64,000 nt of DNA from an uncultured Gemmatimonadaceae bacterium (GCA_963781585.1 CAWAGQ010000017.1:1-64000), one strand, 5' to 3'; numbered from the stretch's first letter, positions 1 to 64,000 are shown. The notes: a model not told the origin generated them from the letters alone. Made by a program: numbers and translations.

Positions 1-205
1 GCGGGGAGCGCATCCGCTGAGGGCATCGGTCTTGCACCATGAGTGCCCGCTAATCCACGGAATCCACCGGACTGCGGGGCGGCACGGCGCGGTGGGGGGT
101 TAGCGCCCGTCGACTCTGGTACCCAGGCCGGAGTCCGGGGACGTGGCGCCGGCAGGTGGCAGATGCCGGTGATCCGCGTCGGATCCCGACCGGAGAGTAC
201 GCTCA

Positions 206-490
206 ATGAAGCGCCTTGCCGCCGCCGCGGCCCTTGCCGCCGCCGCCTTCGTCGCGTCATGCGACGACCAGCCTAACGCGAAACCCAAGGAGCCGCTGGC
301 TCCGCCCGCCCCGGTGGCGCAGAGTCTGAGCGCCATGCTGTCGGCGCGCGTGCATGCGACCACCGTATGCATGTCGTATCTCCGTGAGGGGACGCGGGTG
401 CAGGCGCGGCTGGTGCAGGCGCCGAAGGACACCGCACTCGTGAAGCGGGCGAACGCGCTGGCGATGATCATCGCCGACGCCTGTCAATAA
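206..490 (+). CDS. small putative lipoprotein, hypothetical
   Basis: MKRLAAAAALAAAAFVAS-C signal peptide with lipobox; RBS-like GGAG upstream; lies 11 bp before the giant surface protein. Confidence 0.65.
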   Translation: MKRLAAAAALAAAAFVASCDDQPNAKPKEPLAPPAPVAQSLSAMLSARVHATTVCMSYLREGTRVQARLVQAPKDTALVKRANALAMIIADACQ

Positions 491-501
491 CGGAGCCCGC
501 C

Positions 502-3500
502 ATGCGTTCCTTCTTTACGCGCGCCGCGTTCGCGGCGGCGGCGCTCGTGTGCGCTGCCATTCCGGTTCATGTGGCCGAGGGCCAGCGGGCTCTCGTGTAC
601 TGCCCGGTGGGGATCGACGATTCCGGGTGCAACACGGTGGTCAGTGCCCTTGGGCCCAACTTCCTTGGCGGCATCGACCGCGGGTACGATGGCAGCGGCG
701 GGACGATCGATCTCGCGACGGCCGATCTGGGTGCGTACGCTGTGTTCATCGTGCCGTCGCTGGCCGACGACGGGTCGGCGGCGCCGTACGGCAAGCTGCG
801 CGATCCGGCGATCGCGCAGCGGCTGCGTGCGGTGCTGCTCGGGCGCATGGCGTTCTGGTCCGGGACACCCGATCAGGGATCGAGCAGCCGGACGGAGAAG
901 GATCTGCTGATCCGGAATCTGGCGTCATTCGGCGGTTCCAACTACGCGAACGTGAACGCGCCGGGGCTGGTGGTGCTGCAGGATCAGTCGGCTGATGCCG
1001 CCGCGCGCTACGACTGGCTGCAGGGCGTGGCAGGAATTCAGGTGGTGGCCGACACCGCGCCTAACGTGTATTCGAGCGTGAAGGCGCTCGACCAGGCGGG
1101 AGCCGACGATTGTCGGGAGCGGCGCGCAGCTCGCCTACACCAACATGGCGTCGTACGGGTTCTATCTGCCGGGGGGAGGGGCCGGGGTGGCGTTGTCGGC
1201 GGTGGGGCAGACGGGGATCAACGTGGGTGGTCAGGTGGTGCTGGTCACGTCACAGGGCGGCGACCCGGGGACGGCGGCGATTCACACCGACAAGGCCGAC
1301 TATGCGCCAGGCGAGACGGTGACGATCACCGGGACCGGGTTCAAGCCTGGAGAGGCGGTATCGATCACGCTGCTCGAGGATCCCGAGTTCGATACGCATC
1401 CCGCACTTTCGGCGACGGCGGATGGGACCGGGCACTGGGTGAACACGCAGTTCTCGCCCGATGCGCACGACGTGGACATCCGGTTCATCGTGACGGCGTC
1501 GGGGGGTCAGGGGAGTGTGGCGCAGACGACGTTTACGGATGCGAAGCCGAACAAGGTCTTTGATGTAGGGCCGCAAGTACCTAGCCCCGTATCTGCAGGC
1601 AATGCTGCCACGTATTCCGTCCAGGTCTCGTTCAATGGGAATAGTGCGTCCTGCGATGCAGTTCTGAGCGTCTCCGCGTTACCCGCTGGCGCCAGTGCGT
1701 CATTTGCGCCTGTACCCGCGAGTAATCCCCCGAACACAATTACTAGCACCGGTCTACCTGTTGCGACAACGCTGACCGTCGGCACGACTGCGGGCACAAC
1801 GCCTGCGGACGCCTCGACATTTCGGATCACTGCAACTGGTACCAACCCGGCCTGTGTCAATGTGGCCGCATCAACGAATGCCGCTGGCAACGGGGGAACA
1901 GCTGCGGACCCGACTCTGGTGGTATCTGCAGCAAACCAGACGATCGCCGTGACAAGTCCGGCCCCTGCTTCGGCCAGCTACGGTTCGACTTTTCCCGTGG
2001 CAGCAACAGCGTCGTCCGGATTGGCCGTGGCAATCACAACCACCGGTGGTTGCAGCGGAGGCGGGTCGGCCAGCGCCACCATCACGATGACGAGCAGCAC
2101 TACCACGTGTGTGGTACGGTACGACCAGAACGGCAACGGGTTCTACAACCCGGCGCCGCAAGTGACTAGTACCACATTCGCCACGAAGGCCAATGCGACG
2201 ATCGTGGTGACGCCGTACCAGGTGACCTATGACGGGAACGCGCACACGGCAACCGGAACAGCCACGGGGGTGGGTGGGGTGGACCTGAATGCGAGTCTGG
2301 CGCTCACGGGGACGACGCACACGAACGCCGGGGACTATCCGAGCGACGCTTGGAGCTTCGCCGGGGGGGCGAACTACAACGACGCCAGCGGCACGGTCCA
2401 CGACATCATCGACAAGGCGGATGCGACGATCACCATCACGCCGTACCACGTGACGTACGATGGAAACGCGCACACGTCGACGGGGACAGCGACGGGGGTG
2501 GGTGGCGCGGACCTGAGCGGGCAGCTGATGCTCACCGGGACGACCCACACCGCCGCCGCCGACTACCCGAGCGATGGCTGGAGCTTCGCTGGGGGGACGA
2601 ACTACAACGACGCCAGTGGCACGGTGCACGACATCATCGACAAGGCGGATGCGACGATCAGCATCACGCCGTACCACGTGACGTACGATGGAAACGCGCA
2701 CACATCGACGGGGACAGCGACGGGCGTGGGCGGAGCGGACCTGAGCGCGAGTATGACGCTCACGGGGACGACGCATATGAATGCTGGGGACTATCCGAGC
2801 GATGCCTGGAGCTTCGCCGGGGGCACGAACTACAACGACGCGAGCGGTACGGTCCATGACATCATCGACAAGGCGAATGCGGCGATCTCGGTAACGCCCT
2901 ACAGCGTGACCTACGATGGCGCGGCGCACACGGCGACGGGAACCGCGACGGGCGTGGGTAGTGTGGACCTGAGCGGGCAGCTGACGCTCACGGGGACGAC
3001 GCATACGAATGCTGCGGACTATCCGAGCGATGCCTGGAGCTTCGCCGGGGGCACGAACTACAACGACGCGAACGGCACGGTCCACGACCTCATCGACAAG
3101 GCGAACGCGGTGATCGCGTGAGCCCCTACAGCGTGACGTACGACGGAGCGGCGCACACGGCGACGGGGAGCGCCACCGGGGTGCTGAGCGAGGCCTGAGT
3201 GGACTGGATCTCTCGGGGACGACGCACACCAACGCTGGCGACTATCCGACCGATCCGTGGACTTCGCGGACGTAACGGGGAACTACAACAACACGAGTGG
3301 GACCGCCACGACGCGATCGCCAGGGCGAACGCGGTGATCACCGTGACGCCCTACAGCGTGACCTACGATGGGGCGGCGCACACGGCGACCGGCAGCGCGC
3401 AAGGCGTATTGAACGAGAACCTGAGCGGCAGCTGGATCTACGGGGACGACCCACACGAATGCCGGGACGTACAACAGCGACGGGTGGAGCGTTCACCGGC

Positions 3501-6500
3501 GGTGGACGAACTACAACAACGCCAGCGGGACGGTGACGATGATCATCGCAAGGCCGATGCGGCGATGAGCGATCGACGCCGGCTACACGGGGATCTATGA
3601 TGGCAAACGGCGCCACAGGCGCGACGGGGACGGCGACGGGGGTGGGTGGAGTCGGATCTGAGCGCCGGGTATGAACCTCAGGGGCGACGATGCACCATGA
3701 ATGCTCGGGCGACGTACTGGCCGAGCGATGCCTGGAGCTTCACCGGCGGGCACAAACTACAACGACCGAGCGGCTCCGCGGCCATGACGTCATCGACAAG
3801 GCCGAATGCGCGGTGACGGTGACCGGCTACACGGGGATCTATGATGCCACGGCCACACGGCGCGGCGGGGACGGCGACGGGCGTGGGTGGAGTGGATCTG
3901 AGCGCCGGAGTTGAACCTCGGGGCGACGTTCACCGATGTGCCGGGCGGGACGGCCAACTGGGCTTCACCGGCGGGACGAACTACAACGACCAGAGCGGCT
4001 CCGCGGCCATCGTCATCAACAAGGCCGATGCTCTGGTGACGGTGACCGGCTACACGGGGATCTATGATGCCACGGCGCACGGCGCGACGGGCACGGCGAC
4101 GGGCGTGGGTGGAGTGGATGTGAGCGCCGGGTTGAACCTCGGGGTGACGTTCACCGATGTGCCGGGCGGGACGGCCAACTGGGCGTTCACCGGCGGGACA
4201 AACTACAACGACCAGAGTGGCTTGGTGTCCATCGTCATCAACAAGGCGGATGCCCTGGTCTCGGTGAATGGCTACACGGGGACCTATGACGCCGCGGCCC
4301 ACGGGGCGACGGGAACGGCGACGGGCGTGGGTGGGGTGGATCTGGGTGCCGGGTTGAACCTCGGCGCGACGTTCACCGATGTGCCGGGGGGGACGGCCAA
4401 CTGGACGTTCGCCGGCGGGACGAACTACAACGACCAGAGCGGCTTGGTGGCCATTGTCATCAACAAGGCGGACGCGTCGATCACGGTGACAGAATACAGC
4501 GTGACCTACGACGGGGATCGGCGCATACGGCGACCGGGACGGCGACGGGCGTGGGTAGCGTGGAGCTGGTGCAGAGTCTGACCTGAGCGGGACGACCCAC
4601 ACGAGACGCCGGGGACTACCCGAGCGACCCTGGACTTCACCGGCGGCACGGAACTACAACGACGCCAACGGCGCGGTCGCACGACGCTCATCGACAAGGC
4701 AACGCGACGATTATGGTGACGCCCTACAGCGTGACCTACGATGGGGCGGCGCACACGGCGACCGGAACGGCGACCGGCGTGCTGAGCGAGGCCTTGAGCT
4801 GGGCTCGACCTCGAGTGGGACGACCCACACGAGCGCCGGGGACGTACAACGCCGACCCGTGGACGTTCACCGACGTGACGGGGAACTACAACAACGCCAC
4901 TGGGACCACGACGACGCGATCGCGAAAGCCAATGCGACGATTGTGGTGACGCCCTACAGCGTGACCTACGATGGGGCGGCGCACACGGCGACCGGAACGG
5001 CGACCGGCGTGCTGAGCGAGGCCTTGAGTGGGCTCGATCTCGAGGGGACGACCCACACGAGCGCCGGGGACTACAACGCCGATCCGTGGACGTTCACGGA
5101 CGTGACGGGGAACTACAACAACGTCAGCGGGACCATGCACGACGCGATCGCCAAAGCCAATGCGACGATCGTGGTGACGCCCTACAGCGTGACCTACGAT
5201 GGGGCGGCGCACACGGCGACCGGGACGGCGACCGGGGTGCTGAGCGAGGCCTTGAGTGGGCTCGGATCTCTCCGGGACGACGCACACTAACGCCGGCGAC
5301 TATGCGACCGATCCGTGGACGTTCACGGACGGGACGGGGAACTACAACGATCCAGTGGGACCATGCACGACGCGATCGCCAAGGCGAATGCGACGATCAA
5401 TGGTGGCGCCCTACAGCGTGACGTACGACGGGGTGGCGCACACGGCGACCGGGACCGCTAACGGCGTGCTGAGCGAGACGCTCGCGGGCCTGGAGCTCTC
5501 AGGGACGGCCCACACGAACGCCGGGGCGTACAACGCCGACCCGTGGACGTTCACCGACGGGACGGGGAACTACAACAACGCCAACGGGACCGTGGATGAC
5601 GCGATCGCCAAGGCCAATGCGACGATCGTGGCGACGCCGTACAGCGTGACCTACGATGGGGTGGCGCACGCGGCGACCGGGACAGCTACCGGCGTGCTGA
5701 GCGAGGCGCTGGCGGGCCTGGACCTCGGGGACGACGCACACGAGCGCCGGCGACGTACGACGAGCGATCCGTGGACGTTCACCGACGGGACCGGGAACTA
5801 CAACGACGCCAATGGCTCCGTACGCACGACGCGATCGCGAAAGCGAACGCCGTGATCACCACGAATGGCTACACGGGCGTCTATGACGGCGCCGCCCACG
5901 GAGCGACTGGGACGGCGGTCGGGGTGGAGACGTCGCCGATCGACCTGAATTCGCTGCTGCATCTGGGCACGAATTTCACGAACGTGCCGGGGGGAACGGC
6001 AGACTGGACGTTCGACGGGAACGGGAACTACAACAGTACCAGTGGAACCGTGGCCATCACCATCGGCCAGGTTACGCTGACCGGTGCCATCGCCGGTAAC
6101 CCGACCAAGGTCTACGACGGCAACACAGACGCCTCGCTGACGGCGCCGAACTTCACGCTCGCCAATCTCGTGGGTGGAGACAACTTCACCGTGACCAAGA
6201 CATCGGGTGCATACAACACCAGCGACGTGCTCACTGCCAGCACAGTGACCGCGAGCCTGGCGGCTGGAGACTTCTTACCAGTCGGGAGTACTCTCGCGGG
6301 CAACTACATGCTGCCAACGAGCGTGAGCGGTCCGGGGCACATCACTCCCGACCCCACCACCACCGCCGTCGACGCGGTCAGCATTCCCTACAGCGATAAC
6401 GCGCAGTCGATTCCGCTCCACGCGACCGTAACAGGCTCCATGGTGAATGAAGGCGGCGTGCAGTTCACACTGAAGAACGCGGCCAACATGACCATCGGTG

Positions 6501-7657
6501 CACCAGTCACCAGCAGCGTGTCAGGCGGCGACGCGTCCGCCATGTACACAGTCCCGGGCACTACCGACGTAGGGACCTACACGGTGCTGGCGGAATACCT
6601 GAACACCCCGAACTTCATCGGGAGCCAGAATACCGCGACGCTCATCGTGCAGCCGGCGGACCTCGCGGCCGCAACGGCGGCGACAGACGCGGACTTCAAA
6701 TCGATCGACGGCGTCGACGCCCTGTTCGGCGTCGAGGGCAAGAGCAGCACCGCCACCTTCAAGAACACGAACCCTGGAACGCTCCACTGGCGCATCACCT
6801 ACACGAATCTCACCGGCGTGGTGATCGATGCCGCCACCGGAAGCACGCTCAGAGCGATCATCGAGGTTCCGCCGATGACGAACTGCGGCGGCGTCACGTG
6901 CTCATCGCAGGTGACATCGGCTCCCGCGTGGTCGCTCAAGGGCGCGACAGGGACACACGTACACCCGGACGACAAGACGGACAACATGCCGCTCACCTTC
7001 CTCTACAAGGCCAGTGGCGACTGCTCGGTGGAAACGAGCGGCTACGTGTCCGACCTCAATTCGATCGCGGACAAGGCGCCCAAGTGCATCCTCGTGAAAG
7101 GCTTCGCCATCCCCAAGAAGGATCGCGCGCGTATCGACGTCCACCTGGAATTCCGCTGGAAGGGAACGACCGGTTGGGCGACGAACCCGGATCCGAAGTT
7201 GTTCTTCCGGACGGGATTTGCATTCAAGGCGACGACCATCGCCACCTTCCCGGTGGCACCCTCCATCAGGACGTCGTATCAGTCCACCGGGCTGGTGATG
7301 GCCGGGCAGAAGGTCACGGCGATGGGTGGCTTTGTCTTCGATCAGGTCGGGATGCCGCCGGCGCCGGGCTACGTCGTGAGAGCGTTCAACTCAGCGGCGG
7401 ATGCCGCGGCACTCGGCGGCGCTTGTTCCTCGTCGAACACGCTGGTGGTCGGCCAGGCTTCGGTGGCCACGGACGGCTTCTGGTACATCTGGAAAAAGGG
7501 AAGCGATCAGGGGAACAACGCAGCGGCCGACCTGCCGGGCAAGGTTCAGTATTACCTCCAGGTCTGCAACGGCACGACGCCGGTATCCTCACTCGCGACC
7601 CTCGAGAACAAGCTGAGCGACAAGGAGTTCGACGAAGTGGACTTCAGGGTCCCCTGA
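502..7657 (+). CDS. giant secreted/surface repeat protein (MBG/YDG-like beta-sandwich repeats, adhesin-like), ~2380 aa when reconstructed; frameshifted in this assembly
   Basis: Signal peptide at 502. The frame switches at ~1103 (extra C; reconstructs to ...GATIVGSGAQLAYTNMASYGF). ORFs 1145-3121, 3841-4581, 4859-5290, 5256-5855 and 5771-7657 all carry the same TYDG..HTATGTATGV repeat. A PTKVYDG YDG-like and an Ig-like segment lie near the C-terminus. Confidence 0.8.
2186..6065 (+). repeat. ~17 tandem 220-230 bp coding repeats (73-76 aa) in three subtypes
   Basis: Repeat starts (KA[N/D]A) at about 2186, 2414, 2642, 2870, 3098, 3322, 3550, 3798, 4021, 4243, 4465, 4696, 4926, 5153, 5381, 5610 and 5840. 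Confidence 0.85.
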
Positions 7658-7679
7658 GTCCACGACAGCTCCCGAATGA

Positions 7680-7712
7680 CAACCAGGCCCGCCCCTCAGG
7701 CGGGCCTGGTTG
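7680..7712. terminator. perfect 14-bp hairpin between convergent genes (likely terminator)
   Basis: CAACCAGGCCCGCC-cctca-GGCGGGCCTGGTTG, 22 bp after the adhesin stop; no strong U-tract. Confidence 0.65.
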
Positions 7713-7825
7713 CATCAGGGGCACCATCCGGCCTCACTTCACCATGCCGCTCGTCATTTCGCGGCGACCCAGAGGGCAACGGAAGCCCAGCACGGCCTCA
7801 ACCCTCCGACACCCTGACCTGTGTC

Positions 7826-7874
7826 TGGCCTTTGGCCCATGACCTTTCGCCTATGACCCCTGGCCTTTGGCCTC
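7826..7874. repeat. degenerate heptamer tandem array (7 x TGRCCYY)
   Basis: tggcctt tggccca tgacctt tcgccta tgacccc tggcctt tggcctc. Confidence 0.7.
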
Positions 7875-9165
7875 CACCCGCACCACCTCCCCCGTCCGTG
7901 ACTCCCGCGGCGCCACCATCCCATCCCTCCGCAACCGCAACTCCCGCGAGTGCGTCAGATCGTCGAGAAACATCGCCTCGGCATGCGCGCCTAACGTGGG
8001 ATCCTCGATCACCGCGTCGAGCTCATAGTTCATCGTGATCCCCAACGGGTTGAAATCGGTCGACCCCACCCGCACCCAGCGCCCATCCACCACGCTGGTC
8101 TTGGCGTGCATCATCTCCCCACGCCACTCCCAGATCCGCACCCCGTTGCGCAGCAACGTGTGATACGAGCGCACCATGATGTTCCGCACCCAGAAATGAT
8201 CCCACCGGCTCGGCACCAGGATCCGCACATCCACGCCGTCGCGCGCCGCCCCCGCCAACGCCTCGATCTCATACTCTGACGGCGCGAAATAGGCGCTCGC
8301 GATCCAGATCGACCGCTCGGCCGCCACCGCCTGCATCTGGAGCGCCCGCGATACCCGGACCTTCCCGGGCTCCCCCTCGATGATCCCCACCAGCGACGGC
8401 GGATCGAACCGTGTGTTCAGGTACGAAGACTGCGGTGGCCGCACAAGCCGCCGCGGTCCCCGCGGCTTCCGGCCCTGCGACCGCACCCACATGTGCTCGA
8501 ATGCGGCGTGCATGTCCCGCACAGCGTCGCCCCGAATCAGCACACAGGTGTCGCGCCAGGGCGCGCGCCGTTTGCGCAGGATCCCCTTCTTCCATTCCAC
8601 CCCGATCCCGATCCCACCGGTGACTCCGATGCGGCCGTCCACCACCAGCATCTTGCGATGATCGCGCGGCAGGAGTCCCAGCCAACGACGGAATCCCGGC
8701 GGGATGGAATATCCGGAATTCGACCCCGGCCCGCTGGATCCGGCGAAAGAACGTCTTGCGCGTCGGCAGACGCCCGAACCAGTCGATCAGCATGCGGACC
8801 CGAACGCCACGCCGGGCCGCCGCGCTCAGTGATTTCGCGAACAGCTGGCCCACTTCATCGTCGTGGTAGATATACTGCTCGAAGTCCACCGTGGTCTGTG
8901 CCCCGTCGATCAACCCGAGCATGGCTTCGAACGTGGCCGACCCGGTGCTCAGCAGCGTCACCTGATTCCCGGCCGAAACGTTCGCCGACGCGATGCGCCA
9001 CAGCGCTCGGGAGAACGAGGGCCGCGGCCCCTGCTGAGCGGCGGCAAGTGGAGCGCCCGCGGCAGCGGGGTCGGTGCTGGCAAGTGGAGCCCCCGCGGCA
9101 GCGGGGTCGGTGCTGGCGCCTGCCGCGGTCGGATCGGTATTGGTGACGGCACGGCGGTTGGACAC
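7851..9165 (-). CDS. cls: cardiolipin synthase (phospholipase D family), with a frameshift at ~8702
   Basis: Two HKD motifs, DHRKMLVVD and [20 protein letters not shown] and YIYHDDEVG motifs. Removing one base from the GGG run at 8701-8703 joins ORFs 8269-9165 and 7851-8651. Confidence 0.88.
9043..9117. repeat. 36-bp tandem duplication in the cls N-terminus ([12 protein letters not shown] x2)
   Basis: Units 9043-9078 and 9079-9114 differ by one base. Confidence 0.8.
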
Positions 9166-9197
9166 GATGGAAGTCTAACTCGGGTGGACACCGCCCC

Positions 9198-9274
9198 TGG
9201 GCTCGGGAGCCCGGGCTCTGGACTCCGCGGTCTGAACTCTTGCTCCTTACCTTTGGCCTCTGGCCCCTGGCCGG
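9198..9274. repeat. degenerate heptamer tandem array (~11 units) in the cls/fabI divergent intergenic region
   Basis: tgggctc gggagcc cgggctc tggactc cgcggtc tgaactc ttgctcc ttacctt tggcctc tggcccc tggccgg. Confidence 0.6.
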
Positions 9275-9296
9275 TTCACTCCGGACTATTCCTCCC

Positions 9297-10202
9297 ATGC
9301 TCTCGATCGATCTCACCGGCAAACGCGCCCTCGTCGCCGGCGTCGCCGACGACGGCGGCTTCGGCTTCGCCATCGCCAAGGCGCTGGCCGAAGCCGGCGC
9401 CACCGTCTGCGTCGGCACCTGGCCCCCCGCCCTCAACATCTTCCTCAACCTCATCGAGCGAGGCAAGCTCGATGAGTCACGGCGGCTCTCCAGCGGCCAG
9501 CTCCTCGCGTTCGAGCGGATCTACCCGCTCGACGCGGCCTTCGACCGTCTTGGAGACGCCCCCGACGACCTGCGCGCCAGCAAGCGGTACCGGGACGTCG
9601 GCGACTTCTCGATTGAGGGTCTCGCCGCCCGCCTAACGGCGGACTTCGGTTCCCCGGCCCTCGACATCATCGTCCATTCCCTGGCCAACGCCCCCGAGGT
9701 GAAGAAACCGCTCCTCGAAACATCGCGGTCGGGGTACCTGGCCGCTGTGAGCGTGAGCGCGTACTCGTTGACCGGGCTGCTGCAACGGCTGGGACCGCTC
9801 ATGCGCCCTGGCGGGTCCGTCGTCTCCCTGACCTACATGGCCAGCGAGCGCGCCATCCCCGGCTACGGCGGCGGCATGTCCTCCGCGAAAGCGGCGCTGG
9901 AGAGCGACACCCGGATGCTGGCCTTCGAAGCCGGACGCACCTGGGGAATCCGCGTGAACACGATCTCGGCCGGCCCGTATGCGTCGCGCGCCGCCAGCGC
10001 CATCGGCATCATCGAGCGGATGGTGGACTACTGCCGCGCGAACTCGCCCCTTCCGGAGGCGCTGACCAGCGCCGAGGTGGGATATGCCGCGGCATTCCTC
10101 TGCAGTCCCCTGGGCTCGGGCGTGACCGGCACCACGATCTACGTGGACAAGGGCTACCACGCGATGGGCATGGCCGTCGCGGCGCCGACCGACGCCGCCT
10201 AA
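9297..10202 (+). CDS. fabI: enoyl-ACP reductase, plant/Chlamydia-like type
   Basis: [65 protein letters not shown]. Confidence 0.92.
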
Positions 10203-10276
10203 CGACACACATAGTCTCGGCACGCCCCGCGGACGATGGGCCCGCCGGTCGGCCGCTTCACCAGGGATCTGGCTGG

Positions 10277-11437
10277 TCAGGGCTTCCGCTTCGCCGTGTC
10301 CGGCACGAACCTGAACTCGTGCTGGACCACCTGCGCCACCGGATATCCCTGCTTGACCGCAGGGACGTAGGTCGCATTGCGCAAGGCAGTCTGGACGGCG
10401 TCCGTGAACTCCGGATGCGTGGCGTAGACCACGCTGAAGGTGTCCATTCGCACCTGCCCGGTCGGGTCGACGACGAACTCGACCATCACGGCACCGCCAA
10501 CGCCGGCGTCGAAGAGCGCGTCCGGATACTCGGGATGAATCACGCTGAGGGGGTCCTCGTGAGCGGGAGCGTCCACCTCGCTGGCGACGAAGACCTTCCT
10601 GGCGTCGACGAGCTTCGCCACCTCGGCCGCCGTCGCCGCGGGATTCCGCTTCTTCACCCGCGGGGGCGCTTCCCGGGACCAGATGACGATCACTCCGCAC
10701 GCCAGCGTGCCGTTCGTACTCATGAACTGCGCCGGCACGGTCGCCGGGCCCGAATAGACTTCCATGGCCTCGATGGAGCGCGGGCTCAGGTTATCGAGGT
10801 CGAACTCGCCCGCATTGAGCGGCGAGCCATCGAGCCAGGTGAGCGGCGCGCAGTTCGATCGGGCGTTTCGGAAGCGGATGACGTGCGACAGTCCTCCCAT
10901 CCCGAGACTCACCACCCTCGCTCCCGGAATCAAACGGAACATGTCGGTGAGAAAGGACGGGTTCCGCCTCTCGATATCGTCGGCTGTTATGAAGTGGCCG
11001 TTGCCGTGTTCCTTCCGCTGATAGAAGCCGGCTCGCCAGCCGGTCAGCGCGGAGTGCCCGTACACCATCACGGGCCGGAGCGTCAGCGCGAGGCGGTTCA
11101 CCCGGACCTCGAGCGGGATCGTCTTGCCTGCCAGCACCATCAGATCGATGGTATCGGGCTGGTATCCCAGGCGCCGGAAGCGAAGCGACATGGGTCCCGC
11201 GGGAATGCGCGCCAGGAGGAATTCGCCGTGTTCATCGGTCTGGGCGCGGAGCGCGCTGCCGGGCAGAGTGATCTCCACACCAACGATGCCCTGGCCGGCC
11301 GAATCGTGCACCACGCCCTTGATCCCGCCGGTTCCTACGGAGCCCTCCTGAGCGAGCCCGGCGCCGCCCGTCAGGCACAGCGCCAAGCCACTCCACGCCA
11401 GTGCGGCGCGAGCTCCATGACTTCTGGTCTTGATCAC
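10277..11437 (-). CDS. exported protein: carboxypeptidase-regulatory-like domain + TonB-receptor plug domain + TonB C-terminal domain
   Basis: GTG start after GGGAGG; G.V.DSAG.GI.GV.I..PG (CarboxypepD_reg); ITADDIERRNP..LTD.FRLIPG and IEAMEVYSG..CGVIVIW (plug); PEYPDAL...G.VMVEFVVDPTG...YVPA.KQG.PV (TonB_C). Confidence 0.75.
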   Translation of the reverse strand: MIKTRSHGARAALAWSGLALCLTGGAGLAQEGSVGTGGIKGVVHDSAGQGIVGVEITLPGSALRAQTDEHGEFLLARIPAGPMSLRFRRLGYQPDTIDLMVLAGKTIPLEVRVNRLALTLRPVMVYGHSALTGWRAGFYQRKEHGNGHFITADDIERRNPSFLTDMFRLIPGARVVSLGMGGLSHVIRFRNARSNCAPLTWLDGSPLNAGEFDLDNLSPRSIEAMEVYSGPATVPAQFMSTNGTLACGVIVIWSREAPPRVKKRNPAATAAEVAKLVDARKVFVASEVDAPAHEDPLSVIHPEYPDALFDAGVGGAVMVEFVVDPTGQVRMDTFSVVYATHPEFTDAVQTALRNATYVPAVKQGYPVAQVVQHEFRFVPDTAKRKP

Positions 11438-11882
11438 CGCTGCCTCCCGGCCAGCGCCCGCCTGTCCGCGGCGAGTCGATGGGAATCGCTGATGATGCTC
11501 TCTTCCAGCAGATACCTGCCCGTCCGTGGGGGCCACCTGGGGGTACGGGGGGCTGGCCTCTCCAACATTACGGTTAAAGGGGGCCAACGCGAAAGGGTCA
11601 TGGTCACCTTGACCGGGTTGCCTTCGGGGACGTTGAGGGGCATTTATCGCCCCCCCAAGCTCGCCGGGACGGTTCGTTCAACCGCCGGGCCGCGTCGATG
11701 CTGCCGAGGGGTGGCGACTGGGCCGGGCCGTGACTGGACGCCTCGCGTGGCCCCGCCCATTGTTCCGCCCAGGGGCGCCGCCGGGCACGATCGCCGAATA
11801 CGGGGTCATGGCGCAGGGGCGGGAGGGCCGGGACGCCGACACAGGTCAATCACCGAGGGCCGCGAGCGCCGCGGGGGTCGCG

Positions 11883-14153
11883 ATGAACACGCTTCTTGGC
11901 CGGATCCTCCTTTCTGTCGTGGCGATTCCACTCGTCCCGACCCCCGCCACCCAATCCGCACCCCTCCGCGGCTTCACCGCGGAGTCGACCGCGGCCGAGC
12001 GCGACTGGGAGGGGAAGTTTCGCGCCATCCCCGACACCGCGCGCCTCCGGGCCGCCCTCCAGAAGCTCTCGTCGCACCCGCACCACCTGGGCTCGCCTAA
12101 CGACAAGGCCAACGCCGAGTGGCTGCGCGACCAGTTCACGTCGTTCGGCTGGGACGCCCGCATCGACGAGTACCGGGTGCTCTTCCCCACGCCGAAGGAG
12201 CGCGTTCTCGAGCTCGTCGCGCCCGCGAAATTCGTCGCCCGCCTGGAGGAGCCGACGCTGAAGGAGGATCCGACCAGCGGCCAGAAGGCGGAGCAGCTCC
12301 CCAGCTACAATGCCTACTCGGCGGACGGAGACGTCACCGCGCCGCTGGTGTACGTGAACTATGGCGTACCGGCGGACTACGAGGAGCTGGAGCGCCTCGG
12401 CATCACGGTGCGCGGCGCAATCGTGATCGCGCGCTACGGCGGTTCGTGGCGCGGCATCAAGCCGAAGGTGGCGGCCGAACACGGCGCGGTGGGTTGCATC
12501 ATCTACTCCGACCCGCGCGACGACGGATACTTCCAGGGAGAGACGTATCCGGCCGGACCATGGCGTCCGAAGGACGGCGTGCAGCGCGGCAGCGTGCTCG
12601 ACATGCCGGTGGCGCCGGGCGATCCACTTACCGTGGGTGTGGGCGCCACGGCCGACGCGCCGCGGGTCGATCGCAGGGATGCGCCCACCATCATGAAGAT
12701 CCCCGTCCTGCCGATCTCGTATGGTGACGCCCAACCGCTGCTGGCCGCGATCGGCGGGCAGGTCGCCCCGGATTCATGGCGCGGGGCGCTGCCCATTACC
12801 TATCACCTGGGGCCGGGGCCGGCGCGGGTGCACCTGAAGCTGGCCTTCAACTGGGACCTCGTCCCCCTGTACGACGTGATCGCGACGCTCCGGGGCAGCG
12901 ACTTTCCCGATGAGTGGGTGATCCGCGGCAACCACCACGACGGCTGGGTGAATGGGGCGCAGGACCCGCTTTCGGGACTGGTGGCCGAGCTCGAGGAAGC
13001 CCGCGCATTCGGCGAACTGGTGAAGCAGGGGTGGCACCCCCGCCGGACGATTGTTTACGCGGCATGGGACGGCGAAGAGCCTGCACTGCTGGGATCCACC
13101 GAGTGGGTGGAGGCTCACGCCGAGGAGCTGAGCCAGAAAGCGGTGATGTACCTCAACAGCGACACGAACGATCGAGGCTATCTGGGGGTCGGCGGATCGC
13201 ACTCGCTCGAGCGGCTGGTGAACCAGGTGGCGCGGGACATCGTCGACCCGGAGACGAAGGTGTCGGTGTGGCGTCGCATGCAGGCGGGCCGGATCCGGGC
13301 CGGCGATGCCGCGCAGCGCCGGGAGGTGCGGGCCGGCGGTGATCTTTCGATCTCGGCGTTGGGGTCGGGGTCGGACTACACGCCGTTCCTGCAGCACCTG
13401 GGCATCGCCACGCTGAATATCGGATACGGCGGCGAGGACGGCGGCGGCATCTATCATTCGATCTACGATTCGTTCAACTGGTACACCCACTTCGGGGACA
13501 CGGCGTTCGTCTACGGCCGGGCGCTGTCGCAGACCGCCGGGACGTTCGTGATGCGGATGGCCGACGCCGACCTGCTGCCGCACGACTTCAATTCGCTGGC
13601 CGGGACGGTGCACGACTACCTGGGGCAGCTGAAGGCGCTGCGTGACGATATGGCGGCACGGGCGGTGGAGACGAACCGGGAGCTGGACAGCGGCGTGTTC
13701 GCGGAAACGGCAGATCCGCGGTTCCCGGAGAAGCCGCCGGCACGCGAAGCCGTGCCGCCGTTCCTGAATTTTGCGCCGATGGACAATGCGGTGGATTCCC
13801 TCACCCGCGCGGCCTCCCGGTTCGAACGGGCCTACACCGCCGCGTTAGGCAGCGGGCACCTGGACCGGCCGGGCGAAGCGGCGGTCAATGCGCTGCTGCG
13901 TTCCACCGAGCGCACACTGACCTCGCCGCAGGGGCTTCCGTTGCGGCCGTGGTACGAGCATCTCCTCTACGCGCCCGGCTACTACACCGGCTACGGCGTC
14001 AAGACGGTGCCGTCGGTCCGCGAGGCGATTGAACAGAAGGAGTGGCCGGCTGCCGATCGCGAGATCGTCCGGGTTGCGGACGCGCTGAAGCGGGCCGCGG
14101 AGCAGATCGCGCGGACGGCGGACCGGCTGGAAACCATCGCTCACAGGCCATAG
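11883..14153 (+). CDS. M28 glutamate carboxypeptidase II-like peptidase (PA domain, transferrin-receptor dimerisation domain)
   Basis: Signal peptide; LVYVNYG, GNHHDGW, GAQDPLSG, WDGEE, YLNSD, LGSGSDYTPF and YHSIYD motifs. Confidence 0.9.
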   Translation: MNTLLGRILLSVVAIPLVPTPATQSAPLRGFTAESTAAERDWEGKFRAIPDTARLRAALQKLSSHPHHLGSPNDKANAEWLRDQFTSFGWDARIDEYRVLFPTPKERVLELVAPAKFVARLEEPTLKEDPTSGQKAEQLPSYNAYSADGDVTAPLVYVNYGVPADYEELERLGITVRGAIVIARYGGSWRGIKPKVAAEHGAVGCIIYSDPRDDGYFQGETYPAGPWRPKDGVQRGSVLDMPVAPGDPLTVGVGATADAPRVDRRDAPTIMKIPVLPISYGDAQPLLAAIGGQVAPDSWRGALPITYHLGPGPARVHLKLAFNWDLVPLYDVIATLRGSDFPDEWVIRGNHHDGWVNGAQDPLSGLVAELEEARAFGELVKQGWHPRRTIVYAAWDGEEPALLGSTEWVEAHAEELSQKAVMYLNSDTNDRGYLGVGGSHSLERLVNQVARDIVDPETKVSVWRRMQAGRIRAGDAAQRREVRAGGDLSISALGSGSDYTPFLQHLGIATLNIGYGGEDGGGIYHSIYDSFNWYTHFGDTAFVYGRALSQTAGTFVMRMADADLLPHDFNSLAGTVHDYLGQLKALRDDMAARAVETNRELDSGVFAETADPRFPEKPPAREAVPPFLNFAPMDNAVDSLTRAASRFERAYTAALGSGHLDRPGEAAVNALLRSTERTLTSPQGLPLRPWYEHLLYAPGYYTGYGVKTVPSVREAIEQKEWPAADREIVRVADALKRAAEQIARTADRLETIAHRP

Positions 14154-14185
14154 CTCATGGAGGTCATGGACTCGTCATGAGCTAT
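14150..14185. other. intergenic inverted repeat/hairpin
   Basis: ATAGCTCATG (14150-14159) ... CATGAGCTAT (14176-14185), overlapping the M28 stop codon. Confidence 0.45.
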
Positions 14186-14239
14186 CAGCATGAGCCAACG
14201 GGTATCGGCCATGGACTCCCCTCTCCCACGTACGAGAAC

Positions 14240-15991
14240 ATGATTCGCTCGCGCCGCGTCTGCCGGGCTGCGCTCCACGCCGGCGCCGTCGCGCTCGCGT
14301 TCGCCGGGTGCGGACCGTCACCCTCACCGGCTGGCGGCGGCTACGACCTGGTGATCACCAATGGTCGCCTCGTCGACGGGACGGGAAATCCGTACTTCTA
14401 TGGAGATGTGGGCGTGCGCGGCGACCGCATCGTCGCGGTGACGGCGCGGGGAGCACTGGCGGGCACCAGTGCGAAGGAACGGGTCGATGCCGCCGGTCTC
14501 GTGGTCGCACCCGGTTTCATCGACATCCAGGCGCAATCCTATCCGGAGCTGCTGTTCGCCGACGGGCGGGAGATCAGCAAGGTCTCGCAAGGCGTGACCT
14601 CCGAGATTCTGGGCGAGGGAAACACGCCGGCGCCATCCAACGCCGGACTCGATTCGGTCTACATGAACGGCGATCAGGACGACGCCCTGATGTTGCCGCA
14701 CATGACGGCCTTCCGCGGCGAGCACGGGTTCGGCACCTGGCTGGACTCCATGGAGCGACACGGCAACTCGGTGAACGTGGGGAGCTACCTCGGCGCCGCC
14801 ACGGTCCGGGCGTACGCGATGGGCCGCCGCGAAGGGCAGCCCGACGCGGCGCAGCTCGACACGATGCGCGCGGTGGTGAAGAACGCCATGCGCGATGGTG
14901 CGTTCGGCGTCGCGAGCGCGCTCATCTACCCGCCGGGGAGCTACGCCGGCACGGCGGAGCTGACCGAGATGGCGAAGGCGATGGCTCCGCTGCACGGGTC
15001 GTACATCACCCACATCCGCTCGGAGGAAAGCGCCCTCCTCCCGGCGATGGATGAGGCGCTCCGGATCGGACGCGATGGAGGCGTCCCGGTCACCATCTAC
15101 CATTTCAAGGCATCCGGGCGCGTGAACTGGCCGCTGGCCGGGCCCGCCATCGCGAAGGTCGATTCGGCCCGGGGCGCCGGTCAGGATGTGACGGCCACGA
15201 TGTACTCGTACCCGGCGTCGTCGAACAACCTGGCATCCTGCATCCCCGACTGGGTGCACGCCGATGGCAAGCTGCTGGAGCGGCTCCAGGACCAGACCCT
15301 GCGCGCGCGCATCCGTCGCGACATGACCAACCTGTCGCCTGACGCGGTCATCTGGTGCCAGCAGAATCCGCCCGATGCCTACATGATCTTCGGCTTCAAG
15401 CGCGACGACTGGAAGCGCTTCCAGGGGAAACGGCTCAACGAGATCGCTGCGGCGTTGAAGGAGGACTGGGTCGATGCCATCATCGACCTGACCGTGGGCG
15501 AGAAGAACGGATTGAACAAGATCACGTTTGCTATGTCGGACGCGAATGTGGCGCGGATGCTCGCCCAGCCATGGGTGGTGATCGGCAGCGACGCCGGCGC
15601 CTACGACCCCGACACCACCACCCAGATCACGCACCCGCGCGCCTACGGCACGTTCGCGCGCATCCTCGGCAAGTACGTCAGGCAGGACTCGGTGCTGCGG
15701 CTGGAGGACGCGATCCGCAAGATGACGTCGGCCACCGCGCAGATTCTCGGGCTGCGCGACCGCGGACTGATCCGGGAAGGGATGTTCGCCGACATCGTGG
15801 TGTTCGACCCGGCGACGATCATCGACCGGGCGACGTTCGAGAAGCCGCACCAGCTGTCGGTGGGTGTGCGCGATGTGTACGTGAACGGCGTGGCGGTGTG
15901 GCGCGATGGCCGGCACACCGGCGCCACGCCGGGACGCGCGCTGCGTGGCGGCGGTTGGACCGGATCGTCGGCGGGTCCGCCCCCGCCGTGA
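14240..15991 (+). CDS. N-acyl-D-amino-acid deacylase (D-aminoacylase) family amidohydrolase, lipoprotein
   Basis: Lipobox FAG-C; YDLVITNGRLVDGTG, APGFID, THIRSE, IYHFKA, IGSD, HPRAYGTFARILG. Confidence 0.88.
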   Translation: MIRSRRVCRAALHAGAVALAFAGCGPSPSPAGGGYDLVITNGRLVDGTGNPYFYGDVGVRGDRIVAVTARGALAGTSAKERVDAAGLVVAPGFIDIQAQSYPELLFADGREISKVSQGVTSEILGEGNTPAPSNAGLDSVYMNGDQDDALMLPHMTAFRGEHGFGTWLDSMERHGNSVNVGSYLGAATVRAYAMGRREGQPDAAQLDTMRAVVKNAMRDGAFGVASALIYPPGSYAGTAELTEMAKAMAPLHGSYITHIRSEESALLPAMDEALRIGRDGGVPVTIYHFKASGRVNWPLAGPAIAKVDSARGAGQDVTATMYSYPASSNNLASCIPDWVHADGKLLERLQDQTLRARIRRDMTNLSPDAVIWCQQNPPDAYMIFGFKRDDWKRFQGKRLNEIAAALKEDWVDAIIDLTVGEKNGLNKITFAMSDANVARMLAQPWVVIGSDAGAYDPDTTTQITHPRAYGTFARILGKYVRQDSVLRLEDAIRKMTSATAQILGLRDRGLIREGMFADIVVFDPATIIDRATFEKPHQLSVGVRDVYVNGVAVWRDGRHTGATPGRALRGGGWTGSSAGPPPP

Positions 15992-17442
15992 AGCGGATCG
16001 CGTCAGGCATTCTGGCGCTGCTGCTGGTGGTAGGGGCCATCTGCGGCGTGCGGATGGCGCGGCTGACCGCGTACGGCGTCGCCGCGCCCGCAGCCGATCC
16101 GGCGCTTGCCGATACGCCGGTAGGCACCGACCACCTTGCGGGCGCGATTCGCTTTGCCACGGTTTCCACCCAGGATTCAGCCGGCTTCGACCCCCGGCCG
16201 TTCCTCGCGCTGCACGACTATCTCCGCACCGCGTTTCCACGAGTGCACGGCACGCTCACGCGCGAGGTGGTCAACGGCTACAGCCTGCTCTATACCTGGA
16301 CGGGGAGTGACTCCTCGCTCGACCCGGTGCTGTTGATGGCCCACCTCGACGTGGTGCCGGTGGAGTCGGGAACCGAATCGCTGTGGAAGCACCCGCCGTT
16401 CGGCGGAGAGGTGGCGGACGGTTTCGTCTGGGGCCGCGGGGCGATGGACGACAAGGGATCGGCGATCGCGATTCTCGAAGCCGCCGAGTTGCTGCTGGCG
16501 CGTGGCTTTCAGCCACGGCGCACGATCTATCTCGCATTCGGCCACGATGAGGAGGTAGGCGGCGCGAACGGCGCCGAACATCTGGCTCAGCTTCTCGCGC
16601 AGCGAACGAAGCACCTGGCGTTTCTCCTGGACGAGGGCGGGGTGGTGAGTGACGGGGTCATTCCCGGGGTCTCGCGTCAGGTGGCGCTGGTGGGGGTGGT
16701 CGAGAAGGCGAGCTTCAACGTGGAGCTCACGGTGCAGGCCGCGGGCGGGCACTCGTCCATTCCACCCCGTCACACGGCGGTGGGGACGTTGAGCCGCGCC
16801 ATCGCCCGCCTCGAGGATCATCAGATGCCGGCGCACCTAACGCCGGTGACCGAGCGGATGATGACGCTCCTGGCGCCGTACATGGCCCCGACCCGGCGGT
16901 TCTTCCTGGCCAATCTCTGGCTGTTTCGCCCCGTCATCGTGGCCGGCATGGTCGCTGATGAACGCTCGGCGGCGGTGGTCCGGACCACGACCGCGGCGAC
17001 CATGGTGAGCGGCAGCCCCAAGTCCAACGTCCTCCCCATCCGCGCCCGTGCCGTCGTTAATTTTCGCGTCCTCCCCGGCGAGACCGGCGCCGACGTCCTG
17101 GCGCACGTTCGGCGCGTGGTGGACGACACCTCCGTCCGGATCACCGCTGCCGGATCGGGAACCCCCTCACCCGTGGCGGATTACCATTCGCCGGAATACG
17201 CGTTGATCGAGGAGACCATCGTCCAACTCTTCCCCAAAGCGGTTCCGGTACCATTCTTGATGGTTGGTGGCACGGACACGCGCCACTACGAGTCCCTGAC
17301 CCGTAACGTCTTTCGTTTCAACCCCTTCGTGGCGACCCCGGACCTGATCGGGGGCGCGCACGGAACCAACGAACGGCTGCGGGCGGAAGACTTTGCCCGG
17401 GGGACGCGCTTCTTCGCACAACTCATCGAGAACGCGCAGTAA
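15988..17442 (+). CDS. M20 peptidase (carboxypeptidase S/PM20D1-like)
   Basis: GTG overlaps the upstream TGA; LMAHLDVVP, WGRGAMDDKG, GHDEE, LDEGG, GGHSS, GGTD and HGTNER motifs. Confidence 0.88.
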   Translation: MKRIASGILALLLVVGAICGVRMARLTAYGVAAPAADPALADTPVGTDHLAGAIRFATVSTQDSAGFDPRPFLALHDYLRTAFPRVHGTLTREVVNGYSLLYTWTGSDSSLDPVLLMAHLDVVPVESGTESLWKHPPFGGEVADGFVWGRGAMDDKGSAIAILEAAELLLARGFQPRRTIYLAFGHDEEVGGANGAEHLAQLLAQRTKHLAFLLDEGGVVSDGVIPGVSRQVALVGVVEKASFNVELTVQAAGGHSSIPPRHTAVGTLSRAIARLEDHQMPAHLTPVTERMMTLLAPYMAPTRRFFLANLWLFRPVIVAGMVADERSAAVVRTTTAATMVSGSPKSNVLPIRARAVVNFRVLPGETGADVLAHVRRVVDDTSVRITAAGSGTPSPVADYHSPEYALIEETIVQLFPKAVPVPFLMVGGTDTRHYESLTRNVFRFNPFVATPDLIGGAHGTNERLRAEDFARGTRFFAQLIENAQ

Positions 17443-17573
17443 CCCCGCGGGAGACCGGGGGACCGGGGACAGGGTTGAGGAGACGACGGAGGCTACGGGG
17501 GCCACGGGTGAGGGAGGGGGGGGAGCACCAGATTCTCGACAGGGAGTGATCGCTTGCCGGAGACACGCCAGCC

Positions 17574-20375
<2,802 letters not shown>

Positions 20376-20472
20376 GTCAGACGCCGCGTTGCGTTCGCGG
20401 TGAGGGCTGGTATCCGGCCTGCCCCTCGGCCTCGTCGGGCGCCCCGGCCCCGTGCCCCCGCTGCTCTGCCGG

Positions 20473-20775
20473 TCAGGCTTTGCCGCGGATCTTCGCCATC
20501 CACCACCGAACGCCCACGAACAGGAAGCGCCAATCGTGGAGGAATTCGGGGGGCTTCCCCTCGAAGGCGTGCCCGACGAACTGAAACAGCCAGCCGAGCA
20601 CGAACAGGCTGCCCGCGATCCACCAGAGTCCAGCCACGAAGAATGCGACGATGGCGACGGCCACCGACAGCACGATCAGCGGGATCCCGACCGTGTGACA
20701 GAATCGGTTGATCGGGTGCTGATGGCTCTGCGCGTATTGCACGATCAGCTCGCTGGACGATCGGCTGCCGGGCAT
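20473..20775 (-). CDS. DUF962/Mpo1-like membrane protein
   Basis: YAQSHQHPINRFCHTVGIP...GWLFQFVGHAFEGKPPEF. Confidence 0.85.
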   Translation of the reverse strand: MPGSRSSSELIVQYAQSHQHPINRFCHTVGIPLIVLSVAVAIVAFFVAGLWWIAGSLFVLGWLFQFVGHAFEGKPPEFLHDWRFLFVGVRWWMAKIRGKA

Positions 20776-20792
20776 GTGGACCTCACAGTCTA

Positions 20793-20848
20793 TCAGTTGT
20801 CGGTTATCAGCTCTCAGCCACCAGTTGTCAACCGTCAGCCATGAGCTC
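20793..20848. repeat. degenerate heptamer tandem array (8 x TCAGYYN)
   Basis: tcagttg tcggtta tcagctc tcagcca ccagttg tcaaccg tcagcca tgagctc. Confidence 0.7.
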
Positions 20849-22120
20849 GTGTCCCGCCACCCGCGCGCACTCGGCCAGCACGGCGGCCCCGACGAAGATG
20901 CTCTCTTCCGCGGCGACGAAACGCGATGAATGTGCCGGTGTGACCATGCCACCTTCCTCCCGTGCGCCGATGCGGAGAAAACACCCCGGCATCCGCTCGA
21001 GGTACACCGCGAAGTCCTCGCCTCCCATATTGGTCAGGCCGAACGGTACCACCGAACCCGGGCCCAGCACGTGCTCGGCGGCCCGGCGCGCCCAGGCGCT
21101 CTCGCGCGGGGTGTTCACGACCGGCGGTGTGCCGTCGCCGAACGCGATTTCCGCGGCCAGGCCGTAGGCGGCGGCGACGGTGGTGGCGAGATGGCCGACG
21201 TGCTCGCGCAGTGCCGCGCGCACTTCCGGAACCATCGCCCGCAGCGTTCCACTGAGCGCCACCTGCTGCGGTATCACGTTAGGCGCCGATCCGCCATGCA
21301 TCATCCCCACGGTGACGACGGCCGTGACCCCCGGGTCGAGCCGCCGGGCGACGATCGTCTGCAGCGCAGTGACGATCGCGGCCGCGCCGACGATCGGATC
21401 GGCACCCTCGTGCGGGCGGGCTCCGTGCGCGCCGCGCCCGGTGAGCGTGACAGTGAAGGTGTCGGACGACGCGGCCACCGCGCCGGGGTCGGCCACCACC
21501 TGACCGAGCGGAAACCTCCGGTCCACGTGCCCACCGAAAATCGCGACCGCGCCGTCGAGCGCGCCCGAGGCGAGGACAGCTCGCGCCCCGGCGCCCACCT
21601 CCTCAGCCGGCTGGAGAACGACGATGACATCACCCGCCGCCGGGTCTCGCTTCAACAGCAGCGCGGCACCGACCGCCCAGGTGGCGTGAACGTCGTGGCC
21701 GCAGGCGTGCATCACCCCCGGACAATCGGACGAGAATGGGAGACCTGTCTCCTCCTGAATGGGGAGCGCATCGATGTCGCCGCGAATGGCGACGGTGGGT
21801 GCGGCACCGGCTCCGGGAAGGCGTGCCACCACGCCGGTGGCCGCCACCCGGCGCACATCGTTCACACCCGCGTTGCGCAGAAAGGTCTCGAGGCGCCCGG
21901 CCGTCCCCTCTTCCTTCCACGAGAGCTCCGGGTGGCGGTGGAGTTCGCGGCGCAGGCCGATCAGCGACCCGATCTCGTCTGGCGCGAACTGCGCCTGCGG
22001 CCCCTCGCCGCGGCCGCCGCCCGGCCGCCCCGTACTTCGGGCGGGCGCAGTCGCGGCCGCGGGTGGCCGGGGAGAAGCGCCACCACGCTGGGCGTTGACT
22101 GCCGGATCGTCACTCGTCAC
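20828..22120 (-). CDS. M20D amidohydrolase (hippurate hydrolase/aminoacylase family)
   Basis: RRELHRHPELS, RGDIDALP, MHACGHD, QPAEE, GAHGARP, GGEDF; GTG start overlaps the upstream stop. Confidence 0.88.
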   Translation of the reverse strand: MTSDDPAVNAQRGGASPRPPAAATAPARSTGRPGGGRGEGPQAQFAPDEIGSLIGLRRELHRHPELSWKEEGTAGRLETFLRNAGVNDVRRVAATGVVARLPGAGAAPTVAIRGDIDALPIQEETGLPFSSDCPGVMHACGHDVHATWAVGAALLLKRDPAAGDVIVVLQPAEEVGAGARAVLASGALDGAVAIFGGHVDRRFPLGQVVADPGAVAASSDTFTVTLTGRGAHGARPHEGADPIVGAAAIVTALQTIVARRLDPGVTAVVTVGMMHGGSAPNVIPQQVALSGTLRAMVPEVRAALREHVGHLATTVAAAYGLAAEIAFGDGTPPVVNTPRESAWARRAAEHVLGPGSVVPFGLTNMGGEDFAVYLERMPGCFLRIGAREEGGMVTPAHSSRFVAAEESIFVGAAVLAECARVAGHELMADG

Positions 22121-23253
22121 GAAAGCCAGGGTTCGCCCACCGTCTCTTCGCGAACGGTGAGGTCCTCGATGCGGTCGCGGTCGATGCCCACGCCAAGTCC
22201 CGGACGATCGAGGGGAACGTGGATGGTGCCGTGATCGGTCATCGTCCACTCGGGGGTCACGATGTCGCAGTCCCAGTAGCGTGCGCTGGGGGAGATGTCT
22301 CCCGGTTTGACGAAATTGGAGAGCGAGGCGAGGGCGACGTTGTAGGCGCGTCCGATGCCGGTCTCCAGCATCCCGCCACACCAGACCGGAATGCCGTTCG
22401 ATTCGCAATAGTCGTGGATGGCGACCGACGCGGTGAAGCCGCCCACCCGTCCCGGCTTGATGTTGATGATCCGGCCGCTGCCAAGGCGGACCATGTCCTG
22501 GGCGCGGTCGAGCGAGGTGATGGACTCGTCGAGGCAGATGGGCGTCTGGAGACGCGTCTGGAGTTCGGCATGCCGGGCGAGATCGTCGAAGGCGAGCGGC
22601 TGCTCGATCATCATCAGGCCCAGCCGGTCGAGCTCCAGGAGCGGCTCGATGTTGTCGAGGGTGTAGGCGTTGTTGGCGTCGACCATCAGCGGGGCATCAG
22701 GTCCGAGGGCGTCGCGGGCGGCCCCCGCGTACTCGACATCGGCCCCCGGTCTGATCTTGATCTTGACCTTGCGGTAGCCCTGGTCGAGAGCGCGGCGCGC
22801 CGTCTCCACCAGGGCATCGGGGGTGGGCTGGATGCCTAACGAGATTCCGACCTCGACCTCGTCGCGGGCGCCGCCGATCAGTCGCGCCAGCGGGATGCCG
22901 AGGCGTTCGGCTTCGAGCCCCCAGATGCCCATCTCCACGGCCGCCCTCGCCATGTAGTTCCCGCGGCAGTCCTGCGCCAGAAGGGCATGCACTTCGCCCG
23001 GGGCGTCGAGCGATCGGAAGAGGATGCGCGGGGCCACGTGGCGGATGATGGTCACCCACGCGCTGTCGATGGTCTCGGCCGAGTAGTTGGGATATTCCCC
23101 GGCGACGCACTCGCTCCAGGCGGCGGTGCCGCTGCCGTCGCGCAACTCGAGCAGCGCGATGCGTCGCTCCGAGACCACGCCCGAGGATATCCGGAATGGC
23201 TCCCTGAGGGGCAGCCGGATTTCGCGCAGCGTGATGGCGACGACTTCGATCAT
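22117..23253 (-). CDS. menC: o-succinylbenzoate synthase / N-succinylamino acid racemase (NSAR/OSBS subfamily, enolase superfamily)
   Basis: KVKIK, MVDANNAY, IEQP, CLDES, NIKPGRVGG, WCGGMLETGIGRA and PGDIS motifs. Confidence 0.88.
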   Translation of the reverse strand: MIEVVAITLREIRLPLREPFRISSGVVSERRIALLELRDGSGTAAWSECVAGEYPNYSAETIDSAWVTIIRHVAPRILFRSLDAPGEVHALLAQDCRGNYMARAAVEMGIWGLEAERLGIPLARLIGGARDEVEVGISLGIQPTPDALVETARRALDQGYRKVKIKIRPGADVEYAGAARDALGPDAPLMVDANNAYTLDNIEPLLELDRLGLMMIEQPLAFDDLARHAELQTRLQTPICLDESITSLDRAQDMVRLGSGRIINIKPGRVGGFTASVAIHDYCESNGIPVWCGGMLETGIGRAYNVALASLSNFVKPGDISPSARYWDCDIVTPEWTMTDHGTIHVPLDRPGLGVGIDRDRIEDLTVREETVGEPWLS

Positions 23254-24092
23254 GGAATGAACTGCTCGTCAGGCACGGTCAACACGTAATATGGAAGAGC
23301 GGGCGGGGCGCCGCGCACGAAGTGTGTGACCCGGAGCCCGCGCCGCAGTGCGGGAACGATGGCCGCGCGGACGGCGAGTCGCCAGCGCAAGGCGCGATCG
23401 CCGCCGGCCGCCTGCTCTGCCTGGAGATCCCGCGGGATCTGGACGCGTACCCCGGGCGTGTCCGAGGGTGCGTCGGCCGGCGGCTGCGGCAAGCCGGAAG
23501 CGTCGACCGGATTCAGCAATGGCAGTCCGGCACCGGCGGGTGCGGGATCGGCGGCGGGTGCGCGAATGCCGGGTTCACCGGTCAGATCCCACGAGATGAC
23601 GAATCTGTCGGTGGGGAGCGCGCCATGAAGCGCGCTCCCGGTGTCGGCGCCGTACATGTCGACCACGTATTCAACGGGGAAGGCGCCCAGCCGGTCGATG
23701 TTGAGGTGCGCGTTCCGGGCGACGAGGGGGTCGTAGGTCCACAGCATCTCTTCGACGCCGAGTTGGCGGACCTTGTCACGCTGGTAGTGTTTGAGGCGTT
23801 CGCCGAGGTGCCGGCCACGGTACGATTCGCGGACAGCGAGCATGTCGGACCAGTGCACCAGTCGTCCGTCGCGCACTCCGGTCACCCCGAAAACGAATCC
23901 CACCATGCGCCCGGCTGGCTCGAAGGCGCCCGCGCTGACGCCGCCGATGCGCTGGCCCACCTTGAGGATCGCTGCCGGGACGCGTTCGGAGAATCCGCGG
24001 CCCCAGGTCTCCTCCTGCAGTGCCACGCAGGCGTGGAAGTCGTCGAGCGTGACCAGGTCGCGGATGACGATATCCGGTGCCGAATGGCTCAT
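23250..24092 (-). CDS. GNAT-family acyltransferase (putative D-amino acid N-succinyltransferase)
   Basis: LQEETWG, HWSDMLAV..YRG..LG..LK, WTYDPLVARNAHLN...Y..DMYG...TDRF; translationally coupled to NSAR/OSBS. Confidence 0.8.
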   Translation of the reverse strand: MSHSAPDIVIRDLVTLDDFHACVALQEETWGRGFSERVPAAILKVGQRIGGVSAGAFEPAGRMVGFVFGVTGVRDGRLVHWSDMLAVRESYRGRHLGERLKHYQRDKVRQLGVEEMLWTYDPLVARNAHLNIDRLGAFPVEYVVDMYGADTGSALHGALPTDRFVISWDLTGEPGIRAPAADPAPAGAGLPLLNPVDASGLPQPPADAPSDTPGVRVQIPRDLQAEQAAGGDRALRWRLAVRAAIVPALRRGLRVTHFVRGAPPALPYYVLTVPDEQFIP

Positions 24093-24166
24093 ATTCGCCC
24101 CGAAATGGGATTCCTCAATGGATGAAAACATGTGTCCGGATCACCGGCGCGCTATCTTCCTCCGGG

Positions 24167-27142
24167 ATGAGCGCGGATTTCGAGGCGCTGCGTGACGCCC
24201 TGTCGGGTGTGTACGCGATCGACGACGAACTCGGTCGCGGTGGAATGGCAACGGTCTATCGCGCCCGCGATCTCCGGCACGACCGCCCGGTCGCCCTCAA
24301 GGTATTGCATCGCGACACCGGCGTTGGTTCCGAGCGGTTTCTCCGGGAGATCAGGACCGCGGCGGCGCTCTCGCACCCGAATATCCTGCCGGTCTTCGAT
24401 TCCGGGTCGGCATCGGGTTTCCTCTACTACACGATGCCGCTGGTGGAGGGCGAATCGCTCCGCGGCCGCCTCCAGCGCGAGACGCAGCTTCCGCTGGCAG
24501 ACGCACTGCGGATCGCCCGCGAGGTGGCCGACGCGCTGGGCTACGCGCACGCCCATAACGTCATCCATCGCGACATCAAGCCGGAGAACATCCTCCTCCA
24601 CGACGGGCACGCGAGCGTCGCCGATTTCGGCATTGCCGGGGCGATCGTACCGGCGGAGGACGAGCGGCTGACCTCCACGGGTATCGTGGTGGGGACACCG
24701 AACTACATGAGTCCGGAGCAGGCCAGCGGCGATCGGCGCCTGGACGGACGGACGGATGTCTACTCGCTCGCGTGTGTCGTGTACGAGATGCTGAGCGGCG
24801 AGCCTCCACATAGCGGACCCACTCCGCAGGCAGTCCTGGCGCGACAGCTCAAGGGCGAGGTCCGGTCACTGACGCCGCTCCGTTCGAGTGTCAGCGGCGA
24901 TCTGGACGCAGTGGTGCGGCGCGGTCTGGCGCCGGCGCCGGCGGATCGCTACCGCTCCGCGCCCGAATTTGTCGCCGCGCTGGACGCTGCAACGCACGGT
25001 GACGCGGTGCCGTCAGCCGGGGCGCGCCTCGGCCGACATCGAGTCGTGCGCCTAACGGTACTGGGAGCGGCCGTTGCCCTGCTCGCTCTGGCCGGACGGC
25101 GCATGCTGCGCGGCGGCGGCCACGGTCGGAGCGCTGCGGTCGCGATCTTTCCATTCCGCACCAGCGGAGCCGGCGTGGACGAATGGACGGAATACCTTCC
25201 CGACCTGCTGGCCACGTCTCTCGACGGCACGCCGGGCCTCCCGGTGGCGGACCCGTGGTCGCTGTGGCACGCGCTGCGGCCGGATCGTGCCGAACGCGCC
25301 CGCAGTCCCGACCCGGATGAAGCGGCGCAACTGGCGAAGCGCGCCGGGGCCGCGACCTTCCTGCTCGGCGCCGTTGTCCAGACCGGCGAGCGGGTTGTCG
25401 TCACTGCCCGGCTCTACGCCAGCGAGCGGGCCAATCTGGTGCACACGTTCTCCGAGGCGACGGTCACCGACAGCCTGCCTGCCCTGGTCGAGCGCCTGGC
25501 CGTCGGCATCGTCGGGCAGCTCACCGGGGAGCCCGGACCTCACGTCGATGCGCATGCCACGGATTCGCTCGAGGCACTGAAGGCCTACCTGGCGGCGCGC
25601 GAAGCGATGCGGCGCGGCCTGGTCGACTCGGCGGACATCGCGATCGACCGCGCCGTTGCGCTGGACTCGAATTTCGCGCTCGCCCTGGTGACGGCGGTCA
25701 GCATCAAGTCCTGGCGGCAGTCGACTGCCGGGCAGGCCTACACCGGATTGCTTCCGCTGGCCGAGCGCGCCGTGCAGGCCAGCGATTCGTTAGGCGAGCG
25801 CGAGCGCCTGCGGGCCCGTGCCGTCCTGGCTTCCATTCGCACCGACGGTGCTGGCGTGGCCGACGCCACGAGGCGCATTCTCGAGCGAGACAGCACCGAC
25901 ATCCAGGCGCTCGACCTGCTCGGCTACAGTCACCTGTCCTACGGGTGGCAATACGGAATGGGGGAACAGGAGGCCCGGGCGGTGTCGGAACGGGTGCTGC
26001 GTGTCGACTCGCTCGACGTTCCGGCGCTGGTGCGCCGGTCCTTTCTTGCTGCGGCCGCCGACGATTCCGCCGACGTGCAGCACCAGATCCGGCGGCTGGT
26101 GAGCGCGGACACCACGAACGCGCTGATCCGCTCCGCCTTGCTGAGCCTCCGCGCCCTGCAGGCCGACTCGGAGCAGTTCCGCAAGCTCGTCGACGCGGTC
26201 AGCACCGGCCCCGTGGCCGAGTGGCTGGCCGTGTTTCGCACCCTGCGTTCGTTCTCGCCCGATCGGGCGGAACAGCTTGCGACACGACTGGAGACGGTCG
26301 CCGGCCCGGGCGTACCGCAGCGCACGGCGCTCGGCGCGAGCATACAGCTGGCGATGGCCGAGGGGCGTCAGCAGGAAGTCGACTCGATCGCCCGGTCGGG
26401 CGCGTACAGACCATTTCCGGGCCTCGCGACACAGGTGAATCTCCTGTTCGTCGCCTCGGCCATCGCCGGAGTGGGAGACAGCTCAATCACGCAGCGGGGC
26501 CTTCGCGAACTGGTGGGGCTGGTTCCGATCGACTCGGCCAGCGCGTACTTCGAGACCAGACCGGTCTGGTGGGCCGGCTGGTCGATTGCGGCGTATAACG
26601 CGATGTTCGGGGATTCCACTGTGACAAGGCGGTGGCGCGCCGTCATCGGGTCCCTTCCAGCGGGCGGCACCTCGGATGACTATCGGGGCGCATTGCAAAA
26701 TGACCTGGACTCACGCCTCGCAGCGAGACGCGGCGACCTCCAGACCGCGCTCAGTCTGAGCGAGCGCGCGTTCGATCTGTGGACGATTCACGCCAATAAC
26801 ACGCTGGAATCCCAACCCGAGCCGGCGATGCGGTTTCACCTGGCCACGCTCCTCCGGGCAACCGGGCGAACCGACAGCGCAGCGGCGTTGTTGCGCTCGC
26901 TCGTTCCTCCCACGACCTGGATGGGATTCTACACGACGCGCGCGTCGCTCGAGTTGGGAGAGATCGCTGAGGCTGCGGGCGATCGTGCAGCGGCGGCCCG
27001 CTACTATGGAATGGCGGCTTCCCTGTGGCGAAGAGGTGGACCCGAGGTCGCGACATGGCGCGATCGCGCGGTGCAGGGCCTGCGACGCGCAACCAGTGAA
27101 CCGTCGAGTCGGGCTCCCAGCACGCAGCCACGGCAGCCCTGA
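24167..27142 (+). CDS. membrane Ser/Thr protein kinase with extracytoplasmic TolB_N-like and TPR-like region
   Basis: GRGGMATVY, VALK, HRDIKPEN, DFG, GTPNYMSPE; a TM segment; AVAIFPF motif followed by helical repeats. Confidence 0.88.
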   Translation: MSADFEALRDALSGVYAIDDELGRGGMATVYRARDLRHDRPVALKVLHRDTGVGSERFLREIRTAAALSHPNILPVFDSGSASGFLYYTMPLVEGESLRGRLQRETQLPLADALRIAREVADALGYAHAHNVIHRDIKPENILLHDGHASVADFGIAGAIVPAEDERLTSTGIVVGTPNYMSPEQASGDRRLDGRTDVYSLACVVYEMLSGEPPHSGPTPQAVLARQLKGEVRSLTPLRSSVSGDLDAVVRRGLAPAPADRYRSAPEFVAALDAATHGDAVPSAGARLGRHRVVRLTVLGAAVALLALAGRRMLRGGGHGRSAAVAIFPFRTSGAGVDEWTEYLPDLLATSLDGTPGLPVADPWSLWHALRPDRAERARSPDPDEAAQLAKRAGAATFLLGAVVQTGERVVVTARLYASERANLVHTFSEATVTDSLPALVERLAVGIVGQLTGEPGPHVDAHATDSLEALKAYLAAREAMRRGLVDSADIAIDRAVALDSNFALALVTAVSIKSWRQSTAGQAYTGLLPLAERAVQASDSLGERERLRARAVLASIRTDGAGVADATRRILERDSTDIQALDLLGYSHLSYGWQYGMGEQEARAVSERVLRVDSLDVPALVRRSFLAAAADDSADVQHQIRRLVSADTTNALIRSALLSLRALQADSEQFRKLVDAVSTGPVAEWLAVFRTLRSFSPDRAEQLATRLETVAGPGVPQRTALGASIQLAMAEGRQQEVDSIARSGAYRPFPGLATQVNLLFVASAIAGVGDSSITQRGLRELVGLVPIDSASAYFETRPVWWAGWSIAAYNAMFGDSTVTRRWRAVIGSLPAGGTSDDYRGALQNDLDSRLAARRGDLQTALSLSERAFDLWTIHANNTLESQPEPAMRFHLATLLRATGRTDSAAALLRSLVPPTTWMGFYTTRASLELGEIAEAAGDRAAAARYYGMAASLWRRGGPEVATWRDRAVQGLRRATSEPSSRAPSTQPRQP

Positions 27143-27226
27143 TACGGGAACTGGCGAGCTCCGGGTTCATGCGACCGGGGGCGGCCGACGCGCCACCCGT
27201 ATCGCTCTACCACGACGGCGGCCGGC

Positions 27227-29695
27227 CTACGCCTCCCGCAGTGCGCTCCCCGGGTGGACGCGTGTGGCCCGTCGCGCGGGTACGCAGGTCGCGACCACGG
27301 CGGTCACGAGGATGATGAGCGACACCAGCAGGTACGTCGGCGGGTCCGTCGGCGTGACCCCGAACAGGAGGTCGCGCATGATGCGCGTCAGGGCGAGTGC
27401 GCCGAGCAGGCCCGCCACGACACCCACGCCGACGATGGCAACGACCTCCCGGCCGAGCAGCCGCAGGATGCGGGCGTCGTCGGCGCCGAGCGCCATGCGG
27501 ATGCCGATCTCCCGGCGGCGCTGATTCACCCAGTATGCGATGACACCGTACACACCGACTGCCGAAAGAATCAGGGCGAAAGCGGCAAACGTCGCCAGCA
27601 CGATCATCGAGAGTCTGCGGCGCGCCAGGGAGTCCTGCAGCCGTTGCTCCATCGTACTCACGTCGTACGCCGGGAGATCGGGATCGAGCTGCGCCACCTG
27701 GCGCAGCACCGCGCTCAGCGCGGCGCGATGGTCGAGGCCAGGGCGTGTGCGAACCACAACGAACCGGCTGGCGATTCGATATTGCTCCACGGGGAAGTAG
27801 ACCGTAATAGGCGGCTGGGCGCTGAGTTCATACTCGCGCGCATTGTCAACCACGCCGACCACCGTGCGCCACGGCCCGTCGCTCCCCTGACGCAGCCGCT
27901 TGCCGAGCGGACTGTCATGCGGCCAGAAGCGGGCCGCGAGATTGTCGTCCACGATCGCGACCGGTGGTGCGCTCCGGTTGTCCGTGTCGATGAATGCCCG
28001 ACCCTGCAACAGCGGGATGCCCATCGTGCGCAGGTAGTCGGCACTGATGTACGCACTGCTGGTGATGATCCGCTCGTCGCTGGGCGCGCGGGGCACGTAC
28101 CCCTCGATGGAGATCGGCTCCCACGCCAGCGCGACGGAACTGAGCGGAAGCTGATAATTGGTGCCGATGCTCACTACGCCGGGCAAGCCGCGCACTTCGT
28201 GCTCGAGGCGGTCGAAGAAGAGCGAGACCGACTCCGGAGTGTTGTATCGCGCGGCCGGCAGCGTGAGGCGAAACGACAGGACGTTCCCGGGATCGAATCC
28301 GGGGTTCGCCCGCGTGATACGCTGGTAGCTGCGAATCAACAGGCCGGCGCCGAGCAGCACGATCACGGATAGTGCGACTTCGGCGACGATCAGGAGGCGT
28401 CGGCCATTGGTGTGACGGCCCGCCAGGTCCGACGAGCCCCGCCCGCCGCCACGGAGGACGGTGTTGGGGTCGGCACGCGCGGCGCGGAGGGCGGGTCCGA
28501 GGCCAAAAAGAAGTGGGGTGACCAGCGAGACGACACCCGTGAACGCGAGCAGGGGGCCGTCGAGGCGAATGTCGGCGGCGCGCGGGACGTTCGCCGGCTC
28601 GAAGAACCGAAGTGTCGTGATGCCCAGCAGACCAATCGCGAGTCCGACCAGGGCGCCCGCCAGCGAGAGCACCAGCGACTCGGTAACCAGCTGCCGCACG
28701 AGCTGTCCGCGTCGCGCGCCGACCGCCGCGCGAATTGCCAGCTCCCGCTCTCGCACGGTCGCGCGGGCCAGGAGAAGGTTCGCCACGTTGCCGCACGCGA
28801 TGAGCAGGACGAGCGCGACGGCGCCAAGGAGCACGTACAACGTCATCCGCAGATCGCCAACCACCTGATCCAGCAGCGGCACGATGGAAATCGTGAGACC
28901 GCCGGTTTCAGGGTACATCGCCGGATACTGCAGCCGCATGCGTGCCGCGATGGCGTCCATTTCGGATTGCGCGTGCGCGACCGTTACGCCGGGCTTGAGC
29001 CTGGCGAACACGTTGAAGTCTTCGCCGTTGCGATTGGCGCGAGCCGATGCCGGGAGCGGCAAGGGGAGGATCAGATCGGTGCGCTGAATGCCGTTGACCG
29101 CCGGCATGACCTCCCTGCCGAAGACGAACGCGCGGGACGTAACGCCGACGATGGTAAAGGGAAGGTCGTTGAGGACGATCCGCCTGCCGATGATAGCGGG
29201 GTCGCTTCCGAAGCGACGCACCCAGAACCCGTGGGTGAGGACCACGGCGCGCTCACCGCCCGGGGTGTCGTCGTCAGCCGAGAAAACGCGTCCGAGCCCA
29301 GGCTGCGCGCCGAAGAGTGGAAAGAACGACGATGAGACGCGGATGCCATCGACGCGTTCCGGTGGGCCGTCGCCGGTCATGTTGAAGCTGGCGCCGATCG
29401 CCGCGGCCGTGCGCTCGAAGACTGTGTTCTCGAGGGCGATGTCGAGATACTGCCCCGTGGAAAGCCAGTCCTGCTGCACGTTCAGGCGGGGAGACCGCTG
29501 CCAGAGAATGCCGAGACGATCGGGCTCGGGGTACGGCAGCGGCCGAAGGAGGAGTGCGTTGGCCACGCTGAAGACGGCCGTGTTCGCGCCGAACGCGATG
29601 GCCAGCGACAGCACCGCCGCGGCGGTGAAAGTCGGCGAACCTCCGATCTGCCGGATGGCCTGCTTCAGATCCTGGCGCCAGGCATCCACGGTCAT
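27227..29695 (-). CDS. ADOP/MacB-FtsX family duplicated ABC permease
   Basis: QDLKQAIR, GANTAVFS, LLIACGNVANLLLAR, RRREIGIRMALGA, PARRATRVHP. Confidence 0.9.
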   Translation of the reverse strand: MTVDAWRQDLKQAIRQIGGSPTFTAAAVLSLAIAFGANTAVFSVANALLLRPLPYPEPDRLGILWQRSPRLNVQQDWLSTGQYLDIALENTVFERTAAAIGASFNMTGDGPPERVDGIRVSSSFFPLFGAQPGLGRVFSADDDTPGGERAVVLTHGFWVRRFGSDPAIIGRRIVLNDLPFTIVGVTSRAFVFGREVMPAVNGIQRTDLILPLPLPASARANRNGEDFNVFARLKPGVTVAHAQSEMDAIAARMRLQYPAMYPETGGLTISIVPLLDQVVGDLRMTLYVLLGAVALVLLIACGNVANLLLARATVRERELAIRAAVGARRGQLVRQLVTESLVLSLAGALVGLAIGLLGITTLRFFEPANVPRAADIRLDGPLLAFTGVVSLVTPLLFGLGPALRAARADPNTVLRGGGRGSSDLAGRHTNGRRLLIVAEVALSVIVLLGAGLLIRSYQRITRANPGFDPGNVLSFRLTLPAARYNTPESVSLFFDRLEHEVRGLPGVVSIGTNYQLPLSSVALAWEPISIEGYVPRAPSDERIITSSAYISADYLRTMGIPLLQGRAFIDTDNRSAPPVAIVDDNLAARFWPHDSPLGKRLRQGSDGPWRTVVGVVDNAREYELSAQPPITVYFPVEQYRIASRFVVVRTRPGLDHRAALSAVLRQVAQLDPDLPAYDVSTMEQRLQDSLARRRLSMIVLATFAAFALILSAVGVYGVIAYWVNQRRREIGIRMALGADDARILRLLGREVVAIVGVGVVAGLLGALALTRIMRDLLFGVTPTDPPTYLLVSLIILVTAVVATCVPARRATRVHPGSALREA

Positions 29696-29774
29696 CTGTG
29701 CCCAGCGCCGAGGCGGCTTCTCACGCGGCTCCACTGCTCGGGGTGGGCGGCGGCGAGGCGTCCGAACGGCGCGG

Positions 29775-32351
29775 TCAACGCATGCCCCGGACGTCGAAAA
29801 TGTGCGACACGTACTCGGCCCGGAGGTAGGCGTACGCACGCGGGTCGTCAGCCATCGTGATGTCGAGAATCGTGATCAGCGCCGACCGCGCGGTAGGCAG
29901 AATCGACAGTACCTCCGTCCGTTGACCGGTTGCCAGGTCCAGCCGGTCCACGCGCGGAGGATTCTCGTTCGCGCCCGTGATCCAGAGCCCCCGCCCGTCC
30001 GGCGTCCAACGGATGATCACGTCCGCAGAGCTGAGTTTCGGCACCGGCCGGGCTGGCGAACCGCTCAGGGCGTAGATGCTGTATGCGTCGGCCGAGGCCG
30101 TAAGCACCGATGTGCCGTCCGGGGCGATGAAGCCCTGGTTGGTGCCTTCCGGCGTCAGCGCGCGGAGCGGCCCGTCGCCCAGCGGCCGGACGTAGCAGCG
30201 GGTAGCGTGTCCCTGTTCGTTGCCGCAGACGAGCAGCGAATTCCCATCAGGGAAGAACTGCGCATCGGTATATGATTCGAGTTCGCCGTGATCAAGACGG
30301 CGCGGCTGGCCCGGTCCGGTCGGATAGAGCATCAACTGCTGGGGCGTCGTTGGCACGCTGGCGAGGACCCAACGCTTGTCCGCCGACAGCGCTCGCACGG
30401 CTCCCTCTCCCAGACGCACCGCAGGCGATCCGTCCGTTTTTCGGACCATCACGGCATAGTTGGCGCCGGCATCGGCTGACTCGTCTCCGAACGCAAGCAA
30501 TTCGCCGTCCAGCGAGAGATGTGGGCCCTGTGAATTGTCGAGCCAGGACAGATCGCGCTCAGAGCTTGCGCCGGGGCCCTTCACCATCAGCCGGAAGAAC
30601 AAGTCGTCTCGCGTGAGCAGCCAGCGACCGGAGGCCGATACATCCTGCACTGTCACCGTGCCCGCGCTTGGGAGCACGAGGTGGGCCCGCCCGTCGAGTG
30701 TCACCGCATGAACCTGATAGAACCCGCCCTCGAGCGCGGCGCCGAAAATGATGCGCTGGCCGTCGGGCATCCAGGCCAGGCCTTCCAGGCCCCAGTAGCC
30801 CTGGGTGAGCATCCGGTGGGCGCCTTTCAGATCGACCACCGCGACGCCGCCGCGGTCGTCATACCGCAAGGGGTGTTCGAGAAACGCGATTTGGTCTCCC
30901 GACGGTGAGAACCGCAGGTCGGAGAGATACCCGGTCGATTCGTAGATCACCGTTCCGATCGGGTACTCGAGCCGATCCTTCCCGTTCACGTCGTGGATGA
31001 TCGCCAGGTCGGATCCGTCGGGCGCCCAGTCCGCTTCGCGAACAGCCGCGAGAATCTCGCGCGGCGCGCCGCCGCCCATCGGCATGCGGGCCAGCGTTCC
31101 AGTGAAGAGGCGGTGCCCCAGGTAGGCAGCGTGCACGAGCACGGCCATCTCGTCGTGAGAGGACACGGACAGGAGATGCATTGCCGGTTGGCCGACCGGG
31201 CGAGGCTCCGGATAGTCCGGCCGGATGACGAAGAGGCTGGGAACGCTGCCCTGGGCAGCGGCGCTATAGACGATCGTCTCCCCATCGCGGGAGAACCGGG
31301 CCGTGAACACCGCCTCGGTGGTAAATGTCCGCTGCGTGAACGACACCTGATCCAGGGCGGCACCGGCGCTGGAGCCGCCGACGAGAAATCCGAGCAGGCC
31401 GACGCGCACACCGGCTGCCGCGACGGCGACGCCCGATATCAGTCCTCCAATGAGCGCCCACCTCCAGCCCGACCCGCGGCGCAGGGGGGTCGGCCCCGTC
31501 AGTGCGGCGGTGGCGAACGACGGGTTCTTCAACGCCTCGGCGAAATCCCTGGCGCTGTCGAACCGGTCGGCGGGGAGCTTCTCCAGCGCCTTGGTGATGG
31601 CGGCCGTCACGTTCGCCGGCACGGATTTGCGCAGGGTGGTGACCGCGGGCACCGGCTCGGTGAGGATCTTCATGATGATCTGCTGTGCCGAGCCGCCGCT
31701 GTGTGGCGGTTCCCCCGCGAGCATCTCGTAGAGCACGCTCGCAAGTGAATAGATGTCGGAGCGCGCGGTGATCTCCTTCTCGGCGGTGGCCTGCTCCGGG
31801 CTCATGTAGTGGGGCGTGCCTAACGAGAGGCCGGTTTCGGTCATCCGGCCACCGGCCGCCGCGCTGACCGCGAGGGCGATTCCAAAATCGGCGACCATCG
31901 GCCGCCCGTCGTGCAGGAGGATGTTCTCCGGCTTGATGTCGCGGTGGATCACACCGTGGCGGTGGGCGTAATCCAGCGCGTCGGCCACCTCGGTGGTGAT
32001 GCTCACCGCCTGGTCGATGCCGAGTTGCGTTTCGCGGGTGAGCTTGCTCCGCAGTGTCTCGCCTTCGATGTACGGCATCACGTAGAACAGGAAGCCGTCG
32101 GCGGTGCCGGAATCGAACAGCGGCAGGATGTGCGGGTGCTGCAGCGATGCGGTCGTCTTGATCTCCACCACGAACCGCTCGGCGCCCAGCACGGCGGCGA
32201 GTTCCGGCTTCAGAACCTTGAGGGCGACCTTGCGGTCGTGCTTGAGGTCATGGGCGAGGTAGACCGTGGCCATGCCGCCGGTACCCAACTCCCGCTCGAT
32301 GCGGTATCGGTCCGCGAGGGCGGCGGCGAGGCGTTCTGTCTGGGAGGTCAC
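29775..32351 (-). CDS. membrane Ser/Thr protein kinase with C-terminal PD40/WD40-like beta-propeller
   Basis: RYRIERELGTGGMATVY, HRDIKPEN, DFG, GTPHYMSPE; repeated (F/W)(S/A)PDG motifs. Confidence 0.9.
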   Translation of the reverse strand: MTSQTERLAAALADRYRIERELGTGGMATVYLAHDLKHDRKVALKVLKPELAAVLGAERFVVEIKTTASLQHPHILPLFDSGTADGFLFYVMPYIEGETLRSKLTRETQLGIDQAVSITTEVADALDYAHRHGVIHRDIKPENILLHDGRPMVADFGIALAVSAAAGGRMTETGLSLGTPHYMSPEQATAEKEITARSDIYSLASVLYEMLAGEPPHSGGSAQQIIMKILTEPVPAVTTLRKSVPANVTAAITKALEKLPADRFDSARDFAEALKNPSFATAALTGPTPLRRGSGWRWALIGGLISGVAVAAAGVRVGLLGFLVGGSSAGAALDQVSFTQRTFTTEAVFTARFSRDGETIVYSAAAQGSVPSLFVIRPDYPEPRPVGQPAMHLLSVSSHDEMAVLVHAAYLGHRLFTGTLARMPMGGGAPREILAAVREADWAPDGSDLAIIHDVNGKDRLEYPIGTVIYESTGYLSDLRFSPSGDQIAFLEHPLRYDDRGGVAVVDLKGAHRMLTQGYWGLEGLAWMPDGQRIIFGAALEGGFYQVHAVTLDGRAHLVLPSAGTVTVQDVSASGRWLLTRDDLFFRLMVKGPGASSERDLSWLDNSQGPHLSLDGELLAFGDESADAGANYAVMVRKTDGSPAVRLGEGAVRALSADKRWVLASVPTTPQQLMLYPTGPGQPRRLDHGELESYTDAQFFPDGNSLLVCGNEQGHATRCYVRPLGDGPLRALTPEGTNQGFIAPDGTSVLTASADAYSIYALSGSPARPVPKLSSADVIIRWTPDGRGLWITGANENPPRVDRLDLATGQRTEVLSILPTARSALITILDITMADDPRAYAYLRAEYVSHIFDVRGMR

Positions 32352-32861
32352 GGCCTCGAAGATGTCGTCTGACGGGCTCGGCCGCGAGTCTGCCGACTCG
32401 CTGGCGCCCGGCAGGCGATCGGTTGGTCCGGTCTGCCGTTCGATACCGGGGCTCGCGTGCAAATATGGGACGGCCGGCCGGTTCGCGGCAGCAGGCGCTC
32501 CTGAGCGGAAGACGTCAGCAGTCGTCAGTGTTTCTGCCGATGGAGGCCGGGAGCGCCGAACCTCCGGGATCGTTAGGTGACAGGCGCGTGCAGGAGGTGC
32601 GACTGAAACGCACCGTGGCGGCCCACGCTACGCGTGCTACCTTGCGACGGGTGCATTCGGCACGCAGGTATCCGACACCGAGACGGCCGTCGGCGCCGGC
32701 ACCACGCGGATCAGGCCGCTGTCCGACTCGAGTTCAGACCGCGCCCTCAATGCACTCCGGTCGGCTCTCCACGGGAGTTCGGTTCTGCGACCGGCCTTTC
32801 GCTCATGCGTTACGTGAGGGGCCCGGACATCAACCAGCGAATTACAGGCGAGGAATTCATC

Positions 32862-35090
32862 ATGGCGATACGGAAGCAGCTCACGACCAGCATCAGCGCC
32901 AACGAGGTGGTCTTTCCGGATACGAGGATCGTGATCAAATCACGCGCGTCGCTGGATCCGCAGTCCGCGCAGGGTGGCATTGTGGTCCACGGTGTGAGGG
33001 GAGGGGTCAAGATCTCCGGTGCGGGGAGAGTCGCGAGATGGTCGCCCGAAAAACCGCTCCCGCCCGGCCATCACGTCCTGCTGATCGGCGGGCTCCTGAC
33101 GGCGAAGGGCCGCGGGGTCCCCGACGAGATTGTGATTCCGTTCTACGTCACCGACTCGGTAGCGCAGGTGCCGCGCAGTGTGCGCGTCGAGAGCATCACG
33201 CGCCTGCGCGTGAAGGAGCTGCAGACCGAGCGTGTCCACTCCGACCGCCGCCCGCCAGGGAAGTACATCGAACTCATGAAGGCCTCGAACAGGAAGACGG
33301 GCGCTCCCGTTGAGCTCGCGTTCGATCAATCGGGACGTCCGATCGATGCGAACAGGATCTTCCGGCGGATGCAGCGCGCTCACCTGCGCAAGTTCGGCAA
33401 GCTGCACGAAGCACTGCATGCGCGACTGCGAAAGGCCGGGCCGAGAACACGCATCCCGGTGGCGCTGTGGCTCCGTTCCGAAGAGGCACTGGCGCTGAGC
33501 GCCAAGAAGGAGACCGGAGCAACGAAGCGCCCCAGCCCGGAGATACGCGCGCGAGGCAAAGCGATTGCCGGTGTGGTGCGCGCTTTCGCGTCGCGACACG
33601 AGGAGCGTTATCCCAGGCGCAGGTTTCAGGCCGATCCGCACGCGCCTGCGGTGTACGCCGAGCTCACGCCATCGGAGATCGGGGCGATCGTGAAGCGGCG
33701 CGACGTGGTGGGAGCGTTTCTGCACGAGCGCGAGGGCATCGAGGACCTCGTCAACTCCATCGGCATTGCGAACTCCGACGACGCGCACGCGCTTGGCTTC
33801 GACGGGACGGGGGTGAAGGTTGCCGTCTGGGAGGATGGTCCCGACAACACCTCGAATCTCTCGATTACGGCGTCGTACAAGAGCTCGGGGTTCGCCACGT
33901 CGCAGCATGCGAGGCACACCCACGGCATCGTGAAGAACATCGAGAGCGGGAAGCCGCACGGCCACGCGCCGGCGTGCGCGCTGCATTCAGCCAACAGCAA
34001 GGATCTCGACGCGCTGCGTTGGGCCGCGCGGGACAAGGGGTGCACCGTCATCAGCCAGAGCTTTCACCGGTCGAGCGAGCCTGGCTCGGCCACCATGTCC
34101 TACGACGACATCTACAAGGACTGGCTGGCGCTGCAGTGGCCCTTCCCGACGATCTGCCAGGCGGCGGGGAACTACTGGCAAGGCGACCCGGACAATATCC
34201 AGCCGCCGAGCGCCGAGTACGTGAACCACAAGGGCTACAACGGGCTCACTGTCGGCAACCACGACGATACCGCCGCGGCGATGTCGGGCGATTCGGTGTT
34301 CAGAAATCCCTCCAGCGCGCACGGCGATCGTGAGCTGCCGGAGATTGCGGCGAACGGGACGTCGGTCACGACTGTCGGGCTGACGATGAGCGGAACGAGC
34401 ATGGCATCGCCAGCAGCCGCCGGATGCGCGGCAGAGATTCAGAACGCCGCCCCGACCCTGAAATCGTGGCCTGAAGGGTGTCGCGCGATCCTGCTCGCCG
34501 GGGCGAAGCGCAACATTGCGGGGAGTACGTGGTGGCAGGATGTGACTGCTGGCGTCGATGCATCCGACGGGACCGGGGCGGTGGACGCCCTGGAGGGGGT
34601 CGAGATCGCGAGGCAGCGCCGGTGGCGCAACGCCGCCGGGACCGCCAGAGGGTGGGACGTCGGTACGCTTCGCTCGGCGAACATCGGCAGCAACCAACGA
34701 ACGACCTTCTCGTACTTCGTGACGCTGGGGCGCAGCGTCTTCGCGCCACGCCACGTGAAAGTGGCGCTCGCGTGGGACAGCCGGATTACGACGCTGTCGT
34801 TCTTCGGGATCGAGCTGCCGCTGTCGTCGCGGCTCACGGTCGACCTCGACCTGCAGATCTTCGACAGTCGCGGTGTGCAGGTCGGATACAGCGGGTCGTG
34901 GGACAACAGCTACGAGATCGCGGAGTTCACCGGCACACCGGGCGAGACCTACACGATCAAGATCCGGCGCTGGTCAGGCACCGACGACGTGTGGTATGGC
35001 GTAGCGTGGACTGTCACCGGAGGGTTGTTCTGGGTCGACGTCACGCGGGCAACCGCCATCCAGCAGCTGCTCGCGAGTCGATCCCGCTAG
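32862..35090 (+). CDS. S8 subtilase with Glu in the catalytic Asp position
   Basis: GTGVKVAVWEDG, HARHTHG, QAAGN, PEIAANG, SGTSMASP, DLDLQIFD; RBS GAGG before the ATG. Confidence 0.82.
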   Translation: MAIRKQLTTSISANEVVFPDTRIVIKSRASLDPQSAQGGIVVHGVRGGVKISGAGRVARWSPEKPLPPGHHVLLIGGLLTAKGRGVPDEIVIPFYVTDSVAQVPRSVRVESITRLRVKELQTERVHSDRRPPGKYIELMKASNRKTGAPVELAFDQSGRPIDANRIFRRMQRAHLRKFGKLHEALHARLRKAGPRTRIPVALWLRSEEALALSAKKETGATKRPSPEIRARGKAIAGVVRAFASRHEERYPRRRFQADPHAPAVYAELTPSEIGAIVKRRDVVGAFLHEREGIEDLVNSIGIANSDDAHALGFDGTGVKVAVWEDGPDNTSNLSITASYKSSGFATSQHARHTHGIVKNIESGKPHGHAPACALHSANSKDLDALRWAARDKGCTVISQSFHRSSEPGSATMSYDDIYKDWLALQWPFPTICQAAGNYWQGDPDNIQPPSAEYVNHKGYNGLTVGNHDDTAAAMSGDSVFRNPSSAHGDRELPEIAANGTSVTTVGLTMSGTSMASPAAAGCAAEIQNAAPTLKSWPEGCRAILLAGAKRNIAGSTWWQDVTAGVDASDGTGAVDALEGVEIARQRRWRNAAGTARGWDVGTLRSANIGSNQRTTFSYFVTLGRSVFAPRHVKVALAWDSRITTLSFFGIELPLSSRLTVDLDLQIFDSRGVQVGYSGSWDNSYEIAEFTGTPGETYTIKIRRWSGTDDVWYGVAWTVTGGLFWVDVTRATAIQQLLASRSR

Positions 35091-35121
35091 GGCCTCCCGT
35101 CAGATCTTTGTTCTGCTCGCC

Positions 35122-36222
35122 GTGAACGTCCGCGACCAACTCTCCTGGCGTCTCGCCCTCCTCGCCTGCGCATTGACGCTGGCCGCGGGCGCCAGCGCGG
35201 TTGCGCAACCCGCACGCTCGGGGAATCCGATCCTCCCCGGCTGGTACGCCGACCCGGAAGCCCACGTCTTCGACGGTCAGTACTGGATCTATTCCACCTA
35301 CTCGGCGCCGTACGAGCAGCAGACCTTCATGGATGCGTTCTCGTCCCGGGACCTCATCATGTGGGCGAAGCACGCACACGTGCTCGACGTGAAGAACGTC
35401 TCGTGGGCCCGCCGCGCGGTCTGGGCGCCGTCGATCGTGGAGAAGGACGGCTGGTACTACCTGTTCTTCGGCGCGAACGACATCCAGAACGATCAGCAGG
35501 TGGGCGGGATCGGCGTCGCGCGCGCGCGCGGACCCGAGGGACCATTCGTCGATTACCTCGGCAAACCGCTGATCGACAAGTTCCACAACGGCGCGCAGCC
35601 GATCGATCAGATGGTGTTCAGGGACCGTGACGGCACGTACTACATCGTCTATGGCGGGTGGCGGCACTGCAACATCGCGAAACTCAACAGCGACTTCACG
35701 GGATTCGTTCCGTTCCCCGACGGCAGCACGTTCCGGGAGATCACTCCGAGCGGATACGTGGAAGGCGCGTTCATGCTGCTCAGGGACGGCAAGTACTATT
35801 TCATGTGGTCGGAGGGAGGCTGGACGGGGCCGAACTACGCGGTCGCGTACGCAATCGGGTCGTCACCGTTGGGTCCATTCGAACGGATCGGCAAGATACT
35901 CCAGCAGGATTCCAGCGTGGCCACGGGGGCGGGGCATCATTCGGTGCTGCACTCGCCGGCCACGGACAAGTGGTACATCGTCTACCACCGCCGGCCGCTG
36001 GGCGAAACGGATCGCAATCACCGGGTGGTGAGCATCGACGAGCTGCACTTCGACGACCGCGGGTTCATCCTTCCCGTGAAGATCACCAACGCGGGCGTGG
36101 AGGCGGATCCACTCTCCACGGGGGTGCGGCCCAGGCTATCGCCTGGGCGCACGACCGCGATCCGCGATTCCGCTTCCAGTCCGGTCATGGGAAGGGCAGG
36201 TCCGAGCCCATTGTGGCGGTGA
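35122..36222 (+). CDS. secreted glycoside hydrolase family 43
   Basis: Signal peptide; NPILPGWYADP, WAP, PIDQ, YVEG and GHHS motifs. Confidence 0.9.
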   Translation: MNVRDQLSWRLALLACALTLAAGASAVAQPARSGNPILPGWYADPEAHVFDGQYWIYSTYSAPYEQQTFMDAFSSRDLIMWAKHAHVLDVKNVSWARRAVWAPSIVEKDGWYYLFFGANDIQNDQQVGGIGVARARGPEGPFVDYLGKPLIDKFHNGAQPIDQMVFRDRDGTYYIVYGGWRHCNIAKLNSDFTGFVPFPDGSTFREITPSGYVEGAFMLLRDGKYYFMWSEGGWTGPNYAVAYAIGSSPLGPFERIGKILQQDSSVATGAGHHSVLHSPATDKWYIVYHRRPLGETDRNHRVVSIDELHFDDRGFILPVKITNAGVEADPLSTGVRPRLSPGRTTAIRDSASSPVMGRAGPSPLWR

Positions 36223-36280
36223 CGCATTGCATCGCGCCGGCGGCGCGCATTTCTTTGGGACCCCAACCCATCGGCAGACC

Positions 36281-37813
36281 ATGGACTCGACGATTCTCGA
36301 CGCAGCGCGGGCCGCGTTTCCCACCTCGGATGCGACCATCACGTTAGGTGCGGTCGTCCACGAGGGTGAATGCCACGCCGAGCCGGTGGTCCGGATCCCG
36401 CTGGCGATGATGAATCGCCATGGCGTGATTGCCGGCGCCACCGGGACCGGCAAGACCAAGTCGCTGCAGCTCATCGCGGAGCAGCTGTCCGCTGCGGGCG
36501 TGCCGGTCTTTCTCGCGGACCTCAAGGGCGATCTGTCCGGAATCGGCGTGCCCGGCGACGCCAACGACAAGATCGCCGCCCGAGCCCGCGACACCGGCTA
36601 CGACTGGCGTCCGAATGCCTTTCCCGTGGAATTCCTCAGTCTCACCGGAGCCAAAGGCGCGCAACTGCGGGCCACCGTGTCATCGTTCGGGCCCCTGCTT
36701 CTGGCCAGAGTGCTCGACCTGAACGAGACCCAGGCCAGTGTGCTGAGCCTCGTCTTCAAGTACTGCGACGATCAGGGGCTCCTGCTGCTCGACCTGAGCG
36801 ATCTGCGTTCCGTGCTGCAGTATCTCTCGGGCGATGGCGCCGCCGAGCTCAAGGACTATGGCGGGATGTCCAAGGCGACCGTTGGCGTGCTGCTCCGCGA
36901 GATGGTCGAGCTGGAGCAACAGGGCGCCGGCGCATTCTTCGGCGAGCCCGCGTTCGACCTCAACGATCTCATTCAATGCGAGCGTGACGGACGCGGGGTC
37001 GTGAGCGTGCTCGAGCTCGTCGACGTCCAGGATCGCCCCGCGCTGTTCAGCACTTTCATGTTGTGGATGCTGGCGTCGTTGTACAACGAACTCCCGGAGG
37101 TGGGCGACCTTCCCAGGCCCAAGCTGGTCTTCTTCTTCGACGAGGCGCATCTGCTGTTCGAGCACGCCGGGAAGGCGCTGCTCGACGAGATCGAGCACGT
37201 CGTCCGGCTCATCCGGTCGAAGGGTGTCGGCGTCTTCTTCGTCACGCAGAGCCCCAGGGACGTCCCCGAGACGGTGCTCGGTCAGCTCGGGAATCGCGTG
37301 CAGCACGCACTCCGCGCCTTCACGCCCGACGACGAGAAGAACCTGAACGCGGCGGCGCGTACCTTTCCGCGCACCGGGTTCTACGACGTTCCGACGACGT
37401 TGACGTCGTTAGGCATCGGCGAAGCGCTGGTGGTCACCCTCACGGAACGCGGTACCCCGACGCCCCCGTTCGCCACCCGGATGATCCCGCCCCAGTCGCG
37501 GATGGGCCCGCTCACCGACGCCGAGCTCGCGCAGCGCCTGCAGACGCCGCAGGTGCGCAAGTACGCTCAGGCGGTGGATCGCGAGAGTGCCCGCGAGATG
37601 CTGGTGGCCCGGCATGCCGCGGTCGCCGACCCCCCGCCGCCCGGGTCGGCGCCGAGGACGGCGCGGGGCCAGGTCCCGGTGGGTGCGCTCGACCAGATCC
37701 TGGGTTCCTCCATTACCCGGAGCGTCGTGCGCACCGCAGCCGTGGCGGTCACGGGTACGCTCGTTCGCGGCGTGCTGGGCGCGTTGCTGGGTGGGAGCCG
37801 GCGCCGGCGATAG
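36281..37813 (+). CDS. DUF853/YjgR HerA-like ATPase
   Basis: NRHGVIAGATGTGKT, DLKGDLSG, FFFDEAHLLF, IRSKGVGVFFVTQ, QHALRAFTP. Confidence 0.9.
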   Translation: MDSTILDAARAAFPTSDATITLGAVVHEGECHAEPVVRIPLAMMNRHGVIAGATGTGKTKSLQLIAEQLSAAGVPVFLADLKGDLSGIGVPGDANDKIAARARDTGYDWRPNAFPVEFLSLTGAKGAQLRATVSSFGPLLLARVLDLNETQASVLSLVFKYCDDQGLLLLDLSDLRSVLQYLSGDGAAELKDYGGMSKATVGVLLREMVELEQQGAGAFFGEPAFDLNDLIQCERDGRGVVSVLELVDVQDRPALFSTFMLWMLASLYNELPEVGDLPRPKLVFFFDEAHLLFEHAGKALLDEIEHVVRLIRSKGVGVFFVTQSPRDVPETVLGQLGNRVQHALRAFTPDDEKNLNAAARTFPRTGFYDVPTTLTSLGIGEALVVTLTERGTPTPPFATRMIPPQSRMGPLTDAELAQRLQTPQVRKYAQAVDRESAREMLVARHAAVADPPPPGSAPRTARGQVPVGALDQILGSSITRSVVRTAAVAVTGTLVRGVLGALLGGSRRRR

Positions 37814-37830
37814 GAGATCGGACCACTCGC

Positions 37831-37917
37831 ATGCCGCACCGCGAATCACACCGCACCGAACACGTGGCCTCGCTGAGGGCGGCGGTGGTCGGGCGGCTTT
37901 TCGGAGCAGCCGCCTGG
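37831..37917 (+). pseudogene. VIT1/CCC1 transporter remnant (N-terminus fused to C-terminus)
   Basis: MPHRESHRTEHVASLRAAV resembles the VIT1 start (..H+R.GWLRAAVLGANDG); it is joined directly to VGRLFGAAA, which resembles the VIT1 end. Confidence 0.5.
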
Positions 37918-38026
37918 TGCGGCGCGCGATCGGTGTCGCCAGACCGCCTGGCGTGGCGCGCAGCGGTGTCGCCGGACCACAGGGCGCAGGAGGGGCTCAA
38001 ATTGCAACGCCGGCGCGGTGCCGTTG

Positions 38027-38596
38027 TCAGAGGCGCACGACGGCGGCCTTCGCGATGGCCTTCTCGATGTCCTCCTCCTGCGCGATGGTGAGCTTGCCGC
38101 CGTTCACGCGGATCTGCATCGCGTGCCTTCCCTCGCGCACGTTGAGCCCGCTGTCGAAGCCGGGCGTCACCACGAAATACGCCTCGTCGCCGATCCCGCT
38201 CACCGGCGTCTTGGTGATGCCCTGCACCGGCGTCTTGCCGATGTCGAACGATTGCGTGGTGATGAGACTGATGACCGCCTTCTTGTCACCGATGCTGGCG
38301 TTAGGCACGTTGCTGAACGCGCAGATCGTGGTAATCGGGTGTCCATTCACAGGCGGGGGCGTCTTGCCCGGGAGCACCGTGATGCCCAGCGCTGCGCTGA
38401 CCTCCGCGGGGGTCACAAGGGCGCAGGCATCGCCGGTTGCCAGCTGGCGGGCTGCCAGCGAGCTGGTGCCACGTCGAACTCCGGCAGTGACACCGGTGTC
38501 GCGGCGAGGTGTCGTTCGGTTGGCGCCGGGGAGCGCGGGCGACCACCCCAGGAGGAGGGATGTGGCGGCCACGGCCGCCATCTGCGTCGAATGCAT
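38027..38596 (-). CDS. hypothetical exported protein (DUF3558-like)
   Basis: Signal-like N-terminus; DACALVTPAEVSAALG...C.F...VSGIGDEAY. Confidence 0.7.
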   Translation of the reverse strand: MHSTQMAAVAATSLLLGWSPALPGANRTTPRRDTGVTAGVRRGTSSLAARQLATGDACALVTPAEVSAALGITVLPGKTPPPVNGHPITTICAFSNVPNASIGDKKAVISLITTQSFDIGKTPVQGITKTPVSGIGDEAYFVVTPGFDSGLNVREGRHAMQIRVNGGKLTIAQEEDIEKAIAKAAVVRL

Positions 38597-38871
38597 GGTG
38601 AGCCCGGAAGAAAGTCCGCGAACTGCGATCCACCACCGCTCGACGATGCACGCGGCCGGGTGCAGCGTCAAGGCGTCGACTGAAGGAGCCGATGTGGATC
38701 GGGATGTCATGAACGACTGCCAGGAGCGCCATGACCATGCGTCAGGTCGCGATCGCACCCCGGCGGCCGGCGCCGAGCCGCTGGAACACACTGCGCGCGC
38801 TCCGTGTGCTGAGTTGGTGGGGGAGGAGGCCATAGGTCGAGGGCCAGGGATCGAAGGCCAGCTGTCTGAAC

Positions 38872-40779
38872 TTAGTGCGGCCGGCGCATCTGCGGATTGA
38901 GGCGCTCGTAACACGTCCGCTCGCGCGACTGGTCCTCGTTCACGCATCGCACGTAGTCCCCGTAGCTGCTGTGTTGCACCGGAAAGTCGAGCTGATCAAA
39001 AGTCGCGAGCCCGACGAAGCCGTCGGCGAGGTTGCCCGGCTGACGCAACTGCAGCGACGGTGAAGGGTGCGGTGTGCACAGCAGGATCCTGCGCCAGCAC
39101 GCCTGCTGGGCGACAGGAACCTGAAGCACCAGTCCGCTGCGGGTCTCGAAGGATTGTGTCTCCGGGTCCGGCAGCGGGTGGAGGCCATGGTCGGGTCCCG
39201 GGTCCACGAGCAGTGTGCGTTGCAGTCCCTGGAAAATCGCGCCAAGGCTGTTGGTGCGCCTCGGCGGGTCGCTCCAGACCGCATGCAGGAGTACCGGAAC
39301 GACGGCGCTGAGGCCTACCAGGAACATCAGCAGCGTGCGCGACATCGCGGGCCTCCACATCCACACCATCCGCACGAGTACAGCGCCGAGGACTGCGGCC
39401 AGCGACCACTCGAGCGCGAATCCGAAGCGGTAGGATGGGGCCGTGAAGAACCAGAAGAGGAGCCCGATGGCGAGCGGCGCAGCGAGCCACATCCACAGAG
39501 CGCCCCGGGCACCGCGCCGTACGCCAACAAGGATGATGAGGACCGCGAGCAACAGGGACAGGACAAGCGGTTCCAGCGTGAGACCCCACAGGTAGTAGCG
39601 CTGAACCAGCTTGTCCCAGAGATACGGCAGCCACGACCAGTCCACTCCGTACGCCGTGTCGTCGGCATATCGCGACCCCTGTGTGATCCAGCCGGCCTCG
39701 GCGACGGCCAGCAGGCGCGGCGCGCGCCAAGGCAGCGGCAGACCGGTCGCCGCGACCGGGTAGACGAGATAGCCGCTCAACACCACGCCATGGAGCATCC
39801 ATACCGCAAGGAAGGCCGTCGGGAAAATCAGCGCGCCTGTCCACGAGCGCCATTCGGAGCGGGCTTTCACCCAGGCAAAGGCCAGCAGCAGCACTCCGGC
39901 GCCGGCGACGAAACCGGCCGCGCTCGGTTTGCTCAGCAGCGTCAGAGCCAGGAGCAACGCCGTCAGCCGGAACTGCGTCGATCTCGACCCGCTCCATTGC
40001 TGGCCGTCGTCGCGCAGAAAGTTGAGCAGTGCGAAGATGGCCGCCATGAGGAAGATGGCGGTGGCGACGTCGGGTGTGGGACTGGCGTTGTTCCTGTCGA
40101 TCAGAAGCTCCACGAAAGCCGGAAGCAGGAAGACGGCGTAGAGCGACGATGCGCGTGGCAGCGTGCGTTCCCGGAGCACTCGACCGAGCGAACTGAACGC
40201 GGTGAGTGCCATGGCGACGATCAGGACACTGTTGCAGAAATGACTTGCCCGTCCCTCCAACCATCCCGAATCGAACAGCGCGCCCCACAGCGACGCCACC
40301 GAATTGAATGCCATGCGCCCATGCAGGTTGGCGAGGCCCGGAACGGCTGGATACTGCACGTACCAGGCAATGACGGGAATGTGGTACACGGCGGAGTCGT
40401 ACTGCGTGACCGGAGCCGTCGACCGGTGGGCCGCCCAGAGACAGAAGAGGACGAACAGCGCGCCAACAACTGGTCCGAGCGAGCGCGCTTTCCGCCCGAC
40501 AAGTTGCCCCACGTCGGCGCGATGCCTGACGAGACCCACCAGGCCAATGCCGATCACCACTGCCTGTATCGCGGGACCAATGCGGATCACGAGGTGCGCG
40601 CCAAGCAACAGGAACAGGAGCACGGCCAGCCCGGTCCAGAACAGGCGGGTGAGGTCGCTGGGTCGCATGGTTCGGCTGATCACCAGCGGCCAGGCGAACG
40701 CGCCCCATCCGATGACCGCGCTGGCCGACACCAGCCAGACCACAACGACGAAGCAGATCCCGGTGAGGTACTGGATCAT
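38872..40779 (-). CDS. polytopic membrane protein (LIC_10190-like, possible GT-C-type transferase)
   Basis: Many TM segments; YDSAVYH, PGLANLHGRMAFNS, SPTPD, SGYLVYP and FFTAPSYRFG motifs. Confidence 0.7.
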   Translation of the reverse strand: MIQYLTGICFVVVVWLVSASAVIGWGAFAWPLVISRTMRPSDLTRLFWTGLAVLLFLLLGAHLVIRIGPAIQAVVIGIGLVGLVRHRADVGQLVGRKARSLGPVVGALFVLFCLWAAHRSTAPVTQYDSAVYHIPVIAWYVQYPAVPGLANLHGRMAFNSVASLWGALFDSGWLEGRASHFCNSVLIVAMALTAFSSLGRVLRERTLPRASSLYAVFLLPAFVELLIDRNNASPTPDVATAIFLMAAIFALLNFLRDDGQQWSGSRSTQFRLTALLLALTLLSKPSAAGFVAGAGVLLLAFAWVKARSEWRSWTGALIFPTAFLAVWMLHGVVLSGYLVYPVAATGLPLPWRAPRLLAVAEAGWITQGSRYADDTAYGVDWSWLPYLWDKLVQRYYLWGLTLEPLVLSLLLAVLIILVGVRRGARGALWMWLAAPLAIGLLFWFFTAPSYRFGFALEWSLAAVLGAVLVRMVWMWRPAMSRTLLMFLVGLSAVVPVLLHAVWSDPPRRTNSLGAIFQGLQRTLLVDPGPDHGLHPLPDPETQSFETRSGLVLQVPVAQQACWRRILLCTPHPSPSLQLRQPGNLADGFVGLATFDQLDFPVQHSSYGDYVRCVNEDQSRERTCYERLNPQMRRPH

Positions 40780-42662
40780 GGTGGGGCAGGCCACGGCCAC
40801 GCGCGCGCATCCCGGCGGCCAACGGATCGCCACTGCAGTCCCTCCGCGCGCACGGTGGACTCCAGCTCGTTCGCCCACGACGCGGTGTCGGCCCGGGGCA
40901 CCACGAGGTTCTGTTCCTCGAACACGTCGCTGCGGTACCGGAACACCGAGAGCCGCCCGTCACCGTCCCGAATGATGTGGAGCGAGTCGTTCACGACACT
41001 CTTCATCGGGCCGTGGCTCTGCAGCAATACCGTCGTCACCCCGATCTCCTGGTCGAGTTCAGCCAGTACCGGGTTGCCAGCCGGTTCCGGCTGATTGCGC
41101 CAGAGGGGCACCAGCGACGTGCCCGGGAAGGAGTCGGCGCCGGCAACGTCGGCCAGGGTGAGCAGGGTGCGCGGCAGGTTCCGGAGTGACACCTGTTGGC
41201 TGACTCGAGCCGGCGGTTCGCCAGGGGCGAAGAATATCAGGGGGACGTGCAGCACCTGCTCATACAGACTGTTTCCGTGGAACTTGCGTCCATGTTCGCC
41301 GAACTGTTCGCCGTGATCCGATGTGATGACAACAATTGTGTGCGCCAGGGCGCCGGAACGCTCCAGCACCTGGAGCAGGCGTTCGAGTTCGAGGTCGAGG
41401 CGCCGAATCGCGTTCTCGTACTCGGACCGGGTATTCGGACGAGCGTCGCTCAGTGCGCCCCTGCTTCCGGGGCCGAGATACGGGGTGTGGGCATCGAACA
41501 GATTGAGGAACGCGAACCAGGGTCGCCCGGACTCGAGGCGGCCCTGCCAGCGCAGGAACTCGTCGATCGTGGTGCGCGAGGTGATCCGCTGGTGCGTGAT
41601 CTCGTTGGCGACCGGCCGAAAGTCGTTTGCCGAGAGGTGGCGCGCGATCTGGCGAGGAGACCGTCGGCGGGCCACGTCCTGCGCGATCTGGAGGACGAGG
41701 TCGGCCTGGGTAATGGTCGTGTGCCGCACGATCTCGGCGAGCGACCGGCGCATGGCGCGATAGGTGATGAATCCCTGTTCGAGGCCGCTGCCGTCGCCGG
41801 TAACGATCACGTTGCCGGTGAAGCCGCCCGTGGCCCATCCGTGGGCCCGAAAGACTTCAGCGAGGGTCACCGCGCCGGGCGAGAGCGGTGTGAGGTAGTT
41901 CACGCCGGTTTCGGTGGCGTGCCGTCCGGTGAAGACCGACGCGTGCGACGGCATCGTCCACGGCGCCGTGGCGTAGGCCTGCTCGAAGACCACCGCACCG
42001 GTGGCGCGCCGGGCGATCGCCGGCATCGTGAGCGGAGCGCCGCCCCCAAGGCCGGTGCTCGACTCGCGGACCGTGTCGAGAATGATGAGCAACACATTGG
42101 ACGCGCCTGGCGGAGCGGGGGGGAGCGCCTGGAGCGCCGCCGCCTCGCGTCGGAGTGGCACGACGATCTGCCAGACACCCGCAGCGACCGCAACGGCGCC
42201 GAGCCCGACGGCGGTGCCCGTTGCCAAACGCCGCAGCAGGTCTTCACGGCGCGCCAGTCGCGGGGCGATGAACGTCCCAAGCCCGGCAGCCAGGACCATC
42301 GACGCATAGCCGTGCATCTGCGTGAAGAGGAGCAGAATCGACAATGTGCCGAACGCGATCCAGACCCCGGTTGCCGTGTGCCAGGGGATGCCGTCGCGAC
42401 GGACTGCGGCGATCAGTGCCATCAGTGCCGCGAGCGGAAGGAACACCAGCACATACCCGGCGGGAAGCATCCACAACTCGTCAGGCGACGCCCATGGATA
42501 GCGGAAGACGCTATACCCGATCGGACGCAGGTGGATGAGCGCGAGATGGATCGCTGCTGTCAGGAGCGCGGACGCGAATCCGAGTTGCAACTGAGCTGCC
42601 GCGCGACCGAGGACCGATGACCTTCGCCTGCCGAGGACGTCGGGCTCCGAAGCCAGCCTCAT
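40776..42662 (-). CDS. membrane-anchored sulfatase-like (alkaline phosphatase superfamily) protein
   Basis: N-terminal TMs; NVLLIILDTVR, APWTMPSHASVFTG, DAHTPY, ITSDHGE, HGNSLY. Confidence 0.85.
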   Translation of the reverse strand: MRLASEPDVLGRRRSSVLGRAAAQLQLGFASALLTAAIHLALIHLRPIGYSVFRYPWASPDELWMLPAGYVLVFLPLAALMALIAAVRRDGIPWHTATGVWIAFGTLSILLLFTQMHGYASMVLAAGLGTFIAPRLARREDLLRRLATGTAVGLGAVAVAAGVWQIVVPLRREAAALQALPPAPPGASNVLLIILDTVRESSTGLGGGAPLTMPAIARRATGAVVFEQAYATAPWTMPSHASVFTGRHATETGVNYLTPLSPGAVTLAEVFRAHGWATGGFTGNVIVTGDGSGLEQGFITYRAMRRSLAEIVRHTTITQADLVLQIAQDVARRRSPRQIARHLSANDFRPVANEITHQRITSRTTIDEFLRWQGRLESGRPWFAFLNLFDAHTPYLGPGSRGALSDARPNTRSEYENAIRRLDLELERLLQVLERSGALAHTIVVITSDHGEQFGEHGRKFHGNSLYEQVLHVPLIFFAPGEPPARVSQQVSLRNLPRTLLTLADVAGADSFPGTSLVPLWRNQPEPAGNPVLAELDQEIGVTTVLLQSHGPMKSVVNDSLHIIRDGDGRLSVFRYRSDVFEEQNLVVPRADTASWANELESTVRAEGLQWRSVGRRDARAWPWPAPP

Positions 42663-43015
42663 GTGCCGGGTTCCGTTGGGTGAGGGACTCGGCCCGAACC
42701 GGCGAACACCTGGCCGTCTGCGCGTTACGCATCGCGGATGCACCGTTGCCTGACGAACAGACGAGCACCGGCGTGCTCCATCGTTATGCATTGCGAAAAT
42801 GCGTCGGGGTCGTCGGTGGATGATAGGATGCAGGTCACATTGGTTGTGCTCGCCAGGCGGTGCATGCGGCCACCGCCTCTGGCTGAGTCCGTCACCCGCC
42901 TGTAGCATAACGCGGCAGTTGACCGCGCCACCGCGAGCGATGGAATTGTGGCCAATCGCTTCCATCAGTCCACCCTCCGACGAATCGTCGGCACCTGCTT
43001 CTGGAGATATGGCAC

Positions 43016-44362
43016 ATGCACAGCTCGTCGTCCTTGATCCCCGGGCGGTTCCAGACCGGGTTTGTCATTCCGGGGTTGGCCGCCCTGCTGGCGGCCTGCG
43101 CAGGCGACATCACGCAGCCGGCCTCCCGTGACGCGACCTTGCCCGCGGCCGCCAGCATCAGCCCGGCGGTCGCCAGCTCCTTTACCGGCTGCCGGACCGG
43201 CCCCCAGCCCGGTGGTGCGCTCTGGGAGATCTGCGTGCCACCAGTATGGAACGGCGACGTGGTGACGTGGGCGCACGGCTACCAGCAACCCGACGGTGGT
43301 CCGGAGCTGCCTAACGATGCGGTGAGCGGCGTGCCGGTGAAAGACATCGTGCAGGGGCTCCATTACGCGTACGCCGCCTCGAGCTACCGGCACAAGGGCC
43401 TGGTGGCCGATGTCGCGTCCCAGGATCTCGACGAACTCCCCGGCATCGTGCGCACCCAGACCGGCGCCGACCCGGGCCACTTCTACCTGGTGGGGGCGTC
43501 CGAAGGGAGCCTCTCCGCCATCCTGTCGCTCCAGCGCGCGGGGACCCCGTTCGATGGCGCGCTCGCCGTCTGCGGGCCGCTCGGCAGTTTCCGCGGACAG
43601 GTCAACTGGTTCGGCGATTTTCGGGCCGCCTTCGACTACTTCTTCCCCGGCGTGCTGCCGGGGGACGTGCTGGGAGTGAATGACGCCGCCCGCGCTCACT
43701 GGGATCCGGACTACATCAACGCCATCGCCGCGGCGATGGCTGCGTCGCCGGGGAAGACCGTCCAGTTGCTGCACGTAACAGGAGCGCCGGTGGACGCGGC
43801 CGATCCCACGTCCGCCGTGCAGACGGCAGTCGCCATCCTCTGGTACAACTTCTTCGCCGCCGCCGATGCCGTGTATTGGCTGCACGGCAACCCGTTCGAC
43901 AACAGCCACAAGTGGTACACGGGATCAGCGAACGATCTGTTGCTCAACCTGCGTATCAGGCGCTATCACGCCAGCGCCACCGCGCTCGCCGGGCTGTCGT
44001 CGTTCGAAACCAGTGGCGTCCTGCGCCGCGTAGCGGTGGCAGCGCATACCACCGGCGACCCGGTCGTCCCCTATTGGCAGCAGCCCCTCTACCAGGTCAA
44101 GACCGTGCTGGCCGGATCGGCTCTCCAGCTGGTGGCGTTTCCGGTTGGCCGCTACGGGCACTGCACCTTCACCGAGAGCGAGGTGCTTGGCAGCTTCGCG
44201 CTGCTGGTCCTCCGTGTCTCCTTCCGGGATCTGATTGCCTCCGCAAGCGTCTTTCACGGCGAGAGCGAGGCGCAGGAGTTCATGATGCGGGCAAGGCAGC
44301 AGGGCGCAGCCCCGCGCGTCATGCCGGAGCGCGACCTGGTGTCGGCGATGCTCCGGCGTTGA
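43016..44362 (+). CDS. lipoprotein alpha/beta hydrolase
   Basis: Lipobox LAA-C; WAHGY, nucleophile elbow GASEG, HTTGDPVVP, YGHC. Confidence 0.75.
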   Translation: MHSSSSLIPGRFQTGFVIPGLAALLAACAGDITQPASRDATLPAAASISPAVASSFTGCRTGPQPGGALWEICVPPVWNGDVVTWAHGYQQPDGGPELPNDAVSGVPVKDIVQGLHYAYAASSYRHKGLVADVASQDLDELPGIVRTQTGADPGHFYLVGASEGSLSAILSLQRAGTPFDGALAVCGPLGSFRGQVNWFGDFRAAFDYFFPGVLPGDVLGVNDAARAHWDPDYINAIAAAMAASPGKTVQLLHVTGAPVDAADPTSAVQTAVAILWYNFFAAADAVYWLHGNPFDNSHKWYTGSANDLLLNLRIRRYHASATALAGLSSFETSGVLRRVAVAAHTTGDPVVPYWQQPLYQVKTVLAGSALQLVAFPVGRYGHCTFTESEVLGSFALLVLRVSFRDLIASASVFHGESEAQEFMMRARQQGAAPRVMPERDLVSAMLRR

Positions 44363-44441
44363 GGCGATACCGCTCGAGGCCCCGTGGGCACCGGCTTCCA
44401 TCCGGCAGGCGGATGCGGGCGCTCCGTCCGATGAGGCGCGC

Positions 44442-44900
44442 GTGACCGGCGCGTGGCTCCTGGTCGCCGCCGTCGCCGTCGTGGCCCTCGCCTACGTCGT
44501 GTATCGCCTTGTCGACACGCGCGCACGACTCAGGTTCGAGGAATGGAAGTCGGCCCACAGCCAGGCGATCAGTCGCGGCGCGATCAGGGGGAGTCAGGCC
44601 GCGGTCGCCGGAAGGGTGTTCGAGCGCGTCGCGCCGTATCTGCCGGACTTCGGCTACAACCCCAGGGACGTACGCTTCATCGGCGACCCCGTGGATTTCG
44701 TGGTATTCGACGGACTGAGCGAAGGCAACGTGCGGAATGTCGTGTTCATCGAGGTGAAGACCGGTGCGGGCGATCTGAACGGAAACGAGCGCAAGGTGAA
44801 GCGCGCGATCGTCGAGCACCGGGTCGAGTGGTCGCTGTTCCGCATTCCGGATGGGCAACCAGGCGAAGCGGGTGGTGAACGCTCACACGGAAAGACATGA
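44442..44900 (+). CDS. membrane-anchored Holliday-junction-resolvase-like PD-(D/E)XK nuclease (Endonuc_Holl family)
   Basis: N-terminal TM; E.VAPYLPDF.YNP.D.RFIGDPVDFVVFDG...FIEVKTG. Confidence 0.82.
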   Translation: MTGAWLLVAAVAVVALAYVVYRLVDTRARLRFEEWKSAHSQAISRGAIRGSQAAVAGRVFERVAPYLPDFGYNPRDVRFIGDPVDFVVFDGLSEGNVRNVVFIEVKTGAGDLNGNERKVKRAIVEHRVEWSLFRIPDGQPGEAGGERSHGKT

Positions 44901-45436
44901 TCACGGTACGTTTCGCGGTTCAGACTTTCGTCCTCGCCGTCCTCGTTTCACGCGAGGCGACGGCGCAGGCGTCACCGCTGACGCTGCTGGGCTATCACAC
45001 CTCCGCGCCCGCCGACTGGGTCGCGCGTCCGCCAGCGTCCTCCTCGCGTCTCGCGCAATTCGTGGTCCCGGGACCCACCCTGGCCGACAGTTCCGAAGTC
45101 GTCGTTTTCTTTTTCGGAACCGCGCAGGGCGGAAACGTCGATGCGAATCTGGAGCGCTGGAGGAGTCAGTTCTCGACCCCGGATCGCTCCCCGGTGCCGG
45201 AGCAGGTGACGCGCGACTCGACCGGCACGTTCCCGATAACGATCGCCGAGTTCAGTGGATCGTATCGACGGGGCATCGGCGCGGGGTCGGCCGACTCGGT
45301 GCGCACGGGGCAGACGCTGGTGGCAACGATCGTGGAGACACCACGCGGAACGCTGTTCATTCAGCTCTTCGGGCCGACGGGACCCGTGGCGCGTGAACGC
45401 GAGGCGTTCCTGCGATTCGTGAAGGAGTTGAAGTAG
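44897..45436 (+). CDS. hypothetical exported protein
   Basis: Signal peptide; FFFG..QGG.VDANLERW..QF motif; ATGA overlap with the upstream gene. Confidence 0.7.
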   Translation: MITVRFAVQTFVLAVLVSREATAQASPLTLLGYHTSAPADWVARPPASSSRLAQFVVPGPTLADSSEVVVFFFGTAQGGNVDANLERWRSQFSTPDRSPVPEQVTRDSTGTFPITIAEFSGSYRRGIGAGSADSVRTGQTLVATIVETPRGTLFIQLFGPTGPVAREREAFLRFVKELK

Positions 45437-45460
45437 CGGCTTGAGAGCCCATCGGAACTC

Positions 45461-45558
45461 TTCATGCCGCAGGGCCAGCACGGGATCGAGCCGCGCGGGC
45501 TCATGCCATGGGAGAGTCCCGATGCGACTTCATGCCATGGGAGAGTCCCGATGCGGGT
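45461..45558 (-). pseudogene. remnant of an ADOP permease downstream of padR
   Basis: The minus strand reads PARLDPVLALRHE (ADOP C-terminal motif), preceded by a duplicated 26-bp segment containing ATG. Confidence 0.55.
45501..45555. repeat. 26-bp direct repeat, period 29
   Basis: TCATGCCATGGGAGAGTCCCGATGCG at 45501-45526 and 45530-45555. Confidence 0.9.
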
Positions 45559-45894
45559 TCAGGCGTATCGCAGGAGACGGCCAACCCCCTGCGTGAGGCG
45601 GGCCCAGCTCTCCTGTTCGGCGAGGAGTTGCTTGCGGCCGGCGGCGGTCAGCGAGTAGAAGCGTGCCTGGCGGTTCTTCTCGGTGGTTCCCCAGGCGCCC
45701 TTGATCCAGCCCTCCTGCTCCATCCGGTGCAGTGCGGGGTAGAGAGATCCCTCCTCGACGCGCAGAAGATTGTCCGACCCGGCCTGAATGTGCTGCGTAA
45801 TGGCGTACCCGTGCAGGCCGCCGCGGACCGAGAGGGTTCTGAGGATGAGGAGGGAGAGCGTTCCCTGGAGGATGTCGTTCCTGGGTCGTGACAT
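45559..45894 (-). CDS. PadR-family transcriptional regulator (Acidobacteria-type)
   Basis: LQGTLSLLILRTL, HGYAI, EEGSLYPALHRME, ARFYSLTAAGRKQL. Confidence 0.92.
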   Translation of the reverse strand: MSRPRNDILQGTLSLLILRTLSVRGGLHGYAITQHIQAGSDNLLRVEEGSLYPALHRMEQEGWIKGAWGTTEKNRQARFYSLTAAGRKQLLAEQESWARLTQGVGRLLRYA

Positions 45895-46090
45895 TGGGCG
45901 CCCCATTCAGCTATGCATAACTAGCTATGTAATCATGACGTCGTGCTTCCCCATTGTCAAATGAACGTCCTGCCCGGGCGACCGGCTCCGTCCGCATGAC
46001 GAAGGACCGCGCCGGCAATTCTGCCCATGGGCGCCCGGCCCCGGCTGCGGGGAGACGTGGCCGGCACGCCGGACGTACCCTTCGACAGCC

Positions 46091-46672
46091 ATGATATCTC
46101 CTGCCGCTGTCCTGTCCCTTCTCTGGATCGCCTGGCTCCTCGTCTGGGCGGTTGCCGCCATGACGACGGGGAAAACCGTGGTCCGGCAGTCGATGGGCTC
46201 CCGGCTCGCCCATTCCATCTTCATCTGGGGTGGCGCCATCCTCCTGTTCACGGACTCGCCCGGTCTCGGCGCATTGGGCCGCCGAATGCTTCCCGACCGG
46301 ATGTGGCCCGGCTGGGCAGGCGTCGTGGTGGCGGTCATCGGTCTGGGATTCACGAGTTGGGCGCGGGTGCATCTCGGCCGGCTCTGGAGTGGGACAGTCA
46401 CGCTGAAGCAAGAACACGCCATCATCCGGACCGGGCCGTACGCGGTCACCCGCCATCCGATCTACAGCGGACTTCTGCTCGCGCTCGCGGGCAGCGTCGT
46501 GGTGCGCGGCACACCGGCGTCGCTCATCGGATGCGCGCTGATCGCGGTCGGAGTGATGATCAAGGTGCGGCAGGAGGAAACTCTGCTGCTGCGGCACTTC
46601 GGCGACGGATATCGCGGCTATCAGGCTGCGGTGCCGGCGCTCGTTCCCCGCCTGCTCCGGCGACACGCCTGA
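46091..46672 (+). CDS. isoprenylcysteine carboxyl methyltransferase (ICMT/Ste14) family membrane protein
   Basis: WARVHLGRLWS, IRTGPYAVTRHPIYSG, EETLL..FG..Y..Y...VP. Confidence 0.88.
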   Translation: MISPAAVLSLLWIAWLLVWAVAAMTTGKTVVRQSMGSRLAHSIFIWGGAILLFTDSPGLGALGRRMLPDRMWPGWAGVVVAVIGLGFTSWARVHLGRLWSGTVTLKQEHAIIRTGPYAVTRHPIYSGLLLALAGSVVVRGTPASLIGCALIAVGVMIKVRQEETLLLRHFGDGYRGYQAAVPALVPRLLRRHA

Positions 46673-46848
46673 CGAGATCCGACCGGGCGCGCCGGCGACC
46701 GCGGTCGGCACGGCTCACCGCGGGAGCGCTCGTTCCCACGCAGCGCCTGCGCGGCGCCACTCGGCGGAGCGATATTCCCTGGGCAACGTTGCCGCTTCGG
46801 CTCGTCTCGCCTGCCGGTTGCGGCGCCTTCAGCCGGGAGGATGGTTCC

Positions 46849-47460
46849 ATGCACCGCGCGAATGATCCACGCTCACGCCGCGATTTCGTGGCCGGCGTCG
46901 GACAACTGGCGACGGCGGTCGCCCTGGGCGGGTATGCGATGCCCGGATCCACTGCGGCGGGCACTCCAGGTGTGGCGCGACCGTCGCCGGTGCCTGACGA
47001 GTGGGACCTGTCGTGGATCGACCGCCTTGCCACCGCGACCGACCGCGCCGTCTTCGACTGGCCCAGCCTCGGCAACCCGTCGGACCCCATCGTGCTGGAG
47101 ATCGCCGCGCGCTACCTCGACAACTGCGCCGCCGCGTACGGGTCGCAGCGATATGAAGCGCGCGCGGTCCTGAACATACGAACGACCGCCGTGCCGGCAG
47201 CGCTCAATGACGAGGCCTGGCAACGTCATGCGCTGGGCGTCGAGTACAAGATTTCCGATCCGTTCACGCAGCAGCCCGCAGTCCGGAATCCCTTCTGGCA
47301 TCGCGCGCCGGCTCCGTTGCCCGGGGTGACGTTGCCCAGCCTCACGGAGGCTGACGCGCTACGATCCGCCGTCGGATCGGCAGGCAGGCGATTACCTTGG
47401 GGGAAACAGCCCTTCCTGCCATGCCTGCTCCCCTCTCGCGAAGCCTCCTCGATCGGATGA
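46849..47460 (+). pseudogene. Tat-signal protein (DsrE-like family), probably C-terminally truncated
   Basis: SRRDFV Tat motif; WDLSWIDRL, RAVFD, ALNDEAW..LG and RNPF motifs; the ORF tail runs into the xfp start region without a recognisable family C-terminus. Confidence 0.5.
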
Positions 47461-49841
47461 ACGCCTACTGGCGCGCCGCGAACTATCTGTCGGTCGGCCA
47501 GATCTACCTGTTCGACAACCCGCTGCTGAAACAGCCCCTGAGACCGGCCCACATCAAGCCGCGGCTGCTGGGCCATTGGGGCACCACCCCCGGCCTGAAC
47601 TTCATCTACGTCCATCTCAACCGCGTCATCACTCGTTATGACCTGGATATGCTGCTGGTGGTCGGGCCGGGTCATGGCGGTCCGGGCATCGTGGCGAACA
47701 CCTACCTCGAAGGGACCTACAGCGAACTCTATCCGAACGTCTCGCCCGACGAGCCGGGGATGAAGCGTCTCTTCACGCAGTTCTCGTTTCCCGGCGGCAT
47801 TCCCAGCCATTGCGCGCCCGAGACGCCGGGGTCGATCAACGAGGGCGGTGAACTCGGCTACAGCCTGGCGCACGCGTTCGGTGCGGCGTTCGACAATCCG
47901 AACCTCCTGGTCGCGTGCATCATCGGCGACGGTGAAGCGGAGACCGGCGCCCTCGCCACCTCGTGGCACTCGAACAAGTTCCTCAACCCCGAGCGCGACG
48001 GCGCGGTACTGCCGATCCTGCACCTCAACGGCTACAAGATCGCGAATCCGACGGTGCTGGCGCGCATCGATCGGGAAGAGCTGGGACGGATGCTGCGCGG
48101 CTGCGGGTACGAGCCGATCTTCATTGGAGGGCACGAGCCGGCGAAGATGCACCAGTTGATGGCGGCGGCGCTGGACCGGGCCGTGAAGCGGATCAGGACG
48201 ATCCAGTCGGACGCGCGGGCCACGGGATTCCGGCACCGTCCCGTCTGGCCGGTGATCGTCCTCGCCACACCCAAGGGATGGACCGGTCCAAAGATCGTCG
48301 ACGGGGTGCGGGTGGAAGGAACGTTTCGCGCGCATCAGGTGCCGCTGGCCGAAGTCCGTACCAGACCGCGGCACCTCCGCATGCTCGAGCGCTGGATGAA
48401 GAGCTACCGGCCGCGCGAACTGTTCGACGCGAACGGCACGTTCCGCTCCGAGCTGGCTGCGCTCGCGCCAAAGGGTGACCGACGTTTGGGTGCGAACCCG
48501 CACGCCAACGGCGGCCTGCTGCTGCGCGATCTGCGGATGCCCGACTTTCGCGACTACGCCGTCGCCGTCTCCAGGCCCGGCCTGGTCCGCGCCGAGGCGA
48601 CGCGCATCACCGGCGCGTTCCTGCGCGACGTGATGAAGGCAAACTGGGACGACCGCAACTTCCGGGTCTTTGGCGCCGACGAGACCGCGTCCAATCGCCT
48701 CACGCATCTGTTCGACATTACCGACCGCGAATCGACCGCCGAGATTCTCAGGAGCGACGACCACGTGTCGCCGGATGGGCGCGTGATGGAGGTGCTGAGC
48801 GAGCACCTGTGCCAGGGATGGCTCGAGGGATACCTCCTGACCGGGCGCCACGGCTTCTTCTCGTGCTACGAGGCCTTCATCCACATCGTCGATTCGATGT
48901 TCAACCAGCACGCGAAGTGGCTCAAGGTCACGCGCACGATCCCCTGGCGGCGGCCGATCGCGTCGCTGAACTACCTGCTCACGTCGCACGTCTGGCGACA
49001 GGATCACAACGGCTTCAGCCATCAGGATCCCGGTTTCATCGATCACGTGGTCAACAAGAAGGCGGATGTGATCCGGATCTACCTGCCGCCCGACGCGAAC
49101 TCGCTGCTCTCGGTGGTGGACCACTGCCTGCGGAGTCGCCACTACGTGAACGTGATCGTTGCCGGGAAACAACCCGAGCTGCAGTGGCTCGACATGGACG
49201 AGGCAATCCGGCACTGCACCGCCGGGATCGGCATCTTCGAGTGGGCGAGCACCGATCGAGGCGGCGAACCCGATGTGGTGATGGCGTGCGCCGGCGATGT
49301 CCCCACGCTCGAGACCCTGGCGGCCGTGCAACTGCTGCGGCTCGAGTTCCCCGCACTCAAGGTGCGGGTGGTCAACGTGGTGGATCTGATGACGCTCCAG
49401 CCGCAGAGCGAGCATCCGCACGGCCTGAGCGACCGGGACTTCGACACGCTGTTCACCGCGAGCAAGCCGATCATCTTCGCGTTTCACGGCTACCCGTGGC
49501 TCATCCACCGACTGACGTATCGCCGGACGAATCACGACAATCTCCACGTCCGCGGCTACAAGGAGGAAGGAACGACCACCACCCCGTTCGACATGGTGGT
49601 GATGAACGATCTGGACCGGTTTCACCTGGTGAGCGACGTGATCGACCGGGTCCCTCAACTGGGGCCGCGTGCCGCATACGTGAAGCAGTTCATCCGCGAC
49701 AAGCTGCTGGACCACAAGCGCTACGTGCAGACGTACGGCCAGGACATGCCGGAGATCCGCGACTGGCACTGGGGCGCCGGCGTCCGTGCCCCGTTGGCAC
49801 CAGGAGGGCGTCGCCGGACGACCGCGAGCCGGGCGCGTTGA
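47421..49841 (+). CDS. xfp: xylulose-5-phosphate/fructose-6-phosphate phosphoketolase
   Basis: [56 protein letters not shown]. Confidence 0.95.
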
Positions 49842-49843
49842 CG

Positions 49844-50512
49844 ATGGAAGGCGATCTGGTCTTTCTCCTCGACGTGGATAACACGCTGCTCGACAACGAC
49901 GTCATCGAGCAGGACCTGCGGCGTCATCTCGATGCGGCGTTCGGCGCGACATGCGAAGCACAGTACTGGCGGATCTTCGAGCAGCTTCGCTCGGAGCTCG
50001 GATACGCCGACTACCTGGGCGCGCTGCAGCGATACCGGCTGGAGCACACCCACGACCCCCGGATCCTGACGATCTCGCTGTTCCTGCTGGATTACCCGTT
50101 TGCCGAGCGGCTGTACGCCGGAGCGATCGAGGTGATCGACCGCCTTCGCCACCACGGCACGGTGGTCATCGTGTCGGACGGCGACGTCGTCTTTCAGCCG
50201 CGGAAGATCGAGCGGTCGGGCCTGTGGAACGCCGTGACCGGCAACGTCCTGATCTACATCCATAAGGAGCAGATGCTCGACGACATCGCGCAGCGATACC
50301 CGGCCCGCCATTACGTGATGGTCGACGACAAGCTGCGCATCCACTCGGCGATCAAACAGAGCTGGGGCGAGCGGGTGACGACCGTGTTCGTACGCCAGGG
50401 CCACTACGCACTCGATCGGTCGGTGGTCGCGCGTTACCCGGCGGCCGACCGGACGGTGGAGCGGATTGCCGACCTGGACTGGGACGCTACGTCGATTCGC
50501 GATCGCCGCTGA
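49844..50512 (+). CDS. HAD-superfamily hydrolase
   Basis: LLDVDNTLLD, SDGD..FQPRK and MVDDK motifs. Confidence 0.85.
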   Translation: MEGDLVFLLDVDNTLLDNDVIEQDLRRHLDAAFGATCEAQYWRIFEQLRSELGYADYLGALQRYRLEHTHDPRILTISLFLLDYPFAERLYAGAIEVIDRLRHHGTVVIVSDGDVVFQPRKIERSGLWNAVTGNVLIYIHKEQMLDDIAQRYPARHYVMVDDKLRIHSAIKQSWGERVTTVFVRQGHYALDRSVVARYPAADRTVERIADLDWDATSIRDRR

Positions 50513-51674
50513 ACAGGAGACGCCGCGCGTGCCTGGCGAGGACGAGATCCTCGTTGGTCTGCATCACCCGCACGGCGACCTGGCTCGTGTCGGACGAGAT
50601 GACCGCGCCATGGGTCGCGTTTCGACCGGCGTCAATGTCTATCCCGAATGCACCCAGGCCCGCCGCGATCCGGTCGCGAATGATGGGGCTGTGTTCGCCG
50701 ATCCCTCCGGTGAACACCAGCGTATCCAGACCGCCGAGTACGGCCAGGAGTGAGCCAACCGCTTTCTTCGCGAGATAGCAGAACAGGGCGACGGCCGCGG
50801 CCGCGCGCGGATCAGTCGCTTCGCGCTCGAGCAGATCATGCATGTCGCTGGTGGTGCCCGAGACGCCCAGCAGTCCCGCTTCGGCGTTCACCAGGCGGTT
50901 CAGTGCCGGCGCTTTCAGTCGCTCGCGGCGGAGCGCGTAGAGCAGAACCCCCGGATCGAGATCGCCGGTACGCGTTCCCATCATCAGCCCGCCGGCGGGG
51001 GAGAATCCCATCGTCGTATCGATGCTCCGGCCGCGATACACGGCCGTCATGCTGGCGCCGTTGCCGAGATGGGCGATGATCAGGCGGCTGTCAGCTGCGC
51101 GCGGGTCGTTCGTGCGCAGCGCCGACACGATGTACTCGCACGACAGACCGTGAAATCCATAGCGGCGCACGCCGGCCTCCTCGAAGCGCGACGGCAGGGG
51201 GTACATCCGCGCGACCGACGGCAGCGTGCGATGGAACGCCGTGTCGAAGCACGCGACCTGCGGAACCCGCCGATAGCTGCGGCCGATGGAGCGGATGGCG
51301 AGGAGGGTCTGCGGCAGGTGGTCGGGATCGACCGCGACGAGCCGGCGCAGCTCGCGCACGACATCGGGCGTGATGCGTTGCGGTTCGGTGTAGTCGCCAC
51401 CGTGCACCACGCGATGGGCGACCGCGTGCACGGGGTGCAGATCGGACTCCTGACGCAGCCAGTGGAGCACGGCATCGAGCGCGGCGGCGTGATCGATGCT
51501 GCCGAGTCGATGATCACGGGCGGGCTGCCCGGATGGACCGGTGGTGTGGAGGCGGCCGTCCGGCGTGCCGATGCGATCGACCTGCGCGACCGCGAGCGGT
51601 TCGTCCGAGTCGCTCGCGGTGTAGACTGCCGCCTTCAGGCTCGATGACCCGGCGTTGAGCGTGAGGATGCGCAT
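50487..51674 (-). CDS. ackA: acetate kinase
   Basis: LNAGSSSLK, HRVVHGG, FDTAFH, RRYGFHGLS, HLGNGAS, MGTRTGDLDPG, FTGGIGE. Confidence 0.93.
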   Translation of the reverse strand: MRILTLNAGSSSLKAAVYTASDSDEPLAVAQVDRIGTPDGRLHTTGPSGQPARDHRLGSIDHAAALDAVLHWLRQESDLHPVHAVAHRVVHGGDYTEPQRITPDVVRELRRLVAVDPDHLPQTLLAIRSIGRSYRRVPQVACFDTAFHRTLPSVARMYPLPSRFEEAGVRRYGFHGLSCEYIVSALRTNDPRAADSRLIIAHLGNGASMTAVYRGRSIDTTMGFSPAGGLMMGTRTGDLDPGVLLYALRRERLKAPALNRLVNAEAGLLGVSGTTSDMHDLLEREATDPRAAAAVALFCYLAKKAVGSLLAVLGGLDTLVFTGGIGEHSPIIRDRIAAGLGAFGIDIDAGRNATHGAVISSDTSQVAVRVMQTNEDLVLARHARRLLFSGDREST

Positions 51675-51800
51675 CAGGGAAGATAGATGCGCGCCAGCGC
51701 CAGTGCCTCCCGTTCTCCGAACTGACCCAATGCGTTGGATGCCATCGCAAACACGAGTTGCTCGCGCGGGAGATCCGGCCCACCGGCGCCGACGACCGCG

Positions 51801-54212
51801 TCAGTCGCTGCGAATCGCCTGCACCGGATCGACCCGCGCCGCACGCCGCGCCGGCAGCCAGCTGGACAGCAGCGCCGTGACCAGGAGGGCGAGCGACACC
51901 GCAGCATAGGTCCGGAGGTCGGTGGGGCTCACGCCGTAGACCAGGGTTCGCACCCCACGCGACACCGCGCCCGCCGCCATCACGCCTAACGCCACGCCCG
52001 CCAGCGCATAGATGACACCCTGGCGGAGCACCATCGCCGTCACACTGCTGCGGCCGGCGCCCAACGCAATGCGAATGCCGATCTCGCGCACCCGGCTGCT
52101 CACGGCATAGTTGACCACCCCGTACACACCCACGGCCCCCAGCGCGAGGCCGACCGCCGCGAACAGCGACAGCAGCAGCATGACCACCCGTCGCTGCGCC
52201 ACCGACGTCCAGACCAGACGCGAAAGTGGCTGAACATCCGAGATCGGTACTTGCGGCGAGATCGCGGCCACGCGCGCGTACACCGCACGGGCCAGCGCCA
52301 CCGGGTCGCCGGCGGTGCGGGCGACGATCGCCATCGCCCACTGCGGCATCTGCCGCTCGGAGACGTAGAACTCAGGGCGCGGCTCGTCGCTCAGCGCGGC
52401 GTAACGGACATCGCCGACCACCCCGACGATGGTGGCGGGGCGCGCCGTGGCCGGCGTACCGATGCGAATCCGCTTTCCCACGGCCGATTCACCCGGGAAC
52501 TCCTGCCGCGCGAACGTCGCGTTCACAAGCGCGACCAGCGGCGCCGTGGCGTCGTCGCGTACGTCGAAGTCGCGCCCCTCGAGCAGCCGGATCCCCATGG
52601 TGCGGAGGTAGTCGCCGGCAATGGTGCGCCACCCAGGACTGAACGGCGTCGCGCCGGGCACGGGCGGACGCCCGTCGATCTCCACCGTGTAGTGCCAGTC
52701 GAATCCGGTGAGCGGAAGGTGTTGGGTGGCACCGGCCGCAGTCACGCCCGGCACGGCGCGCACGCTGTCGATCACCGCGAGAAAATACCGCACGCGCTCT
52801 TCGGCACTCGCGAACCCCGCGCCGCTCGGCTGCACGCGCAGACTGAGGACATGATCGGCCCGGAACCCGGGATCGACGCGCGACAACCGCCACATGGTCT
52901 GGAGCATCAGGCCCGCGCCGATCACCAGCACCACCGCCAGGGCTACCTCCGCCACCACCAGACCGCTCCGCACGCCGCGGCCGAGCACGCCGCGCTCCCG
53001 CGCGCGCCCTCCCCGCAACGCCGGCTGCAGATCCTGCCGGCTGCCGAGCACCGCCGGCGCCAACCCGAACAGCAGGCCGATGCCTAACGTGACGGCGGCG
53101 CAGACGCCGAGCACGGGCCAGTCCACGGCAATCCCTGCCAGACGCGGCACGTCGGGCGGGAGCAGGCCCTTGAGCACCTTCACCCCGGCCACGCCCAGGG
53201 CGAGTCCCAGCAGGCCTCCGCCCAGCGCCAGCACCACCGACTCGATCAGCATCTGCGCAACGATCCGCCGCCGGCTGGCGCCGATCGCGCTCCGGACGGC
53301 CATCTCCAGATGACGGCCGCCGGCGCGCGCCAGCAGCAGATTGCCCACGTTGGCGCCGGCGATGAGGACGATGAATCCCACCGCGCCGAGGAGCACGAGC
53401 AGCATCGGCCGCATCGATCCGACCAGCGAGTCCCGCAGCGAGACAATGGTGAAATCGGCGCCGTACCGATCCGGGAAGTTGAACGTGCGCCGCAGATCAG
53501 GAACAAGGGACTGGAATTCGTCGGCCGCGGTGCGCGCCGTCGCGCCGCTCACCAGCCGGCCGACCAGCAGCGCCACGCTCGCCGTGTAGAACCGGGCTGC
53601 GGGATCGATCTCGAGCGGCAGCCAGATCTGCGCATCCTGCTGGAAGATCGAGAACCCCGCCGGCATCACGCCGATGACCGTGCGCGTCTCCCCGTCGAGC
53701 ACGATCGACCGGCCGACGACGGTCGAGTCACCGCCGAACTGCGAGACCCACAACTCGTGACTGAGTACCGCCACACCGGGCGTGCCGGGAGCGGACTCGC
53801 CGCTGGCAAACGTGCGGCCGAGCAGCGGCTTCGCGCCCAGGACCGCAAAGAAGTTGGTGGACGTTCGCGCCCCGGAGAGCTGCACCGCCCGGTCCGGAAA
53901 CGACAGGGCGATCCCCCACCCCGGACTGAACGACGCGATCTTCCCGTCGTAGCTGCGCGCATGCTGCTGGAGATAGTCCAGCTCGGCGGCCGACGTGAAG
54001 TGGCCCGGCCACACCGCCACGAGTCTGGACGGCGCGGGGTACGGCAGCGGCGAAAGGAGGATGCCGTTCACCGCGCTGAACACCGCGGTGTTCACCCCGA
54101 TGCCGAGGGCAAGGGTCGCGAGCGCCACGGTGGTGAAGGCCGGTGCGCGACGCAGGGTGCGCAGGGCGAAGCGGACGTCCTGTCGGAGGTGGTCGAGGCT
54201 GACGGAGCGCAT
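51801..54212 (-). CDS. ADOP/MacB-FtsX family duplicated ABC permease
   Basis: QDVRFALRTL, GVNTAVFS, ANVGNLLLAR, REIGIRIALGA, PARRAARVDP. Confidence 0.9.
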   Translation of the reverse strand: MRSVSLDHLRQDVRFALRTLRRAPAFTTVALATLALGIGVNTAVFSAVNGILLSPLPYPAPSRLVAVWPGHFTSAAELDYLQQHARSYDGKIASFSPGWGIALSFPDRAVQLSGARTSTNFFAVLGAKPLLGRTFASGESAPGTPGVAVLSHELWVSQFGGDSTVVGRSIVLDGETRTVIGVMPAGFSIFQQDAQIWLPLEIDPAARFYTASVALLVGRLVSGATARTAADEFQSLVPDLRRTFNFPDRYGADFTIVSLRDSLVGSMRPMLLVLLGAVGFIVLIAGANVGNLLLARAGGRHLEMAVRSAIGASRRRIVAQMLIESVVLALGGGLLGLALGVAGVKVLKGLLPPDVPRLAGIAVDWPVLGVCAAVTLGIGLLFGLAPAVLGSRQDLQPALRGGRARERGVLGRGVRSGLVVAEVALAVVLVIGAGLMLQTMWRLSRVDPGFRADHVLSLRVQPSGAGFASAEERVRYFLAVIDSVRAVPGVTAAGATQHLPLTGFDWHYTVEIDGRPPVPGATPFSPGWRTIAGDYLRTMGIRLLEGRDFDVRDDATAPLVALVNATFARQEFPGESAVGKRIRIGTPATARPATIVGVVGDVRYAALSDEPRPEFYVSERQMPQWAMAIVARTAGDPVALARAVYARVAAISPQVPISDVQPLSRLVWTSVAQRRVVMLLLSLFAAVGLALGAVGVYGVVNYAVSSRVREIGIRIALGAGRSSVTAMVLRQGVIYALAGVALGVMAAGAVSRGVRTLVYGVSPTDLRTYAAVSLALLVTALLSSWLPARRAARVDPVQAIRSD

Positions 54213-54327
54213 GGATCGCCCTCGGGGGGGAGGAGGTCTTCCCGATCTCGGGTCTCAGGCAATGTCCCCATGCGACAGCGGGTGTCGCCGGATGGTTGGC
54301 CCGTCGCCGCGACCGCCCGGGCGACCC

Positions 54328-54666
54328 CTACGTCCCCTGCAACAGTGCCTGTTGCTCGCGGAGGTGTTCCGCTGCCCGTTCGATCCGGGCCGCTCGATAG
54401 CGGACGAGAATGAAGTAGGTGAGAACGACCAGAAAGGCGATGTCGTTGGCCCTCAGTCCGGTGACGTAGCGGGGGTCGACGGTGCTGGGTGATGACTGCG
54501 TCTGGTGCAGGGTACGCCACCACCGTACCGACATGTAGACGATGGGAACATCGAGGGCACCGATCAGTCCGACTGCGGCGCTCCACTGCGCCCGCCGGTC
54601 GTAGTCGTCGACGAAGGAGCGCAGCGTTCCCGGGGGCAGCGTGGCGGCGAGTTCCGGTTGAGCCAT
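54328..54666 (-). pseudogene. ccmC: heme exporter/cytochrome c maturation CcmC fragment (C-terminal third)
   Basis: LRSFVDD..RRA..SA..G..G..DVPIVYMSVRWWRTLHQ motif; the WWD loop and N-terminal TMs are missing. Confidence 0.75.
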
Positions 54667-54702
54667 GAGACCATCCTGCATCGTCCGCGGCGCCCGGTCA
54701 AC

Positions 54703-55302
54703 TCAGACGAACGAGGTCCCGGCCTCGAAGCTCGTGCGCACCGAGGCCAACCCGACACCGGTGGCCAGTTGATAGTGCGGCAGGTCGACGAACGACGTCC
54801 AGTCACCGCCCCACTCGATGCCCGGTGCCTTCCCGACGGCCGCTGCCTGTCGGTACAACGGAGAGTTGCCCAGGTATTTCCCGTGGTCGAAGATGCCGAT
54901 GTCCCAGGCGATGCCGAAGTTGTGGTTGCTGAATCCGCCGCGTGCGTTGGTCACGATCGAGGCGGCGTCTCCGAATCGCCCCTTCCGGTACAGGACATCC
55001 TGCTCGGCGTAGGTGCGGGTTCCGGAGAGAATGCGGGCGGGGATTCCCGCCGCCAGCACGCGCCTCATGAAGGCGCGGGCCTGGCGCTGGGCCGAAGGCT
55101 GCAGGGTGCGGAGATGTCGCTCGGTCGTGCTGTCGAATTCCCCGAGCTGCGCGGCGATGGCGGCCGACACGGCCTCGAACTGGTTGACGGCGTCATCGGT
55201 CGTGGCTTCCCAGATGCCGTCGATGCGCCCGCCGTAGAAGCCCGAGCACTTCAGGAAGCGCTGCAGGAAGGTCACGTCCTCCGCGAACAGCTGGAGACTC
55301 AT
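54703..55302 (-). CDS. M15 metallopeptidase (L-Ala-D-Glu endopeptidase-like) with N-terminal peptidoglycan-binding-like domain
   Basis: LQRFL...GFY.G.IDGIW...T..AV..F; RT..EQ..LY..GR; SNHNFGIAWD; WGGDW..FVDLPHYQ. Confidence 0.85.
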   Translation of the reverse strand: MSLQLFAEDVTFLQRFLKCSGFYGGRIDGIWEATTDDAVNQFEAVSAAIAAQLGEFDSTTERHLRTLQPSAQRQARAFMRRVLAAGIPARILSGTRTYAEQDVLYRKGRFGDAASIVTNARGGFSNHNFGIAWDIGIFDHGKYLGNSPLYRQAAAVGKAPGIEWGGDWTSFVDLPHYQLATGVGLASVRTSFEAGTSFV

Positions 55303-56408
55303 GAGCCGCCCCTGCTGCCTAACGGTTTATCGAGCAGCTTGCCCACGATCGCCCGGGTCTGCCGGGCGGCGCCCGCCACCTGATCGGCTTTCAATACCCG
55401 CAGCAGGTCCACGGTGAGCAGGAGCGATTTCCGGCGCACGCCGGTGGCGTCGCGCCGCCAGAGCAGGCCGGCGGTCCCGAGCGTGGTGACCCGCACCAGC
55501 GGCCCGCGGCCGATGCGGCCGTCGGCGTCATAGGCCAGCACCCACGACGCACCGAGGTGGTGCTTCCAGCCGCCGAACCACACCGTGACGCCGCCCGTCT
55601 CGACCGACAGCGACTGCTTCTCGGCGATCCGGTTGTCCCGGCGAGCCAGCTCGACGCCGGCAAACGGATGGAACACCACCAGATCGACGCGCGACGGATG
55701 GAATCGGGCGTCGCCGTTCCGCCCGATCCAGCCGCGGAGGAGCCGGTTCAGCGCCAGCTCATGCACCAGCTGACCCGGGCCGTTTGCCCGGTAGCGTTCC
55801 CATTCCCGGGCCAGCTCGCTGATCTGCGCCAGCGCTCCCGGTACGGTCTCGTAATTGACGCCGCCTAACAAGCGACTCACCGACCGGCTGGCCCAGCAGA
55901 CGCCTTCGGCCTCGTCCGGCCTGAGCGAATCCGACACCACCAGGCCCAGTGGTCGGGTCGCCTGGTCGACCTGGAGAATGCGCCAGCCGCCGTTCATGTC
56001 CTGAAACGGCTCGAACTGCAGGTACGCGTGCTCGTGCAGCGCGGTGGCGCGGGCTGCAAGACCCAGCTGCAGCACGCCGGGCAACCGATCGAGCACCTGG
56101 CCGAGTGCATCCTGGAACGTCTGGTCGAGCGCGGTGAACTGCGGCGTCGGCTGACGGCGTTCCAGACTGTCGAAGGTCGTCGCGATATCCGTCTGCAACG
56201 CGCGCAGCACCTCCATCCACTGCCTCGCCGCGATAGTCTCACCATAACGTGACTCGACCCGTGCGGGATGCAGCAGAACCGCGGGCGCATCGGCGCGCGG
56301 CGGCCCGGCGTTGCACGCGATGTCCACCTGAGCCGACGCGCCACGCGATGCGCCGAGAAAAAGCAGGGCGGCCGCGCCGGCGCGTCGACCCGTCGCCCGC
56401 GCGGTCAT
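55299..56408 (-). CDS. hypothetical secreted protein (helical N-terminal part, beta-rich C-terminal part)
   Basis: Signal peptide ending ASA-Q; ATGA overlaps with both neighbours. Confidence 0.7.
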   Translation of the reverse strand: MTARATGRRAGAAALLFLGASRGASAQVDIACNAGPPRADAPAVLLHPARVESRYGETIAARQWMEVLRALQTDIATTFDSLERRQPTPQFTALDQTFQDALGQVLDRLPGVLQLGLAARATALHEHAYLQFEPFQDMNGGWRILQVDQATRPLGLVVSDSLRPDEAEGVCWASRSVSRLLGGVNYETVPGALAQISELAREWERYRANGPGQLVHELALNRLLRGWIGRNGDARFHPSRVDLVVFHPFAGVELARRDNRIAEKQSLSVETGGVTVWFGGWKHHLGASWVLAYDADGRIGRGPLVRVTTLGTAGLLWRRDATGVRRKSLLLTVDLLRVLKADQVAGAARQTRAIVGKLLDKPLGSRGGS

Positions 56409-57517
56409 CGGCCGAAGCACGCGGTGCGTGCCTTGCCGATTGCCTTGAAGACGTCAACCATCGCCACCGCGAACTCCACCGGGCCGATGGCGTCGCCGCG
56501 GTCGTCCCACGCCTTGCTCACCCTGGTGGCGTCCTGCCGCAACGCGGTGAGGGCCTCGGCGCACGGGTCGCCTCTCGCCTTCGCGAAATCCCGCAGCGCT
56601 CTCTTCTCGGTGGCCGCGTCGATGGTGATGCCACACGCGGCGCGCAGGATGGGAATGTGAACCTGCGGGTGCTTCAGATAGGGTACCAGGCCGTGCACGT
56701 CGACGAACTTGAGTTGCTCGAGCTCGACGTCGCGATAGAACGCCACCGCCGGGTCCCACGATGGGCGAAACATGCCGATGTGCGCCACCGGGTCGGCCGT
56801 GTGGTGGGCGTTCAGAAACTGCCGGACAAACGCGGGAATGCGCGCATCGCCGGGCGCTCCGATGGGACGCACCGCCGAACTATGCGGATTCGCGATACTC
56901 TGGAGGACCTTGCTGACGTTCGAGATCGACGCGTACAGCTGGATGTCCATGTTCGCGAAGCCACCGAACTGCTCCGGAGCCGACAGCAGCTCGGCCAGCG
57001 TGTCGTGCAGGACGGCGGTGCCCAGCGAGTGGCAGATGAAGCTGCATGGCGGCAACGATCCCGCACCGTCCGACACCAGCGCCTGCGCAATCTGCTCGCG
57101 CAGGTGAGCGCGGATGTCGCGGTCGAAGAACAGGCGGTAGAAGAGGACATCGACCGGACCATTCCAGAAGAACGGCGCGTCGGTCTTGGAAATTCCGGCG
57201 AGCTGGCCGACTCTCCCCGGACCAAGCTGCGGGAACCGCCGGTCAAAGGCCGCGGCAACGTCCTTCGATCCGAATTCATCCCATGCGATGAGCTCACGGA
57301 TGATGATCTCGCAGTAGGACAGGGGCACGATCCGAACGCCATCGGGACCGGGTCTGAGCGAGACATCCGCCTGCGGGTCGTATTGCCGGGCCAGCGTGCT
57401 CAGCAGGTCGACCGTTGCCTTGGACCATGCTGCCGCGGCCGCGGCGGGCTTGTCCGTCGCGTCGTCCGGGGCCCGCTGTCCCACTCCGTGGAGCAGAAAG
57501 AGAATTCGTCGCGCCAT
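56405..57517 (-). CDS. alpha/beta-hydrolase (lipase-like) protein
   Basis: LLHGVG oxyanion region, CHSLG elbow, HTADPV, downstream H.L..YL.HP.V. Confidence 0.75.
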   Translation of the reverse strand: MARRILFLLHGVGQRAPDDATDKPAAAAAAWSKATVDLLSTLARQYDPQADVSLRPGPDGVRIVPLSYCEIIIRELIAWDEFGSKDVAAAFDRRFPQLGPGRVGQLAGISKTDAPFFWNGPVDVLFYRLFFDRDIRAHLREQIAQALVSDGAGSLPPCSFICHSLGTAVLHDTLAELLSAPEQFGGFANMDIQLYASISNVSKVLQSIANPHSSAVRPIGAPGDARIPAFVRQFLNAHHTADPVAHIGMFRPSWDPAVAFYRDVELEQLKFVDVHGLVPYLKHPQVHIPILRAACGITIDAATEKRALRDFAKARGDPCAEALTALRQDATRVSKAWDDRGDAIGPVEFAVAMVDVFKAIGKARTACFGR

Positions 57518-57699
57518 GAATACCGTCGTCGCGGTGGGGCGCATACGGTAGTGCCGCCGCGTCTGCGGCGCCAACATCGTATGAGAAGTTCCGATACATG
57601 CGGTAACCCGGCGGCTCACGAAGGCCCCCGCTCGTGAGCCGGTGAAACCACGCTGACGACGTGGTCGTACAGCGGTCAGGCACAACCCCGGGGCGCTCA

Positions 57700-60192
57700 A
57701 TGCAGGTGCTTCAGCCGCTTCGCCACGCCTGGAGATCGCTCCGGCGCACGCCGGCATTCACGCTCACGGCCACGACCACGCTCCTGATCGGCATCGGGGC
57801 GGCCGTCGCGACGTTTGCCGTGGTGAACGGAGTGCTGCTTCGGCCCCTTCCGTTCGGCCATCCGGATCGCCTGGTGGGCGCGTGGCACGATCTCCCGCCC
57901 CTTGGGCTGAAGCACACCCAGCAGACGTCCGCCACCTACTTCACCTACCAGAAGCTCGCCCACACCATCGAGGGCATCGGGGTCTACCAGGAGGGCGCGG
58001 TGAACGTGGCGCCTCCTGGCGACGCGTCACAGCCTCAGCGGCTCAGCTGCTCCTGGATTTCGGCGACGCTGATTCCGGTTCTCGAGGTCCGGCCCGCCAT
58101 GGGACGCGTGTTCACCGCGGCGGAAGATCTCCCGAACGGGCCCCACGTCGTGATCATCAGCGACGCGCTGTGGCACAACGCGTTCGGCGGCGATCCGCAA
58201 ATAGTGGGTCGCACCATGGACGTGAACGGGCTCACGCGGCAAATCGTGGGGGTGATGCCGCCGACGTTCCGTTTTCCGGCCACCGAGACGCAGCTGTGGC
58301 TTCCGCTGGGTCTTGATCCGGCCAGTCCGTTCCCCGGCGGGTTCAACTACAACGGCATCGCGCGGCTGAAGCCCGGAGTGACGGTGGCCGCGGCGCAGCG
58401 GGATTTCACCGCCGTGTTGCCCCGGATCGTCGAGCTGTCGCCGAACCTGGCGCCCGGTGTATCGACCCGGATGCTGCTCGATCAGGCCAAGCCGACTCCG
58501 CTGCTGGTGCCGTTTCGACAGGACATCGTGGGCGAGTTTTCGGGCACGCTCTGGACGGTGGCCGCGGCGGCCGGGCTGGTTCTCCTGGTTGCCTGCTTCA
58601 ATGTCGCGAACCTGATTCTGGTTCGTGCCGACAGTCGCCAGCGCGAGCTCGCGGTTCGGGAGGCGTTAGGCGCCGGGCGGCTGCGCGTGCTGGCGCACTT
58701 CCTGGCCGAAGCGGTCGTGCTGGCGTCGGTGGCCGGTGCCGGGGGCCTGGCGGTGGCCTGGGTGGCGGTGCGGCTGCTGGTGGCGCGCGGCGCGAACGCA
58801 GGGCAGGGGGTGTCGATCCCCCGACTCGCGGAGCTGGGGATCGACGCCAGGGCGGTGCTGTTCACGCTGGCGCTGGTGGTCCTGGTGGCCGTGATATGCA
58901 GCGTGATCCCGGCGCTCCGGATCGGCCGGGGGCAGCTGGCAACCGCGTTGCGCGAGGGGGGACGCACCGGCACCGCGAGCCGGCTGCAGCACCGCATCCG
59001 GGGCGGGCTGGTGGCCGGACAGATCGCGCTGGCCCTGGTGGTGCTGTCGGGGTCGGGTCTTCTCCTGCGGACGTTCCAGCGCCTCCACGCCGTGCAGCTC
59101 GGCTTCGATCCGGGCCAGGTCGCGACGTTCTGGCTGTCGCTGCCGCGGGCGCGCTACGCGAACGACACGGCGATCGTCCATTTCTTCTCGGAGCTCCGAG
59201 CGCGCGTCACGTCATTGCCGGGAGTCCGCGCAGCGGGACTGTCGTCGCGGCTTCCCCTGCAGGGGAACGGGATGAACCAGAATCCCTTCTATGCCGAGGG
59301 CGACGTCTCGGCGGCGTCGAAGATCCCACCGCTCCAGATCTACACCACGGTGGATGACGCGTACTTTCACGCGATGGGGATTCCCCTGCTCGCGGGACGC
59401 GGGTTCGACCGCGCCGATCTCCAGCGTCCGGACGAAGCGATCGTCAGCCAGCGGACCGCCGAGCAGTTCTGGAAGGACCCGACCGGCCGGGCCGCGTTAG
59501 GCAGGCGGTTCCGCGAGCTGCCGGGCGGGCACTGGCATACGGTGATCGGCGTGGTCGCCAATGCGCGCGACACGGCCATCGCCGCGCTCCCGTCCCAGGT
59601 CGTGTACTTTCCGGAAGTCATCGATCCGGACACCACGTTCAGCCAGACCTACCGGGCGATGGCCCTGGTGGTGCGCACCACGGGCGATCCGATGGCGGTC
59701 ACCGGGCCGGTCCAGGCGCTGGTGCGGGAGCTCGATCCTACTCTGCCCATGTTCGACATCCGGCCCATGACCGCGGTGGTGAGTGCCTCGGTAGCCCGCC
59801 TTTCGTTCATCATGCTCATTCTGGGGGCCGCCGCGGGGGTCACCCTCCTGCTCGGCGCGGTGGGGCTGTATGGGGTGATGGCGTACCTGGTCACGCTTCG
59901 CACGCGCGAACTGGGTGTGAGGATCGCGCTGGGCGCGCAGCCGGGTGCAGTGGCGACGATGCTCACGCGACAGGGGATGTGGCTGACGGCGATCGGCATC
60001 GGCGGCGGGCTGGCGCTGTTCCTGGGCGTCTCGCGTTTCCTGGGGTCGTTCCTCTACGGGGTGACGCCGACCGATCCGGTCACGCTCGGCGCGGCGTCGC
60101 TGATGCTGGTGGTGATCGCGGCGCTGGCGAGCTGGATTCCGGCGCGGCGCGCATCGCGGGTGGATCCGGCGCACACGCTCCGGGCGGAGTAG
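57700..60192 (+). CDS. ADOP/MacB-FtsX family duplicated ABC permease
   Basis: LRHAWRSLRRTPAF, ACFNVANLILVR, RELGVRIALGA, PARRASRVDP. Confidence 0.9.
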   Translation: MQVLQPLRHAWRSLRRTPAFTLTATTTLLIGIGAAVATFAVVNGVLLRPLPFGHPDRLVGAWHDLPPLGLKHTQQTSATYFTYQKLAHTIEGIGVYQEGAVNVAPPGDASQPQRLSCSWISATLIPVLEVRPAMGRVFTAAEDLPNGPHVVIISDALWHNAFGGDPQIVGRTMDVNGLTRQIVGVMPPTFRFPATETQLWLPLGLDPASPFPGGFNYNGIARLKPGVTVAAAQRDFTAVLPRIVELSPNLAPGVSTRMLLDQAKPTPLLVPFRQDIVGEFSGTLWTVAAAAGLVLLVACFNVANLILVRADSRQRELAVREALGAGRLRVLAHFLAEAVVLASVAGAGGLAVAWVAVRLLVARGANAGQGVSIPRLAELGIDARAVLFTLALVVLVAVICSVIPALRIGRGQLATALREGGRTGTASRLQHRIRGGLVAGQIALALVVLSGSGLLLRTFQRLHAVQLGFDPGQVATFWLSLPRARYANDTAIVHFFSELRARVTSLPGVRAAGLSSRLPLQGNGMNQNPFYAEGDVSAASKIPPLQIYTTVDDAYFHAMGIPLLAGRGFDRADLQRPDEAIVSQRTAEQFWKDPTGRAALGRRFRELPGGHWHTVIGVVANARDTAIAALPSQVVYFPEVIDPDTTFSQTYRAMALVVRTTGDPMAVTGPVQALVRELDPTLPMFDIRPMTAVVSASVARLSFIMLILGAAAGVTLLLGAVGLYGVMAYLVTLRTRELGVRIALGAQPGAVATMLTRQGMWLTAIGIGGGLALFLGVSRFLGSFLYGVTPTDPVTLGAASLMLVVIAALASWIPARRASRVDPAHTLRAE

Positions 60193-60209
60193 ACCGCGTG
60201 ATTGCGCCC

Positions 60210-61163
60210 ATGGCTTCCTCAGCCGCCGGGCGCCCGGTGATCGAGGTCAACGGCTGCCGCAAGACGTACGGCTCCCTGGTCGCGGTCGACGACGTGTCGT
60301 TCACCGTGAACGACGGCGAGATCTTCGGGCTGATCGGGCCTAACGGGGCCGGCAAGACGACGACCATGGAATGCGTCGAAGGCCTGCGCGCCCCCGACCG
60401 CGGCGCCATCATGGTGCTGGGACTCGATCCATTCCGCGACGTCTATCAGCTGCAGGAGCGCATCGGCGTGCAGCTGCAGCAGGCGCAGCTGCAGAAGCGG
60501 ATCACGGTGCTGGAGGCGGTTCACCTGTGGGCCGCGCTGTACCGCCACGCGCCGACCGATGGAGAACGCCTGCTCGAACAGCTCGGCCTGTGGGAGAAGC
60601 GGCACTCCTGGTTCATGACACTCTCCGGCGGTCAGAAGCAGCGGCTGTTCATCGCGCTCGCGCTGGTCAACGATCCGGAAGTGGTGTTCCTCGACGAGCT
60701 GACCACCGGGCTCGATCCGCAGGCACGGCGTGCCATCTGGGAACTGGTGCGGGCAATCCGCGATCGCGGCAAGACGGTGTTTCTGACCACGCATCTGATG
60801 GAAGAGGCGGAGCGGTTGTGCGATCGGGTGGCGATCATCGAGCGTGGACGCATCATCGATATCGACACGCCGGCCGGCATGGTGCGGCGCCACTGCCCGG
60901 AGCGCAGCGTCGTCCTCGCGACTGCGGCGCCCGGCGCCGAGGGCTGCTTCCGTACCATCCCGAACACCGATATGGTGGAAAGAGAAGAGAGCAGCGACGG
61001 AGAGCCGGCGCGCTACACCATCCGCGGTCATGGCGACGATCTGGTGACCGACGTGATCCAGTGTCTCTCCGACAATCGGATTCGCGTGACCGAGTTCCGC
61101 ACCATAATCCCGACGCTGGAGGATGTCTTCCTCCGGCTCACCGGGCACTCCATCCGCGATTAG
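60210..61163 (+). CDS. ABC-2 type transporter ATP-binding protein
   Basis: GPNGAGKT, LSGGQKQR, FLDELTTGLDP and TTH motifs. Confidence 0.93.
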   Translation: MASSAAGRPVIEVNGCRKTYGSLVAVDDVSFTVNDGEIFGLIGPNGAGKTTTMECVEGLRAPDRGAIMVLGLDPFRDVYQLQERIGVQLQQAQLQKRITVLEAVHLWAALYRHAPTDGERLLEQLGLWEKRHSWFMTLSGGQKQRLFIALALVNDPEVVFLDELTTGLDPQARRAIWELVRAIRDRGKTVFLTTHLMEEAERLCDRVAIIERGRIIDIDTPAGMVRRHCPERSVVLATAAPGAEGCFRTIPNTDMVEREESSDGEPARYTIRGHGDDLVTDVIQCLSDNRIRVTEFRTIIPTLEDVFLRLTGHSIRD

Positions 61164-61171
61164 CCACTGCC

Positions 61172-61921
61172 ATGCTGCGCGGACTCTGGCGCCTCACCTG
61201 GCTCGAAATCAGGATCTTCGCCCGGGAACCGATGGGCGTGATCGGTACGGTGGGGATCCCGGTCGTCGCGTTCCTGCTGCTGGGCCGGTTCTTTGCGCGC
61301 GACCTGGTGAGAGCCGGCGCCGGGGGACGCGCGTTCGCGCAGGTGGGAATCCCGGTCCTGGCCGCGGTGCTGATCACCGTCAGCACTGTGCTGTCGCTGG
61401 TGACGATCATCTCGATCTACCGCGAGGGCGGCATTCTGAAGCGGCTCCGTGCCACGCCGCTCCGCCCGCAAACCATTCTCACGGCCCACGTGCTCGTGAA
61501 GCTCACCTTCACGGCGATCACGGTGCTGATCATGGTGCTGGCCGGGAAGCGCTACTACCCACTGGGAGTGCACGCTCCGGTGTTGGCCTTCACGGTGGCG
61601 CTGCTGCTCAGCACGTTGAGCATCATGTCGGTCGGTTTTCTCATTGCGAGCGTGGTGCCGACCGCGAGATTCGCGCAGCCGATCGGTGCAGTGATTCTCT
61701 ATCCGATGGTCGGCCTCTCGGGGCTGTTCGTTCGGGTTGATGCGCTCCCCGGGGCGTTGCAGGGCGTGGCGCGCGCCCTTCCGCTCACGTACGCCGTCTC
61801 CTTGCTCGAGGGGATCTGGGTGGGAGAGCCATGGTCCGCGCACCTGGGTGACGTGGTCGCCCTGGTGGTGACATTCGTGGTATTCACCGCGATTTCGGCC
61901 CGGGTGTTTCGCTGGGAATAA
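61172..61921 (+). CDS. ABC-2 type transporter permease
   Basis: Six TMs; YREGGILKRLRATPL, LSGLF, LPLTYAV, FRWE. Confidence 0.9.
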   Translation: MLRGLWRLTWLEIRIFAREPMGVIGTVGIPVVAFLLLGRFFARDLVRAGAGGRAFAQVGIPVLAAVLITVSTVLSLVTIISIYREGGILKRLRATPLRPQTILTAHVLVKLTFTAITVLIMVLAGKRYYPLGVHAPVLAFTVALLLSTLSIMSVGFLIASVVPTARFAQPIGAVILYPMVGLSGLFVRVDALPGALQGVARALPLTYAVSLLEGIWVGEPWSAHLGDVVALVVTFVVFTAISARVFRWE

Positions 61922-62063
61922 GCACTGCGCAGGAGCCGTCCGAGGCCCGTCCCCACGACCGGGTTGCCGATCGTACGTGGGCGGGTCCACCCGCAGCCGA
62001 TCGTACGCGAGCGGGGCCCCACGGTGCCGCTTCCCACCGGTTCATACGCCGGTAGAATTGGGG

Positions 62064-62510
62064 GTGCTCAAACACGCGCTCCTTTACGGACTCCTCGGCG
62101 GCGTCCTGATCGCCGTGCTCCAGCTCATCGAATACCGGTGGCTGGTGGTGCAGTACTCCGTGGAGATCTACGGCGGGCTCGTGGCCGCGGTGTTTGCGAG
62201 CGTGGGCATCTGGCTTGGCCTCCGGCTCACGCGGCACACCGAAACCGTGGTGGTGCGTGAGGTGCTGGTCGCGGCGCCGGCCGACTTCGTGCGCGATGAG
62301 AACAAGCGCGAGTCCCTTGGCGTCACCCCCCGTGAACTGGAAATTCTGCAGTTGATCGCCGAGGGGCTGAGCAACAAGGAGATCGCTGATCGGGTGCACG
62401 TGACCGAAAACACGGTCAAGACGCATTCGAGCCGTGTGTTCAACAAGCTCGGCGCCCGGCGGCGGACCCAGGCGGTGCAGTTGGGAAAGGAGCTTCGGTT
62501 GATCCCGTAG
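62064..62510 (+). CDS. membrane-anchored LuxR-family regulator (2 TM + HTH)
   Basis: Two hydrophobic helices, then VTPRELEILQLIAEGLSNKEIA...NTVKTH. Confidence 0.9.
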   Translation: MLKHALLYGLLGGVLIAVLQLIEYRWLVVQYSVEIYGGLVAAVFASVGIWLGLRLTRHTETVVVREVLVAAPADFVRDENKRESLGVTPRELEILQLIAEGLSNKEIADRVHVTENTVKTHSSRVFNKLGARRRTQAVQLGKELRLIP

Positions 62511-62617
62511 TCGGGTTGTTCAGCGGCCGCGCGAGGCCGGGCTCATCGAGGTCGGTCAGCATGCAACCCATTCCCGACCGCCAACTTTCGCATGATTTCG
62601 CGCCGAATCGTCGAAAA

Positions 62618-62662
62618 TCATCCGTTCGGGTGACGCGCGCCGCGGCCGCCGGCTGATAGAAT
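62618..62662 (+). promoter_or_regulatory. putative LuxR operator palindrome plus -10 box of the DUF4199 promoter
   Basis: TCATCCG-TT-CGGGTGA (62618-62633, one mismatch); TAGAAT at 62657-62662. Confidence 0.55.
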
Positions 62663-62689
62663 CGGCCGTCCTCACCCCCTGGAGCTGCC

Positions 62690-63226
62690 ATGCGAAAGAT
62701 CGTGCTGACGTTCGGGCTCATTGCAGGCGCCATCCTGTCCGCGATGATGCTCCTGACCCTGCCGTTCCAGGACCAGATCGGCTTCGACAGGGGCGCGATC
62801 ATTGGCTACACCACCATGGTGCTCGCCTTCCTGATGGTGTTCTTCGGGGTCAGGTCATACCGGGATAACGTCGCCGGTGGAAGCGTGACGTTTGGCCGTG
62901 CGTTCGCGGTGGGCCTGCTGATCACGGCGGTCGCCAGCGCCTGCTACGTGGCCACGTGGGAAGTGATCTACTACCGGCTCGCTCCCGACTTCGGCGACAA
63001 GTACGCGGCGTACTCGGTCGAGAAGGCGAGAAGGTCAGGTGCCACCGACGCGCAGATCGCCGCGCGGATGAAGGAGATGGCGGACTACACCGAGATGTAC
63101 AGGAAGCCGCTGGTGAATGTCGCGCTGACGTTCCTGGAGCCGTTGCCGGTGGGACTCCTGTTCACGCTCGTTGCGGCCGGGGTGCTGAGCCGGAAGCGGC
63201 GGGCACCGGGCGCGGCGACCGCGTAG
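62690..63226 (+). CDS. DUF4199 membrane protein
   Basis: KIVLTFGLIAG, FFGVRSYRDN..GGSVTFGRAF..GL, PDF.DKY. Confidence 0.85.
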   Translation: MRKIVLTFGLIAGAILSAMMLLTLPFQDQIGFDRGAIIGYTTMVLAFLMVFFGVRSYRDNVAGGSVTFGRAFAVGLLITAVASACYVATWEVIYYRLAPDFGDKYAAYSVEKARRSGATDAQIAARMKEMADYTEMYRKPLVNVALTFLEPLPVGLLFTLVAAGVLSRKRRAPGAATA

Positions 63227-63229
63227 CCG

Positions 63230-63925
63230 TCAATCTTCCTTCCATGGATTGGTGGCGAACACGGCGAGTTCCGGCCAGAGTGCCCGCCGGGGCATCTCGA
63301 GGGCCGCCATGATCGTCGCGGCGATATCGTCCGCGAACAGCTTGTTCGGATTGTTCCGGCCGGTGCGGCCGCCGAACTCGGTCTGGACCTCGGATGGACA
63401 GACGCACACGACGCGAATGCTGTGCGGGCGCAGCTCCGCCTGCCAGCACTGACTGATCCCGCGCACCGCCCACTTGCTGCCACCGTACGCGGTCGCGCCG
63501 GGACCGCCCTTCATGCCGGACGTGGACGCGATGTTGATGATGTCGCCCTCCCCCTGCGCCTTCATCATCGGCACGACGCGGTTGGTGATGTCGGTGAGGC
63601 CGAAGACATTGACGGCGAACATCGCGCGCATCGCGTCGAGGTCGAGCGCACCGATCTCCCCGCGGTACGCGTACGCGGCGTTGTTCACGAGGACGTCGAC
63701 GCCGCCCATGCGTTCGCGGCAGGTGTCCACCGTTCGCGCGTTGTCCTCGCCGCTCGCGACGTCGGCCGTGAGGCCGTCTGCACCGGTCGCGGCCGCGACG
63801 CGCCCGATGCGCTGCGCGTCGCGTCCGGTGAACACCACCTGGTGTCCGGCCGCGCGGGCGCGTTGAACCACGGCCGCGCCGATGCCCTGGCTGCCGCCGG
63901 TGACGAGAAATCGACGGGTCTGCAT
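63230..63925 (-). CDS. short-chain dehydrogenase/reductase
   Basis: TGGSQGIG, LVNNA, NIAS, YGGSK. Confidence 0.9.
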   Translation of the reverse strand: MQTRRFLVTGGSQGIGAAVVQRARAAGHQVVFTGRDAQRIGRVAAATGADGLTADVASGEDNARTVDTCRERMGGVDVLVNNAAYAYRGEIGALDLDAMRAMFAVNVFGLTDITNRVVPMMKAQGEGDIINIASTSGMKGGPGATAYGGSKWAVRGISQCWQAELRPHSIRVVCVCPSEVQTEFGGRTGRNNPNKLFADDIAATIMAALEMPRRALWPELAVFATNPWKED

Positions 63926-64000
63926 GATCGAAGGGGTTGTGGTGTCGATCGCCAGGTGGCGACCGTGCAGACGTACCTTACTCCCCACGCGGCGCGGACG

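What the first reader, a model, noticed from the sequence alone, without database searches (positions are those of the whole stretch)
271..60345. Dispersed, over-represented octamer RCCTAACG/CGTTAGGY: candidate undescribed genome-wide DNA signal
Seen: I counted 27 exact copies of CCTAACG or its reverse complement by eye. Plus strand: 272, 1060, 7990, 9632, 10198, 12096, 16836, 19746, 22835, 25051, 31819, 43310, 51985, 53083, 55318, 60339. Minus strand: 13843, 18061, 18712, 21277, 25788, 32571, 36342, 37407, 38299, 58664, 59495. Of these, 24 extend to GCCTAACG and 3 to ACCTAACG. A rough zero-order estimate at ~69% GC gives only ~2-3 GCCTAACG in 64 kb over both strands, and TAA/TTA/CTA look rare elsewhere. 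The motif is read as CCT-AAC (Pro-Asn, including the ABC Walker A GPNG), CTA-ACG (Leu-Thr), TTA-GGC (Leu-Gly, using a TTA codon rare at this GC), the fabI stop codon, and once intergenically. Inference: selection or a mutational drive acts on the DNA, not the peptide. It is non-palindromic and only weakly strand-biased (16:11), unlike HIP1, Chi or KOPS. It could be a DNA-uptake-like sequence, a modification or repair target, or a nucleoid-protein site.
Basis: partly seen in the sequence, partly recalled or inferred. Interest (0 to 1): 0.8.

Follow-up and report, generated by a model that had tools for sequence, protein, structure and literature searches.

The report
Hyper-abundant GCCTAACG word in soil bacteria
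A single 8-letter DNA word is written about 20 to 60 times more often than expected, at protein-neutral spots inside genes, in some Gemmatimonadaceae (including a cultured strain) and in an unrelated soil Verrucomicrobiota bacterium; it spells the integron core recombination site, and what reads it is unknown.

Summary
All 27 CCTAACG copies sit at the stated coordinates (24 GCCTAACG, 3 ACCTAACG; 16 plus, 11 minus). Dinucleotide shuffles give 2.7 copies and synonymous-codon shuffles give 1.5. Of 16 TTA codons, 13 lie inside the word.

The word recurs elsewhere. Gemmatirosa kalamazoonensis KBS708 carries 778 copies on its 1.1-Mb plasmid 1 (0.70/kb, about 20 times expectation), and plasmid 2 is similar. 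A Gemmatimonadaceae MAG has 1.13/kb. A Chthoniobacterales/Udaeobacter-like Verrucomicrobiota MAG has 1.19/kb, extended to tGCCTAACGAst. The other 77 related loci (1.14 Mb) hold it at 0.03/kb.

Copies use every stop-free frame, show almost no replication polarity, and avoid each other within 400 bp. They are rarer in low-GC DNA and are not conserved in position between orthologues. The published SMRT methylome of KBS708 lists no methylated motif matching it.

The word is an exact instance of the integron attC inverse-core/core site (RYYYAAC/GTTRRRY). KBS708 carries a complete integron with about 84 attC sites whose commonest R box is this 8-mer.

Best reading: a USS/DUS-like self tag kept up by biased transmission. 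The reader protein is unknown. Integron-linked, 5mC-repair and Chi-like readings remain open.

The parts
271..278 (+). GCCTAACG copy; in ORF 173-490 (+), read CAG-CCT-AAC-GCG (P-N)
1059..1066 (+). GCCTAACG copy; gene model uncertain (ORF 502-1563 + would read CCT-AAC)
7989..7996 (+). GCCTAACG copy; antisense in the cardiolipin-synthase-like gene 7851-8651 (-), read ACG-TTA-GGC (T-L-G)
9631..9638 (+). GCCTAACG copy; in fabI-type enoyl-ACP reductase 9240-10202 (+), read CGC-CTA-ACG (R-L-T)
10197..10204 (+). GCCTAACG copy; its TAA (10200-10202) is the stop codon of the fabI-type gene
12095..12102 (+). GCCTAACG copy; in M28/transferrin-receptor-like peptidase 11730-14153 (+), read TCG-CCT-AAC (S-P-N); the Gemmatirosa orthologue has T-A-A here
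13843..13850 (-). GCCTAACG copy (CGTTAGGC on +); same gene, read GCG-TTA-GGC (A-L-G)
16835..16842 (+). ACCTAACG variant; in M20 peptidase 15355-17442 (+), read CAC-CTA-ACG (H-L-T)
18061..18068 (-). GCCTAACG copy; in Ser/Thr kinase 17574-20375 (+), read TCG-TTA-GGC
18712..18719 (-). GCCTAACG copy; same kinase, read GCG-TTA-GGC
19745..19752 (+). GCCTAACG copy; same kinase, read GTG-CCT-AAC
21277..21284 (-). GCCTAACG copy; sense in M20-peptidase-like ORF 20828-22408 (-), read GCG-CCT-AAC
22834..22841 (+). GCCTAACG copy; antisense in enolase-superfamily (menC-like) gene 22117-23253 (-), read TCG-TTA-GGC
25050..25057 (+). GCCTAACG copy; in Ser/Thr kinase 24077-27142 (+), read CGC-CTA-ACG
25788..25795 (-). 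GCCTAACG copy; same kinase, read TCG-TTA-GGC
31818..31825 (+). GCCTAACG copy; antisense in Ser/Thr kinase 29775-32462 (-), read TCG-TTA-GGC
32571..32578 (-). ACCTAACG variant; upstream of the listed start (32462) of the kinase gene, inside its stop-to-stop frame; possibly intergenic (divergent region 32463-32633)
36342..36349 (-). ACCTAACG variant; in HerA-like ATPase 36227-37813 (+), read ACG-TTA-GGT
37407..37414 (-). GCCTAACG copy; same ATPase, read TCG-TTA-GGC
38299..38306 (-). GCCTAACG copy; gene model uncertain (two overlapping ORFs without a family hit)
43309..43316 (+). GCCTAACG copy; in ORF 43016-44362 (+), read CTG-CCT-AAC
51984..51991 (+). GCCTAACG copy; antisense in ADOP permease 51801-54212 (-), read GCG-TTA-GGC (A741-L742-G743); the Gemmatirosa orthologue has GCG-CTC-GGC
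53082..53089 (+). GCCTAACG copy; same ADOP, read ACG-TTA-GGC (T-L-G); the Gemmatirosa orthologue has ACG-CTC-GCG
55317..55324 (+). GCCTAACG copy; antisense near the 3' end of ORF 55299-56420 (-), read CCG-TTA-GGC
58664..58671 (-). GCCTAACG copy; in ADOP permease 57661-60192 (+), read GCG-TTA-GGC
59495..59502 (-). GCCTAACG copy; same ADOP, read GCG-TTA-GGC
60338..60345 (+). GCCTAACG copy; in ABC ATPase 59979-61163 (+), Walker A GGG-CCT-AAC-GGG-GCC-GGC-AAG (GPNGAGK)

Best explanation
YGCCTAACG is a DNA-level 'self' word. Resident DNA of these genomes holds it at roughly one copy per 1-2.5 kb, and the force behind it is a transmission bias rather than protein or codon selection.

The most likely mode of action resembles the uptake sequences of Pasteurellaceae and Neisseriaceae. 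A sequence-specific protein reads the word in double-stranded DNA in either orientation. Fragments or alleles that carry the word are taken up, kept or copied preferentially during DNA exchange or recombinational repair. New copies therefore spread by gene conversion wherever the protein tolerates them, and they decay by mutation.

Shown here: the enrichment, its independence from reading frame, its presence on several replicons and in several genomes, the turnover of positions, the spacing, and the depletion in atypical DNA.

Inferred: the bias itself and its link to DNA uptake or recombination. No reader protein was identified.

The identity of the word with the integron R box may mean that the specificity was seeded from, or is shared with, the resident integron's attC repeats. 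That step is speculative.
For: (1) Enrichment. Window: 27 copies against 2.7 and 21 against 1.5 under synonymous shuffling. Gemmatirosa plasmid 1: 778 against 38.9. A 50-kb piece of plasmid 2: 30. L045: 16 in 14.2 kb. L050: 17-18 in 15.1 kb.

(2) All four stop-free frames are used. On plasmid 1: NCG-TTA-GGC 282, NNG-CCT-AAC-G 161, NNC-GTT-AGG-C 54, NGC-CTA-ACG 37. Rare codons are accepted: 13 of 16 TTA codons lie in the word.

(3) Both strands are used, with at most 61:39 local bias. Copies are spread evenly along genes.

(4) Positions turn over. Two orthologue pairs (59% and 63% amino-acid identity) hold 4 window copies and 4 Gemmatirosa copies, and 0 of these 8 are shared. Several sit at amino-acid differences.

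(5) Copies avoid each other. Window: minimum gap 566 bp (P=0.0006) and 0 gaps under 400 bp against 4.0 expected. Plasmid 1: 105 gaps under 400 bp against 159 expected, with 0 of 1000 simulations as low.

(6) Density rises with local G+C, from 0.20-0.42/kb below 0.70 to 0.8/kb above 0.74, although the word is AT-richer than the genome. Cassette DNA of the integron holds 3 copies against 24 expected. This is as expected if long-resident DNA accumulates copies.

(7) One-off variants that are transitions are moderately enriched: GCCCAACG 151/32, GCCTGACG 132/55, GCCTAACA 77/15.

(8) A dialect-like extension occurs in the Verrucomicrobiota locus (A 18/18, G/C 17/18, T 14/18 after the core).
Against: No competence, uptake or recombination data exist for these organisms in what I read, and no receptor or competence gene was found in the window.

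Known uptake sequences are lineage-specific, whereas here the same core occurs in two phyla. It is also missing from relatives as close as Gemmatirosa: L001, with 59% ADOP identity, has 0 copies in 15.9 kb.

Inverted pairs acting as terminators, common for DUS/USS (my knowledge), are not seen in the window. On plasmid 1 the 88-90-bp inverted pairs are attC sites.

The spacing, GC and turnover results are equally expected under a repair ratchet. The match to the integron core site is not predicted by this reading.
Confidence: 0.38

Rival explanations
1. Integron-linked. The word is the R box (inverse core RYYYAAC / core GTTRRRY) read by an integron integrase or a relative. The dispersed copies would be isolated integrase half-sites or secondary (attG-like) sites, whose abundance is tied to cassette capture, cassette genesis or integrase titration.
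For: GCCTAAC and GTTAGGC are exact instances of the published consensus. GCCTAAC is the R'' of attC(aadB) (passages read in PMC3053210 and PMC12901181).

Gemmatirosa plasmid 1 carries an integron integrase (TIGR02249, 423 bits, cut-off 265). Next to it are 84 co-oriented attC-like hits with an R stem, an unpaired spacer, two bulged bases, a variable loop and 9 compensatory pairs.

The commonest R boxes are exactly GCCTAACG (26 of 84) and CGTTAGGC (28 of 84). The tail after each R' is complementary to the next R''.

A universal core site would explain why the same word appears in two phyla, both reported to carry integrons (PMC8618304 passage). Cassette ORF DNA is depleted of the word (3 against 24), as expected if internal R boxes are harmful there.
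Against: Dispersed copies have no L box, spacer, bulges or partner. The covariance model finds 0 hits in the window, L045 or L050 at E<=1.

The R boxes of the array vary freely at positions 1-3 (GGC 14, GTC 13, ACC 5). Over the whole plasmid, GGCTAACG (30/27.5) and GTCTAACG (35/25.4, attC copies included) are not enriched. The dispersed word is therefore far stricter than what the integrase tolerates.

Integrase recognition of attC is described as largely structural, with only the AAC triplet marked as conserved (PMC12614218 passages). Off-target integrase activity is reported as costly (PMC3681742, abstract in listing only), which predicts avoidance rather than 20-fold enrichment. No enrichment mechanism is known.
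Confidence: 0.2
2. Methylation-directed repair ratchet, of the kind proposed for HIP1 in cyanobacteria. A horizontally mobile methyltransferase (here it would have to be 5mC) marks the word, and a nicking or mismatch-repair activity biases repair towards it. Copies would accumulate to about 1/kb as a by-product.
For: The distribution is patchy and not clade-wide, and density saturates near 1/kb. Both features were described for alternate HIPs that track methyltransferases (Elhai 2015, PMC4390886; abstract and section 3.4 read).

A mobile enzyme would explain the same word in two phyla. The strongest decay-type variant is GCCTAACA, which equals TGTTAGGC: 77/15 on plasmid 1, 4/0.5 in L050 and 1/0.3 in the window. 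That is the product expected if the first C of CGTTAGGC were 5mC and deaminated.
Against: The SMRT methylome of KBS708 reports only m6A motifs (RGATCY, ATGCAC, CCAGN7TCA), each more than 99% modified (PMC3974934, whole text read). The adenines of the word are therefore not methylated there.

The word is not palindromic, so it cannot mark both daughter duplexes. tblastn with E. coli Dcm and Vsr found nothing at E<=0.01 in plasmid 1, 50 kb of plasmid 2, the window, L045 or L050. This covers only about 1.15 Mb of a 7.5-Mb genome.
Confidence: 0.15
3. Chi-like recombination hotspot. An 8-mer recognised by the resident RecBCD/AddAB-type enzyme protects and recombines self DNA, and is therefore over-represented.
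For: The length (8 nt), the over-representation and the occurrence inside genes fit. There is a slight excess of the G-rich orientation CGTTAGGC on the strand with positive GC skew: 100 of 163 copies in 0-250 kb, with the opposite tendency (206 of 371) in 250-800 kb.
Against: Polarity is at most 61% locally, and the totals are 374:404. The other sources give 16:11, 7:9 and 7:11. Chi and KOPS are strongly co-oriented with replication (about 75% and above 85% in E. coli; my knowledge). A bias this weak is what gene-strand bias combined with the frame preference would give. Enzyme specificity shared across two phyla yet absent from close relatives is unlikely.
Confidence: 0.07
4. Binding word of an abundant nucleoid-associated or chromosome-organising protein, kept at regular density by selection for chromosome architecture.
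For: The word is orientation-independent, more evenly spaced than random and present on all replicons examined.
Against: To my knowledge, no known nucleoid protein needs thousands of exact 8-9-bp non-palindromic sites. Selection per site would be far too weak to fix rare codons and amino-acid changes. The patchy, cross-phylum distribution is unexplained.
Confidence: 0.07

Closest known systems
Uptake signal sequences: USS of Pasteurellaceae (AAGTGCGGT core) and DUS of Neisseriaceae (GCCGTCTGAA core)
   Same: A short non-palindromic word at about 1/kb on both strands, mostly inside genes, in several reading frames and at protein-tolerant positions. One-off variants are moderately enriched, flanks differ between lineages like dialects, and atypical DNA is depleted. 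The USS copy number and sequence are cited from a passage in PMC5217627. The DUS dialect paper PMC3630211 was seen as a search listing only.
   Different: No evidence of competence or of a receptor. The same core occurs in two phyla, yet it is absent from several members of the same family. It is not used as inverted-repeat terminators. It coincides with the integron core site.
HIP1 (GCGATCGC) and alternate HIPs of cyanobacteria
   Same: Hyper-abundance of 15-300-fold (PMC5861425, abstract start in listing), density near 1/kb, and sporadic occurrence of alternative words. The over-representation may be a by-product of repair rather than a selected function (PMC4390886, section 3.4).
   Different: HIPs are palindromes tied to identified methyltransferases. 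This word is asymmetric, and SMRT data for KBS708 show no modification motif matching it.
Integron attC core site (R' GTTRRRY) and inverse core site (R'' RYYYAAC)
   Same: Letter-for-letter instance: GTTAGGC / GCCTAAC. In Gemmatirosa the commonest R box of the resident cassette array is the full 8-mer.
   Different: An attC site is a 57-141-bp imperfect palindrome with L boxes, a spacer, extrahelical bases and a variable loop, located in cassette arrays. The dispersed copies are isolated 8-9-mers inside ordinary genes, and none matches the attC covariance model.
Chi (GCTGGTGG in E. coli) and KOPS/SRS polar octamers
   Same: Over-represented 8-mers inside genes.
   Different: Those are strongly polar with replication (my knowledge). 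This word is nearly symmetric (374:404) and, by my recollection of Chi at about 1 per 4.5 kb in E. coli, roughly 2-5 times denser.

Membership tests
DNA uptake sequences (USS/DUS) | Short word hyper-abundant (hundreds to thousands of copies, about 1/kb) on both strands of the genome | tested here: met
   0.42/kb in the window, 0.70/kb over 1.106 Mb of Gemmatirosa plasmid 1, 1.13 and 1.19/kb in L045 and L050; strands 374:404
DNA uptake sequences (USS/DUS) | DNA-level constraint: copies in several reading frames, not explained by codon usage or peptide | tested here: met
   Synonymous shuffle gives 1.5 against 21 observed; four frames used
DNA uptake sequences (USS/DUS) | Competent cells preferentially take up DNA carrying the word; a cognate receptor exists (ComP-type minor pilin in Neisseria) | not testable with these tools
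   No experiment possible. No pilin or competence gene in the window. The chromosomes of the enriched genomes could not be fetched.
DNA uptake sequences (USS/DUS) | Shared by a whole family by descent, with dialects | tested here: inconclusive
   Present in 4 sources (window, L045, Gemmatirosa, L050). Nine other Gemmatimonadota loci (157 kb) hold only 3 copies, all in L006. The extension in L050 looks like a dialect.
DNA uptake sequences (USS/DUS) | Frequent inverted pairs forming terminators | tested here: not met
   No two window copies lie closer than 566 bp. The 88-90-bp inverted pairs on plasmid 1 are attC sites.
Chi / KOPS / SRS polar motifs | Strong co-orientation with replication, switching at origin and terminus | tested here: not met
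   Largest regional bias 100:63; totals 374:404. The replichore assignment rests on weak GC skew only.
HIP-type iterated palindromes | Palindromic word | tested here: not met
   GCCTAACG is not its own reverse complement (sequence)
HIP-type iterated palindromes | A methyltransferase of matching specificity in the genome | tested here: inconclusive
   The published SMRT methylome of KBS708 has no matching m6A/m4C motif. 5mC is not assessed there. No Dcm or Vsr homologue in about 1.2 Mb searched.
Integron attC recombination site | R'' RYYYAAC and R' GTTRRRY boxes | tested here: met
   GCCTAAC and GTTAGGC fit the consensus quoted
Integron attC recombination site | Imperfect palindrome of 57-141 bp with L boxes, unpaired central spacer, extrahelical bases and variable terminal structure; located after cassette ORFs in an array | tested here: not met
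   Model R1, built on 10 Gemmatirosa attC sites, finds 84 sites in the plasmid array but 0 in the window, L045 or L050 at E<=1. The flanks of dispersed copies show no conservation.
REP / MITE-type dispersed repeats | Element of 20 bp or more, mostly intergenic, often hairpin-forming | tested here: not met
   Conservation ends at 9 nt (12 nt in L050), and 23-26 of 27 window copies lie inside ORFs

The most novel reading that the evidence does not exclude
GCCTAACG is the first uptake/self-recognition sequence outside Proteobacteria. It would operate in two dominant but barely cultured soil lineages, Gemmatimonadaceae and Udaeobacter-like Verrucomicrobiota. Its specificity would derive from the integron attC R box, so that every cassette end doubles as an uptake or recombination tag and natural transformation is mechanistically coupled to cassette exchange. 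The word at 1/kb in ordinary genes could also supply the integrase-compatible sites from which new cassettes are made.
Probability: 0.15. Interest if true: 0.92.

Novelty: new variant of a known kind. Interest (0 to 1): 0.8.

Why it matters
Hyper-abundant short words (USS/DUS, Chi, HIP1) are rare windows onto how bacteria tell self DNA from foreign DNA and how recombination shapes genomes. They are known from only a few groups.

This word occurs in Gemmatimonadaceae and in an Udaeobacter-like bacterium, both from lineages abundant in soil whose genetics is nearly unknown. One carrier, G. kalamazoonensis KBS708, is cultured and fully sequenced, with deposited SMRT kinetics. Uptake, binding and methylation tests can therefore be done directly.

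The word can serve as a marker of resident versus recently acquired DNA in these genomes, and as a binning or host-assignment signal in soil metagenomes.

Its identity with the integron core site raises a testable link to the unsolved question of how gene cassettes arise. A 2021 review still lists cassette formation as an open question (PMC8618304 passage).

I found no description of the word. Whole-word searches for GCCTAACG and CGTTAGGC returned 0 papers. The 7-mer and 6-mer searches returned only telomere, primer and attC contexts among the papers listed: 25 of 67, 15 of 147, and 20 of 27.

Tried and rejected
1. Maximal-order Markov ranking hid the word, because its own sub-words absorb the signal. 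It was replaced by order 2-4 models.

2. Other top k-mers (AACTACAAC, TACAGCGTG, CCCTACAG) were rejected as dispersed signals. They belong to one tandem-repeat gene.

It returned neither the source genome nor the 74%-identical relative (P0003, 4.2-Mb contig), so orthologous synonymous sites in close relatives stayed unchecked.

4. A sequencing or assembly artefact was rejected. The word is enriched in a MEGAHIT-named MAG contig (L045), in a PacBio-finished genome (Gemmatirosa) and in a further MAG (L050). It also encodes the residues expected from homologues: Walker A GPNGAGKT, and T-L-G / A-L-G shared with the 74% relatives.

5. DNA editing or deamination of CCAGG-type sites was considered and rejected for the same reason.

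6. Alternative 'dialect' words in the other 77 loci: a per-locus 8-mer screen found nothing comparable. The AAAAGCAGG/CAGGACAG signal in L032 is partly a hairpin-type repeat, not a clean dispersed word.

7. GGACTGAA on plasmid 1 (120 against 6.5) is an 11-bp tandem cluster, not a second dispersed word.

8. The window holds no methyltransferase, Vsr, pilin, competence gene or integrase.

9. Dcm/Vsr tblastn was negative over about 1.2 Mb. This is uninformative for the unseen chromosome.

10. The 21-kb phage-like element of KBS708 could not be fetched: accession not in the collections.

11. Synteny between the window and Gemmatirosa plasmid 1 is minimal. Only two probable orthologue pairs were usable.

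12. Occupancy of protein-compatible sites in the window: CG-TTA-GGC 12 of 47, CCT-AAC 3 of 8, CTA-ACG 2 of 31, GTT-AGG 1 of 34. The order does not follow mutational distance, and I could not explain it.

Full report
OBSERVATION. Dinucleotide-preserving shuffles give 2.72 +/- 1.63 (maximum 6). Twenty-four copies extend to GCCTAACG against 1.02 expected, and three are ACCTAACG. Under order-2 and order-3 Markov models GCCTAACG is the top dispersed 8-mer (24 against 0.5-0.8), and TGCCTAACG occurs 12 times against 0.1. The other top k-mers (AACTACAAC, TACAGCGTG, CCCTACAG) are not dispersed. Eighteen of 19 ACTACAA copies and all TACAGCGTG copies lie in a tandem repeat of about 228 bp at 2373-6386.

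CODON-AWARE NULL. I built 34 gene models (49,446 nt) from GC3-supported ORFs checked against NCBIfam and Pfam. They hold 21 copies. Three hundred shuffles of synonymous codons within each gene give 1.48 +/- 1.16 (maximum 5), and 300 shuffles of codon order give 1.14 (maximum 4). Thirteen of 16 in-frame TTA codons lie inside the word, and a fourteenth is the one-off TG-TTA-GGC.

The frames in the window are as follows:
- CG-TTA-GG: 14 copies.
- CCT-AAC: 6 copies plus 2 in uncertain ORFs, including the Walker A GPNGAGKT of an ABC ATPase.
- CTA-ACG: 4 copies.
- The TAA stop of the fabI-type gene: 1 copy.

In the ADOP permease 51801-54212 the encoded T-L-G and A-L-G are shared with the closest homologues (74%). 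There the word is a synonymous spelling of an ordinary peptide.

WHOSE GENOME. The window encodes three ADOP duplicated permeases, an acidobacterial-type PadR, three large Ser/Thr kinases, a fabI-type reductase, a phosphoketolase and an acetate kinase. The best named homologues of one ADOP are Gemmatimonadaceae, with Gemmatirosa kalamazoonensis at 59%. The window's own contig is 82,468 bp.

RELATIVES. It returned 79 loci (1,173,805 bases) from Gemmatimonadota, Acidobacteriota and others.

Seventy-seven loci (1,144,523 bases) hold 39 CCTAACG and 19 GCCTAACG copies in total, about 0.03/kb. Two loci stand out:
- L045, a Gemmatimonadaceae MAG: 16 copies in 14.2 kb.
- L050, labelled Verrucomicrobiae: G+C 0.587 and 18 CCTAACG copies, 17 of them GCCTAACG, in 15.1 kb.

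The closest named homologues of an L050 protein (77-78%) are Chthoniobacterales and Candidatus Udaeobacter. This supports the phylum label independently. In L050 the word is longer: after CCTAACG come A (18/18), G or C (17/18) and T (14/18), and a T-rich position precedes it.

L001, as close to the window as Gemmatirosa by ADOP identity (59%), has no copy in 15.9 kb. Nine Gemmatimonadota loci without the signal (157 kb) hold 3 copies, all in L006. A per-locus screen found no alternative word of comparable strength elsewhere.

A CULTURED CARRIER. A tblastn search of PLSDB found the ADOP orthologue on plasmid 1 of G. kalamazoonensis KBS708. The first 50 kb fetched held 32 copies. I then fetched the whole plasmid apart from its last 234 bases.

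- It holds 778 GCCTAACG copies (374 plus, 404 minus) in 1,105,999 bases, or 0.70/kb at G+C 0.727. The order-3 Markov expectation is 38.9.
- A 50-kb piece of plasmid 2 holds 30 copies.
- The base before the word is C in 360 copies, T in 263, G in 131 and A in 24.
- With crude GC3 gene models the frames are NCG-TTA-GGC 282, NNG-CCT-AAC-G 161, NNC-GTT-AGG-C 54 and NGC-CTA-ACG 37. Copies are spread evenly along genes. 244 of 778 copies fall outside the models, and 53 of those are in attC sites.

POLARITY. By 50-kb bins the strand ratio is 63:100 in 0-250 kb, 206:165 in 250-800 kb and 105:139 in 800-1106 kb. This roughly follows the weak GC skew. The other sources give 16:11, 7:9 and 7:11. This is far from the polarity of Chi or KOPS (my knowledge). 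It is what gene-strand bias combined with the frame preference would give.

DYNAMICS.
- Positions are not conserved. In the ADOP pair (58% identity in my alignment) the window has the word at L376 and L742, where Gemmatirosa has CTC. Gemmatirosa has it at the family-invariant A-L-G 716-718, where the window has GCG-TTG-GGC. In the M28-peptidase pair (63%) the window has 2 copies and Gemmatirosa 3, none shared. Several sit where the proteins differ, for example A-I-G against A-L-G and T-A-A against S-P-N. Across both pairs, 0 of 8 sites are shared.
- Copies avoid one another. In the window the minimum gap is 566 bp (P=0.0006 by simulation), and there are 0 gaps under 400 bp against 4.0 expected. 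On plasmid 1, with the integron excluded, there are 105 gaps under 400 bp against 159 expected, and 0 of 1000 simulations were as low. L050 and the plasmid 2 piece do not show this on their own.
- Density rises with local G+C, from 0.20-0.42/kb below 0.70 to about 0.8/kb above 0.74. Six of the nine gaps over 6 kb have G+C of 0.65-0.71, against 0.727 for the whole plasmid.
- Among one-off variants only some transitions are enriched: GCCCAACG 151/32, GCCTGACG 132/55 and GCCTAACA 77/15. Changes at positions 1-3 are at or below expectation.

These properties fit a balance between ongoing creation and decay in resident DNA. They do not fit conservation of particular sites.

METHYLATION. I read the whole genome announcement of KBS708. 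It reports three m6A motifs by SMRT sequencing (RGATCY, ATGCAC, CCAGN7TCA), each more than 99% modified, and no other motif (PMC3974934). The adenines of the word are therefore not methylated in that strain. 5mC is poorly seen by that method (my knowledge) and stays open. tblastn with E. coli Dcm and Vsr found nothing in plasmid 1, the plasmid 2 piece, the window, L045 or L050. The 5.3-Mb chromosome could not be examined.

THE INTEGRON COINCIDENCE. Listing close pairs on plasmid 1 showed ten inverted pairs 88-90 bp apart, all within 814-847 kb.

- Their alignment folds into a terminal stem made of GCCTAACG and CGTTAGGC, a 5/4-nt unpaired spacer, a second stem with two single-base bulges and a variable loop. 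Nine pairs show compensatory change.
- This is the architecture described for attC sites: R and L boxes, unpaired central spacer, extrahelical bases and variable terminal structure (passages in PMC12614218).
- A covariance model built on the ten finds 84 co-oriented sites from 810.8 to 856.2 kb plus two near 881 kb, at a median spacing of 515 bp. It finds none in the window, L045 or L050.
- The tail after each R' is complementary to the R'' of the next site, the hallmark of cassettes.
- A 319-aa integron integrase (TIGR02249, 423 bits against a cut-off of 265) lies 650 bp beyond the array, co-oriented with it.
- The published consensus is R'' RYYYAAC and R' GTTRRRY, and GCCTAAC is the R'' of attC(aadB) (passages in PMC3053210 and PMC12901181). 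The dispersed word is thus an exact instance of the integron inverse-core/core site plus one base.
- In the array the full 8-mer is the commonest R box (26 and 28 of 84), but positions 1-3 vary freely (GGC 14, GTC 13, ACC 5). Those variants are not enriched on the plasmid as a whole (30/27.5 and 35/25.4, attC copies included).
- Cassette DNA outside attC sites (36.5 kb) holds 3 copies against 24 expected at the plasmid's mean density (P about 1e-7).

WEIGHING.

The word is real, acts on DNA and is genome-wide in a scattered set of genomes from two phyla.

- The properties that can be measured are those of uptake sequences: density, symmetry, frame promiscuity, tolerance of rare codons and of amino-acid change, turnover, mutual avoidance and depletion in atypical DNA. 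I take a USS/DUS-like transmission bias as the best single reading (0.38). However, no step of uptake or recombination has been shown, and the same data fit a repair ratchet.
- The integron match is unlikely to be pure chance. Roughly 0.2% of 7-mers fit the full consensus, and about 8% contain YAAC in some register (my estimates). A universal core site would also explain the recurrence in two phyla, both reported to carry integrons (PMC8618304 passage). Against this, the dispersed word is stricter than the array's own R boxes, it lacks every other attC feature, and no mechanism is known by which an integrase would enrich it. I give this reading 0.20.
- A 5mC-dependent HIP-like ratchet gets 0.15. 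The patchy distribution, the 1/kb ceiling and the excess of TGTTAGGC favour it. The asymmetry of the word and the SMRT result count against it.
- Chi-like gets 0.07 and nucleoid-protein readings get 0.07.

WHAT STAYED UNCHECKED. I could not examine the source genome beyond the window, the 74% relative, the KBS708 chromosome or its 21-kb element. The claim that the word is undescribed rests in the open-access library only.

Noticed in passing
window 1145-7657 (+): A large gene made of about 17 tandem repeats of roughly 228 bp (76 aa; YDG domain hit in the last part). It is broken into at least five overlapping ORFs in different frames (1145-3121, 3841-4581, 4559-5290, 5256-5855, 5771-7657). This is either a decayed adhesin-like gene or indel errors in a repeat-rich assembly. 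The region has lower G+C (0.65-0.66) and no copy of the word between 1066 and 7989.
   Followed up: partly
L097:10834 to L098:7786 (Gemmatirosa kalamazoonensis plasmid 1, about 810.8-857.8 kb): A complete integron on the megaplasmid. There are 84 co-oriented attC sites (two of them outliers near 881 kb) at a median spacing of 515 bp, and an integron integrase (TIGR02249, 423 bits) co-oriented with the cassettes. A probable attI junction GCGTTAGCC lies at about L098:6555-6563. I did not check whether it has been catalogued.
   Followed up: partly
Gemmatirosa plasmid 1, many places (for example clusters of 2-4 units): The 11-bp unit GGACTGAAGRA occurs in short tandem clusters (120 copies of GGACTGAA against 6.5 expected; median gap 11 bp). 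Its function is unknown. The window has 2 copies of the 8-mer.
   Followed up: partly
Gemmatirosa plasmid 1, 12144-18189 and 65204-71249: Two identical 6,045-bp stretches free of the word, with G+C 0.647, lie 53 kb apart. They match the 53-kb tandem duplication mentioned in the genome paper and look like foreign DNA inside it.
   Followed up: no
window 36227-37813 (+) and 44442-44900 (+): A HerA-like ATPase (PF05872, E 1.5e-187) and, 6.6 kb away, a protein of the 'endonuclease related to archaeal Holliday junction resolvase' family (PF10107). No link to the word was found.
   Followed up: no
window 47397-51674: A phosphoketolase (1485 bits) lies convergent with an acetate kinase. The whole 8.7-kb stretch 43316-51984 is the longest in the window without a copy of the word.
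   Followed up: no
L050:5039-7430: One ADOP-type permease in the Verrucomicrobiota locus is split over three overlapping ORFs. This is either a frameshifted pseudogene or long-read indel errors.
   Followed up: no
L032 (Acidobacteriaceae MAG), for example 15395-15420: AAAAGCAGG and CAGGACAG are 10-fold over-represented (13 against 1.1, 10 against 0.8). At least one pair of hits (15395/15403) forms an AAAAGCAGGAC...GTCCTGCTT hairpin. It is not a clean dispersed word.
   Followed up: partly
L006 (Gemmatimonadaceae MAG SMAG_U16423): Three GCCTAACG copies in 22.5 kb, where about 0.3 would be expected. One sits at the conserved ADOP N-terminal A-L-G-I-G. This may be a weak or relict enrichment.
   Followed up: no
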